Assembly: GCA_964036045.1 (NCBI GenBank)
Contig: OZ038379.1
Location: forward strand, 14,880,001-14,944,000
Reading direction: 5' to 3'
DNA from: Eutreptiella sp. 'Long Island Sound 2002'
Taxonomy: Eukaryota; Protista; Euglenida
DNA length: 64,000 nt
A program made the translations under genes and the position numbers. The notes beneath the pieces are model-generated. The model was not told the DNA's origin, searched no databases, and was given only the letters and a program-made list of their open reading frames with translations. Of the stretch, positions 1-64,000 are shown piece by piece (position 1 is the first letter of the stretch; the number at the start of each line of letters is the position of its first letter).

Positions 1-802
1 CCCTGCACCTCAATGGCTCTAGTGGAGCCCCATTTAGGGGCGAGGCAGTGGAGCCGGGGGAGCGCCCAATGCACCAGCCCCGCACAGGGGCTGTGGAATC
101 GAACACCAATCGCCAATGCACTGCGAGGCACGAAACCTGCTGCGGCAGGCCCCGAAGGCGGCTGGGGGGGCTAGACCATGACAGGCGCCTCGCTGATGTG
201 ATATGCACAGCCCGACTCATATGGTACGTCAGCGGACGTTAAGGTACGTCAGGGTCCGTCGCAAGTACGTCGCGGGCGCGTCCGGGTACGCACAGTAGGC
301 TGAGCCCTCAGGCTCGCTATCCCAGCGCAGCACCTCCGCACGCAGCACAGCACGGCACCAATGCAGACGGCCCACCCACTCTCAATCAGAAAGTGTGCCA
401 GCCCTATACACCCCTTTAAATCTTCACTTGGTTGAGACGCCAGGCCCATCCACACCACAGCGCGATAGGCGCTGTGATGTAGCAGTGCAAAACGCATTGA
501 GACCACGACGTATGGGATGTAATCATCGACTGCGTGACCGCAACTTCGCCACAGACGTCGCAGTATCGCGCAGCGTGTTCTGGCGTGTGTCGCGCAGTGT
601 GTTCTTGTGTGTGTGTGTGTGGGGGGGGGGGGGGTAGAACAATATTAAAGAGGGAGGCCCGCATGGGTCCAGGGCCCCCAGCGGTCGCCTGAGGCGCCAG
701 CTTGAAAAAGACAAAAAAATACAGCCCTGACGGACTGTGGAGCTGCCTCTGGTGCCTGCTTGGGTCGCGGTAGGGGGCCTCACCTGAGCCAGAACCTCTG
801 GG

Positions 803-803
<1 letters not shown>

Positions 804-840
<37 letters not shown>

Positions 841-866
841 GCGTGTGTGTGTGTGTGTGAGTGTGT
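804..866. repeat. (GT)n microsatellite
   Basis: Direct read. Confidence 0.95.
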
Positions 867-1803
867 GAGAGTAGCGGCAGATCCGGCAGCTCCCCACTGA
901 GTTCTGGACGTGAAGGGGGGGTATTACCGAATGGCACATGGTACGGGGCTGCTTTCTACCGAGACCATTGTCTTATGGATGTGGGTTGGTGTACCAAAAG
1001 GGTCCCCATAACTGACCACCCTACCCCACAACGGCAATCTAGTGACGACATTGAGGCATCCGAACCCTTAACATTGGTGGAAACACTTCAAACAACTGCT
1101 GACTTCGATCCTTTTCCAGATTAGTTTTGTCTGCTTTGGAGCCCCCCCCGCTGCAATTTCCATACCAATGCGCGGCTTCCCTCCTCTCGGCTTTTCAAAC
1201 GCAGCCATTGGCGGGTCTGGGCGGCCAAAACTGGGGTCAAAAATGGCCATTTTCCGCCTGTTTTCAGGACGATCGTCCTGACCGTTCCGGTGTGTCAGGT
1301 AGATACCTCCAATTAGCGCCATTCCTTTTCCACAGTGATTGCACACCAAAATGGCGGCACATCGGTGTTCAAAGAGCCTTTTTTCCTCCACTGGTTCCAC
1401 AGTTTTTCAAAAGTCCTCTGCAAGAAAGCAAGCGTAGGAACAGCGAAAACAGTGGGACAATGAGAAAAGCCCCACATTTTTCGAAATCTGTATCATTGCA
1501 GAGACGTTAAAAAAAAAGAATCTGCAGAGCTTTTTCGAACATGCCCACTAAGAAATTGGGGAGCACATTATGCAAAACGATGTACACAAATTCAGTACAG
1601 CAGGTGCCGTGGGGGTAGGAACTGCGCAGGTTAATGTGGCCTGATGCCAGGGGTCATCGATGGGGTGGTACCCAAACCCGGAGCATAGCACGAACCGGTT
1701 GCAGATGTTGTTGTTGTTGTACTACGCAGGAACAGTGGAAAGATTGTGAGGAGCTACGGAGGCACAACACAACCCTCCATGAGAAACTACACATGCAATC
1801 CGC

Positions 1804-2650
1804 CTAGACCTGGTGGTGCAGCATGCTCTGCAATTGGCAGCGGATCTTGCAGACGCTGCCATCGATCCGCTGCTTCATCGCGGCGAAGTCCAGCACCACG
1901 TCCTTGTGCTGCCGCTCCACCGCGAGTCTCTGCTGCCCCTGTGTCAAGGCAGCCGTGACCTGCAGCTGGACGGAGTTGGGGTACGAGTCCCACAGGCCAC
2001 AGCCGATGTCATGCTGCCACCGCAGGCAGAGGGGGTACTTATCCCTGTACAAGTGGTACACGTGCCGGATCGTGGCCTCGTGCCCGGACCGCGCCGCGCT
2101 CTCCAGCAGCGACACGACCTGCGGAACCCACTCCAGCCCGACGTCCTCTTCACTGAGAACCGTGACTTCCTTGGCCTTGGTCTCGTCGGAGGACTGTGCA
2201 TCGCCGAGGGGATCCGCATCGCCGGGGGGCTGCGCGGTCGCGTCACCGTGCGGGACCGAGTCCGGGGCCGACGCCGCGTCTCCGTTCACATGCAACACGG
2301 CGTCGAAACGGACGTCCTCTGGAGGTTTGCCGGTCCTGAGGCTCGAACCCCCGTTCTTTCTCTTCAACGGAAATGCCTCGGAGAGGTCGGCGGGTCGGAA
2401 CCGCGGGAGACGGTCTCTCTTTAGCCGCAACCACCACGACCTCCGGTCTGGCTCCTCGGCGTCAGTACCCTTTGCTACGCCTATTGACATGGGCACCGGA
2501 AGAGACAAGGGCAAAGGTATGGCTGTGTGTCGGGATGTGGGGTTGGCAAGTACGCAGGGATGGGCTTGGGCAGTGACCGGCCGGGCAGGGCCGATGCGAC
2601 GCTCCGTGGTCAGGACATTGTCCATTCGGGTCTCCAGCGGCTCTCTGTCA
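1804..2650 (-). CDS. Probable 3' coding segment with an ankyrin-like helix pair followed by a WWE domain (about 1840-2025)
   Basis: ORF 1804..2775 contains LLESAARSGHEATIRHVYHL, then LRWQHDIGCGLWDSYPNSVQLQVTAALTQGQQRLAVERQHKDVVLDFAAMKQRIDGSVCKIR, which fits the WWE pattern W..W..Y...DF..M.Q. The 5' boundary is uncertain. Confidence 0.6.
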
Positions 2651-3130
2651 GAGTTCCACTTAAGGCGAGGGGGGGGGGGGGTCGAGACGGGGGGGGTGGA
2701 TGGATGAATGGCGTAGGCTTGCGGGGGTATCTCCCTGGGACACGTGCACTGACGCTCTGGTTGCTTGCGGTCCATGCCAGCAAGCGCTCAGTGTGTTTCG
2801 GTTAATAGCCGACTCAATGGGCTTTAGGCGCCTACGTGGCAGAGCACGTGACGCGGCGCTTGCGTTGGGCAACGTTCGGCAGGCAGCCCCGCCGTAAAAT
2901 CAAGGCTACTTGAAGCATCGGAACGGACTCATATCATCACATCGGGGGAGATTACTGCACTGTTCCGCGACGGCGCTGTTGTGGTGCAGTATTGCTGCAC
3001 TGGTCTGCTGCCGCTCTGCACTGCAGCTGCATCTTGCTGCGGTTCTAGGAGGGTGTTGCGGTGTGCTGGCAGCTGCTGTTCTGTACTGTCACACGAGGCG
3101 GTGCGGTCTTGCAACGCAACTGGGCCATTG

Positions 3131-4200
3131 CTACGGTACACCTCTGCACCGGTCTGCCGCAGCAGAGGTCCGCTGCGCTCGGCTGCTGGCAGGGGCAGGG
3201 GCAGGGGCAAGGGCAGGGGCATTGATATGGGCGTTTATGCGGACATGGCCGTGGCCATGGACAGGGGTCTGTTCAGGATTATCAGCCTCCAAATGGACAT
3301 GGGCACGCCTGTGGCCACGTGTACCTGGATCAGCGCCGTCCTCAGAGACCCGTGGTTCAGCCTCCATGAGGGCCTCCAGGAGGAGTCGGAAGCGCGGGGC
3401 CCCGTATCCCAAGTAGTCAGACAGGCACCAGCCCTCTTCGAGCGACTTCTCTGCGCGGGGCGGCTTGTAGTAGTAGATGTACTGCCCGTGTGCATGCCCG
3501 AAGAACACGGGCTTGGAGTTGTACGTGAGCGGGGGCTGAGGGATGTACAAGTCATTCCAGCCTCTGCCCGGGCCTAAATTCGAAATGCGGATGCTCTTCG
3601 GCGTCGCATCCGTTTCGTGGTACACATCGAAGCAGCCACGATGCCGCTCGCGATGCCGGTCCAGAAGCATCACAAGCAGCGGCAGTTGCCCGGCCGCCGC
3701 CGCGGAATGCCGAGCGCTCGGGGCTCCCGGCAGCGGGTATGCGTCCAGCGTGGGGTGCGCGTCCAGCAACGCGAGCATCGCGGGGCTGATCCCGCGTGTA
3801 ATCGCGGCCGCGAGCAGGTGCGCGAGCTCCAGGTCAGTGGGATCGTGTGCGGCACACCACCCGGCGATGTCCCCCGGCGGGTTCCCGCAAAGGTCCGCGC
3901 ATACAGCGTCCCAGCAGGCGCGGTGGTACGGGCGGTGGCGGGGACCCTCCGCCCAGAGGTCCACAAGGACGGGCTTCCGGCAGGAGATGCAGGTCAGGCA
4001 CGACGTGTGCCCCTTCTTCGTCGGGAAGGAATTCTCGCTCTCGGTCGGGGGCGTGGGCAGGTACGTGCCCATGAACCGCCAAGAGGTCACCTTCAGGAAT
4101 GGGTATGAACATGGGGCATGGACAGGGGCAGGGCATAGGCAGGAGTAGGGCATGGGCAGGGGCGGGGGCAGGGGCTTTGGCTTTGGCTTTTGGTCTCCAC
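3131..4200 (-). CDS. Probable coding segment: CxxC...HxxC Zn-finger-like motif, ankyrin-like repeat and an aromatic beta-rich domain
   Basis: The non-repeat part of ORF 3131..4765 has CISCRK...YHRAC, ARHSAAAAGQLPLLVMLLD and GWNDLYIPQPPLTYNSKPVFFGHAHGQYIYYY...GWCLSDYLG. Splice boundaries are unresolved. Confidence 0.5.
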
Positions 4201-4399
4201 CGGGTCGGCGTGGGCGGCCGTCCCTCCCCTTAGCGTCACTACCCCTGCGATGCTTTCGCGTCAGACCCCCAAGCCTCCCCACTGGGCCACACCAAGGCCC
4301 CGCTACGTGCGTTGACCCTTCCTCCCCCACGCCGCCCCAACCTTTCCGCAGGGCCCTGCGCCGATATGGCCAGCCTGGCCGATCCACGGAGGCCAACTC

Positions 4400-5050
4400 C
4401 GCCCCTGCCCCTGCCCCTGCCCATGCCCCTGCCCATGCCCCTGCCCCTGCCCCTGCCCATGCCCCTGCCCCTGCCCATGCCCCTGCCCCTGCCCATGCCC
4501 CTGCCCATGCCCATGCCCCTGCCCCTGCCCCTGCCCCTGCCCCTGCCCATGCCCCTGCCCATGCCCCTGCCCATGCCCATGCCCCTGCCCATGCCCCTGC
4601 CCATGCCCCTGCCCATGCCCCTGCCCATGCCCTGCCCATGCCCCTGCCCATGCCCCTGCCCATGCCTATGCCCATGCCCATGCCCCTGCCCCTGCCCCTG
4701 CCCATGCCCATGCCCCTGCCCATGCCCCTACCCCTGCCCATGCCCCTGCCCATGCCCATGCCCATGCCCTGCCCATGCCCCTGCCCATGCCCCTGCCCAT
4801 GCCCATGCCCCTGCCCCTACCCCTGCCCATGCCCCTGCCCATGCCCATGCCCATGCCCATGCCCCTACCCCTGCCCATGCCCCTGCCCATGCCCATGCCC
4901 ATGCCCTGCCCATGCCCCTGCCCATGCCCCTGCCCATGCCCATGCCCATGCCCATGCCCCTGCCCCTACCCCTGCCCATGCCCCTGCCCATGCCCATGCC
5001 CATGCCCATGCCCCTGCCCATGCCCATGCCCATGCCCCTGCCCCTGCCCA
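4400..5050. repeat. Hexamer minisatellite (CCCCTG/CCCATG)n, about 650 bp, G-rich on the minus strand
   Basis: Directly visible tandem GCCCCT/GCCCAT units with a few 1-nt deletions. Confidence 0.95.
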
Positions 5051-5087
5051 TGGTAGTGGTATTGGTGGCAGCCTGGGTCCCAGACTC

Positions 5088-5600
5088 CTACGGCCCGGGT
5101 GCATCTGGGGCACTGGGAGGGGTCCCAGGGCGCGCAGAGCGATTCCCTGCCCCGAGGACCTGCCAGGGATGGGTCCCGGGTTGCGGGCTAAACCCTTTAG
5201 TCCCTGGGGCCTCGCACACTACCGGACTGGCCCCTCCTGCAACAAAACGGCAGGTCCCGGTGCAGGGGCATGGGTACAGGCAGGAGAAGCGGAGAGGCCA
5301 GGGCGGGGGGGGGCAGGGGTCGGGATACGTAGGTTGGGCCACCTTCTTTTCGCAGACGGGACACTCATAGGACGTCGAGTCGTGCATGGCACGTATGAAG
5401 TACAGAGTAAAGCAGGCGACGCCAAGGGCCGCAAAGACGAGGCCGAGCATGGCCAACGGGAAGCCTGGATGCTCCGAGTGGGTCATAGCGCCGAGCACGA
5501 TCCACCACAGGGCCCCGACGATGATGAGGTATAGTCCAAAGAGAAGCCCCACCTGAATCCAGATGTTCTCCCACCGTGGGTGGAGGCACCGGAACCTGTT
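5088..5600 (-). CDS. Putative coding segment with two transmembrane helices and a CxxC
   Basis: ORF 5088..5765: IWIQVGLLFGLYLIIVGALWWIVLGAM and FPLAMLGLVFAALGVACFTLYFI, followed by ECPVC. Confidence 0.45.
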   Translation of the reverse strand, partial: NRFRCLHPRWENIWIQVGLLFGLYLIIVGALWWIVLGAMTHSEHPGFPLAMLGLVFAALGVACFTLYFIRAMHDSTSYECPVCEKKVAQPTYPDPCPPPPWPLRFSCLYPCPCTGTCRFVAGGASPVVCEAPGTKGFSPQPGTHPWQVLGAGNRSARPGTPPSAPDAPGP

Positions 5601-5739
5601 TGGGGCAGGGCAAGGGCAGGGGTATGGGCATGGATGAAGGTATAGCATTGGTATAGCGGTGGCATGGGTGCAGGCATCCTGACGAATGACACGAGGACTG
5701 GGCATTGCACTAAGCCTCTGGACCCGTGGACATCGAACG

Positions 5740-6420
5740 ACAGCCGTAAACCAGAAAATCACCACAGATCAGATCATAGAGCATGACAGGTGGGCATTGG
5801 ACACAGGCCATAGACCAGGAAATCCTTTGATATCGGACCACAACGCGCGATTGAAATGAGGCACAGGACGAGAAAGTCATAAGCCTTTGCACCGGGGCGT
5901 GGGGTCAGAAAATCACAAAGCTTTGGAATGAGGCATGAGGCGAAAACATCACAAGGCATTAAACTGAATGATGAGACCAGGAATTCACAAGGCATGGCCT
6001 TGGACGAAGACATGGGACCGGAAAATCATAAGGCTTTGGACTGAGCACAGAATCAGAAAATCGTAAGGCATTGGATTGACATGCGACTGGAAAATCACTA
6101 GAACCTAGACTGAGGCACAGGGACAGAAAGCATCGGGCAGTGTGTTGGGGACCAAAATATCTTATCGCATTGGACTGAAGCCGAGACATAGAAATGCACA
6201 CGGCATCGGGTTCAGGCACAACAGCAGAAAATTGAAAAAGGCGTGGAGACGAGAGGGCGCCGTGAGCCTTCAAGAGGCACTGACCGAGTGCACACGTCAT
6301 AAAACTGGATTTCAAATCTTTAGACCTGAGCCTTGAACCACCAAAAATCGACATTGAGACCAGAAGGCGACAGGAGGCTTCAAGAGGCACTGACCGAGCA
6401 CACACACTTGCAAAAACCGG
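5740..6420. repeat. Degenerate minisatellite-like tract (GAAAATCACAAGGCATTGGA-like units) plus a direct repeat CTTCAAGAGGCACTGACCGAG
   Basis: Recurrent GAAAATCA(C/T)AAGGC motifs about every 35-45 bp; a 21-mer occurs at about 6268 and 6378. Confidence 0.5.
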
Positions 6421-7101
6421 AGCCTGAGAACGTGAGTAAATTCGTGGTATTGCACACTGAAGCCTATCCACCACGTTGCAGTTTGTACTACGCTTCGTGG
6501 GCAAGCTCATTGTACATCGAAGATCCCCCCACCCCACCCCGATACCGGAGCCCATGTGAGACCGGAGCCCAGAGGGAAACATTAGCTTTTCAAGACACCT
6601 TCGAGACGTTCACATGAAACTGGAATCGCATCAACTAGTACGTATGTTGGAGCAGATCACAGAATAATTTGTATGAAGCTTTGGCTGGGAGCACATCGCT
6701 GGACCACGAGATCAACCAGAGTTACGAATTGGAACTATCATTGGAGACCGTAGAACAGGATGAAGATTTTGTGGAGAAATGGACCCGAGCGTGACTTCAC
6801 GGATGAGAGTGAGGGGGTAGCGACCTAAAGTGAAAATCCGCTTCCACCGATTGGGAACCATTGTTGATTGTTGTAAGGTAAGGCCTTGGCTGTTCCTGTC
6901 ACCCTACTTGGCCAGAGTATCAGCATGATTGTAGATCAATTGTGATGCTATGTGCGTCTCAAGGGGCGCCCAGCGCTGACTTTACGCAGTGCAACTATTG
7001 TGCCCTCAGCGCAGCCGGAGCACCTGTTTGATCTATTAGGTGCGCACTCCTGGGGCCTTCACGGCTACAGGAATTCAGCTCATATGCGGCAGATGCATCG
7101 C

Positions 7102-7284
7102 TTAGCAATACCTGCCATGGTGCTTCTCCCAGTACTCATAGGGCAGGGGCTTGTTTCTCATCTTCTTCGCATGCCGCAGCCCAAAACAGCAGCAGCAGAT
7201 ACCGCACAAGACCATGCCCGCCATAATGGCCACGACGACGATGGCAGATGCAGTGTGCACCTTAAATACCTCCACATTAAACTC
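7102..7284 (-). CDS. Last exon: TM helix, CCCC and cytoplasmic tail (absent from the supplied ORF track)
   Basis: ctgtag|GAG; translates [60 protein letters not shown]. Confidence 0.85.
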   Translation of the reverse strand, partial: EFNVEVFKVHTASAIVVVAIMAGMVLCGICCCCFGLRHAKKMRNKPLPYEYWEKHHGRYC

Positions 7285-9285
7285 CTACAGACACATTCAA
7301 ATGTACAGCGCATCCACATACATACCTACATCTACAAGCTATTCGGGCAGATAAGCACTCACATCTGCATACCTCTCTGGGACATCGTTCCCTGCCAACA
7401 CGGAGCGTTTTCACATTTTTTCAGACTTTTCTCAACTTTTGGTCTAATGCACCAAAATGTCGTCACCTTGGGGGGGGTATGTGTATGCTTTTCGAAATCT
7501 GTGAGAAAACGCCGTTTCAGAAATGTATGGGTTGGGGGGGGATAGGTGACTGACTATATTTTTGAGTACCGAGGCCGAACTTTTCGGCGTTTCAGGGTTT
7601 TCGGGCCTCAGGCTGCTCCGCTCACGCGTGCGGGACACCAACTCACCGGGTTTCCCCTGGGTGCTCTGACATGTTGTAGAGTTGGAGCAAAGTGAAAGGA
7701 GGTAAATGGATGCATTTTCACGTGCTGAATCCAAATGTTGTGGTCTCATGTCCCAACTTGACAGCCTGTTTGAGAAATTCTGCCATCCTTGATTTCTTGC
7801 ACTCTGGTGAGCTTGATGCTGCAAGTTGCACCAGGCATCACCCGGGTGTCCAAGGTAGTTATTGGTCAAAGTATTCAACATATTGGGGTCTTGAGGGGAC
7901 CCATGATGCACATGTCTTCTACACATCAAATGCAACAAATCTACCCGAATGACTTGACCCTCATATGCCCATATGTTGGAGTAATGGGGGTAGGGGTGCG
8001 GTGCAGTCCGTCTGAAACCGGACTAGAACAGGCAAAAAAAACCCAACCTGTCAACGGTAACGGCCAATTTTTGAAAAAATATGGTTCCGGACCCCCCCCT
8101 AACCCATACATCTCCAAAAAGCCCTTTTCAACGGCTTTCCGAATATACCCCACATACCCCTACCTTTGGGACACTCAGTGGACACAAATGAGGCAACAAT
8201 GGATCCGACCCCTGAAAACGCTCCGTGTTGGCAGGATCAGTACCGTCCCAGAGAGATATGCATCCGCAGATACACACACATCTACATAATCTCGCATATG
8301 GGTATGCACTTCTGCATTCACGTTCACAGATAGACCCAAACCTGCCTACCTCTCAGGGACACGACAAACATGCCAGCACGGAGCGTTTTCAGGAACGGTG
8401 ACATTGTTGCCTCGTTGTTACCCACTGACCGTCAGAAGACTTCGATCCGAAAGAGGTCACGTTCTGGAAGTACAGAATGGATTAGAGCGACGCGGAAAGG
8501 GCCTGACAAGGCGAAGAAGGCTTGCAGAGCACCCTGAGCACCAGATCTTGTCCACAACTCAGGTCACCGCTTTTCAAGCCGTTGTTTTGGATCGAAAACA
8601 GTACCCCAGTGCTGCACAACATGACCGTTGGAGGTCCTGGATGGCTGTCGAACCGGACAAAACGGTGAAGCATAATGGGGTTCCAGCACTGGAGGACAAT
8701 GGCAGCGACTGTGCACTGCGCATTGTGCTCCACTTGCCTACGGTGTCCCAAGGATTACAAGATGACCTTCTCTCCACCACAGATTGGTTTGGAAAGCACT
8801 CTTCATCCACTTCCCAATGACGCTGTGCAGCAACTTAGAGTGTTGACGGGCCGTGACAATCGCAGTCGCGTCCTATGATGGATTGCTTTCTGCTACCCGT
8901 CTCGCAAAGGCCAAGCCAGATATACCTACCGCCGCTTGTGGCCCCCAGAACCTCCAATGAAAGCCCGCGGCGGGCGCCGCGATCTCGAACCCGCCAAATG
9001 ACGTGAGTGAGTGCCTGAGCGAGTTCGTGGGTGGGTGGGTAGGTGTGTGTGCCAAGGCAATGAATTCAAACCCCTGCACCAACTGTGGTCATGTGGAACA
9101 CTCCACGCTGGGTCGTGGTGACAGGTGGCCCACTGGGGATGCTCATGGTGAGCCGGCCAAGCCTGGCGCAGAGAGTGCAAAAAACCATATGCACTTCAAT
9201 CACTCACTCGCTCGCTCGCTCGCTCCCACCCTCCCTCCCACCGACCCTGACTCCCTCCCTCCCTCCCTCCCTCGCTCACTCCTCA

Positions 9286-9318
<33 letters not shown>

Positions 9319-12300
9319 GCACGCACGCAACCACCCACTCACTCACGCATGCACTCAGTCTTCCACATTTTGTCATTCGCATATACCTCGCTGGCTCTGG
9401 CGTCCACCCGGGTCGCCGATAGTTGCCGGCGGTTGGTCGTGGTCAGAGGCTCGTACACCATCACAATCTGCACAGGCTGGTTCCCCGTTGGCACAACAAA
9501 CTGTCCGCCGGTGTGTGTTGGGTCGTACCGCTGGAGGCAGGCCTCACACAGCGGGCAGTCGGGCCCTTTGGACTGGCAGCCGGAGTCCAACCGGAGCGTC
9601 AAATTGCCGAGGAGCTTCCGGATGCGGATCACAATGGTGCGGCTTGCGAAGGATGAGGAGCCCTGGGGACAGAGCGGGGAGGGGGCTACAGGGCAGAGGG
9701 GAGGAGGAGAGGGGGTGGAGGGCAGGGAGCAGGAGGGGGAGGAGGAGGAGGAAAGGGGCGGTGGCGGGGGCGGGGGGCGAAGGCTGTTGGCATGTGGCTA
9801 CCGAATCCAGGGATCTGGGGCCTGTTGTGGGCGTAGCTATCGCAGGGGCACCATCCCTCTGACGTGGAGAGGCCTGCAGACGGTTGAGAGAAACTGACGG
9901 CGGTTGGAGGGTGACTGACGGCGATTACAACGCGACCGAGGCCGATGGAATGGTACAGGAAGGACACAGCCCCTTCTTGGTTTGGGGCTGTTTCGGACCA
10001 AAGTGCACAGATTGTAGGCCAGCCTTGGCCCTTTTGGGGGCGTTGCTGAGACATATCGTGGGTCCAGAGGGTGAGACAAGGTGAAAGACAGGGAGGAAAG
10101 CAGGCCGGGTCGGTCACGTCTCAACCGTTTGACCGTATTCGGGGGCCAGGGTAGGGGGGGCATCCCTAGTGCAAACCTGTTGCAGCGCTTCCCCCAACAG
10201 GCAGAAACCAGAGCCCTTGAAATTCCAAGAAAAAATAGTGTCGGACCCATTTCTCCAGCCGATGAGTTAGACCCTGAGCCCTTCGTAGAATTAAAAGTAA
10301 AGCCCTTTTCAAGTGCTATCCGAAAAGTATGCACATACCCCCCCCCCCGTGGAACGATATTTTCCCGCCCCGGGCACAAAACAATGAGTCCGGGAGGTAA
10401 ATGAACTCCCTACACACGTTTTCGGAAATGAAATGTGTTTGTAAAGGTGGTACAGGAAGCGCAGTTTTCCAGTGCAGGGGTTATGGCAAGGGATGGGCTT
10501 TGGGTGGGGTGCAAGGGGCCAGCCTTTTTGAGGGTGGTGAACCCAAATGTTTTTTTCGAAGAATATGGGATGGTTTCCAAGAGATATTTGGCCTCATCAT
10601 GACATCACTGCGACCAGGATCCAAACAAGAGTACTAAAGATGGCTAAACTTCGGGTCAAAGACAACAAAGAGGTCATTGTACACCCCAAACAGGAAGTAG
10701 CACAGTTTTTTTTGGTGTATTGTCCTTCATTATGGGGAGAAATGCAGTATTTGGGATGCATATGGGCATGAAATAGATTTGGTATGCACATGGTGGGGGG
10801 GGGTATTTTTAGGGGAAAATGGCTCCTGTGAGGATCCTGTCAGACTCTACTCTACTCTAGCCATCTTTTGCATTGCCATGTGGCCTTTCAAATCCAGAGG
10901 TTGAGTCCCGGATGGAACGATGGCTTCCCGGGGCAGTGGTGCCAAGTGGCCCAGTTTTTGGCCAAAAACATCCTTTTTGGCCCAAGAGCCAATTGCCCTC
11001 CAAACGCTGCTTTTTGAGGCAAACCATGTTGAAAAGCACCACTTCGGCCCCTCCCAAAGCGTCGGACGTATTGATGATTCATTGCTCGAGTGACACTGCA
11101 GCCACTGTCCACATGTGCTGTCTGCCCTCTGCAGTGCCCTTCAGTGCTCAACTCGTAACCAGTAGTCCTGAAAATTCGGGGAAAAAAACATCGCCTATCC
11201 CCCCCCCCATACATCTCCGAAAAGCCCTTTTCATGGCGATTTCAAAAAGGTATAACATACCCCCCAGCACCACCACCAGACACGCAGCCGCGGGAAATAA
11301 GCCAACACTGACAAACACCTGGTTGCTTGGATCAATGACTCACCTACCCACGTTTTTGGACGAAAACATGTACTACAATTGTAAAAACATTCCGTAAGAC
11401 ATGCACAAGGAGGCAATAGGGAATGAATGAACGAATGAATGAATGAATAGGGCTCCAAACCAAACATTTTTAGGCCGAGTTTAGGTACACAAACCCAAAA
11501 CTTTCTTTCGCCCCAGACCCATCCATCACCTCCCATCCCTTAGGTCGAGCACTAAGCACAACCCTGAACTGGGCATACCTGGCCCATGCTGAAGGACTCG
11601 ATGCACTTCGAGCCCCCGGCCGCGAGCTGGGCCGCCAGATTGACACCGCTGGTGGACCCTGCGTTGCACAGCGGCAGCTCAGACGTCTGCGTGGCAGTTG
11701 GGGTGAAAGTGGGCAAGGTTGTGGGGCTGAGAGTGTTTGTCGGGGTGTTGGTCAAAGTAGTGCTGGGGATTAGGGAGCCACTGGAGGTCACCGTGGAGGA
11801 TGCGGTGGCGGTTGGGGTGTACAAGCGGCTGGGCGTTGGGGTGGTGCTTGATGTCAGGGTCGGAGTGACGAGCAGTGTGGGAGTCCGGGTGTAGATCTTG
11901 CTCGAGGTGATTGTGGCGCTCGCAGTTGGGGGAATACTACTGGTGGTTGTAGGACTCAGTGTGAAGAGAAGGCTGGGCGTGCGGGTGGCGCTGGGGGTGC
12001 AGGAGGGTGAACTAGTGGGGCTGCAGGACGGAGTGAACAGATGGCTCGGTGTGGCCGAGGATGTGCAGGATGCCGTGGCCGAGGGGGTGAAAAGGCGGCT
12101 GACGGTGATGGAGAAGGTGGTAGATGGGGTGAATAGGTGGCTGTAAGTGAGCGACGTGGTACTCGTTGTGGTGGAAGTCACGGTGAAGATAGAGCTCGGG
12201 GTTGACGTTCTGCTCCTCGTGTCGGTCGGAGTGGCAGTTGTAGTGCCGGATGCGGTGGTGGTTGCCGTGAAAACGTGGCTGGCAGTGAGTGTACTGCTCA

Positions 12301-15300
12301 AAGTCCGCGATGGGCTTGGTGTCGCCGACGGAGATGACGTGCGAGACGTAGTGCACGTGGCAGTACGCGTGAGGGTACCGGTGCGACTGGGCGAGGCTGT
12401 GAGCGTGAGGGAGCGTGTCTCGGTGAGCGACGTGGTACTCGTTGCGGTGGAAGTCACGGTGAAGGTAGAGCTCGGGGTTGACGTTCTGCTCCTTGTGTCG
12501 GTCGGAGTGGCAGTTGTAGTGCCGGATGCGGTGGTGGTTGCCGTGAAAACGTGGCTGGCAGTGAGTGTACTGCTCAAAGTCCGCGATGGGCTTGGGGAGG
12601 CGGTGGTTGTGACGGTCATGGTCGGCGTTAAGGATGCGGTGGAACTCGGGGTGGGGGAAGAAGAGGGCGTGGAAGTGCGGCTTGGTGTGCTGGAGGCGCT
12701 GAGGGACGTACTGCGGGTTGCAGTAGCAGTGCGACTGGGGGTCGGGGTGCGGGTCGATGTGGCAGTTTGGGTTGCGGACGGAGTCCTTGTGAAAGTCAAA
12801 GTGTAGCTGCGGGTTGAGGTGTGCGTCTGGGTCGGAGTCCCAGTGCCGGATGCTGTCGATGACGAAGTGAAGATATGGCTGGCGGTCGCCGTTCCGCTTG
12901 GACTGGCAGAGGCAGGGGGTGTTGCGCTGGCCGTTGGCGTGTAGGAGCGACTGAGGGTTTGACTGCCGCTCGCCGTCGCAGAGATTGTGGGGGATCTCGA
13001 GGGGCTGGGGGTGCATGTCCGAGACCGCGTGCCGGAAGGTGTCGATGTGAGGGTGCGGGTAAGCGTGGGGCTGCAGCTCGACGTTTGGCAGAGTGTCGCC
13101 GTCGGAGATGACGTGCGAGACGTAGTGCACGTGGCGGTAGGCGTGAGGGTACCGGTGCGACTGGGCGAGGCTGTGAGCGTGAGGGAGGGTGTCTCGGTGC
13201 GAGTGAACGTCGCAGTCACCGACAAAGTGGCGGAGGGAGTGCAGCTGAGTGTAGGAGTTGTGGTGGGCGTCGCGGTGCGGCTGAAGGTGAAGGTATCGGT
13301 GCGAGAGGCCAGGGCCGTGTCTGTCGGCGAAGGAGTGGGACTAGCAGTGCGGGTGCGGGTGGGGCTGAGGCTCGGGGACGGGGTCACGGTCGGGGTCACA
13401 GTCGTCATCGCCGTGAACGTGCTGTGGAACCAGCCCAAAGACACGCTGGTGATGGCGTCGCGGGTGGGCGAGGACAAGAGGGTGGGCATGTCGGGGCTGC
13501 GGTGGTGCCCGAGGCCCAGCTGCCCGTTCGCGTTCCACCCCGTCACGTAGCACTGCCGCCCCGCGAGGAATGCCGTGGCGCGGGCGCCGGCCGCGATGGT
13601 CTCGACCGCGGCGCCGTTCGGGGCCTGGACCTGCTCCGGCGCCGACCGGTCCCGCCCGTCCCCCAGCCCCAACTGCCCAACGTCGTTGGAGCCGGTCACA
13701 AAGACGTTCCCCCCCGCCAACAGGACCGAGTGGTGGTGACCGGTCTGGACGCTGACGATCTCGTCCCCCGTCGGGACCGTCAGTAGTTGTGGGATCAGGT
13801 ACTCGGCCTCGATCGTGCCAAGCCCCAGCTGCCCCCGCGCGTTGCTCCCGAACACGTAGCACTTGCCGCCCGCCAGCACTGCACTGTGGTACCGCCCCAG
13901 CGCAATGGCGGTGATCTCCGCGCCGCCGGGATCGGGGGACGGCAACAAACGCGGGCTGTAGCGCGTGTCCGTGTCTCCAAGCCCCAACTGCCCGTTGGTG
14001 TTCAGGCCCATGACGTAGCACTCCGCCGGGGCGCTGCCGTCCGATACCGCCTCCGTCAAGAAAGCGGTGTGGAAGGAGCCGGCGGCGACGGCTGTGATTT
14101 TGGCGCCGGTTGGAGCGAGTAGAGGCTGGAGAGTGGTCGTCAACCGAACAATCGCCGGCAGACCCAGTTGGCCGAGGCGGTTGTCGCCGGCTGCATAGGC
14201 CAGACCCGCGGCTGGAAAGAGGCCAACGACGGAACATGCTACAGCACACCGGGAGGAGTGGTGCGGGGGATGACACGGAGGTATGAGAGGTGCGGTCGCA
14301 CAGAGCAATGAGCAATTTAGGGATAGGACACAAAAGTGTGTGTGTGGCGTCGGGGTGTAGTACGCAGGTGAGGGGGGTGTACGGTGATCGGACATGGAGG
14401 GCCCTGAACGACCCTGAAATCCGAGTGGAACGTGGTCACTTGGACCAGCCTTACCGACCTGCAGCAACCCACAGGCACTCTTACCCACCCCCCGCAACCC
14501 ACTGCAACCATCACCCACCAGAAACAAGGTTCAACAATCCTCCGCAGCCGTCAGCTACTCTCGACAACCCTAAGCAATCAGCTACCGCCCTCAGCGCGGT
14601 CTTTAACATGAGGTCGGGACCATTCCCAAGATTCCCAAGAGGCCCCCAAGCGTGGGAATGCATTGCCCAGGGGGAGGACATGCGCCGCGCGCTGCTTTTG
14701 CGGCGAGTACACCCGGACGGGCCTGAGTCATGTCCCCTCCCCAAATGGCCCCTCAGGAAAGGAAACCCATTGGCCTCAGGAATTGCATCATCGTCCCTGT
14801 GTCCCACGGAGATTGCACAAGCAAGAGCGCAATTCCTTCGCCGCTTGGGCCACCCATTCATCGTCACGTGCGGGGGTGTTCAAAAAGCACCTCAGCAGCA
14901 CCGGAGGGCTCAACGAACGCAATCAGACATGGCTACGGGCCAAAGTACGGGTGCTTGGTCACGCCAGACGGTCGAATCCCCGCGCCCTCCCCCACAAACA
15001 CAAACACCAAAACTGCATCCCCAACACCGAACCCCAAGACATACCGTCCACAACAACCGTGTGGTAGGTCCCCAACGCCACCACACGGATCCGCTCGGTG
15101 GCCGGAAGCCGTTGTGGCGTGGCCGTGCGGAGTGTCGCGCTCGCGGCAATCCCGAGCCCCAACTGACCGAACTGGTTAGACCCCATGACATAGGCCTCGG
15201 TCGCAGTCAAGAGCACCGTATGCGAGCCCCCGGCGGCGGTGGACACGATGTCTTGGCCGCTCGGCACGGACAGAGGCTGCGGACTTACCTCATCACCGGC

Positions 15301-18300
15301 GGTGCCTGGGCACAGGCGTACGTTTAGAGGCATGGTACATGTGAGGGCGTGTGGGGGCGTGTGGGGGTGTGAAGGCGCACGGGTGGCAGATGGAGGCCCA
15401 GAGGGGCATCCGGGGGCACAGGCGGAAAAAAGGTCAAGGGGGCGGGGGCAGTGGTCTGGGGGGTGGGTAAGGGCAGGGCATGGGTGGCGGGAGGGGGTGC
15501 TGAGACATTGGAATGGACAGGGGCAGGGACGCGGGCAGGGGCAGCGGCAGCGGCAAGGGCAGACACAACGACGTGCGGGGTGGGGTTGTTGGAGAGCAAG
15601 GATTGGTGTGAGCTGGACTCGAGGTAACATGGTCCAGGGGTGTCTATCCTTCTATCTGCCGATTGCTGGACTCAACCAGCGACTGCTTTGACGAATGTTT
15701 TGCCACAGGGGCTGGCCTGTGCGTGAAGGGGGTGTTGGGTTGGGGTCTGGGACCCCCACGTTTGTGCACCAGAAATGGCCCAAAGAAATTTGTCCTTCGG
15801 TGAATTTCATTTTTTGCCCCGCCCAATGAACTTTGGTGAGGGGGGGGTCCAGAGGAGAGGGGGGGGGGGGGGCGTGCGAAAACAATCCTCTGACTCAGGC
15901 CTGCGCACGGGGCATAGAGAGGGCACGCGGGTGTGAGTGCACATGGGACTCTGGGGCCCGCGGGCACACCTGTCCCGAGCTGACCCTCGGTATTGGATCC
16001 CATGCTGTAGGCAACGGCCAGGATGGTGCAGGACCCGCTGTAGGTCCACTGGCCGTCCTTGCCGCACACCGCCGTGGGCACGCCCGAATACGGGTACACA
16101 CAGGTCGGCGAGCACGTCCCGAACGAGTGGAAATCGCAGTCGCTGTAGTCCACGTGCTCCCCGACCGGCTCCCCGCAGTCCACCTCAAATGCGAGGTCGA
16201 ACCGCACTTGATCTGTCACCTGCCGGGCATGGCAGGGGCACAGGACATGGGTGTGGGGGGGGGGGGGGCGTGGGTAGGGGTGGGCGCAAGCGTGGGAGCG
16301 GTCATGGGTAAGAGTATGAAAAGGGGGGTGGGCAGAGCCGGGGCCAGGGCAGGGGCAGGGGCAGAGGCAGGGGTAGGGGCAGCAGTAGGGGTGAGACCAG
16401 AGATAGGGATCGGGGCATGGTCGGTATCTCAGAGCATCTCACCACCATTGAAAATCATGGTATCAGAGGAGCTGTACGCCTCTCCGTGCCTCTGGGACAT
16501 ATGCCACATAAATAACACATATGCACCACATACGTACCACATACATGCCACACCTCATATGGACCATGTACACAGCACATATACAGCACATGTACACCAC
16601 ACACACATCCACCAATCTACACCCTCATGCACACCGCAAGAAAAAGCCAGGTTTGCCCATCCTTCCCTTTGGGCATTAGGCACGCCCAAACGGGGGGAAA
16701 TTGACTGCAACCGGCTCAAGCAGATTCGAGTATTGCGGACAGGTTGAGAAGAAATATTGCTTTTTTGACCCTTTTTGACCCACTTAAACTCCCAGAAGGG
16801 CCTGTGTCCAAGGCTTCTTGGACCTTTAGTGGCCAAAACGGTTGAAAAAGGCTCAAAATGGACGCAAACACTTGTTCGAGCCTCTCACGTGGTTTGGGAA
16901 CAAAATTGTCAAAAAAATCCTTTGACCCATTATTGGCCCACAGTCGACCCATTGTAGTCCGCGCTGGTTGGGCTGGTCGTGCACTGGCTTGTGGGGACCA
17001 AGAGTGCAATATTGCACGGAAAACACAACCAATGCGTGTGGTGGTGGTGGTGGTGGTGGTGGTTGGAGGGGGGCAGGGATTGCAGGTGGACGGCGTACTC
17101 TCCGATTTGGAGTTCGAGCCATGCGGAAACTCAAAGGGTTCAGGGTCGATTCTGAAAAAAAAATGCAATTGTGGCCCACTTTTGACCCCATTCGATCCCC
17201 AAACACAAACGGCCTAAAACCATGTGCTTCGGCATGGCAAGTGGTCAGGAGCCTTTTGGAAAAATGATTTTTCACGCGTATTAGACGCATGGCAGACCTA
17301 TTGTGGCCCCAACTGGACACAAGGGCACGCGTGCTCGTGCCAGTTGGGCAACGGTGAGGGGGCCCTTCTGGAGGGTGGAAAGGCAAAACGTAGGGGGATG
17401 CCGGTGGACAAGATGCTCTCGAAAATCGCATTTTGAGCGATGTAGCCCGCCATATCTTGGTTTGGAGCTACGCAGCCTGAGCTGCACAGATTCTCGGCAA
17501 TTTTGGGCGCTTTTGTTGGTCATTTATCAGACACATTGGGAGTGTGAAGGCATCATAGCTTCTTTGACACGAGCAAACCAAGCCGGCCGTAGCACATGAT
17601 ATTCTTTTCTCGCTGCACTTGCTCTTGGCTGCCTTGAGAGGCGTTCAGGGTCGATGGGGCCTAAAATAGCTTCTTTTGGCTAACCCTGAAAACTGGGCTG
17701 CCATCGTGCTTCTGGTTCAAACTGGATTCCGGAAGGGGACAGGCCATGCCCACCATGGAGTAGAGCAGAGCCCAAAGCATGGGACGCAGTTCTGGCCAAA
17801 GGCTTGCTTCTTGCTCAGTGGCCGCAATAAGCCAAGCAAGTACCCAAGCACCGGGGCGCCTGAGGGGTCAAAATCGAAAACTTCATTGGAGGATAATTCT
17901 GTCTCCCCAAATGATGATTTTTCAGGGGGTGAGACATCCAATTTCATACCTTGGGGTAATACACGCGAATAACCCCCCAAAACGCCGCGCCGTGTACCCC
18001 GTGATCTAACTTCCCCTCTCTTAGAGGTGATTTTTGGAAGAATTGATTGAACAATGGCCGAGGGTTGTGTGCATGTACCTCCAGCTTCACAAGCCGCGTG
18101 CTGTAGTCGAATCCGAACCCACACCAGCCGCATTCACCGCCGCACTGCCCGTAGCACCGTTTGCCTTCGCAGGAAGCACCACCGTGGGCACTGAGCCCCC
18201 CGAGCGGTAAGACTGGCTGAGTGGACTCCACTTGGAATGGCGTCCCTTCCAAATTCAACCGGAAGCGGGATTCGAACTGGGGGGCCCCGCGGCAATCGGC

Positions 18301-21300
18301 CGCGATGCCCCATTTCATATGCGTCAATTTGTCGGGGCTGCTGGTCCGTCCATTGCTTGTGGCGTACTTCACGTCGCTGAGGTCCACGAACACGTGCCGC
18401 TGGCCCTTGGTTATGACGCCCTGGGGCAGAGACATGGACATGGACATGCACACGGGCGTGGGCTCAGGCACGAAGAGCACGCACCAGCGGTTTGTTTTTC
18501 TGGTGTGGTGGTGGCATTCCTAACCTTCACCCGATACGACGAACACAAAAAGACCAATCCAACGACCAATACGGCAACAACTTTTCACGAGTGCGCAGGA
18601 ATGGTCGGGAGGCGGGGGTACTGCGACAATCAATGACATCCCTTGCCAATCCCACGGGCTGCCACTTCAGTTCAACACGCAAAGGATGCCCATTCCATGC
18701 TGCACATACTCCAAACTACTACATACCACAACACATGAACATCAATTAAGTGCAGCACACGGCCCGCCAAACAAGACCTGTACCAACGCTGTGAAGCGCA
18801 CTAGAACACAGTCTGTAACGTAAACACCATATAATTGAATTGCACCAGCTGCCAGATGAATGCAGCATATAATCTGTGCACGGCACCCACATTACAAATC
18901 ACACAGAAGCTTCCACTCAAATGCAGCACACGAGCTGCGAATGAAGCACAGCATACATGCTGCCAAACGTGCAGCACGCTGGCTGCCATTTCAGCGCAGC
19001 ACACAGGCTGCCTGTTGAGCACAGCACACAGTCAACTGAATTCACCACACTGGCTGTCATACAGTGCAGCGTACAGTGTGCTAATTGGGTGCAGCAGACA
19101 TGGGCAGGGGCATGGGCGTGGGCATGCTACACTGCAAAGCATTAATCAGAATAATCTTCAGGGAGGAATGAAGCAAAAGGAGAGGGGCAGGACAAACATG
19201 GGAGATGCCCGCGGGCAGTGATGCAGCGCACGAGGGAGACCTTGATCCGCAGCTTCTGCCACGTGGTGATGAGGGGGTAGAACTCAGACCAGTTGTCAGT
19301 GGACGGGAGGTTGATGTAGTAAGCATCGCCGTCCTTGAAATCCCAACGATCGATGCTGGGCAGGGCTGCGAAACGCGGAAGTGGAGGGGAGTACTACGGA
19401 GCGTGGAAGGCGACGGACGTGTCATGAGGTGGGGGAAATGTGTTACTGATCGATACATCCCGTTGATGAAGGCGTAGCAGTAGCAATACTCCCTTTGCTG
19501 TGCAACAAACTCAAAATGCCGTGGCTGACCGGTATCTGCTGTTCGTGAAGCGCCAACGGCTGTCGACTACTTGCCACCTGCCTCTGGTCAGGGGCATCGG
19601 TGCCCATATGAGGTCCTCAGAGGCCCGCTTCCATGTGTGAAGCATGCGACTTATGGGATCGCACCGCGCACCAATCACAGGACTGCGGCAGCACTGCCTT
19701 CGGAGTGGGGCAGTCCTGCCTCCAATCCGCTGTCAACCGATCGGAAACCCCAAACACCAACCATTCAAATCTCAACTGCCGACGGCGGGCACTCACACAA
19801 ACAACCGGTAGTGGAATCCGACTCCTCGATAACCTTCCTGGGCACCTAGAGGCTGTTGATACTGGCAACCTCAGGGCTGGGGCACTTGCAAAGTAGTCCA
19901 GGGGAGAGGGGGGCCATCGGCAAGGGCGTAAAGAGAAGCCGGAATGTGCCCCCCGCACGAGTACAGATGCAGTTCTCAGGTCAGGTCAGACCGCATCAGG
20001 CAGGCAGAGGGACAGTGTGGCCGGGGCCTCCGGGAGGCTGACCCTGTGTAACAGAGCCGTCCATCGGGCGCTGACCGGAATCAGGTCACTCAACGGTCAA
20101 CGGAGGCACTTAACGGTCATGCAGTTGCATTTCATATCCGGCACCGTGTCCGATGCCATCACAAAAAATGAGAGGCAGAAACAAATGCCTCCACATGCAC
20201 CAATACAACAGGTTTTGCTCTTGTGTGTTGGGGGGGTGGGGCTCCAAAATCAGCCATTCGACAAAATGTGTCCGGCTTGTGTGATTCTTGGGGCCCTTGA
20301 AACCACAAAGTCGGGAGCTCAATGGTCGATACTAATCCGTTGAATGTCCCCACCATAGACACTTTCAGCCGTTGGTTCAATGAGTTCCATTTTGAAATGT
20401 GCTACCCCCCGCCCCCCTTGTAATCCCCCTCCCCCCCAATGTCAGGCCGGTCCCCCCATCTGGGCAGGGGGGGGGGGGGTTGCACCATCGCTGGGTACCC
20501 CAACATACATACCTCAAAAATCTTTTGAATGTACACAAATGGGGTAAACAATTTTTCAACAAAAACTAGCCGCTCAGAGTCCCATCAGCCAAGGTCTGAC
20601 CTGGAGGTCGGGTCGGGGTCAAAATAGTTTTTGGTGGTTTTCACCCATTTTTGAATTCTCCACAAACTTCTGAGTACTTTGAGTACAGACACATAGGGTC
20701 AAACCAAAAAAAACCCCCGGCCGTATGCCTAAAACAAAATCTCCGGCGCCCACAAAACCCATTGTTCCATACAACCATTTTTGGGTCCGTAGAGCACCCC
20801 CGCCCTACCCCCTCTTTGGGGTCGGGTCCTGGCCGGCAGCCACCCCCCCCCCCCGTGGACGGTCCCCCCTATTGGAGGGGGGGAGGGATTGCAAGCGGGG
20901 GGAGGTAATCAATCCTTGCAGTACACTCTGCTGTACAACAACTGGTCACGGGTGAGTACCATACAGTGCACCGGGCAGCGCCAATCAGTGCAGATCAAAG
21001 AGTACTAAGCACCAGTCAATGACCGACTACATACTACTATTTACTCACTTCCCGTGGCAAAGTCGGGGGGGACGTGGCTTGGTGTTCTGGGGAAGGACGT
21101 GTGATGCAGGTGGCAGGGGGTGGGAGGGGGGGCTGAAGTGGGGCCATGTTTAAAGGCCCACGACGGTTGGCAGGAGGAAGTCGCGTTGGCATAGGAGGAG
21201 GGAGGCGAATCGCGAGAGTTGCCCCGACACGATGGCAAAGACGTGGAGGGAGCGAGAAATGGGGATGTACAATCACGAAGGCAAAGTGAGGGCAGAGGAG

Positions 21301-24300
21301 GAGGAAAGAATGGGATGCATGTGATGGGGGGTGCGAGAGCAACGAGTGCCGACAGGCTAATGAATCAGATGAAGTCTGGTAACAAGACGGAATGCCTTAC
21401 GGGGCGCCGGTAGATGACGCCAAGCAGAGACGCAATGTCGTGCCCTAAACTGGAGCTACGCTCCGTCACCCCTGACTGTGTCGTTCAAGCATCCGGTCAG
21501 GCTCTTGGCATGTTGGCATGTTGGCATCCCGAGCCACGCGCGTCGAACGGGACCTTCCCTGAGGCCCAGAAAACAGACCTCCGTCTTGCAAGCACTCCAT
21601 GTTTGCGCCCGACAGTGTGGACGGACGCCAGCCAAACGCTGTCAATTCGTCATTAACCACAAACTGCCGTGTCCAGAGAACACCAACCGACGAAACCATC
21701 TTCCGGTTGCCAGCCAGCAGTCGGCCTGAATGGCCCAACGAAAATTTCAGAGGAAATGGCCGGTGGCTCGGGCACAAAGTCGCTTGATGGGGCAAACATT
21801 CCGTCGGTTAGGCAACAGGTCGATTGGGAAAGGATACAGCTTTTAATCAGAAAACAAGACAATTTCCTGTCCACCACAAAACGCCCTGCCAACCGCCACC
21901 AGCCAACTGCCAGTCAACCGCCGTTGGTCAATTGGCGGTTCGTGCAAATGCCTCCTGAAAGAGCGAACTGAGGAAGCATACCAGACGGCACAAGAAAGGT
22001 GGCCTGCAGCCCGAAGCCCGCCACTTCAGTGGCCGGGATGAGGGGGTCGTACTTCACGGAGGGCGTCGCCGAGCCGTCCAGCTCTACACTGAACGTGCCC
22101 CCCTCCGAACCGTCCCCGTGGGCATCGACCATGACAAACGTGTAGGTGCCGGGGGCGAGGCAAACGGTGAAGGAGTAGAACTCGTCCGACTGTAGCCCCG
22201 ACTGGTTGACCCCGAAGAGGGGGCATGACCCGCGGATGTGGAAGGCGGCCTCACCGTCGTTCGACCGCGTTGTAACGTTGACGATCACGTTCAGGCATCC
22301 GACCACGTCCACAGTGGTCGCGGCACACTTGGGCCCTGAAAGCGGAGGGACGAGGCGACTGGGACCGCGTCCGGCGCGCTGGAGGTGCCACACGCCCTGG
22401 TCGCGCTGGGAGTCTGAGGCAGGGGGCGGGGGTAGGAGGGAGCGGCCTTGGATTCGGGTGCCCGCGACTCCACCCAAATTACAACGCCCTCCGCGGGGGT
22501 GAGGCACCACCGGCTGGCGGTTGGACGCTTAACCGACGAGGATTGTCCGACGGTTGCAAGCGGTTGGCCCGTAGTCACCGGCAGCTCGCCGGCTGCAGGG
22601 CAACGTTGCGGTTTTCAAAGAGGCAAATCCTATCCTTAAACGCGTCCTGAGGATGCGTGTACAGGTGGGCCCAGGCCAGGGGCCCAATGGAACGGGGGGC
22701 TTCGGAGGTGGTCAGTGGGGTTCCATAACCCAAAGTGATAACCGTGACAAGCGGGCTCCCACTTTGCCCACAGACGGGCAAGTCCCCGACAATGCGACGC
22801 ACAACACTAATGCCGACCGGGCGCAGGGGGTATTGGGGACGTTATTGGGGCTCTGCCACTTCTGACCGAGGGGGCAGCGCCCCTCCTCCTTCACCACAGC
22901 GGAAGAATGGGATTCCCTCCCACGCTTTGCACATTGAGCCGCGGCCGTACTCTCTCCATGTTCGGGGGCGGTGGTGCCAAACCCCTAAAACCACGGTCCC
23001 AATGGGGCCCGTCGTTGGTCAAGCGGATCAAACCGCGCTTTTGGGGACGAGAGGGTTCAGGGTGCAGGTCTCACAACATCTCCTCCACATTCCCTCTGTT
23101 CCAGTGTGTGTTACCTCTTTGCCATCGCATCGGGCAACTCTCTCGCTCCCTAAAACCCCCGCCCCCCCCTCCCACCCGCCACTTCATTAGCAGTAGGCTG
23201 GCCAGTGCATCCAGCATCAAAACCCCCCCATGTCGTACCACACTGAGAGGGGGGCTAGAGGCAGGGGAGCCGTTCTGAGAGAGTGAGGAGACGGGAAGGC
23301 GGTGTCGAGCGGAGCCACGCCCCACTCCAAATGATCGCATGGTCTCGACCTCGACGAATGAGTGGACTGGATTTAGTCGCCCGCCCCAAAGTATCCACAA
23401 ACAGTGAGTCGCACTGCACCCCCCGCCCCCGTAGAATCCGTGGATCACGGTCAAATTCGGAATGCCCCAGCCCATCTCCAGCGTTCAGTTTTCTCGCGCC
23501 CGACAGAATGTTGACGGTGGGCAGTCCCACAACGGGTGATCGGACGTTCAACTCCCGGGGCGGGGGGGGGGGGGCAATGCCCCCTGGCCGGACCGCCCCC
23601 TCGGCCCCTCAGAAGGGGCTCAATTGACTGGACCCAAATCCAGGCCCGGACGTCCCTCGCGCCTTGAGACCGGACAACCGCGAATTGTGGGGCCCAGTTG
23701 TGTCGCGCAGGTACGGGCGCTGACCGTGGGTCCGCGTGTCGGACGAGGCCTTGACCCAACCCAACCCAATCCATCCCCCCCGACCCCCCCGAGCGCCCGC
23801 AATTGAAAGCCCGATGTTTCCGGTGCTGTTGGCCTTGTTCAAGATCAGGGTCACGTTGAAGCAATCCGGTCAGCGCCCGATGGACGGCTCTGTTACACAG
23901 GGTCAGCCTCCCGGAGGCCCCGGCCACACCGTCCCTCTGCCTGCCTGACGCGGTCTGACCTGACCTGAGAACTACATTTGTACTCGTGCTGGGGGCAGAT
24001 TCCGGCTTCGAGGGGGACTGAATGCCTGGTCTCTCATCGGTCCGGATGATAAGGGAAAAACAGGGGAAGACGATGGCATAGGCGAATTTCTGGGTGGATA
24101 AGGGGCAGGGCAGCGGCCATGTCCAGCGGGGCAGCAGTCGGGGAATGGAGCCAGCCCTTGCTGCGACAGATCCTCGCCCCAATCCTACCCCCGCTCAGAG
24201 AGCCAGACCGCCAGCACCACCGCCATGCGGAATACATACAATGGCCGGGTGTATGTGTTGAAGGTCTGCACAGGCATACACACGCACACGCACAAATGCA

Positions 24301-27300
24301 CACACATGCAAGCGCACGCTCACGCACGCACATACGTGGGCACGCACAGGCACAGGCACAGGCACACGCACACGCGCGCGCACACGCACACGCACACGCA
24401 CACACACCTTCAGGCACGTCGAAATACCGATTGAGCCGGTCCTGCGTCAGGCTGGAGGTCGGGATCGTGGCGTCTTCCGAACCATCCAATACCGCAACGG
24501 TGAACGTGTCGGGGTACATGCGCAAGGAAGTGTGTTCCGTTGAATTGGCCTGGCCCACAAACTGATAACGGCCGGGAGCCAAGCAGAGCACCGTGGAATG
24601 AAGGGTCGTGCCCGGAGTATAGTCCGCAACAGCCACAGGGCAGGCCCCCCCGATATCCCACACCACATTACTCGTATTCGTGTAGCCGCGATGGTTGACC
24701 ACAATCTGCTGGCAGTCGGAGGTGTCCACCGTTGGGAAGTTGCAGTCTGTTGCAGAAGAGACCGGGAGGCACGCTAATACAAATCGGACGCTGGATATGA
24801 GCAAAGCAAAACTGGTGGTTGACTGCAGTTGACCCACAAAATGTGGCCGGCAACCACCGGCGGTTGGCAGTAAACCGACCACGGGTGGTCGGTGAGCACC
24901 ACCAGCAAGTGGCCGGTGACCGACTGCGGAGGGACCGGCCACAAAGGGCTGCCCTTTCGATTTGCAGGGCGATGCCCTGCGGAGGGCGCAATGTGCTGCA
25001 GACGACATTTCGCCGGTAAATGCCGGCAGCCGGTGGTGAAGCGACGGCGGTTAGCGGCTCACGGACGGCAGTGGGCGGGGAACGGACCGCAGTCGGCGGC
25101 CACCCTCTTGAGATCAGGGGTAGTTGAGGGTGGTGGTGCATGACTCGCATGGCACTGGCATCATGAAGAGATCTCGGGTGTTGGGGTCATCTCCCGGAGG
25201 CTGGAATCATGTACAGGGGTTAGGGCAGAGCGTGTGCAAAGGCTTCGATTCCCGCACATGGAGCGGTCTGGCGGGGGATGACTGGAAGGTTTGAAAGCAG
25301 AGGGGCCTCTTCCCCTTTTTCCTGCGGCCACACGGCGCCCCGGGGCCACACAGTGTCTTGGGTGCACATTACATTTCTACCGCAAACACATGTGGGAGTC
25401 ACGATGTTCTGGCAGTTGGCGATTGCCTCAGTGACACCGTTGCTGGTGACGATTCGCCGACCCCCCCGCCCAACCCCCGCCCGACCCCCACCTCCCCGAG
25501 CGCCAACAAAATGGGAACCATCCCCGCTCCGTTTTGGCTGGGAACGAAGGACGTTTGTCGCCTGAATTGACCTCTGGAGAACCCCTCGCCCACTCCTTTG
25601 AGAATGGGGTGGGGGATGCGAGGGTCGAGAGCAAGGGGTTCCCCCACACCCCACACCCCAATACTCCCGCCCTCCTCCGCGCACGTCTGATCCTGCACGA
25701 TGCCTGCAACGGCGCAGTGTATGCGGAGTGGCGAACGCCGTCCTGCCCCGCGATGCATACCTTCGACTTGGCTGAACACGTCCAGTTCCGCAAGGGACAA
25801 CACAGCGCTGGCGTCGTCACTCCGGATGCGGACGGCGTCGCCCAACAGGGCACAGCGCGACGAAAACACCGCCCCAGCCCCAACGTCCGGGGCCGCCCCT
25901 CCGCAGGCCTGCCACCCGTTTTCCGTCAGCACCTCCGCGACGGCCCCCGCGATCTCATGGCCCGAATCCGCGGTGTCGCAGCGTGACCACATGCGGATTT
26001 CGCGAATGCACTTGGGCACCGTGAGCGTGACCTGTAGCGTGTGCGACGCGGCGCCGCCCGTACATGAGCCCCAGTGGTCTGCAGGGCACGGATAGGCGCC
26101 GTCAGTGAGAAGTGCAGCAGAGCCCGTGCATGTGGAATTGACAGCAGCGGTGCTGCCGAGCGCAAAGTTGCGCAGATCGATGACTCCGGCCCCACAGTTA
26201 GGGTTGGGTAGTAACCCTAACCCTAACCCTGGCCCTGAAGGCGAATGCGAAGGACGTGGGGTAGCGGACAGTGCGGGCAGCCGTGGGAATGCACACAATT
26301 CATCATGACGCAGTTTGGGGCAGGCTTGCAGATGGCAACGGCAGCAGCGCTGTAAGAGGCCATGCAGCAGTGCTGCAGGAGCCTACGAAGCATTGAAAAA
26401 GGGGTGCAGCACTGTGAATGGTACAACGGCACAAGGACTGGACACACAGGCCCCCCATCCGCAGCAGACCGCCGTCCAGGTCGGCCCGATGCTTCCACAC
26501 GTTGTGGGCCCTGTTGCGCATCGCGTGACCTTCCTGCCCGTTCCCCATGCCTCGGACGTCCGGAATGACCGATACCTGGCACCACAAAGATCCGGCTGGT
26601 CTTACTCCCCGTGACAACCACTGGGCCCACAAGGACCTGACGCCCATAAGAGACCGTGAAACTGCCACCGTGCCATCCGTCCGAATAAATGTCAACCGCA
26701 TCCAATTCGTAGGGCCCGGGGGGAAGGGCATGGCACGTGTGGAAGGCGTCCACGTCGGTGTAGGACCCGTACTTGACGGAGTAAACCTGACGTCCGCTGT
26801 CTGGCAGTCTAATGGACCAGGCGGACTCTTGGGGGTACGCAACGAGCAGAATCTTGACGTGGACCTCGCCGGTCGGGCAGCCTGTGAACACGGAGAGCGT
26901 CCCCTCATCCCCCCACAACCGTCGACAATTGTGTACACCCTCTACAACCCCAACAACTCGACCACCCTCTGCCACCCCCGACAACCCTCGACCACTCTCG
27001 ACAAACCTCAACACTCCACCGCGCTTTGGAACCATCTACAACCCCTCTACAACCCTGGCAACCACCATCCCCGGTACAATACGCGACAATTCTCAAATCT
27101 CCATCACCCCCGACAATCCCCCACAACGCTCTACCACTCTCTACCTCAACACCATACCGCCCTCTACCACCCTCGAAAACCCTCTATAAGACGCCACAAC
27201 CCTCTGCAACCCCCACAACCCTCTACAACTCCATCATCCACCACCACCGCATCAACCCCCGCTCACCCTCTGGGGAGTCAGTTTTGGTTCGACAACCCTC

Positions 27301-30300
27301 TGGCCTGGGACGGTTTGGTGATCAAGCGGACGATGTTCTGGCTGGCAGCAACCCCACCCAGGCTTTGTCATCGCGTGCGACACCAGTGCCTACTGTCTTT
27401 TTACCATCACCACCACCCCTCGCCCCGCAGCAGTTTTTCCATCGCTTTGCAGTTAGACACGGGGGGACCGACTTCTTGGGTTGGGACACCAACTACCCCC
27501 CCACCACTAACCGTTCACCGGAGGCCCCCTGTGGGGGAGGGGGGGGCTGGGAGGGGGGGTTCTGGGAGAGGCGATGGGGGGGGGGGGGGGCTGGGAGGGG
27601 CTTTTAGGGGGGGGAAGGTCCGGGAAGATCGGTTGAGGGGGGTCCAGGTGGGGCAAGTGCCCTCCCTCTAACCATACCATCACCCTACAACTAACCCTTA
27701 CCTTTGCAGCGAGCTGGTTCGGCCATTCCAGCCATGTTGATTAGGCTGAACAAGATCCCCAACTTTCGTTAATGGCTGCTTTTTGTCACATCATTGCTCT
27801 CCATTTTGGACCTCAACACTAACTCTGAACCTAGCCCAGAGTTAGAGCTAGGGCTAGGGTTGGGGATAAGGTGAGGGCCAGGGGTGGGGGTAGGGCTAGG
27901 GCTAGGGGTGGGGGTAGGGGTAGGGGTGGGGGTAGGGGTAGGGGTAGGACTAGGCGTAAGGTTGGGGTGGGCATTAGGGTCAGGGTTGGGTCTAAGGACA
28001 GTACTGGGGTGCAAAGTGGACAAAAATTTCCTTCGGGCACCTTTGTTGCCCATGGAGTGTCAGGCACATTTGACCCCCCTGGACTCCTGAGGGCGGCACC
28101 TTTGGCAACTGACTGTCGGCCAGAGCCCTCTTGGGGGGGGGCTTTGGGCTTTGGGCTTGTCTTCCCGATCCGAAGAGGGCCTTAGGGGCCCACGGAGTGC
28201 CGCGCATTGGGGAAGTTCGGCTCAGGCGCGCCTCACTCACCCCCATACCATGCGGTCTGGGAGCGGGGCATACACCTCCTAGTGCGGTCGTGCGTGTGCC
28301 GGTGCAGGCAGGGGGGTAGGTTGAGGGCGCGCAAGCGCTTGGGGGGGGGGGGGGTAGAGAAGGGGGGACGGAGAAGGGGAGCCGGGTACTTTCGGGGCCC
28401 CGGTTCCCCCGTTTGGCGACGTCAAGTCCTCCCCCACCGCTCGGGGGAGGATGTCCCGCCTGGAAAGGAAGAAACTGGGAGCAGAGAGCACCGTCGGAGC
28501 GCCGACTGACATGCCAGGAGGGGGACTCGCACTCAGGACACGCCATGCAGCAGTGTACTGAGTTACCGCCGGGCCACACGGCCAGCGATCTGCATGGAGG
28601 GCCAAGGGTATAGGGTTGGTGCAGGGGAGGGGCGAGGTTGGTCTGCCAGGGCGGCCGTGGGGCAGACCAGTACGCTGTACAAGGCGGGAAATGGTGGGAG
28701 CGAGGGGTTTGAGGAGGTAGGGCCTCTCGTGCAAGTGCTGGGCTTTGGGGGGGGGCAGAGGAGGGGGGGGGGGGGCACCTGCCGGGTATTGTTGGGGTCC
28801 CGGTTCCCCTGGTTGGCGACGTATAGTCCTCCCCTACCGCCTGGGGGAGGATGCTCCGCCTGGAAAGAAAGAAGCAGGAGGAGAGAGGCTGGGTCGCCGG
28901 CGGACATGCATGGAGGGTGATGTGGAGAGGGACAGCACCGTCAGATCGCCGGCGGACGTGCTGGGAGGGAGGCTAGGAGGGGACAGCACCATCGGAGCGC
29001 CGACTGACATGCCAGGAGAGGGACTCGAACCCAGGACACGCCATGCGGCAGTGTCCAGAGATACCGCTGGGCCACGCGGCCCGCGAGCTGCATGAAGGGC
29101 TAGGGGCATAGGGCTGGTGCAGGGGAGCAGGGGTGCAGGGGCAGAGGAGGGGGGGGGGGGGGCACCCGCCGGGTACTTTTGGGGCCCCGGTTCCCCTGGT
29201 TGGCGACGTCAAGTCCTCCCCTACCGCCTGGGGGAGGATGCTCCGCCTGGAAAGAAAGCAGCAGCAGGAGAGAGGCTGGGTCGCCGGCGGGCATGCATGG
29301 AGGGTGATGGGGAGAGGGACAGCACCGTCGGATCACCGGCGGACGTGCTGGGAGGGTGGCCAGGAGGGGACAGCACCGTCGGGGCGCCGACTGACATGCC
29401 AGGAGGGGGATTCGAACCCAGGACGCGCCATGCGGCAGTGTACTGAGGTACCGCTGGGCCACACGGCCAGCGAGCTGCATTGAGGGTTAGGGGCATAGGG
29501 CTGGTGCAGGGGAGGGGCGAGGTTGGTCTGCCAGAGCGGCCGTGGGGCCGCCCATTACTGTGTACAAGGGGTGTAATGGTGGGAGCGTAGGGTTTGAGAA
29601 GGTAGGGCCTCTCGTGCAAGTGCTGGGCTTCGGGAGGGGGGCTGAGGAGGGGGGGGACCACCTGCCGGGTACTGTTGGGGCCCCGGTTCCCCTGGTTGGC
29701 GACGTCAAGTCCTCCCCTACCGCCTGGGGGAGGATGCTCTGCCTGGAAAGAAAGAAACGGGAAGCAGAAAGCACCGTCAGAGCGCCGACTGACATGCCAG
29801 GAGGGGGATTCGAACCCAGGACACGCCATGCGGTAGTGTACTGAGATACCGCTGGCCCACATGGCCAGCGATCTGCATGGAGGGCCAGGGGTATAGGGTT
29901 GGTGCAGGGGAGGGGCGAAGCTGGTCTGCCAGGCGGCCGTGGGGCCGACCAGTACGCTGTACTAGGGAGGAAATGGTGGGAGCGAGGGGTGTGAGGAGGT
30001 CGGGCCTCTCGTGCAAGTGCTGGGATTTGGGGGGGGGGCAGAGGAGGGGGGGGGGGGGGGCACCTGCCGGGTACTGTTGGGGTCCCGGTTCCCCTGGTTG
30101 GCGACGTCTAGTCCTCCCCTACCGCCTGGGGGAGGATGCTCCGCCTGGAAAGAAAGAAGCAGGAAGAGAGAGGCTGGGTCGCCGGCGGATGTGCATGGAG
30201 GGTGATGGGGAGAGAGACAGCACCGTCGGAACGCCGGCGGACGTGCTGGGAGGGAGGCTAGTAGGGGACAGCACCGTCGGATCGCCGGCGGACGTGCTTG

Positions 30301-33300
30301 GGAGGAGGAGGGTATGGCTGGGGGGTGGGGTGCGGCGGGGCGGGGGGGTGGGGGGTACACTTGGTGAGGCAGTGGTGCGTCTGCCCCTCACAGGCTGCAC
30401 CTCTGACCCCAGGGGGCGCCCAGGGCGGGTGGCGGCAGTGACCGGCCTGACTCGGCCCTCTTGGGGGGGGGGGGGGGGTAGTTGGCGTCCTAGGACCCCC
30501 GTGCAGTAGGATGAACCGTGTTCCAGTTCACAGCACGCGGCAAACAACGTAGGCATACGCTCAAATGGCGTCATGGTGGCGGTCGGAGTGGCTGTGAGGC
30601 TGGGGGTTGACGTTTCGGAAGCAGTTGTCGATGGTGTCACGCTGTCAGATTCAGTGACTGAAAGAGACGAGCAGAAGGTGCTGAGATAACGCCTGATGCC
30701 GTTTGGACAGGTTGGTGCGCAATCGTGCAGCTTCCAGGATGGCCACCCTGAAACGGGTCGGCTGTTTTAGACCACTAACTTGGCCCTGAGCTGGCTCCTT
30801 GCTGCGGAGTATTTCGCTTCTTGGCAGTCTATTTACATGCATTTCATCACCAACTCGTTTCGAAAAAGACACAAGCGTTCCACTACTATTGACCCCTTTC
30901 TTTTGCCTGTGCAAGCCGCCAATGGCGCCGTTTGGGAACCCGGGTGGTGAAACGTTGCCTTCTGGTATGGCAATCGATGTGCAAAAAGAATGATTCTCAT
31001 TTGAAACATCATGTCACAGGCATAATGGTTCTCGGGCTTGTTGTTGCTTGTTCTATGAGGAATTTAATTAGAGAGGACGGAAAGCGATCTTTTGAAGTCG
31101 TCCGAGCTACCACCAGGGCATGGAAAGGCGATTCCGAAGGTTGATTTGCATGCCAATCGATCCAAGGGCTGACCCGGAGTCGAGGGGGAGATGTCTCAAC
31201 AAAAATCTGAAAGTCTGGGATTAAATCTGCTGTGAAAATGCCTCGTCTGCACGCCTTTCACACCCCCACAATTAGCAAGCGACGACACACACACAGTGCA
31301 AGCACTGATCATACCCACAGGCACACAGAGAGCGAAGGATGACCCCGCACCATTGCATCCCGATTGCATTCTGATTGCATACTTGTGCTCGGTCTGTACA
31401 CCGACCGTTTTGAGAGCGTGCAACGCTGAACAAAAGGTCTGAAATGCGTGAAACCTTGACGGAATTGTTTTGGCCTTGAAATGGCCCTGGAGGCAGATTT
31501 GGCACCCCCTTATTTGCCCTTCTTAGATTTGGCACCCCCTTCTTTGCCCTTCTTAGAGTGGCTGACAACCATAGGAGAAGTGCCCCTCCCCCCTCAGCCC
31601 CCAGACTCCCTCCCCCCTCCCCTTCTAATGCGGTCTTCCAGGCCATTGCATTGCTTCTATGCAGCTAGTATGTCGCTTGAATGATGAAGTACTTAGTCAT
31701 GATATTGCAGGACTTGATTGGAGGGTGATTTTTGCTGTCACTCTACACCGTCATTCTACACTGTCATTGTGTGCCATGACTCGGTACTACAATCATGTAC
31801 TGCTGCTCTTCAATGTCTTTGTTTACTATCTCTGATATCGATACCCTGTTGCGCTCCATGTATCACTGCATGTGTGACTGCAATGTTGCACTCCAGTGGG
31901 ACTCTGCACCGATGCTCTGCATTGTCACTCTTTGCTATCACTCTCGCAAAAATCATTTTTCCAACATTGGGTTTGAAATGACAAGTCTTCCTTTTGCATA
32001 TTGGGGGCGTTTTCACACAGCGCGGGCACAGCGCCAATTATTACGTTGTTTATCCCGGGAACACCCCTGAAAACCACCCACCTGCAGAAGGATGCATGAT
32101 CAATTCAAAACAGCATGGGGTGCAGAATTCAGGACCCTGGGACCCGTGGCAAGCATCAGACTGACCAAAAAAATCCCTGGCGTACCAGCAGGGGGGGTGT
32201 AGGGTGCAGAATTCAGGACCTTGGGATCTGTGGCTACCGGTGGTGGAAAACAGCCGACTTTTCGCACAGCGCACGATGCGCCCCCATTGATTGAGATACT
32301 AAAGCCAAGCGGGCAACTTTCCCCGCTCGGCTTCCCCAACAGGGCCATCAGTAGCTCTCAACAGCTAAAAGGGGGTATCAAAAATGGCCATTTTCAGCCA
32401 GTTTTTGGCCTGATCATCCCGAAAGTTCAGTATGATCACTGGCACACCAAGTTAGTCCAAACGGACGCTTTACTTTTCCACAATGATTGAGCCATAAAAA
32501 AGTACAAATGCATGATTGGGATTGCCCACTACTGACCTTCCGTCCATTGTCCACACAATTGGCGTCAGTGCGGTACACACAACAGCTTTTGTCCGAGTCT
32601 CAGAATCGCATGTGCCCACAATAGCTCGTGTTGTCGCACCAAGCGCCAGAAACAGCAGTATTTATCCCTGTGCTTGCAAATTATTCCGCCATACCCACCA
32701 CGCAATGGCCATACCAGGCATATTCATACGCTGAGGGAAGACAGGAATATGTATAACACCGTGCTTTCCCTTCTGCCTTCTACAGAGTGACATTGCAGAG
32801 TGACAGTGTCAACGGACAAAGTGACAGCAGAATGTGATAGTATGCCATTCCTCGCATGCCACTCCGACCGTGTCAAGGGTACAGCGCACAGATGCAAATA
32901 TTTGTGTGGACAGTCCATATTTCGGGCGTCGCAATTGTCGTCGTTGAAATATTATCCTTGCAGGCTCCTTCCCATGGCACAGTTAGGATGGCACTGCAGT
33001 CTTCACTGGCCAAACATCAATCTTTACAAGCCTGGTAAGTGGCTTGGGATCCGGCCGGAGCATCGGCATACATTGCACCAGGAACAACACACTTTGGACA
33101 CAGAGGTTCGAATACACAGCAGATTCACGTCAAGAGCGTAGTGGAATCGGGAGGAATGATCTGATTTCGAGGGTGCAAAGACGGACATGCATTGGCGCAT
33201 CGTTTGTCACACAGTTGTTTCCATACAAAGCCTGCGCTTCGTTTCTGTACTGTTGTTGACTTTATCTACCGCTGATTTGCGATATCTTGATGCCCTCCTC

Positions 33301-36300
33301 GTGGAATGATTCCAAGCGGTCACATTCGCGCTGTGTGTGGCACCCGTACTGAAGGCCCCCAGTGGCATTCGCGGCGATCACCCCCGCCGGTTCGCTCAAG
33401 CGAAGTCTGGCACTCACCACTAGGGTCTGCTCAGCCCTATCAGGAGGACCCCCGCAGGTCAACTCAAATGATCACAGCGGTGCCCGGCTCGACCTGGAAA
33501 TTCAGGGTCGTCCTGGAGCCTTTGTTGGCCCCTGAGTCGGCTCGGGCTGCAACACCAGATTGAGACCGTGTTGGGGCGGTGAATGGAAAGAGCTGGTTTC
33601 GGAGCCGGAGAAATGTCTTCCCACCTCTACTGCTCGCCGGCAGGGTTAGCATGATGATGATCGGTGAAGTGGTGAAGTGGTTGTAATTGGCTTGGGTAAT
33701 GGTAGTATCACAACGGAACAGGTTTGCAGAGGTGCTATGCTTTTCAGCCCAAACGAGAGGCATATCCATGAATCCCAAACGCTAGTTGGCTGTTGTTCGG
33801 AGGAACGACGCTACGCCACGGAATGGGGGGCCCGACCAGACCCTTGGCAGTGCACTACCTCGGATTGTGCTGGGACTTGGAGATGGTGTGGAAGATAATG
33901 ACGGGCTTGCACTCGGAGATAGTGATGGGCTGGGATTTGCTGTTCAGATGGCATTGGATGAACAGAAACGTTGACAAAACTGGTGGCAGGTTGAGCAAAG
34001 CTACCCTTTAAGACGGTTCCGATTCTATGATGCACGGGACTCACGCCTGAGCGGGTCTTGCCCAACAATGCCTCATTATTGCGGAAACTGGAGGGTCCGG
34101 TGGGTCGCGGCGGGGGGGGGGGGGGTTGGGATGGGGGCCGCCAAGGAGAGGGGTAGTGGGGCAGGGGGCGTCTCCGAAGCTCCTCCTGCCAGCATTGACA
34201 GTGGATGCCCAGGCCTTGTGACCCAAGGTGGCCTGTTCGGGTCGAGGTCAGGGGTAATGTGTGGCATAAACTGCAGGACAGAGTTAAGGTTGTAAATAAA
34301 CCATGTTGTGTCTTCCAGCGCCTTTGGCGCCAAACATTTTAATCCAGCACATTCGGTGCCAGGGGGGGGGCGACTACAACCGGTCCGGATGCGACACCGC
34401 CCAGCTTTCTGTCAACACTTGGGGTGGGGGGTCGGCTGGAGGGTCTGAGGGGGGGGGGGTCGAGTGGAGGGGAGGGGAGGGGGGGGGGTCGGCTGGAGGG
34501 TACGTGTGTGGGGGGGGTTCGGCCGTGGCACACCGCACAGCAGCACAAGGTCCGCCAGCTGCACGGAGTTGGCCGCCCAAGTGTCGCGCAGGTCCAGGAC
34601 GTCCAGGCGGTACGTCTGGCCCAGTGCAGGGCTGGCGAGCTGGAAGGTCTTGGCCTGGTTCCGCGCGCTGAAGTACACGCCGGTCTTCTCCTCAACAGCG
34701 GTGCCGTCGACCACGAGCCGCCAGCTCTTGGGGTCCCGCTCGGGGGCGTCGTTGGCGGACACGAGGCGGTACCCGGAGACCACCGCGCTTTCAATGAAGC
34801 GGATCTGAACCCACGCCGTGCCGTCGGACCCGCCGAAGTCCAGCCACTTGGTGCTGGGGTTGACATCGAAGGCCCGGGCCGCGATCTCGTTGGGGCCGTT
34901 CTCGCCGCTAGCGGTGACGCTGCCGGAGGGGCAGTGCTCTGCGGAGCGCGCGCGGCGCGTGCGAGGGCTCGGCGGCGAATGCGGGGGAGGTCATACACGA
35001 TCACGAGGACGTGGCAGGCCCCCCCGCGTGACCATGGGACGGGGGGGGGGGGGAGGCGATGCAGTGGCCAGCGCCGCAGCGTGCGACATGGGCCATCGGT
35101 GTGGTCATGACACGGAGGACGCCCTCTCCTCTGCCGTGAAGCGTGCGGCACGGGCCGCTGCCTACGGATACCCCAGGGCCTCAAAGGTACGGTTGCGGTG
35201 TCCACATTCGGCTCTGGCCGCGCCTGCTCCCCCACAGCTTTCATCGCCTACGGTCCGCGCTGGTCGCCGCCGATGCTCTCAGGTCCACCGATGTGTTGTG
35301 GCCTGTTCCGCCCGCCCTGAGTGGCTGGGGTTGCGCCTGCTCGGACTCTACCGGGTCACCCCCGGGCGTACGGGTAAAGCACATACCGCACTTGGGAACA
35401 CGGTCTTGAAGGGAGATGCAGCCCGCCTGCCCGACGTTGCCATAATCGTGAGTATCCCAGTAGACATCGAAGTAATAACCATATGGTGCCTTGCATGCAC
35501 ACTCTGGACTGGAGTTGCAACCGGCAGAGAGCGTGGCGTCCGTGCATTCACCTGGCAAGCAATAAAGAGAGAGAAAACGCTGTCCCTACTACTCTCGTGG
35601 CTGAACATGTGTACGTAGATTTGGATGCTCTCCGCCACACAATCGTGCAGCATCCCATCCTTGCGCTATTGTCAGCTATAAGATCCCCTGTGCATCGTGT
35701 ATGGGGCTGGAGCCCGAGCAACTAGTGTGCCCCGCACAGGTGTTTTAGACTTTTCTGACTGGTCAATATGCGTTCAAAATCTCTTGACCCCCAAAATGTC
35801 AAATTCACCAACAGGATGTACCGGTACTTGCTGCTACGGTGTATGACTATCGGGCAACTTCAATGCAGCGAAGAGCCACAGGGGTAAAGCACATACCGCA
35901 CTTGGGAACACGGTCTTGAAGGGAGATGCAGCCCGCCTGCCCGACGTTGCCATAATCGTGAGTATCCCAGTAGACATCGAAGTAATAACCATATGGTGCC
36001 TTGCATGCACACTCTGGACTGGAGTTGCAACCGGCAGAGAGCGTGGCGTCCGTGCATTCACCTGGCAAGCAATAAAGAGAGAGAAAACGCTGTCCCTACT
36101 ACTCTCGTGGCTGAACATGTGTACGTAGATTTGGATGCTCTCCGCCACACAATCGTGCAGCATCCCATCCTTGCGCTATTGTCAGCTATAAGATCCCCTG
36201 TGCATCGTGTATGGGGCTGGAGCCCGAGCAACTAGTGTGCCCCGCACAGGTGTTTTAGACTTTTCTGACTGGTCAATATGCGTTCAAAATCTCTTGACCC

Positions 36301-39300
36301 CCAAAATGTCAAATTCACCAACAGGATGTACCGGTACTTGCTGCTACGGTGTATGACTATCGGGCAACTTCAATGCAGCGAAGAGCCACAGGGGTAAAGC
36401 ACATACCGCACTTGGGAACACGGTCTTGAAGGGAGATGCAGCCCGCCTGCCCGACGTTGCCATAATCGTGAGTATCCCAGTAGACATCGAAGTAATAACC
36501 ATATGGTGCCTTGCATGCACACTCTGGACTGGAGTTGCAACCGGCAGAGAGCGTGGCGTCCGTGCATTCACCTGGCAAGCAATAAAGAGAGAGAAAACGC
36601 TGTCCCTACTACTCTCGTGGCTGAACATGTGTACGTAGATTTGGATGCTCTCCGCCACACAATCGTGCAGCATCCCATCCTTGCGCTATTGTCAGCTATA
36701 AGATCCCCTGTGCATCGTGTATGGGGCTGGAGCCCGAGCAACTAGTGTGCCCCGCACAGGTGTTTTAGACTTTTCTGACTGGTCAATATGCGTTCAAAAT
36801 CTCTTGACCCCCAAAATGTCAAATTCACCAACAGGATGTACCGGTACTTGCTGCTACGGTGTATGACTATCGGGCAACTTCAATGCAGCGAAGAGCCACA
36901 GGGGTAAAGCACATACCGCACTTGGGAACACGGTCTTGAAGGGAGATGCAGCCCGCCTGCCCGACGTTGCCATAATCGTGAGTATCCCAGTAGACATCGA
37001 AGTAATAACCATATGGTGCCTTGCATGCACACTCTGGACTGGAGTTGCAACCGGCAGAGAGCGTGGCGTCCGTGCATTCACCTGGCAAGCAATAAAGAGA
37101 GAGAAAACGCTGTCCCTACTACTCTCGTGGCTGAACATGTGTACGTAGATTTGGATGCTCTCCGCCACACAATCGTGCAGCATCCCATCCTTGCGCTATT
37201 GTCAGCTATAAGATCCCCTGTGCATCGTGTATGGGGCTGGAGCCCGAGCAACTAGTGTGCCCCGCACAGGTGTTTTAGACTTTTCTGACTGGTCAATATG
37301 CGTTCAAAATCTCTTGACCCCCAAAATGTCAAATTCACCAACAGGATGTACCGGTACTTGCTGCTACGGTGTATGACTATCGGGCAACTTCAATGCAGCG
37401 AAGAGCCACAGGGGTAAAGCACATACCGCACTTGGGAACACGGTCTTGAAGGGAGATGCAGCCCGCCTGCCCGACGTTGCCATAATCGTGAGTATCCCAG
37501 TAGACATCGAAGTAATAACCATATGGTGCCTTGCATGCACACTCTGGACTGGAGTTGCAACCGGCAGAGAGCGTGGCGTCCGTGCATTCACCTGGCAAGC
37601 AATAAAGAGAGAGAAAACGCTGTCCCTACTACTCTCGTGGCTGAACATGTGTACGTAGATTTGGATGCTCTCCGCCACACAATCGTGCAGCATCCCATCC
37701 TTGCGCTATTGTCAGCTATAAGATCCCCTGTGCATCGTGTATGGGGCTGGAGCCCGAGCAACTAGTGTGCCCCGCACAGGTGTTTTAGACTTTTCTGACT
37801 GGTCAATATGCGTTCAAAATCTCTTGACCCCCAAAATGTCAAATTCACCAACAGGATGTACCGGTACTTGCTGCTACGGTGTATGACTATCGGGCAACTT
37901 CAATGCAGCGAAGAGCCACAGGGGTAAAGCACATACCGCACTTGGGAACACGGTCTTGAAGGGAGATGCAGCCCGCCTGCCCGACGTTGCCATAATCGTG
38001 AGTATCCCAGTAGACATCGAAGTAATAACCATATGGTGCCTTGCATGCACACTCTGGACTGGAGTTGCAACCGGCAGAGAGCGTGGCGTCCGTGCATTCA
38101 CCTGGCAAGCAATAAAGAGAGAGAAAACGCTGTCCCTACTACTCTCGTGGCTGAACATGTGTACGTAGATTTGGATGCTCTCCGCCACACAATCGTGCAG
38201 CATCCCATCCTTGCGCTATTGTCAGCTATAAGATCCCCTGTGCATCGTGTATGGGGCTGGAGCCCGAGCAACTAGTGTGCCCCGCACAGGTGTTTTAGAC
38301 TTTTCTGACTGGTCAATATGCGTTCAAAATCTCTTGACCCCCAAAATGTCAAATTCACCAACAGGATGTACCGGTACTTGCTGCTACGGTGTATGACTAT
38401 CGGGCAACTTCAATGCAGCGAAGAGCCACAGGGGTAAAGCACATACCGCACTTGGGAACACGGTCTTGAAGGGAGATGCAGCCCGCCTGCCCGACGTTGC
38501 CATAATCGTGAGTATCCCAGTAGACATCGAAGTAATAACCATATGGTGCCTTGCATGCACACTCTGGACTGGAGTTGCAACCGGCAGAGAGCGTGGCGTC
38601 CGTGCATTCACCTGGCAAGCAATAAAGAGAGAGAAAACGCTGTCCCTACTACTCTCGTGGCTGAACATGTGTACGTAGATTTGGATGCTCTCCGCCACAC
38701 AATCGTGCAGCATCCCATCCTTGCGCTATTGTCAGCTATAAGATCCCCTGTGCATCGTGTATGGGGCTGGAGCCCGAGCAACTAGTGTGCCCCGCACAGG
38801 TGTTTTAAACTTTTCTGACTGGTCAATATGCGTAGCACGGGCACTCAGAGCATACCACGGCATGCTGTGCAGGATCCACCACAATCAACACCAGCCTCGT
38901 CGCCGTTTTGTGCCCCATCGTCGCAGGTTGGAGCTGCACAACGCAATACAGGAGAATCACAGGATAAGAGCCCACACAGCTGCGACCGGTCGTTGAAACG
39001 GTACACCGTTGTTTTGCCTTGTGCAGGTTGATCCAAAGAGCACACCACCCAAAGGAGAGCCCTTGCGTGGCAGCGAGGCGGTGCGCATACGTGATGTGCC
39101 ACAAATTTCAAATCCCGGTTTAGCCACAGAGTAATCCGATGACCAGGTGATGGTGGTCCCCGCCGCCACAAACACGCCCGAAGGCCCATCGAAACCAGAG
39201 AAATCTGTGCCACCCATGGTCAGCTTATCATAATTGTGCTCGGTCTCAAAAGCATTCACTTGCAGCGTCGTGGAACGAAGAACTCGGATCGTACATGCTT

Positions 39301-42300
39301 CCGAGAGGCCGTAGTCGTTCGGGTAATTTGGGCTCAAGAAACAGCCGCTGGACATGGCCACGGTGCAGGGCCCAGACGTTACAGTAAATTCTGTTTAGGA
39401 AAGATGAATTCCGATTCACAGGGATCACGGGGTGCCCGGATGCTGGTCCATAAGCAGTGGAGGTCCAGCTTCGCCCCCTACGCCTTTGCTACGACGCTCC
39501 TAGGCTCACCGGCACAATGTGCACACAACACGAAGGAAGACTTTGGGTGCACACAGGAACACAAGCGGTGCATTAACATGTGCTCTAACATACGACAGTC
39601 AGAAGGGCACGATCCACCACAATCAACTCCAGTCTCGTCGCCATTCTGGATCGAATCACCACATGTCCCTGCCGTCACTACACAAGAGTGGCAGCGAACA
39701 ACACTCAATCTGATCGCAGTGGGTGGGGTGGGGCCCTCTGTTTGGATCCGCCTCCCTGTGTGACATGTAGTCCATCTGTGGTTTCTTTACGGGGCCCTGG
39801 ACAGTGTGGTGCATGACCACACGCCTTCGCACACAATCACCCACAACCAGCGCCGCGCGTTGATGCCAGATGCGCCAAGTTGTGTGACGCTGTGGTGGCC
39901 CTGCCCAGTACAAACAAGCGCAATTGGAATGATTGCCGTGCCAACACAAATACAGAGGAGTGGCGAAAGTTACAGCCCTTGAAAGTGAAAAGCCTCTCCC
40001 CGGACGTCTAAAGTCAAAGTGATGTCCAATTTAACGTCAAGGTCCACTCCATGTCTTGTTTTCCAATATCATCTTCTACAGCCACATCTATTTCGGCTTG
40101 GAAGCAGAGCAGACCAAAGCTGACTGTTGAGACACACACAAACTGGCAGGCATGGCAGTGACACATGACTTAATTACAAACCTGCATCCTTCATATAACA
40201 GTCATGGCCAGCCATGCTGTTGAGAGTGCTGGCAGATGCTTCTGCCTTCCAGAAACAGACGTCTAATGTGCGCCAAACAAATGCTGAGCATGACGCTGAG
40301 CTCGTACACTTGGCCTTGCATTCATCTACCCCATTAGCACCTGGCTCCCAACCAGAGAGTGTACCATCTTCCAGAGTGATGCCAATCCCTCCACAATGCT
40401 TGCCATTTGTCACCTCGTAATCATCTGCAAAATAGAGTGGAGGGAAGAGGTGAGGGGGGTACGCCAAAGATTCAGGATCTTGCCCAAAAGCTGGGAAGGT
40501 GCAAGGTACAGCTCATTATAAAAGGCTGCTTTAGCGCCAGGTTTAAGGATGATTGTCCTGAAAATTCAGGAGAAACTCCAGTGTGTCAGTAGTCCACTTT
40601 GAGGTGAAAATGAGCAGGTTTTGACCCATTTTCTGGATTATTGTCCTGAAAGTTCAGGAAGTTCGCCAAGGGAACAAGCTTACCCATGCTGTTGTACAAT
40701 TTCCCTTTTGGGCTCTGAGTTTGGACGTTGGCGCTTTTGCAATAGCAAAATTTGGACCATCGGTTATGATGATTGGAAATCCACAGTGACCTGTGACACA
40801 TAGCGACAACAGACAACGTCTCATTTCCACCTCTAAATGGACCACCACGTGGCACAATGGTGGGAGATATGGCTCATTCAACGCCCATTTGCAGTCATTT
40901 CATTGTTCAATCTCTTTGATAAAAAAGCGGCGCTTGGAGGCACCTGCTTGACACACTGGAGTTTATCCTCAACTTTCAGGACAATCGGCCCAAACACAGG
41001 CTGAAAATGGCCATTTTCGGCCCCATTTTTGGTGCCAAGAAGTTCCATCGGCTCTGTTTGGGGAACTGAGCGGGAAAAAAATTGTCCATTGATATGGCAA
41101 TCAATATTGAAAACCAATGGTTCAACTTTGAAATGGTGCGTTGGATAATCAAATTTGATTGGGGCTTGTTTGTTGCTTATTGGTTGCGCCGCAAATAGAG
41201 GACTTTCACGGGACGTTGACGCCATGTAAAATCCTCCTGTCCTGCTCCTTTTCCACCGCCTCCTCCTCCTCACCACGCGAACACTGCTCATAGAATACCT
41301 GTTTGCAATCATTCCATGGCCCAATCACAATGAGAAAACAATGGCACTCCCAGAGGAAGCTGCTTTATGTCCTGTACGTTCAGGACAGTCATCCCAAAAA
41401 CAAGCTGAAAAGGGCCGTTTTCAACCCCTTTCGCAGCCACCGAAAGCCGCCAACCGCTCCAATTTGGAACCTGGGTGGGAAATATGCTGTTGGGGGTGAC
41501 AAACGATCAGGAAAATCAACAGTTGAATGTGGAAACGGCAAATTGGAGAAGCTAATTTTTGCTGCGGCTTGTTACGTGTCGCTTGCCTGTTGATTGCTTA
41601 CTTGCGCCTGAAAGATTGATTTGTTGGAGGACTTTGACTAAAGAGGACGCAAGCGATCGTCTAAAGTCTTCCAGATCCTCTCGTGCTTCCTATGACCCAA
41701 TTGTTGCAGAAAATGAATGGTCTCGTCTGGAAGCACCAGCTGACCACACCAACGATCAAGACGATAGCCCTAAAATCCTTGGTGAAACTGGCTGCTCTCC
41801 ACCACGAAACGGCAAGTGCCTGGCATGACCACATAGAAAGTGCTATCCAGGTGCATATTTCTTCACACTTTGGCATGGTGAGCAATACAATGGGTCACAA
41901 TGATCCATTTGGGACGTCTTAACGAATATGCTGAAAACCCGGGAAATTGGAATCAATACAAAACTATTAGCTCGTAAATTTTCTAGAATGGACGCAACGG
42001 TATTGAGAAACGTCCCGCGGCTTCTCCTCCTTTCCTCAGTTGGATATGGATCCTATGTCTACAATTTGGCTTTTTCGTGTTTTTGAGAGATGTACTCGGT
42101 GATATGAATTCACCGTCGTGCGCCCCGTAACAGCGCCATATTCATGCGCAGAGTAACGGGAAAACGGTGACACATTGTGCCGCGCGCACTATGGGGAGGA
42201 ATTGACCATCCGGACTATGCCAGGGGTATCCATCGAAGTGCAGAACAGCAGCTTTTCACAAGAACCCAAGGGTTGGCACCTGACTGATCCAGCTTTTGGG

Positions 42301-44701
42301 CACATATCCGTACTCCTGAAACGATTCTTTGGTCCTTTGCTAACACTATCCGGTCCAGCTGACAATTCTGTGCATGCGAGGGCACAATCAGAAAGAACAT
42401 GAGCTGCTTATCCCTACAGACTTGCCGCTAGCCCCTAGCAGCTCAGGCGAGATCACAACGAAGATCACAAACTGTATCCTGTGTGCGGTATCAAATGACT
42501 CTGTAGCACGATCAGACACTGATTATTGACTTTTCAGACACGCGGAAACTGGCAGGCATGGCAGTGACACATGATTTAAGTACAAACCTGTATCCTTCAT
42601 ATAACAGTCATGGCCAGCCATGCTGTTGAGAGTGCTGGCAGATGCTTCTGCCTTCCAGAAACAGACGTCTAATGTGCGCCAAACAAATGCTGAGCATGAC
42701 GCTGAGCTCGTACACTTGGCCTTGCATTCATCTACCCCATTAGCACCTGGCTCCCAACCAGAGAGTGTACCATCTTCCAGAGTGATGCCAATCCCTCCAC
42801 AATGCTTGCCAATTATCACCTCATATCCATCTGCAGAATAGAGTGGAGAGAAGAGGTGAGGGGGGTACGCCAAAGATTCAGGATCTTGCCCAAAAGCGGA
42901 GGGTTATACCAAGGTATCTTGCACCACAACACAAAAAGTGTAAAAGACTGACCAACGAATGTCGTGCGTATTGTCGGTTGCTGCTATGTGCCACAGGTCA
43001 CTGTGGATGTCCACTTATCATACCCATGGTTCAAACGGGGAAGGGACTCACCTCTGTGCACTGCCTGTGGTGATGCTAGCGTGAGGCTTTGTGGCAAAAT
43101 GGTGGGGCTTCCAGAACCTCCGCCTCCCATTAGTAGAAACACACAACTTGCACCTGAACGCAATGCCTCCTGACTGCCTGGAGCGCAGCGAGCGCATGCA
43201 TTGACCCCCACGTTGTAGGAGCAATATGCCTCTTGTGGGGTACCATCGTTGGCACAGACCATCCCTTCTGCATCATAGTCAGGAGCGGCAGGGTTACACT
43301 CGTTGTCCACTGTGATAACTTGTTGCAACGAACAGGGATTTCCATTGATTGTCACGGTTGCTGAAACAGAACAATGGAACATGCACTATGGAATACACAG
43401 AGTGGAATCCCTGTACACCAAGCAAACATCTTAATGTTCAGAGTGTTCTGCAGTTCGCAGTCCTTGCATTTTGTCAAACGGGACCAGTTAAATTGATACC
43501 CAAGAATGATTGCAGTATTTCAAAGCGGAGGGTTATACCAAGGTATCTTGCACCACAACACAAAAAGTGTAAAAGACTGACCAACGAATGTCGTGCGTAT
43601 TGTCGGTTGCTGCTATGTGCCACAGGTCACTGTGGATGTCCACTTATCATACCCATGGTTCAAACGGGGAAGGGACTCACCTCTGTGCACTGCCTGTGGT
43701 GATGCTAGCGTGAGGCTTTGTGGCAAAATGGTGGGGCTTCCAGAACCTCCGCCTCCCATTAGTAGAAACACACAACTTGCACCTGAACGCAATGCCTCCT
43801 GAATACCTGGGGCGCAGCGAGCGCATGCATTGACCCCCACGTTGTAGGAGCAATATGCCTCTTGTGGGGTACCATCGTTGGCACAGACCATCCCTTCTGC
43901 ATCATAGTCAGGAGCGGCAGGGTTACACTCGTTGTCCACTGTGATAACTTGTTGCAACGAACAGGGATTTCCATTGATTGTCACGGTTGCTGAAACAGAA
44001 CAATGGAACATGCACTATGGAATACACAGAGTAGAATCCCTGTACACCAAGCAAACATCTTAATGTTCAGAGTGTTCTGCAGTTCGCAGTCCTTGCATTT
44101 TGTCAAACGGGACCAGTTAAATTGATACCCAAGAATGATTGCAGTATTTCAAAAATGCCAGGTACTTCGACTTACTGATCCGGCTTCAAACTTTCCGGGC
44201 AATTTGTGCTCGGAATGAGTGCGGTAATTCTGTTTTATCACATCCTGTAAATACGTTTGCAAGCACGTTTCTTCAAACCTTACTACTGCAAAAGTGCTAG
44301 TGTCGAAAATCAGGGCCAACAAAGGAAATCTGGGTAAGCATGTTCCCTTGGCGAACGCCCTGAACTGTAAGGATGATCGTCCTTATAACGGGCTTCAAAA
44401 CTGCTCACGGCCCACACCTCAGCATCCTGCAGCTTCTTCTTCCGTGTACTGAATGCAAAAGGCAATCAGTCTTCACTCTCTCCATGATGCATGGTGTTGC
44501 TGCTTGAGTCTTTTCATGGTACACGCACATAACACCGTTGGTACAGCAACACCACAAGTTTTTTTGAAAAAAGAAATTCCGGAATTTCACAAGAATTCCA
44601 AAGGGTGACACCATCGCTGTCCTCTGCTGCCTACCCCCTTTAATCTCCTGTCTGTCGCCATTGCCCTTCAAGCCCAAGGCCTATGCTCCCGAACATGCAC
44701 T

Positions 44702-44749
<48 letters not shown>

Positions 44750-47155
44750 GTCTCTCTCTCTATCTCTCTCTGTCTGTCTGTCTCTCTCTCCATTGCCCTG
44801 CAAGACAGTCAAGGATTAGAACATACTGTTCCCCTTAATTTTTTTTGTGGCATTACCCCGCATCCCCTTTTGCGAGAGCAATGCTCTTGTCAAACAACAC
44901 TAGGGGTCGTTTCCGCAGCTTTTGGAACCATGTCCTTCCGTACTTTGCCCTTTATAACTTCACCCCCGTGTCAGAGCAACATCATTTTCACGTCTAAATG
45001 GACGACCACCTGGCACCATGGGTTGAAACACGGCTCATTCAACACCCGTTTGCAATCATTTCATTGTCCAATCACTTCGAAAAAAAGAACAGCGCTTATT
45101 GGAGGCACCTGCTTAACACACTGGAGTGTATCCTAAACTTCCAGCATTTTCGGCCAAAAAACCACGTCGAAAATGGCCATTTTTGACCCCATTTTTGGCT
45201 GCCAAGACCTGCCATAACCTCTGTTTGGGGGAGGGGATGGGGAAACGTTGCCCATCAGTATGGCAATCACTATTGAACAACAATGGTTCGGTTTGGAAAC
45301 AGTGTGTCTGAGAAATCACTTTTTACTGCGGCTTGCATGCTGCTTGCTTGCACCTGAATTGTTGGTTTACTAGACATGGACACACGTAAATGAGCGCCAT
45401 GTGAAGTCATCGTGTCCTCCTCCTGCTGCTGCTGCTGCTTATCCTCCTCCTTCTTCTGCTGCTACTGCTCCCACTCTTCATTGAATACCCATTGGCAATC
45501 ATTTCATTGCCCATTAACTGCGGTCAAGAATAGCGCTTATTGGAGGCACTGCGGTGTATCCTGAACTTTCAGGATTTGTGACCAAAAAAGGAGCTGAAAA
45601 TTGCGATTTATGGCTCCACTTTTGGCTGCCGAGAGCTGGCAATGGCTCTGTTTGAAAAGAAATGACGGGGAAAGCTGCCAATTGGGATGGTAATCAACAC
45701 TGAAGAATGATGTTTCGGTTTTGAAATACCTTTACTGGGTCTTGCCTGCGCGTTGCTTGCTTGCTGCACCTGAATTATTAGTTTGCTTAGGGCAGATGAC
45801 GTGACAAGAGATACCCGAGCGAGGTGGGCTGGCGCTCGGAAATGGCGATGGGCTTGGACTGGCACTTGGAGCTGAGATTGAAGTGGATGCACATGGACAC
45901 TGGCAACACTGACACTGGGAGGGGCTGATACTTTTATCGCCTATCGGCATTCAGGAGCCCTTTTGCGCAGCCCTGGCCACCAGACAGTCCCCCTCGCCAG
46001 ATTCATCACAACAGGAAGCTGAACCTTCAGGCAAAGTCTTAGCTACGCAAATGAGTGCACATTGAAACAGGTGAGACAAGAGGGACAGGGATTGCACAGA
46101 TCGATCAGCGAGGTTGATATTGACCTTGGCAGCAGCGGACGGAGTGGGCCAAGATATCAGGGCTGAAGACCCATTGGAATGCAGAGCGTGGCTTCAATGG
46201 ACTGAGATTGGCAAGACTTTGACTGTGCGGCGATAAGATGGAATGGCCACCTCCAACTTGCTTATGGAAGGGGAGGAGGAGGCATCCCACCTCAGACACC
46301 TCCCCATTGCAGCCCCTTGTAAAGCACCTACGACAGGATCCCCACATTTCATCCATGAAACGTCACCAGTTTCCTACAACGCCAACACAATCCCCCTTTT
46401 TTTGCAACTGATCATATCACCATCTTACAACCATTCACCGCATGTGGGTGGTGGTGGTGGTGCTGGTACTGGTGCTGTAGGTGGTGGATTGTCAATGCCA
46501 ATCCCTCCACAATGCTTGCCAATTATCACCTCATATCCATCTGCAGAATAGAGTGGAGAGAAGAGGTGAGGGGGGTACGCCAACGATTCAGGATCTTGCC
46601 CAAAAGCGGAGGGTTATACCAAGGTATCTTGCACCACAACACAAAAAGTGTAAAAGACTGACCAACAAATGTTGTGCGTATTGTCGGTTGCTGCTATGTG
46701 CCACAGGTCACTGTGGATGTCCACTTATCATACCCATGGTTCAAACGGGGAAGGGACTCACCTCTGTGCACTGCCTGTGGTGATGCTAGCGTGAGGCTTT
46801 GTGGCAAAATGGTGGGGCTTCCAGAACCTCCGCCTCCCATTAGTAGAAACACACAACTTGCACCTGAACGCAATGCCTCCTGAATACCTGGGGCGCAGCG
46901 AGCGCATGCATTGACCCCCACGTTGTAGGAGCAATATGCCTCTTGTGGGGTACCATCGTTGGCACAGACCATCCCTTCTGCATCATAGTCAGGAGCGGCA
47001 GGGTTACACTCGTTGTCCACTGTGATAACTTGTTGCAACGAACAGGGATTTCCATTGATTGTCACGGTTGCACGGATGGGCAGCACCAAACCGCAAACAA
47101 GGAGGAGTATCCAAGGGAACTTGCTATGTGTGGGCAATGCACGACCACCCGCCAT
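7102..47155 (-). CDS. Giant multi-exon type-I membrane mosaic protein (about 31 exons, about 3,030 aa), putative adhesin/receptor
   Basis: All exons listed below have AG/GT boundaries with compatible phases, and no junction creates a stop. ATG at 47155, TAA at 7102-7104; signal peptide at the N-terminus and TM near the C-terminus. Confidence 0.85.
9387..9662 (-). CDS. Exon 30 (phase 0-0), juxtamembrane Cys-containing domain
   Basis: ccccag|GGC TCC...GAG|gtatat; [20 protein letters not shown]...[15 protein letters not shown]. Confidence 0.8.
11579..14211 (-). CDS. Exon 29 (2633 nt): RCC1 repeats followed by a Thr/Ser/Pro mucin-like stalk
   Basis: ttccag|CC...CAG|gtatgc; five G.N..GQLGL motifs plus a closing half-repeat, then about 600 aa of T/S/P-rich sequence. 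Confidence 0.9.
15045..15305 (-). CDS. Exon 28 (1-1): RCC1 repeats
   Basis: gcccag|GC...GAC G|gtatgt; [29 protein letters not shown]. Confidence 0.85.
15970..16219 (-). CDS. Exon 27 (0-1): Sushi/CCP-like module plus first RCC1 half-repeat
   Basis: cggcag|GTG...ACA G|gtgtgc; CGEP...[29 protein letters not shown], then [13 protein letters not shown]. Confidence 0.8.
18079..18420 (-). CDS. Exon 26 (0-0): C-terminal part of a GON-like domain
   Basis: ccccag|GGC...GAG|gtacat; WGIAADC...[10 protein letters not shown]...[12 protein letters not shown] resembles GON (FATAGDC...FSINL.GTGF...GKCGGYCGKC). Confidence 0.75.
19241..19365 (-). CDS. Exon 25 (1-0): N-terminal part of the GON-like domain (not in the ORF track frame)
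   Basis: tcgcag|CC CTG...; [41 protein letters not shown]. The donor is after 19241 or alternatively after 19232. Confidence 0.7.
21982..22335 (-). CDS. Exon 24 (1-1): 'CL.PG.Y.F...D..GDG..GG' beta module
   Basis: tttcag|GG...TCT G|gtatgc; [31 protein letters not shown]. Confidence 0.85.
24408..24746 (-). CDS. Exon 23 (1-1): divergent copy of the same beta module
   Basis: caacag|AC...GAA G|gtgtgt; VVWDIGG...[10 protein letters not shown]. Confidence 0.8.
25761..26234 (-). CDS. Exon 22 (1-1): F5/8C/fucolectin-like galactose-binding-fold domain
   Basis: Donor GAA G|gtatgc; NFALGSTA...LLTDG...WGSC...LQVTL...IREIRMWSR...LSLAELDVF. The acceptor is uncertain (26234 or nearby). Confidence 0.75.
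26576..26881 (-). CDS. Exon 21 (1-1): 'YP.E..W.I...PGPY...D.YSDGWHGG' beta module
   Basis: tcacag|GC...CCA G|gtatcg. Confidence 0.85.
27830..27995. repeat. Degenerate telomere-like G-rich hexamer tract (TAGGGG/TAGGGC/TTAGGG)
   Basis: Direct read; intronic. Confidence 0.8.
28330..30300 (-). mobile_element. Tandem array of tRNA-derived SINE-like units (4 tRNA-like heads plus a headless partial unit)
   Basis: Minus-strand heads at about 28512-28582, 29010-29080, 29397-29467 and 29795-29865 have A box TGGCCCAGCGG and B box GGTTCGAATCC (variants in some copies), each followed by a shared GC-rich body. Confidence 0.75.
30559..30657 (-). CDS. Exon 20 (1-1): Thr/Ser linker
   Basis: tttcag|TC...GAG C|gtatgc; [32 protein letters not shown]. 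Confidence 0.75.
33859..33939 (-). CDS. Exon 19 (1-1): Ser/Pro linker
   Basis: gaacag|CA...CGA G|gtagtg; [26 protein letters not shown], 81 nt. Confidence 0.55.
34534..34938 (-). CDS. Exon 18 (1-1): F5/8 type C (discoidin/CBM32-like) domain
   Basis: ccgcag|AG...TGC G|gtgtgc; [26 protein letters not shown]...[19 protein letters not shown]. Confidence 0.85.
35372..38833. repeat. 510-bp tandem array (about 6.8 units), each unit containing one 165-nt exon
   Basis: Identical ORF sets recur every 510 bp; I saw only one substitution (near 38808). Confidence 0.97.
35387..38611 (-). CDS. Exons 11-17: seven identical 165-nt phase 1-1 exons (35387-35551, 35897-36061, 36407-36571, 36917-37081, 37427-37591, 37937-38101, 38447-38611)
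   Basis: tgccag|GT GAA TGC...AAG TGC G|gtatgt; 55-aa module with 6 Cys: [55 protein letters not shown]. Confidence 0.8.
38856..38933 (-). CDS. Exon 10 (1-1): '[17 protein letters not shown]' Cys-rich repeat
   Basis: gtgcag|CT...CGT G|gtatgc. Confidence 0.85.
39091..39390 (-). CDS. Exon 9 (1-1): CUB-like domain
   Basis: aaacag|AA...TCA C|gtatgc; SPNYPNDY...CTI...[10 protein letters not shown]...[12 protein letters not shown]. Confidence 0.85.
39594..39677 (-). CDS. Exon 8 (1-1): '[19 protein letters not shown]' Cys-rich repeat
   Basis: gtgtag|TG...TGT C|gtatgt. Confidence 0.85.
40182..40424 (-). CDS. Exon 7 (1-1): PAN/apple-like domain, copy B
   Basis: ttgcag|AT...GCA G|gtttgt; [18 protein letters not shown]...CFWK...DCYMK. 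Confidence 0.85.
42588..42830 (-). CDS. Exon 6 (1-1): PAN/apple-like domain, copy A
   Basis: ctgcag|AT...ACA G|gtttgt; near-identical to 40182-40424. Confidence 0.85.
43154..43360 (-). CDS. Exon 5 (1-1): 69-aa Cys-rich module (GSQ variant)
   Basis: tttcag|CA ACC...TCA G|gtgcaa. Confidence 0.8.
43783..43989 (-). CDS. Exon 4 (1-1): 69-aa Cys-rich module (GIQ variant)
   Basis: 629-bp tandem duplicate of exon 5 with the same splice sites. Confidence 0.8.
44706..44790. repeat. (CT)n/(CTGT)n microsatellite
   Basis: Direct read. Confidence 0.95.
45815..45871 (-). CDS. Exon 3 (1-1): Ser/Pro linker
   Basis: tctcag|CT...TCG G|gtatct; [18 protein letters not shown], 57 nt. Confidence 0.55.
46439..46540 (-). 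CDS. Exon 2 (1-1): truncated PAN start fused to a Pro-rich linker
   Basis: ctgcag|AT...TGC G|gtgaat; [33 protein letters not shown]. Confidence 0.6.
46864..47155 (-). CDS. Exon 1: start codon, signal peptide and first Cys-rich module
   Basis: [29 protein letters not shown]|TVTINGNPC...; donor TCA G|gtgcaa. Confidence 0.8.
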
Positions 47156-47310
47156 ACTGCAATTATCAACAAGCACCCGCCTCGTCAATCAGCAGGAGAA
47201 GAGGACAGGGTCGCTATCAAAGAATAATTTGTGTGAAAAAAGAGGCATATGGAGGTGCGTGACACAAAATTTTGGTCAGGGCGTAACTTACGGCCCGTAA
47301 TTTATGATCA

Positions 47311-47480
47311 CTGCATCAGAACTGCATCAGCAGTGCATCAGAACTGCATCAGAACTGCATCAAGAGTGCATCGGAACTGCACAAGAACTGCAGCAGATCT
47401 GCATCACAACTGCAACTGTTGTGTTGTGTTGTGTTATGTTGTGTTGTGTGGTGTTGTGTTGTGGCACCAGTGCAGTCAGT
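47311..47480. repeat. Short block of the GCATCAGAACT/(GTTGT)n satellite
   Basis: Same units as the 48.7-51.1 kb array. Confidence 0.9.
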
Positions 47481-48717
47481 GTTTGCAAAGGCCGAGCACA
47501 AGAATACGGCAAAAGAATTTGGGTATTCTTTCTCCGCCCTCGGCTCGCCCTTCCAAGCCGCCAAAGCACCCTCATCGTGCTACTCCCGCCAACACGCCCA
47601 ACCCCACCCAGCCACTTTTATGGTGCCACAGGGAGATCCGCTGGTTATGGTGCCAACAGGGCACAAGGAGGCTGGAAACTGAGTCCTAAACACACAGTCC
47701 AACCTCGTTTCAATTTTCGGTTGCAAGGTATTCCTCTTAGGCAGTTTTTCTGTCTTTTTCCACCCACCCACCCTCGGCGGCCACACCCCATTTTGGTTGG
47801 CTCGGCCGCTCACCGACCCACCCCCCGCAATGTGTAGGTTGTGTATGTATGGCTATCTCCCGGTCCTTTTGGAGGCTGTGATTGCGTTTTTTGGTTATCT
47901 CAAGTAGTATCACCGGTTTGCTTGCCGGCAATATGAAGTGCTGAGCGGGAGGCTTTTTTCGCCCCCGGGCCCTTGAGTCGTGTGCCTCGCGCTGTGAGCG
48001 GGCATTGAGTCCGCATCGCGGGTGTGCAACTACGGCCAAGGGCGGGGGGCATCTGCGGAGAACGACAGCATGGGGGTTTTTACATACCCCCCTCCCCCTT
48101 TTTGTTGGCCAAATGTTTAGGCACAAACAGGGTTTTCACATAACCGACCCCCCCCCCTTTTGGGGGGGAAGGGTTTGCATAGTGCACCTCACACTAGCAC
48201 TATGTAGCGCTTCCGGCCACTTGTGGCCCCCCTAGAAGGCAGGGGTGAGGTTATCAATTTTGATTTCGTCCCTATTTGTCTAGGGACCCCTTAGAATGCA
48301 GGGGTTATGTAGCATTTCCGCCCACTTTTGGGCCCCCGATGAATTAGGCACCCAATTCTGATTCTGTACGTCTTTGTTTGGGGACCCCCGAGGCTACAGT
48401 AGTTATATAGCCTTTCCGCCCACTTGTGGGCCCCCGAGAAGGCAAGGGTTGGGCAACCAATTCTGAATTTCTCCCTCTTTGGGGGAGCGGTAGTGCTCCG
48501 GGGGCGCCCCGGGCATTTATTTTAACCTGTGCCCCACAAGTGGCCTTTTACGGGGTGCACAAAGGGGGCGCACTTAGCGCAGTGCAGCTATTTGGGTGTC
48601 TGGTTGTACTAGAGACCCATACTTCGAGGTCCTACGGGCTTCATTGTGACCCTTAGCGCAAGTTTTGACTTCTAATTTTGTTCCCTTTGTTGGGGACCCC
48701 CGAGAATGCAGGGGTGA

Positions 48718-51065
48718 TGTTGCATCAGAACTGCATAGCAGCTGCGTCAGTGCATCAGAACTGCAGCAGAACTGCAGCAGAACTGCATCAAGAGTGCATC
48801 ACAACTGCATCAGCGGTGCATCAGAGCTGCAACAGCAGTGCATCAGAACTGCACCAGAAGTGCATCGGAACTGCATAAGATCTGCTTCAGAGCTGCATCA
48901 CACGTGCAACTGTTGTGTTGTGTTGTGTTATGTTGTGTTGTGTTGTATTGTGGCACCAGTGCAGTCAGCAGTGCAGCAGAACTGCATCAGAACTGCATCA
49001 AGAGTGCATCAGAGCTGCATCAGCACTGCATCAGAACTGCATCAAGAGTGCATCAGAACTGCATCAGAACTGCATCAGAACTGCATCAAGAGTGCATTGG
49101 AACTGCATCAGAACTGCATCAAGAGTGCATCAGAACTGCATAAGAACTGCATCAGAGCTGCATCACACCTGCAACTGTTGTGTGGTGTTGTGTTATGTTG
49201 TGTTGTGTTGTGTTATGCTGTGTTGTGTGGTGTTCTGTTGTGGCACCAGTGCAGTCAGCAGTGCATCAGAACTGCATCAGAACCGCATCATAACTGCATC
49301 AGAACTGCATCAGCAGTGCATCAGAACTGCATCAGAACTGCATCAAGAGTGCAACGGAACTGCATAAGAACCACATCAAAGCTGCAACACACCTGCAACT
49401 GTTGTGTTGTGTTGCGTTGTGTTGTGTCAGCAGTGCAGTCAGCAGTGCATCAGAGCTGCATCAGCAGTGCATCAGAACTACCTCAGAACGGCATCAAGAG
49501 TGCCTCAGAACTGCATCAGCAGTGCATTAGAGCTGCAGCATCAGTGCATCAGAAGTGCAGCAGAACTGCATCAACAGTGCAGCAGAACTGCATCAGAACT
49601 GCATCAGAGCTGCCTCACACCTGCAACTGTTGTGTTGTGTTGTGTTATGTTGTGTTGTGGCACCAGTGCAGTCAGCAGTGCATCAGAACTGCATCAGAAC
49701 TGCATCAAGAGTGCATCAGGACTGCATCAAGAGTGCATCAGAACTGCACAAGAACTGCATCAGAGCTGCATCACAACTGCAACTGTTGTGTTGTGTTGTG
49801 TTATGTTGTGTTGTGTGGTGTTGTGTTGTGGCACCAGTGCAGTCAGCAGTGCATCAGAACTGCATCAGAACCGCATCAGAACTGCATCAGAACTGCATCA
49901 GCAGTGCATCAGCAGTGCATCAGAACTGCATCAAGAGTGCATCGGAACTGCATAAGAACCGCATCAAAGCTGCAACACACCTGCAACTGTTGTGTTGTGT
50001 TGTGTTGTGTTCTGTTGTGTTCTGTTGTGTTGTGTTGTGTTGTGTCAGCAGTGCAGTCAGCAGTGCATCAGAACTGCATCAGCAGTGCATCAGAACTGCA
50101 TCAGCAGTGCATCAGAACTGCATCAGAACTGCATCAAGAGTGCATCGGAACTGCATAAGAACCACATCAAAGCTGCAACACACCTGCAACTGTTGTGTTG
50201 TGTTGCGTTGTGTTGTGTCAGCAGTGCAGTCAGCAGTGCATCAGAGCTGCATCAGCAGTGCATCAGAACTACCTCAGAACGGCATCAAGAGTGCCTCAGA
50301 ACTGCATCAGCAGTGCATTAGAGCTGCAGCATCAGTGCATCAGAAGTGCAGCAGAACTGCATCAACAGTGCAGCAGAACTGCATCAGAACTGCATCAGAG
50401 CTGCCTCACACCTGCAACTGTTGTGTTGTGTTGTGTTATGTTGTGTTGTGGCACCAGTGCAGTCAGCAGTGCATCAGAACTGCATCAGAACTGCATCAAG
50501 AGTGCATCAGGACTGCATCAAGAGTGCATCAGAACTGCACAAGAACTGCATCAGAGCTGCATCACAACTGCAACTGTTGTGTTGTGTTGTGTTATGTTGT
50601 GTTGTGTGGTGTTGTGTTGTGGCACCAGTGCAGTCAGCAGTGCATCAGAACTGCATCAGAACCGCATCAGAACTGCATCAGAACTGCATCAGCAGTGCAT
50701 CAGCAGTGCATCAGAACTGCATCAAGAGTGCATCGGAACTGCATAAGAACCGCATCAAAGCTGCAACACACCTGCAACTGTTGTGTTGTGTTGTGTTGTG
50801 TTCTGTTGTGTTCTGTTGTGTTGTGTTGTGTTGTGTCAGCAGTGCAGTCAGCAGTGCATCAGAACTGCATCAGCAGTGCATCAGAACTGCATCAGCAGTG
50901 CATCAGAACTACCTCAGAACGGCATCAAGCGTGCCTCAGAACTGCATCAGCAGTGCATTAGAGCTGCAGCAGCAGTGCAGCAGAAGTGCAGCAGAACTGC
51001 ATCAAGAGTGCATCAGAAATGCATAAGAACTGCATCAGAGCTGCAACGCACCTGCAACTGCTGTG
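48718..51065. repeat. Compound satellite: 11-bp monomers (GCATCAGAACT and variants) alternating with (GTTGT)n, with a 791-bp higher-order duplication
   Basis: Direct read; identical spurious ORFs are offset by 791 bp (49404/50195, 49555/50346, 49992/50783). Confidence 0.95.
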
Positions 51066-52289
51066 TTACGGTAACTTACGTAATGTATGCCCGTAACTTA
51101 CGTCGTAACTTACGTAACTTACGTGTGTAACTTACGTCGGAATCCTAAGCCACCCTACGTCACAACCTACACAAGAACGTATCATACTGCCACACGAAGC
51201 GCCATGAGTGACAGCACACTTCCCTGCAGTCCCCCATTACGGTGCTCCAATGTGTCTCTACACAACACAACAGCCTAAAAGTTGCCTCGTGCGCGCCCCA
51301 CGGCAAGTTCTCCCGTTCTATGCTCTTATACCCCCCCCCCCAGGTGGCCAAGCAAGGGCAAAGTGCTTGGCCACACCCCCAAAGCGGTTCAACGGGATCC
51401 CCGTGCTTGAACAAGCGCGTCGCTACGCGCTGTGTGCATGCACTGCCCGCACCTGTGACAGGTCTGTGACATAACAAGGGGGGGAGGGGTTCATAAATAC
51501 CGACATCATCGGCTAAGCACCCACTGGCGTACCACAAGAAGCAGTGGGGGACGACCCTACCATCGCCGACCACAAGGGGCAGCCGCCCCCCCCCCCAACT
51601 CCGCCTACCTACCAAGGGAAAGAAACGGTAGGTAGGAAGGTAAGGATAGGCAAGGACACTAGGTAGTGAAAAGAATCCCAAGAATCCAACTTTCCAAAAG
51701 CTTTCAAAGAAATAGGATCCAATGTGAAGCAAGATTTAATGAACGGATAAACAAAAACCAATGATCTGTCGCGCCGAAGCGAGAGGAGTCGTTACATTCC
51801 CAGTTGGAGGCGGCAGTTACTGATGGTCCGGGGGGCACCGCCTGAAAAGCCCATCCTCATATTCCGTCTCTATCTTCCTGTTGGAAACGTCCAACTTCAT
51901 GTGCCCCTTCATAGCTCATGCTTACACACACAAGGTGAACCAAACAAACCGACAGTTGAACCATTAACCCCACACAGCATCTAGCACCTTCCCCTTGCCA
52001 GCACAAGCTTGAGACGCACCCCTTCGCACACGTCGGGTGAGGTTAGGTCCCAAATTCTTTCCCGACTGTGTTTTTATCGTCCACGGTGTTGCCCATCTTC
52101 TGTGTTCTGTTGCCCTGTTGTTGATAGTGCACCTGCTGACATGAGAGGCAGTTGCGCAGGCAGGCGTTGCACACCAGACCTCCACGTTGTCAAAAAGAAA
52201 ATCACGCCATGGTAGCTGGCTCATAGTAGCGTGACGCCGGCCGGTTGTTGCACCCTCACATCAGCTGTCACGCTTTCGCCCACAGCGAA

Positions 52290-52967
52290 ATGGCCTCAAC
52301 AACGGTTTGTGTTGTCAACATCCCCGATACACTCACAGTGCGCGAGTTCCGCTTCATCTTCAAGTTCGCAAACGGAATCGAGCGTGCGATCGTCAATGTC
52401 ACGAAGCAAGGGCACCAAGTTGGTTACGCGCGCTTTTCTACAGTTGCCGACGCACAACAGGCCGTCGAATTTCTGAACGGGTACCCCTTGGATGAAGACT
52501 TCCCCAACCCAATTAAGGCCTTCTTGTCAACAACACAACTCAACGACCACTCCTTCGCTGGACCGCGCGGCGTGAAACGTCCCTTGGACGGAGAGCAAGC
52601 AGTTGCCAAAGTGCCGCGGATCGATGGTAAGGGCAAGGGCAAGGGCAAAGGCGCAGGGAAGGGGAAGGGCATGGCAAAAGGAGGGGCTCCTGCTGCTGCT
52701 TCCACAACGTCTGTGTACGTTGGCGGTGTACCACATGACTGGGACGAAACCATGTTGCAAGGACTGTTCGAGACTTGCGGTGCAATCACGTCTATCAATT
52801 TGACGGGCGGCAAAAATCCTGTTGGGAATATCGCTTTTGTCCATTTCAGTACAAGCGACGAAGCAAACTATGCCATCCAAAGCATGAATGGGTATGCAGT
52901 GGACGAAAGTCGGTATTTGTCTGTGCGGCCAAACACCAGTGCACCAAAACCAACAGCGCAGTGGTAG
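52290..52967 (+). CDS. Intronless RNA-binding protein with two RRM domains and a GKGKGK linker (225 aa)
   Basis: TVCVVNIP...GYARF (RRM1) and SVYVGGVP...IAFVHF (RRM2) give the RNP2/RNP1 motifs; ATG at 52290; U-rich 3' region follows. Confidence 0.9.
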   Translation: MASTTVCVVNIPDTLTVREFRFIFKFANGIERAIVNVTKQGHQVGYARFSTVADAQQAVEFLNGYPLDEDFPNPIKAFLSTTQLNDHSFAGPRGVKRPLDGEQAVAKVPRIDGKGKGKGKGAGKGKGMAKGGAPAAASTTSVYVGGVPHDWDETMLQGLFETCGAITSINLTGGKNPVGNIAFVHFSTSDEANYAIQSMNGYAVDESRYLSVRPNTSAPKPTAQW

Positions 52968-54699
52968 GCGGGGTGGACTCGTTCGTGCTGTCAAAACAAA
53001 TGCCAGTTTGCGATCTTTTTACGTCCGAAGCATCGTCGCAGTGACCTTTGGGAAACAAAGCGCCGACTCATTTTGCAGGTTTCCATCTTTTTGTTGCCTG
53101 TTTTTTTTTCCTTTTTTTTATTCTGCTTCTTTTCTTTTCTTTTCTTTTCACCATCACCATGACCACAGCGACTTTTCTTTGTCACACAATACACCCGCCG
53201 AAGTCAAATAGAACAGAAAGACAGTCAGCTACATCGAGACGGCCACGCACGACAAGGTTTCTCCTCTTTTTATTGGGTTGTGAGATGCATACAGTATAAC
53301 TTTTGTGATTTGACTAAGTTTGCCAATAGCAGAATGTGCAACGTTATTTTGGGAACAAAAGTGCTGCCTCATTTTGTATTTTCTGTTTTGTTTTCTGCCT
53401 CTCCAAGCCGCATTGCAGTGAACACAGTCAGGAGAAGATCTTGAAGGCACGAACCTGCAGCCAGTCCAAAATTTGGAAGCAAATGGCACCAGGAACCAGA
53501 GGAAGTGGAGAACGTGCATCCGATTCTTCGCAACCCGGTTCTTGGGCTTTTGGACTGATGTTGTTCTGGTGTCCGGGGAATTGACTGAAAATCCTTTGTG
53601 TGAAACCCTGCACGTCAGTTTTGTCCAAAGGTGGGCATTGCCATTTCTCCTGTGCATTTTTGTCCAAAGGTGGACATTGGCAGGTCATGTCATGCATGTT
53701 GTGGAGTGGGATGGTGCTGCAGCTGAGTGCTCAGAAATGGTGTGGTGTAATTTTCTGCGCTGCTGCATCAGTTGACTTGAAGAAGAATAGTTCTCCAAAG
53801 GACTTGTCATCCACAGTCCGCAATTACAATTTGGTGGTGTTGCCGCTGAAAATAACATTTTAGTTTGAACACAATTCTGGTGGTGTATTTGTTGAGCTGC
53901 ACTCAAATTCCTCAGCTGCAGGTTGGGCCGCAACATATGTTGAGGGTTTTGAAAACAGACGTTTTTTGGCAAAACACAGAAATGCTGGCTGTTGGCATAC
54001 GCCTACGTTGGCCTGTTTGGTTGTGAAAGTAAAATTTGCATTTTTTGGTTTGGCATGGTATATGTCTTCGCGTGCCAGTTCATAGTTCAATTTTATTGGC
54101 AGGGGGGGTTGTGTGAAGGTGTATTGGATTCATTTAGATCCACACACGAGTGAAACAGTTTCTCCATTGGATGCTACAATTTCCATGACCCTAAACAACA
54201 ACCAATTCTTTGAGGGTGTCACAAATTGGTCCCCTCATTACTCTTCTTTTTTTGTGGAGAATCACCAATGGTAGTGTGTGGTAGGTAGTATGAGGTCTCA
54301 GTGGGAGAGATGTTGGGTTCAATTGTCTAGATCCATAGTATCGACATCCCCTGCTGTTTGGTTTGCAGTACATTTTTGCTGTCGAAAAACAATAGGGTCT
54401 ATTTTTCACTTGCATCATCAGAGTTGGGTGTTTTTCAGCCCCAAAAACAAAGTTGGTGGTTTGTTTCTTTGGCTTCAGACCAAGGCCGAGTCTCTTTGCG
54501 GTTGCGCAAGGAAAATGGTCTCTTTTTAAGACCGAAAAATCGTTTGCTTCTGATTGGTTACTTTCTCAACCGACAGATCAAAGTCGGTCTGCTATTGGGA
54601 CCACAACAAGGCTCCAACAATAAACGGTCTCCAAGTTAACAAGGCACTGCTTTTGCACTCACGCTGGGGGCAAGGCCAAAAAAAGCCATTTTTTTGTCA

Positions 54700-55500
54700 A
54701 AAATTGCGTTTTTTGGCCTTGGTCGGGCACTTCTCCCCTCCTATTTTGAGGGTGCTGGATGCAAAAAAGCAAGTTGTATGGACAAACAGAGCACGTAAAC
54801 ACAATTTGCAGCATCCGTACGCACCCAAATGTGCCATTTTTCATCAAAAATGGGCCAAAAATGGCCATTTGTGGGTCACAAATTAGGGTTTTGGGCCTCG
54901 GATGAGCAGCTCAAGACCCCCCCCCCATTTTTAGGGTGCTGGATGCGAAGAAAGAGATTGTAGGGACACACAGCTCCGAAAGCACAATTTACAGCATCCG
55001 TATGCACCAAAAAGTGCCATTTTTCATCAAAAATTGGCCAAAAATGGCCATTTTTTGATTGGAAAATGATTATTTTGGTCTCAGACAAGCAGCACAAGGA
55101 CCCCCCCCCCCTCTTTTGAGGCATTTGTCTGTTTTTTAATTAGGTCACACCCCCCTCTTTTGAGGATGCTAGATGCGAAGAAGCAAGTTGTATGGACACA
55201 CAGAGCACGAAAACACAATTTACAGCATTTGTATGTACCAAAATGTGCCATTTTCCATCAAAAAATCGGCCAAAAATGGCCATCTAGGGTCAAAAATTGG
55301 GTTTTGGGGCCTCGGACCAACAGTGCAAGACCACCACTCCCTATTTTAAGGATGCTGGATGCGAAAAGAGAGATTGCAGGGACACATAGATCCCGAAAAC
55401 ACAATTTATAGCATCAGTATGCACCAAACTGTGCCATTCTTGGTCAAAAATGGCCATTTTTTGGTTCAAAATGGATTGTTTTGGCGTGAGACAAGCAGCT
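54700..55500. repeat. Degenerate tandem repeat of about 180-230 bp (4 copies) carrying AAAAATGGCCATTT
   Basis: GGATGC(A/G)AA...AAACACAATTT(A/G)CAGCAT...TGTGCCATT recurs at about 54757, 54940, 55170 and 55357. Confidence 0.85.
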
Positions 55501-56619
55501 CAAGCCCCAGGCTCTAATTAACTGCTATTCAAGTTGCTAGTCAAATTCAAAATAAACGCATTTATGCGTTTATTTTTCAAAAAACGCCCGTTTTGGGGCG
55601 AGAATCGCTGTTTATCGATGTTTATTGATGTTTATTGGTGTTTTCACATATTGTTGCATGCATTGGGGAAGGTTTTGGGTTGCCTTGTTGTGCCATTCGC
55701 TTGCAAGTTGTCATTTCCGGTAGGTGTCATTTAAATTTAAATAATCATAAACGCCATCTCGTTCGCTTACAACAAAGAGGTTAGGGAAATGTGCCTCTTG
55801 ACACTTTGTGACGGATTGCATTTGTACATCCACAGTAAGAAAAAGTCTCTTTTCCTTTGCTTTGAGGCATACTCTAGTTGTATTAGAGATGCACTGGGCA
55901 TACATGCATTTTTATCTTAGTATTGGTCCCACCAAAACTGGTGATAACACATTTTGACCTATGGAACCAAACACCCAATCAGGATATGGAGTGGACCCCT
56001 TAATCCCCTTTCAATGTGAAGCTATTCATCTTTTCCTGAGTTGACTTAGCACTGACATACCTAAGGTAGAGCCTATGAATTTATCTATGTTTTTCCATGA
56101 ATTCTTAGCTATCCTAGTGGTATGCACCCTAGGGGGCTGGGCACCTCTTTTTGAGAGGTCTTGGGTTCAATTCCTGGTCAGCCTAGCTAAGCAGGAAGAT
56201 CCCATGTGACATGGCAGTGACCTCATCGCCACATGCCCTGCCACCTCAGCACATATGGGACCCAAAACAAAGAGTGCACATCTCCTAAGATGGCACTATG
56301 GAGATAGAGTGACCATGGGGCAGTTTTCTAACTCTTTTCCAAAACATTTCAGCTATCTTTGTGAATATGCATTCATTTGTGACCTGAGTTGCAGTTTCTG
56401 TGAATATCCAATCATCTTTCACTGTTTACACTGCAGCCCTTCATGCTTTGATCCTGATTCTCTTCTCCTTGCACACTTCTGGCTTGGGTTATCCTGGATT
56501 GACTATATTTCTGCAAACAAAAGGTTTTCATCTTCCAAAACAAGCAGCAGGAAACCCTACACCTACAGCAAGCAGCAGGAGAAGCAAAAACAGAGTGCTG
56601 AAACCACTATAAACTTTTC

Positions 56620-56632
56620 TGGTAGCAAGAGG
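56620..56632 (+). promoter_or_regulatory. Candidate primer-binding site (initiator tRNA-Met-like)
   Basis: TGGTAGCAAGAGG resembles the complement of a eukaryotic tRNA-iMet 3' end (TGGTAGCAGAGG) with one extra A; it lies about 90 nt before the first ORF. Confidence 0.45.
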
Positions 56633-56720
56633 CAGTCTGTCTCTGCGCACCGGCAGCAACCCCGTGCCGTACATCCAGTGCGCCGAGTACAGGCACAAAT
56701 AAGCAGAAGGGTGAAAGAAG

Positions 56721-57641
56721 ATGGATCCAAGAAAGGAGGACGCCGACGTGAAGACAGCGCCGGCGCTTGAGGCACCGGCAAGGCCAGCACCTGGCGCTGT
56801 ACCTTCGGCGGAGCCCTTACATGGGCCAGTGGATGCGGCTGAGGACTCCTTGGATGGACTCCAGACGGCCTTCGGGGCCCTGTCCGTCGAAGAGGTGGTG
56901 GCGCAGCCTGCAAAGAGGAAGAGAGAGAGCGAGAAGGATGCTGGAGACGAAGCAGACGAAGGAGAGGAGCAAGGGCAAGACCTGACGAATGTCCCTACCT
57001 TCGAAGGCGCACCAAGCGCTTCTGGCCTCCACGCATCACCCTCTCCTTTAACCACCACACTCCCAGCCGCTGCAACATCCACTTCCACAACCAACCCGCC
57101 TATGGCAGAGGGCACAGGCTTTACTGGCATGCCTCACTACCCCGCCTATGGTATGGGCCCACCTACCACTGCGCTCCTTGAGGCAACTACTGCCAGTGAG
57201 CCGGTGGCTTCCAGCTCTGCGCCGCGATGGTATGCGGCTGAATATCCCCATCCACTACCCGCTACTGGAACCTATGTGGATGTTCCTGGGTATGCACCGG
57301 GCTATGCAACCTTGAGTGGGTTGAGGAGAGGACCTGAATCTCTTGGTGGCAGGAGTAGAGGATCGGGAAGATCCTCCAACAGGTCCCTGACGCGGTCGGA
57401 GATCAACGAGGTGCTCCCAGGAGCCACTTCAAAAATCGTGGGCGACCTCACTCAAGGGATCAGAGAGAAGCTGGAGCCCCTGATGATCCCGCCCCAAGCG
57501 TCACCTATCTCGGTGGGAATGTCACCCCACCGAGTACAGGCTAACCACCTGGCGGCAGGGTTGACAAATACCCTGGGGAGCCTCAGGAGCAGACCGATGC
57601 CGACACCCGCAGCTATACCGAGCCGCCTTACAGCCACGTGA
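56721..57641 (+). CDS. 5' ORF of the retroelement (probable N-terminal Gag extension, out of frame with the Gag core)
   Basis: 306-aa ORF directly after the PBS candidate; overlaps the gag ORF by 4 nt in a different frame. Confidence 0.55.
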   Translation: MDPRKEDADVKTAPALEAPARPAPGAVPSAEPLHGPVDAAEDSLDGLQTAFGALSVEEVVAQPAKRKRESEKDAGDEADEGEEQGQDLTNVPTFEGAPSASGLHASPSPLTTTLPAAATSTSTTNPPMAEGTGFTGMPHYPAYGMGPPTTALLEATTASEPVASSSAPRWYAAEYPHPLPATGTYVDVPGYAPGYATLSGLRRGPESLGGRSRGSGRSSNRSLTRSEINEVLPGATSKIVGDLTQGIREKLEPLMIPPQASPISVGMSPHRVQANHLAAGLTNTLGSLRSRPMPTPAAIPSRLTAT

Positions 57642-59173
57642 CGAACTCGACGAGGGCCGAGCTGGACCGGCTGGGGCTGACAGCCTTGAGGGCTATGGTG
57701 GACGTGGAGCCTTATGGCTCCAGTGATCTAGGCGGAGACCCCTCCGATGATGAGCCGCCGTCGATGGATTCTTCTTCGCCCTCAGATGACGATGACCCGA
57801 AGGACCCCGAGGACCCGAAGGGTAAGAAGAAGAAGAAGAAGAAGAAGAAGCCCCGATGCCCTGAAGGACGCCGGACTCAGGAGGCGAAGGCTATTGCCAC
57901 CTCCAAAATCGTGGTGAACCTGCCTGAGTTCACAGGCAAGGACCTCAGCGAGTTCGCTGAGAATTTTGGCCGGTTTCTACGACTGACCGGCCAAACCCAC
58001 GCTAGTGGGCGAGTGAAGTGCGATCTGCTCCTGCAGTGCTGCAAGACCAAGTACCTGGAGAAGCAGGTCAGGCAGATCGTGACTAACTCCGCCACCTTTG
58101 CCGATGTGTTGGTTGCCCTGGAGAGGCAGTACCCGACCTACGAAACCGACCTCTCCATCAGGGCCGAGATCCAGAACCTGCCCGTGCTGCCCAACAACCC
58201 CAAACCTGGCAGGGTCTTTGAGCTGTTGGTTGACCTGGATCACTGGGCTGGACGACTGACGCCCGGTTCCTACAGCAGCGACGACCTGCTGTTCTGGTTG
58301 GTGGCCAAGCTTCCTCGAGAGCTATGGGACGAGTGCCGTTCGACGGCGGAGCGCAAGGCTAGGTCCCTCCGCTACGAGGACCTATGCGTGCTACTCCTGG
58401 AGCTGGCGCTGGAGAAGGAGAGCAACCAGCACTTGAACAACTACCGTCCTGGTGGTGGAGGTTCTGGAGGCCATGGCAAAGGGTACCAAGGGTCCCGACC
58501 TGGGCAAGGGACTACCCCCAAACACGCCCACGCCCGTATCATGGAGAATGTGAAGGAGCTATTCTGGTGTGATGCCAGAGACAAGCAGGGCCACCTGCAG
58601 CACGCCCCTGACTGCGAGCAGCGAGACTGCTTCGTCGTCCAGGGGAAGCAGCAGGAGAAGAACACCGGCGCCAAAGCGAAGCTGCCGGATCATTACCCGT
58701 GCACCATCACGTGTGCACTCTGCGGTAAGCGGAAGCACTACGACGATGAGTGCTACCATAAGCAACGCCTATCGGCGAAGCTTAAAGGGGAAGATCCTGG
58801 CAAAGGCTCAGGCAAAGGTGGAGGCAAAGGCAAAGGCAACGACTCTAGCAAGGGCAAGTCGAAAGGACGTGGTCAAGGGCAAGACAAGGGTCAAGGTGGA
58901 CGAGGAGGAGGCGCTAACCGCCAGCCCGACAACAAGAACAAGGACAAGAACGGAGGCAACCCCAACCCTAATCCAGGGGGGAACTCCGAGCCCTCTGGAG
59001 GGCAGTCTGGTCCTACGACACGCTCACAAACGCAAGCCAAGCAAGAACAAGGAGCCAAGCGTGAGCATGAAGGTGGTGATGACGGCAACGCTAAGAAGAG
59101 GAGCCGTTTCATGAGGATGGCCCGCAAATTGCGGAACAAGGGGTTCGAGGTGACGTGTCCCGCGGAGTTCTGA
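57638..59173 (+). CDS. gag: Gag-like protein with CCHC zinc knuckle and poly-K NLS-like stretch
   Basis: CALCGKRKHYDDEC (58712-58753) fits CX2CX4HX4C; basic G/K-rich tail; KGKKKKKKKKPR. Confidence 0.85.
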   Translation: MTNSTRAELDRLGLTALRAMVDVEPYGSSDLGGDPSDDEPPSMDSSSPSDDDDPKDPEDPKGKKKKKKKKKPRCPEGRRTQEAKAIATSKIVVNLPEFTGKDLSEFAENFGRFLRLTGQTHASGRVKCDLLLQCCKTKYLEKQVRQIVTNSATFADVLVALERQYPTYETDLSIRAEIQNLPVLPNNPKPGRVFELLVDLDHWAGRLTPGSYSSDDLLFWLVAKLPRELWDECRSTAERKARSLRYEDLCVLLLELALEKESNQHLNNYRPGGGGSGGHGKGYQGSRPGQGTTPKHAHARIMENVKELFWCDARDKQGHLQHAPDCEQRDCFVVQGKQQEKNTGAKAKLPDHYPCTITCALCGKRKHYDDECYHKQRLSAKLKGEDPGKGSGKGGGKGKGNDSSKGKSKGRGQGQDKGQGGRGGGANRQPDNKNKDKNGGNPNPNPGGNSEPSGGQSGPTTRSQTQAKQEQGAKREHEGGDDGNAKKRSRFMRMARKLRNKGFEVTCPAEF

Positions 59174-62100
59174 CGGGGAAGCTCTGGTGGCACCCAAGAC
59201 CTGGTGTTTTGGGTACGTATCCGACTAGGGGGACGCGAATACCTGGGGGTATTGGACACTGGCGCCACCATATCTATAGTGGCCAAGAAAATTTTACCTT
59301 GTGGGAGCCTGAAGAACACCATGACCACAGCTGCTATATGCATGGGGGATGGACATGTGGTGCACAGCTGCGGGGACTGTGAACTGGAGGTACCTATGGG
59401 CTCTCGAACTATCGCCCATCGGTTCTATGTGATGGACACTGATGCGTTCGACTTTGTACTGGGGACTGACTTCTTCGTACAGCACTCCCAGATACAATCC
59501 CTGACGCTGCAAGCGCCCTACCTCCTCTACGTGGACCACGGCAGTGGCAGAGAGTCTGTGCCACTGGAGCAGTCGGAACATACCTCGAGTTACCTGAGGC
59601 TATCGAAGGAGGAGCCCTCTAACATGATTGCGGCCTCCAAAACTGAGGACTATCAACTATTGGGGGAAGTCCTAGACCAAGGTCTGAAGGAGTTGGGTTA
59701 CTCTCGAGAAGACCTAAGTGTGGAGTTGTTCGCCAGCGACAAGCAGCATGTACTGGACCTTTACTGCAGCAAGGGGAAGAACAGCAGCTACAAATTTTAC
59801 TGGCCCTCTTTCGGGATGGCCTACGGGAACCCCAGGTTCAGTGAACTGGGGAAGGTGCTGACCAAGGTGGCCTTGGAACGTTCCCGTATGGTCCTGTGTT
59901 CCCCCGATTGGGGAGCCCATGGGGGCAACGAGTACTGGCGAAACCTCCTGGACAGGCTGACTATCAGCTCTGTTCGTTTGCCTGATGAGGCCATCTACGT
60001 ACCTCTGGGACGCAAGACGCCTATTGGGAAGCCCGGATGGGGGAGTATGCTCAGCGTGGTGGACGGAGGTCTTACCTCCATTCCCTGGGAGGATCTGGAC
60101 CCGACTCTGGTCCAGGCTATACAACGAGAAAGCGATGGACTCGCCTTGGGTGACTTGAAGGATCGCCTACGACCTCAAGATGTTGTTGAGACTACACCCG
60201 GAGGAGATGAGTACGTCGTGACTGACACCAACGCCCCCAACTCTCCCTGTCATGTACCTGTTCCTGATGGAGTCTCTGAGTGTGGACTATGTGAGCTACC
60301 TAGCTCTATCCACTCGGATGACAAAACCGAGCACGACGCCTTCTTCGTGCAGACCTGTGTGGAGGAAGTGGAGAACGCCGGGTACGTCGCCCCACTGAAA
60401 CCCCTACTCTCCATGAGGGTGGAAGACCCCGTGGACGAGGAGCTGGACCCTCGATCCAGGCTCAGAGAGTATGTGGATTCCAAGAGGAAGGTGGTGGCGA
60501 AAAAGCTATGCTACGCGAAACCTACCCGCAGCTCATGGCCACTGAAGCAAGGACGTATGGGAGACCTATCCCAATTGAAGGAGGACCTCGAACAGAAGAT
60601 CACCACCTGGCAAAGGGAGGTAGATCTTAAGCTCATGAAGAGCGTGTGGGGCGCCCATGTGAGGACCCCAGAGGAGGACGACCTCTTGGAGGAATGTGTA
60701 TGTGAATCCCCTCGAGCATGCCTATGTTGCCATCGTCCACCGGAGATGGTTGAACAAGATCTTCTACATGCCTACCAAGGGCTGAAGGATACTACCACGG
60801 GCGAAGAGTCGGTGGAGGACCACCTCCCGACGTCTATTACTCAGGGGGCAAGCAACTTACACTCTGACGAGGACATGGAGGACAAGATCAAGGTATTGGA
60901 CCCGCGGGTACAGACGCTTATAAGGACCTATCTGGAGGTGTTCGGAGAACTACCCCCTCCAGCCTCATGTGACAAGCTGGTACAGATGGACCTCAAGCTA
61001 AAACCCGAGTTCGTGGGTCACAAGATCATGAGGAGACCCTATCCAGCTCCTAAAGAGCAGGCCGACGAGATTGAGCGACAGATACAAGAATGTATCGACG
61101 CTGGCCTAGTCGTGGAGTACAAGGACGGGGACTACCCCCTACACTGCAGCCCCTGTTTCCTGGTGGCTAAACCTGGGTCTACAGCCAAACGGCTGGTAGT
61201 GGACTATGGAGAGCTGAACAAGAAGACGCTGAACCACTCAGGGTCCATTCCCAATATGGAGTCTACCCTGGAGAAGATAGCCTCGTGCCGCTACAAGACC
61301 AAGATCGACAAGCGAAGCGGATTCTGGCAAGTGGACCTGACGCCCAACGCACAGGAACTACTGGCCTTCATCACCCCTGAGGGGAGGGTGTTCAAGTGGA
61401 AGGTCATGCCGTTTGGCGTGGCTAACGCACCCGCTCTATTCCAAGAGCTGATGAACAAGATCTTGTCCATCCTACGAAGGAGACCTAAGGTACAGGAGCT
61501 CATATCTCGTGGTGCCCAGATGGAGGCTCACATCGACGATGTATGCCTCGGGACCAATACCCAGGAGGATCACCTAATCCTCTTGGGTGAGTTCTTTGCG
61601 GTCTGCCAGGAGAACCACACACGACTCAAGCTGGAGAAGTGTGAGTTCATGCAGGAGACCATGCAGTACGTGGGGTTTGATGTTGGCTATGGGTGGTGGA
61701 CCCCAGCGGCCTCTAAGGCCAAACCCCTGATGGATGCCAAGGTACGACACGAAGACCCCAAGAAAGGACTTCATGATGTACGCAGTTTCATTGGGGCGTG
61801 CAACTTCTATCGCCGCCACATCAAAAACTTCACCTACACCAGTGCCGTTCTGACTGACTTGATCAAGAAGAGTACTACTTGGCGCTGGGGCCCACAAGAG
61901 CAACAAGCGTTTGACGAGCTCAAAGACAAGGTAGCCAACGCTAAGTGCTTGGGCGTGCCTAGGGCACAAGGGGAGATTATCCTGGTGACCGACGCCAGCA
62001 ATGTGGGCGGTGGTGGAACGTTGTTCCAATGGCAAGCACTAGAGAAGGAGGAGTTCGACTCGGCCATTTCCCAATGGGTGACGGAAGGTCTCAACCGAGA

Positions 62101-62821
62101 TGGAACCCTCAAGCACAGCTACCCTGACGACAAGTGGGTCCTAGTACCTATGGGCCACTGGAACTGGAAGTGGAACCAGGCCAGGGGGAACTACTCCACC
62201 TATGAGCAGGAATTGCTCGCGGGTATGCTGGTGCTATCCTCACAAGCACGATTGTTGGGGAGTAACCCTGTGGTCTGGCTGTGCGACCAAGAGCCGGTAC
62301 GCAGTTTCCAGAAGGGTCCCCCACCTGAGAAGGCCAAGCTACGACGCTGGTGGACCTACCTCAGTCAACTACGGCTGACGGTACATCATATCCAGGGAGT
62401 GAAGAACGAGTGTGCCGACTACATCAGCCGCAACAACTTCGACGCCCTGATTGGTGCCCGGTCTGAAGCGTTGGCTAAGGAGGCGTTCAGCCGTATGGAC
62501 GTCCACTTGGACCTCAACATGACGATGATACGCCCCCTGGATGGACTCCAACAATCGGAGTACCTGAAGGAGTTCGGGGACATCTACAAGCGTCTGGAGA
62601 AACGCCTTGAACCCCTCCTGGTCAACCAAGACCAGTGGAAGAGGGACAAGAGCTACCTATGGCACGAGGACCGTATTGTGGTGCCTAGTGACCGAGTTCC
62701 AGCGCTGCTGAAGTGGACCCATGAGTCCAGTGGTCATGTGGGTGCTGACCGCACCCTGAGGCTGTTCAAGCAGTGGTTCCACACTACGTGGACTGACGAC
62801 CAACTGCGGAAAACCCTCTAG
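59174..62821 (+). CDS. pol: Pol: aspartic protease, Dam-like MTase-like domain, linker, RT, RNase H, start of integrase
   Basis: LDTGA (PR); ELFAS...NPRF...SPDW (MTase-like); VVDY..LN, FGVANAP and HIDD at 61529-61540 (RT); TDAS...EQELL...CDQ...NECADYISR (RH); HESSGH. Confidence 0.92.
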   Translation, partial: RGSSGGTQDLVFWVRIRLGGREYLGVLDTGATISIVAKKILPCGSLKNTMTTAAICMGDGHVVHSCGDCELEVPMGSRTIAHRFYVMDTDAFDFVLGTDFFVQHSQIQSLTLQAPYLLYVDHGSGRESVPLEQSEHTSSYLRLSKEEPSNMIAASKTEDYQLLGEVLDQGLKELGYSREDLSVELFASDKQHVLDLYCSKGKNSSYKFYWPSFGMAYGNPRFSELGKVLTKVALERSRMVLCSPDWGAHGGNEYWRNLLDRLTISSVRLPDEAIYVPLGRKTPIGKPGWGSMLSVVDGGLTSIPWEDLDPTLVQAIQRESDGLALGDLKDRLRPQDVVETTPGGDEYVVTDTNAPNSPCHVPVPDGVSECGLCELPSSIHSDDKTEHDAFFVQTCVEEVENAGYVAPLKPLLSMRVEDPVDEELDPRSRLREYVDSKRKVVAKKLCYAKPTRSSWPLKQGRMGDLSQLKEDLEQKITTWQREVDLKLMKSVWGAHVRTPEEDDLLEECVCESPRACLCCHRPPEMVEQDLLHAYQGLKDTTTGEESVEDHLPTSITQGASNLHSDEDMEDKIKVLDPRVQTLIRTYLEVFGELPPPASCDKLVQMDLKLKPEFVGHKIMRRPYPAPKEQADEIERQIQECIDAGLVVEYKDGDYPLHCSPCFLVAKPGSTAKRLVVDYGELNKKTLNHSGSIPNMESTLEKIASCRYKTKIDKRSGFWQVDLTPNAQELLAFITPEGRVFKWKVMPFGVANAPALFQELMNKILSILRRRPKVQELISRGAQMEAHIDDVCLGTNTQEDHLILLGEFFAVCQENHTRLKLEKCEFMQETMQYVGFDVGYGWWTPAASKAKPLMDAKVRHEDPKKGLHDVRSFIGACNFYRRHIKNFTYTSAVLTDLIKKSTTWRWGPQEQQAFDELKDKVANAKCLGVPRAQGEIILVTDASNVGGGGTLFQWQALEKEEFDSAISQWVTEGLNRDGTLKHSYPDDKWVLVPMGHWNWKWNQARGNYSTYEQELLAGMLVLSSQARLLGSNPVVWLCDQEPVRSFQKGPPPEKAKLRRWWTYLSQLRLTVHHIQGVKNECADYISRNNFDALIGARSEALAKEAFSRMDVHLDLNMTMIRPLDGLQQSEYLKEFGDIYKRLEKRLEPLLVNQDQWKRDKSYLWHEDRIVVPSDRVPALLKWTHESSGHVGADRTLRLFKQWFHTTWTDDQLRKTL

Positions 62822-64000
62822 CCTATCGTGGACAAGTGCCCGTGCAGGTCCTGTAAACCAGGGGATATCAGGGACAGAGGTCTCTACTCGACCCTGCCCA
62901 TCCCTCACTGTGCTAACAGTGTTCTATACGTGGACTACACGGAGATGCCGAAGTTCGGGGGCTATGACTTCGCCCTCGTGGTAACCTGTGGGTTGACCAG
63001 GTTTACCAGGGTGTTCCCATGTACCAAGCACATTACCAGGGACGAGACTATCAAGATACTCGTGGAGGAGTGGCTTTGTGTCTATGGGGCGCCCAAGGAG
63101 ATCAACTCCGATGAGGACGTACGAGTACGCTCAGATACTGGCTAGTACAAGAGGGTTCTGAGATCCCTCAATGTCCAGGTGTCTACGGGGATTCCCTACT
63201 CTCACACGAGCAACCCCCTATGTGAGCGACAGATCCGTGTCCTCAAGGAGAATGTCAGTATATGGTGCAAGACTGAACGCACCAGAGACTGGGTGAGACT
63301 ACTCCCCGTCATATCCTTGATGATGAACTCCCAAGAGAGTTCAGCTACTGGCTACTCGCCTCATGAGCTATTCATGGGACGCCCGGCATGGTTCCTACAT
63401 GCCCCCCATCCAGAGGACACCCATTCTTCTGTGGGTGAATGGGTCCAAGAGCAACAAGCGAAGGTGGACAAGGCCAAGGCTATGCTCCAGAGAGTGAGGG
63501 AGCGACAGTGGAACAAGAAGAACAAGCACCGGGTACCGGCCACCTACCAAGAGGGGGACTGGGTGCTGGTGCACCACAGTCGACTACCCGCCTGGCCACG
63601 CTCTACCAACGATGACCCCTACTTCGGGCCGTACAAGATTCTATCAGTGGATGGACACCGTATCACCGTGCGGTGTTCTCCCCGTCTAGGGGGGACCCTG
63701 GTGTGCGCTGCTCAACACCTGAAGCGCTACTATGATCCTGAAGACCTCTGTGGGGAGGAGTGGGAGCTGAACGACGAGGAAATCGCCGCTCTGGACCTAC
63801 AAGGGGCTGCCAGCCCTATGGAAGTTGAAGGTGAACTCCCCGACATGAACGCCGAGGAGATGGCTAAGGAGGGCTTCTACCTGGTGAAGTCTGTCTTACG
63901 CCACCGCTATCGCCAGGGTTGGCGCTTCCTCACCCTCTGGGAAGGGTTTGGAGTCGAAGAGGCCACCTGGGAGCCTTTCTCTGCATTTGTTCTACCTGAG
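62731..64000 (+). pseudogene. Integrase (HHCC, D-D-E), GPY motif and chromodomain in the pol frame, with two in-frame TAG stops
   Basis: TAG at 62819-62821 and 63143-63145; D at 62933, D at 63110, E at 63224; GPY at 63626; YLVKSVLRHR...FLTLWEGFGVEEATWEP from 63875 to the window end. Confidence 0.85.

Follow-up and report, generated by a model that had tools for sequence, protein, structure and literature searches.

Introduction

To our knowledge, a building style in which every module takes up one exon and all module borders share a single intron phase has been thought special to animals. There it is described as class 1-1 module exon shuffling of extracellular mosaic proteins, including neuropilin, cubilin, MASP and clotting factors (Patthy; PMC8001218). 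Outside animals, ROCO/LRR immune-receptor candidates with one LRR per exon are reported from brown algae, in which repeat modules on symmetric exons are shuffled by proposed cassette exchange (PMC11378527).

Here we analysed a 64,000-nucleotide stretch of the euglenid Eutreptiella sp. 'Long Island Sound 2002' (the window), which we consider likely to carry an intact, very large minus-strand gene with animal-style ectodomain exons, an imported cassette and a retrocopy on C8. Like the animal class 1-1 proteins (PMC8001218), it encodes a product with a signal peptide and autonomous modules, each on an exon of its own between phase-1 introns, and the gene likewise combines intracellular parts of ordinary phases, tandem exon duplication and cassettes inserted into introns; CUB, MAM, PAN/apple and discoidin are module types common to the animal proteins and the host genome. 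Unlike them, it adds an RCC1 propeller, a GON-like domain and beta-sandwich modules without assignment, and its cytoplasmic effector is an NAD:arginine ADP-ribosyltransferase (ART) domain. Compared by repeat type and cellular location, the brown algal candidates are intracellular and use a single repeat type (PMC11378527), whereas the window gene joins many unrelated extracellular folds, all class 1-1.

Results

Gene model

The model, on the minus strand, has 39 exons that add up to 4,270 codons; all of them join in frame, there is no in-frame stop, and the introns are GT-AG in 37 cases and GC-AG in one. It spans about 59.5 kb, from the ATG at 47155 to 12.3 kb past the window start (Table 1). 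Plus-strand frames of the interval were rejected as antisense noise. The first-pass annotation had proposed a multi-exon gene at 7102-47155 without naming a strand, and such a gene is indeed present, although its roughly 31 exons come down to 29 in that interval. Both ends of its reading from signal peptide to TM and tail were recovered (TM and basic tail at 7284-7105), but the gene runs on past 7102: the in-frame stop at 7102-7104, earlier taken as the gene end, is intronic and lies 8 nt beyond a phase-2 donor (7112|7111) that joins to 5595, with ten exons following, seven of them beyond the window start.

Table 1 Features of the gene in window coordinates (phases given as start-end)
Feature	Position	Strand	Remarks
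Putative spliced-leader (trans-splice) acceptor AG	47214..47215	-	Inferred from pyrimidine tract and AG exactly where C8 homology begins
Putative 5'UTR	47213-47156	-	Implied by the putative acceptor
Exon 1: ATG, signal peptide, Cys-rich unit A1; ends phase 1	46888..47155	-
Exon 2: Pro-rich linker, 102 nt, 1-1	46439..46540	-	Strong acceptor and donor; lower confidence
Exon 3: Cys unit A2, 183 nt, 1-1	43807..43989	-
Exon 4: Cys unit A3, 183 nt, 1-1	43178..43360	-	GC donor (lower confidence)
Exon 5: PAN/apple, 243 nt, 1-1	42588..42830	-	Pfam PAN_1 23.9 bits, cut-off 21.4
Exon 6: second PAN, 243 nt, 1-1	40182..40424	-	Pfam PAN_1 24.1 bits
Exon 7: Cys motif, 84 nt, 1-1	39594..39677	-	Matches C8 aa 1389-1411
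Exon 8: CUB, 345 nt, 1-1	39046..39390	-	Pfam CUB 19.4 bits, below cut-off 21.4
Exon 9: Cys motif, 78 nt, 1-1	38856..38933	-	Matches C8 aa 1388-1408
Exons 10-16: seven identical 165-nt exons, 55-aa 6-Cys module, 1-1	35387..38611	-	38611-38447, 38101-37937, 37591-37427, 37081-36917, 36571-36407, 36061-35897, 35551-35387
Exon 17: F5/8 type C (discoidin), 405 nt, 1-1	34534..34938	-	Pfam F5_F8_type_C 22.3 bits, below cut-off 28.2
Putative shuffled cassette: 230 nt upstream intron, exon 17, 7 nt donor; 642 bp	34527..35168	-	93.5% identical to C16:25.97 Mb
Exon 18: Thr/Ser-rich linker, 99 nt, 1-1	30559..30657	-	C8 aa 1424-1455, 62%
Exon 19: beta-sandwich copy 1, 276 nt, 1-1	26606..26881	-	C8 aa 1457-1547, 90%
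Exon 20: 157-aa module, 474 nt, 1-1	25761..26234	-	C8 aa 1562-1707, 83%
Exon 21: beta-sandwich copy 2, 339 nt, 1-1	24408..24746	-	Donor at start of (GT)n run
Exon 22: beta-sandwich copy 3, 354 nt, 1-1	21982..22335	-	C8 aa 1825-1941, 84%
Exon 23: first part of GON-like domain, 125 nt, 1-0	19241..19365	-
Exon 24: GON-like domain, 342 nt, 0-0	18079..18420	-	Pfam GON 33.4 bits, cut-off 22.6; C8 aa 1984-2096
Exon 25: Cys-rich piece, first RCC1 blade, 250 nt, 0-1	15970..16219	-
Exon 26: RCC1 blades, 261 nt, 1-1	15045..15305	-	Pfam RCC1 51.7 bits; C8 aa 2181-2268
Exon 27: RCC1 blades, ~600-aa Thr/Ser/Pro-rich stalk, 2,633 nt, 1-0	11579..14211	-	Pfam RCC1 174 bits; C8 aa 2270-3070
Exon 28: juxtamembrane Cys-rich piece, 276 nt, 0-0	9387..9662	-	C8 aa 3071-3163, 75%
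Exon 29: TM1, basic stop-transfer stretch	7112..7284	-	Phase-2 donor AG|GTATTG
Exon 30: TM2 and TM3, 2-0	5343..5595	-
Exon 31: cytoplasmic, 0-1	3325..4090	-	C8 aa 3305-3557, 82%
Exon 32: cytoplasmic, 1-0	1810..2480	-	Weak WWE match
Exons 33-39, including ART domain	-420 to -12302	-

Splice junctions and the intronless paralog

The C8 paralog is an intronless ORF of 4,511 codons. When exons 18-39 were searched one by one, neighbours adjoined on this ORF to within one residue (21 junctions), e.g., the match of exon 18 directly precedes that of exon 19, 'VPE-G-PKCAAT' at the exon 21 junction corresponds to 'VPEGPTCAAT', and 'HHG-R-FRCLHPRW' at the exon 29 junction to 'HRG-R-FRVLHPRW'; between exons 23 and 24, paralogs that lack introns (C18 and C8) pin the junction down to K|G. 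For the predicted junctions of exons 1-17 the basis consists of splice signals, paralog borders and frame continuity.

The signal peptide of exon 1 is 79% identical to the start of C8, and directly at the 5' homology breakpoint C8 carries a worn spliced-leader remnant (21 of 25 bases), at which point the window has a pyrimidine tract and an AG. Because it is intronless and begins with this remnant, C8 looks like a retrocopy of a spliced, leader-bearing mRNA; we know of no addition of the spliced leader to anything other than RNA. Neither a poly(A) tail nor a target-site duplication was found at C8. The reverse history, in which an intronless C8-like form is ancestral, the window-gene introns were inserted later at module borders ('modularisation') and C8, being no retrocopy, does not validate the splicing, would agree with the lacking poly(A) tail and with giant intron-free ORFs of the same modules, up to 16,232 codons, that are common in the host genome. 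We regard it as improbable, since the leader remnant sits exactly at the breakpoint and the genome holds thousands of leader copies, and therefore leader-bearing RNA is often copied back to DNA.

Intron phase

Introns 1-22 are all phase 1, and exons 2-22 are without exception symmetric 1-1. The first-pass annotation had given 24 introns for this run and 26 of 30 phase-1 introns overall; the unbroken run and the strong excess stand, with 22 and, in that span, 24 of 28 as the revised counts, and its view that most exons equal one domain is borne out by Pfam or profile matches, each on one stop-free piece, for both PAN modules, CUB, F5/8C, GON, RCC1 and the Cys-rich units. Phase 1 was found for 24 of the 28 ectodomain introns and for two of the ten that interrupt the cytoplasmic part (Fisher p = 3.5e-4), and after collapsing recent duplicates the ectodomain still had 15 of 19 (p = 0.0045 against the cytoplasmic 2/10; binomial p = 6e-5 against an expectation of 1/3). 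The cytoplasmic half of the gene argues against phase 1 being the commonest phase across all host genes. Since almost every module has an exon of its own between conventional phase-1 introns, the reading frame survives the gain, duplication or loss of a module, and it is kept when any single exon among 2-22 is skipped; the resulting 'isoform space' is only arithmetic.

Modules of the ectodomain

The predicted ectodomain holds three Cys units, two PAN modules, a CUB module, a pair of small Cys motifs, a 55-aa Cys module in seven identical copies and a discoidin (F5/8C) module. Three predicted beta-sandwich modules and a GON-like domain follow, and an RCC1 propeller and a mucin-like stalk come next. 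Exon 3 ends at its donor because the paralogs switch frame about 12 codons beyond, and exon 6 with its flanks is a 96% duplicate of exon 5. A CUB profile built from seven host-genome copies matched cubilin at 3e-11, and also TSG-6, neuropilin and MASP, and the exon 17 alignment covers positions 2-110 of the 127 in the F5_F8_type_C profile. The exon 20 module had no match in the Pfam search, and the AF2 model of exon 22 is all-beta (pLDDT 62), its best structural match being a CBM (Z 6.2).

Exons 10-16 form a tandem array of 510-bp exon-plus-intron units, six of which are 100% identical over 510 bp, so that their number could be inflated or collapsed by assembly; elsewhere in the genome this module occurs in two partial copies only. 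Confidence is lower for exon 2, whose first 16 codons are a copy of the PAN exon start, and for the GC donor of exon 4. Exons from the N-terminal half, namely exon 2, additional Cys-A units and some of the seven identical ones, might be unused, as pseudo-exons or as an assembly artefact in a maybe poorly expressed gene, and the truncated PAN exon with a new donor, the GC donor, the identical units and a protein search that matched genome-derived ORFs only, with no transcript-derived protein, point that way. We think this unlikely, as every one of these exons has an open frame, 1-1 phases and a strong acceptor; moreover, dropping any of them alters neither the frame nor the overall conclusion.

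Probable exchange of cassettes between genes

Borders of the CUB, F5/8C and PAN paralogs were chosen by a phase-blind splice-site score, independently of the window gene model. Seven CUB copies were scored, and most are 1-1 exons with lengths of the 3n type (291-300 nt), with mostly phase-1 acceptors and phase-1 donors among those on C12, C9, C13, C19 and C20; the F5/8C paralogs on C16, C10 and C4 are 1-1, as is the C10 paralog of PAN exon 5. Homology of the F5/8C cassette with C10 extends to 35355, and past the exon C16 and C10 remain homologous to each other, whereas the window does not. With its intronic breakpoints, the cassette thus appears foreign to the window gene and native to another gene lineage.

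Serial tandem duplication of one ancestral 1-1 cassette within one family, involving no exchange between unrelated genes, could also yield a phase-1 run, and many exons are recent copies (seven identical units, three at 99%, two PAN at 96%), with Cys-A and CUB exons in tandem arrays elsewhere as well. We give this explanation little credence: the excess survives the collapsing of duplicates, the 1-1 class is common to unrelated folds (CUB, PAN, discoidin, Cys units, beta-sandwich, linkers), in the window, homology to C16 and C10 around the F5/8C exon is confined to the stretch between intronic breakpoints, and neighbours differ, with PAN-F5/8C on C10 and MAM-CUB-PAN on C9. The proposal of an animal-type exon shuffling system in a protist-like genome is supported by one module per exon, by the recurrence of the same module types as 1-1 exons elsewhere, in genes of other chromosomes, and by the foreign cassette, in a non-metazoan genome.

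The Euglena spliced leader had 5,458 matches in the 2.28-Gb assembly and none in the reversed control, and so the contig, whose metazoan origin would have removed the novelty, is non-metazoan. CUB, MAM, PAN and F5/8C are typical animal modules, as contamination or recent acquisition from an animal would predict, and the pattern would then be ordinary. This is extremely improbable: the contig in which the window sits, at 14.9 Mb, is 193.5 Mb long and part of this leader-rich assembly, diverged members of the gene family number in the dozens across many chromosomes, one member (C8) carries the Euglena leader, and CUB identity to animals is too low to reach the Pfam cut-off. Nor do we regard the contig as human.

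Membrane spans and cytoplasmic part

Hydropathy indicated a signal-peptide-like start and TM segments. The predicted gene is longer than first assumed, with three TM segments and a cytoplasmic part containing an ART domain.

Vertebrate ARTs are GPI-anchored or secreted ecto-enzymes. In the window gene, unlike in these, the ART is a predicted cytoplasmic domain with which a three-span receptor ends. Exon 36 resembles the vertebrate enzymes in its match to the Pfam ART profile (PF01129, 33.4 bits) and in the R (LYRG), S (SRFS) and E-x-E (EAE) motifs, recognised by eye.

Discussion

Three processes can be made out in the DNA. Exons were copied in tandem together with their introns (7 x 510 bp, 3 x 630 bp, 2 x PAN), the F5/8C exon cassette was apparently imported from a different gene lineage through recombination within introns, and spliced mRNA bearing the leader seems to have been retroposed, giving intronless paralogs such as C8. 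The predicted product would start with a signal peptide, followed by a mosaic ectodomain of about 2,900 aa and three membrane spans; its cytoplasmic part, about 1,000 aa long, would contain the ART domain and a weak match to WWE. Judged from this domain content, it may act in recognition or adhesion at the cell surface, as a receptor signalling through intracellular ADP-ribosylation.

Gene model and genomic origin

The predicted model of the receptor gene comprises 39 minus-strand exons over C2:14,867,699-14,927,215, with 12,813 nt, 4,270 codons and zero in-frame stops, separated by 38 introns, of which 37 are GT-AG and one is GC-AG. It was obtained with a small codon and splice-site model trained on clear exons, from which exons were chained by dynamic programming, and weak exon links were curated by eye and by paralog comparison; coordinates, per-exon translations and the split codon of every junction were computed, and databases were searched exon by exon. 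The putative exon 2, the junctions of exons 1-17, the GC donor that ends exon 4 and the seven copies assigned to a 510-bp tandem unit (exons 10-16) are predictions from genomic sequence. Each 510-bp unit contains a pyrimidine tract, a CAG/GT... border, a 165-nt exon encoding a 55-aa cysteine-rich module (Cys-55) and a ...TGCG/GTATGT border, with phase 1 on both sides.

The first-pass annotation had placed the gene at 7102-47155. Its start is retained, with the ATG at 47155 opening a typical signal peptide. The stop at 7102 is only apparent and was rejected as the gene end, because the collinear open frame of an intronless 4,511-codon paralog (C8) reads on at that point; the minus-strand gene continues past it, and a phase-2 donor, AG/GTATTG, at 7112 joined to 5595 restores the C8 reading ...HRG-R-FRVLHPRW. 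Ten exons follow exon 29, seven of them past the window start and read from C2:14860001-14880000, on the same contig. A plus-strand gene at 7-47 kb was also considered and rejected, as its long open frames are the antisense of GC-rich coding DNA; the plus-strand 'PQLP' and 'KPQLP' motifs are the antisense of the RCC1 'GQLG', and it is the minus strand that yields protein-like pieces with Pfam matches.

Several border choices were discarded during modelling. Tiny low-score exons in long introns, mostly in the repeat array at 28-30 kb, came from the first gene-finder runs, and a scan for strong splice sites gave no further exons. Comparison with C8 corrected two borders: the top-scoring phase-1 donor of exon 23 at 19198 was abandoned because intron-free paralogs read ...KLRIK/GV..., and the exon 21 donor was moved from 24336 to 24408. 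Lengthening the exons of the Cys-rich units of exons 1, 3 and 4 (Cys-A) by 126 nt to a strong GTGAGT donor was rejected because the frame shifts there in paralogs. A (GT)n-like run at 24336-24407 starts exactly at the exon 21 donor, so that the microsatellite itself provides the GT.

The window spans C2:14880001-14944000; its contig measures 193.5 Mb, in an assembly of 2.28 Gb with 2,317 contigs. A 24-nt core sequence from the spliced leader of Euglena matches this genome 5,458 times versus 0 for the reversed control, so the contig belongs to Euglena, as the organism is called here, and not to an animal. The taxonomic placement, which the first-pass annotation had listed for checking, is thus non-metazoan, and a metazoan contig no longer accounts for the gene. 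Since about 80% of analysed introns in E. gracilis are conventional (PMC6366073), the 38 conventional introns of this gene are unusual, not extreme; for E. agilis, 71.8% nonconventional introns have been reported (PMC12501133).

Features of the receptor gene, its surroundings and its intronless paralog C8 (window coordinates unless stated)
Feature	Coordinates	Strand	Remarks
PAN_1 (two)	42526-42903 and 40177-40512	minus	Pfam 23.9 and 24.1 bits, cut-off 21.4
CUB	38960-39394	minus	Pfam 19.4 bits, below cut-off 21.4
F5/8C (PF00754)	34415-34990	minus	22.3 bits, under cut-off 28.2; 109/127 profile positions aligned
F5/8C cassette	35168-34527		642 bp, 93.5% identical to contig C16
GON-like (PF08685)	17947-18519	minus	33.4 bits, cut-off 22.6; profile positions 94-188 of 199 only
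RCC1 (PF00415 / PF25390)	16438-11555	minus	up to 174.3 bits; 5 stretches in exon 27, blades in exons 25, 26
Hydrophobic span and basic tail	7284-7105	minus	
Exons 35-36, ART region (locus L038)	-4578 to -7704	minus	
Exon 22 match	C8 aa 1825-1941		
Exon 23 match	C8 aa 1943-1983		
Exon 24 match	C8 aa 1984-2096		
Exon 25 match	C8 aa 2097-2179		
Exon 27 match	C8 aa 2270-3070		
Exon 28 match	C8 aa 3071-3163		
Repeat array, units ~390-400 bp	28280-30300		inside intron 18; B-box-like GGATTCGAACCC
(GCCCAT)n, 650 bp	4401-5052		intron 30
11-bp satellite (TGCATCAGAAC)n, >2 kb	47300-51070		171-bp higher-order units; just upstream of gene 5' end

The repeat in intron 18 may be a tRNA-derived SINE family; ARAGORN detected no tRNA in it.

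Domain composition

The PAN, CUB, F5/8C and GON profile matches each fall within one exon, in agreement with the one-domain-per-exon layout proposed at first pass. The CUB (PF00431) paralogs score 18.9-20.8 bits, likewise under the cut-off of 21.4, and span profile positions 6-108 of 110; a profile built from seven Euglena CUB-like exons, with four invariant Cys, matched cubilin in the PDB with an E-value of 3.1e-11, along with TSG-6, neuropilin-2, GPR126 and MASP-1. Other F5/8C copies in the genome pass the Pfam cut-off, with up to 84.5 bits, and all Euglena GON copies match only from about profile position 67 on. An all-beta module is present three times, in exons 19, 21 and 22. Pfam gave no match for exons 19-22, exon 28 or the Cys units, the ESM Atlas returned only unnamed clusters for exon 22, and a PDB profile search with the beta-sandwich module found no match. 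The AlphaFold2 model of exon 22 (pLDDT 62) is a generic beta-sandwich whose best structural match has a Z of 6.2; that of exon 20 (pLDDT 40) was unusable, and BLASTP of exon 20 against exon 17 detected no similarity.

Exon 36 encodes an ART domain (PF01129; Pfam 33.4 bits versus a cut-off of 22.3) in which the R, S and ExE motifs were recognized by eye, and a weak WWE match precedes it in exon 32. The ART domain is predicted to be cytoplasmic, in a receptor with three membrane spans, which is an unusual pairing of receptor and effector. Beyond this gene, at least 83 full-length MAM domains above the Pfam cut-off were counted in the genome, so that Euglena possesses a large toolkit of extracellular modules resembling that of animals. 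Some MAM domains occupy frames the size of an exon, others giant open frames that reach 16,232 codons (contig C11, ~68.40 Mb).

Intron phases

Read in order, the introns comprise 22 of phase 1, then phases 0, 0, 1, 1, 0, 0 until the first membrane span, and 2, 0, 1, 0, 1, 0, 0, 0, 0, 0 thereafter. Exons 2-22 and 26 are symmetric, with phase-1 introns at both borders (class 1-1) and a length divisible by three. The long phase-1 run and the 1-1 exons described at first pass are therefore borne out, with corrected counts: the run covers the first 22 introns instead of 24, and the ectodomain total is 24 of 28 instead of the 26 of 30 counted earlier. Phase 1 accounts for 24 of 28 ectodomain introns versus two of ten cytoplasmic ones (Fisher p = 3.5e-4), and a single gene thus displays the contrast known from animals, in which extracellular modules are 1-1 and the introns of intracellular parts are ordinary. 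With recent duplicates collapsed, the proportions are 15 of 19 versus two of ten (p = 0.0045), with a binomial p = 6e-5 for phase 1 against an expectation of 1/3. Among the codons split at phase-1 junctions, those for Gly, Asp and Ala predominate.

The same modules in other genes

At least 25 CUB-like exons were found in the genome, from which seven copies, 46-57% identical, were fetched from five chromosomes (C12, C9, C13, C19 and C20). Under a splice-site score blind to phase, most of these begin at a phase-1 acceptor that precedes the first Cys by a few codons and end at a phase-1 donor immediately past FEIC, and the copies with phase-1 borders measure 291-300 nt, every length being a multiple of three; the exceptions are one copy with a longer exon and one alignment with a weak non-phase-1 donor. 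Under the same score, the F5/8C copies on contigs C16, C10 and C4 (405, 426 and 396 nt) and the PAN exon on C10 (273 nt) are likewise 1-1; the donors of two further F5/8C copies are unclear. Similarity between paralogs begins and ends at the exon ends. Moreover, the modules have different neighbours: on C10, F5/8C comes after PAN, C19 has a run of CUB exons, and C26, C20 and C15 carry 2.2-kb arrays of the Cys-A unit. CUB, F5/8C and PAN modules of the same phase class therefore occur in non-homologous gene contexts. On C9, a single 364-codon open frame (L042, G000:C9:30246886-30250182) combines CUB with MAM (32.7 bits) and a Cys module resembling PAN, a different mosaic from the same parts; F5/8C copies lie nearby. 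A protein search with the F5/8C piece returned genome-derived ORFs only and no transcripts.

An imported F5/8C cassette

The 642-bp block around exon 17, the F5/8C exon, consists of 230 nt of the upstream intron, the exon itself and 7 nt of the donor, and against C10 the homology extends to 35355. Homology between C16 and C10 goes on for more than 1 kb beyond the F5/8C exon, whereas that of the window does not, so that the cassette belongs by origin to the C16/C10 lineage and is foreign to the window gene. A whole-gene duplication on C16 or C10 was rejected, the cassette alone being shared. Both breakpoints lie in introns, the footprint that intronic recombination would leave. At window 34527 the cassette ends exactly 7 nt beyond the donor, and at 35355-35371 its 5' edge falls within ~16 nt of where the intron of the last 510-bp unit ceases to resemble the other units; two rearrangements thus have almost the same breakpoint, which lies near a 5' splice site. 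Together, the class 1-1 exons, the domain borders, the differing gene contexts and this intronic footprint agree with the exon-shuffling reading of the first-pass annotation.

An intronless, leader-tagged paralog

When the genome was searched with the first GON exon, a copy of it turned up within the 4,511-codon open frame at C8:58084715-58071183, which is collinear with the window gene. In this leader-tagged, intronless frame the counterparts of exons 18-39 abut, introns being absent across 21 junctions; when exons 18-29 were searched singly, neighbours adjoined on C8 with a gap of at most one split-codon residue. The adjacency speaks indirectly for the predicted joining of exons 18-39 in mRNA. 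Compared with C8, the window gene has eight extra 1-1 exons (seven Cys-55 and the F5/8C exon) precisely at the phase-1 junction ...GGSC/VTES.... Where the window gene has its Cys-A, PAN and CUB modules, the N-terminal third of C8 encodes a cadherin-like/Big_9 domain and an RCC1 propeller.

The 5'UTR is common to both loci up to a sharp breakpoint upstream of the ATG. Just before it, C8 reads CTCTCTGAGGGT-T-TTTTTTTTCG, a worn remnant of the spliced leader with 21 of 25 bases matching, and the window has a pyrimidine tract and AG. The spliced leader is added to RNA only, and C8 is for this reason best read as a fossil cDNA, copied from a sister gene's mRNA after splicing and trans-splicing. A poly(A) tract was looked for at C8 and none was found, so that its status as a retrocopy is one we infer.

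Discussion

Class 1-1 shuffling of extracellular modules is treated as a hallmark of animals and tied to the origin of multicellularity. A review by Patthy assigns every shuffled module type to class 1-1, describes them as mostly extracellular, and asks both why exon shuffling should be confined to Metazoa and what makes phase 1 predominant (PMC8001218). Outside animals, the LRR exons of brown algae offer a precedent, of narrower scope than the window gene. In the collection of papers searched, none joined Euglena and CUB domains, and for Euglena and exon shuffling there was a plastid-presequence paper only.

From genomic sequence, we tentatively propose, as a possible but rather doubtful scenario, that Euglena, independently of animals, combines genome-wide class 1-1 shuffling of surface-receptor genes with alternative cassette splicing and a retroposition of leader-bearing mRNAs that freezes isoforms as genes. 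Alternative splicing of in-frame cassette exons would diversify the ectodomain, and C8 would be one frozen isoform without exons 10-17.

Overall, the questions on phase 1 and on the restriction to Metazoa become testable with a second lineage, one that is unicellular and very distant yet shares the layout, module types and within-gene contrast. If phase 1 arose again in Euglena, this would point to causes independent of animal biology, for example signal-peptide and glycine-rich linker proto-splice sites, and not to selection for multicellularity. The locus offers young, datable events, including cassettes that are 100% and 99% identical and the imported cassette at 93.5% identity with its breakpoints mapped, and the intronless leader-tagged paralogs provide an internal record of past splicing.
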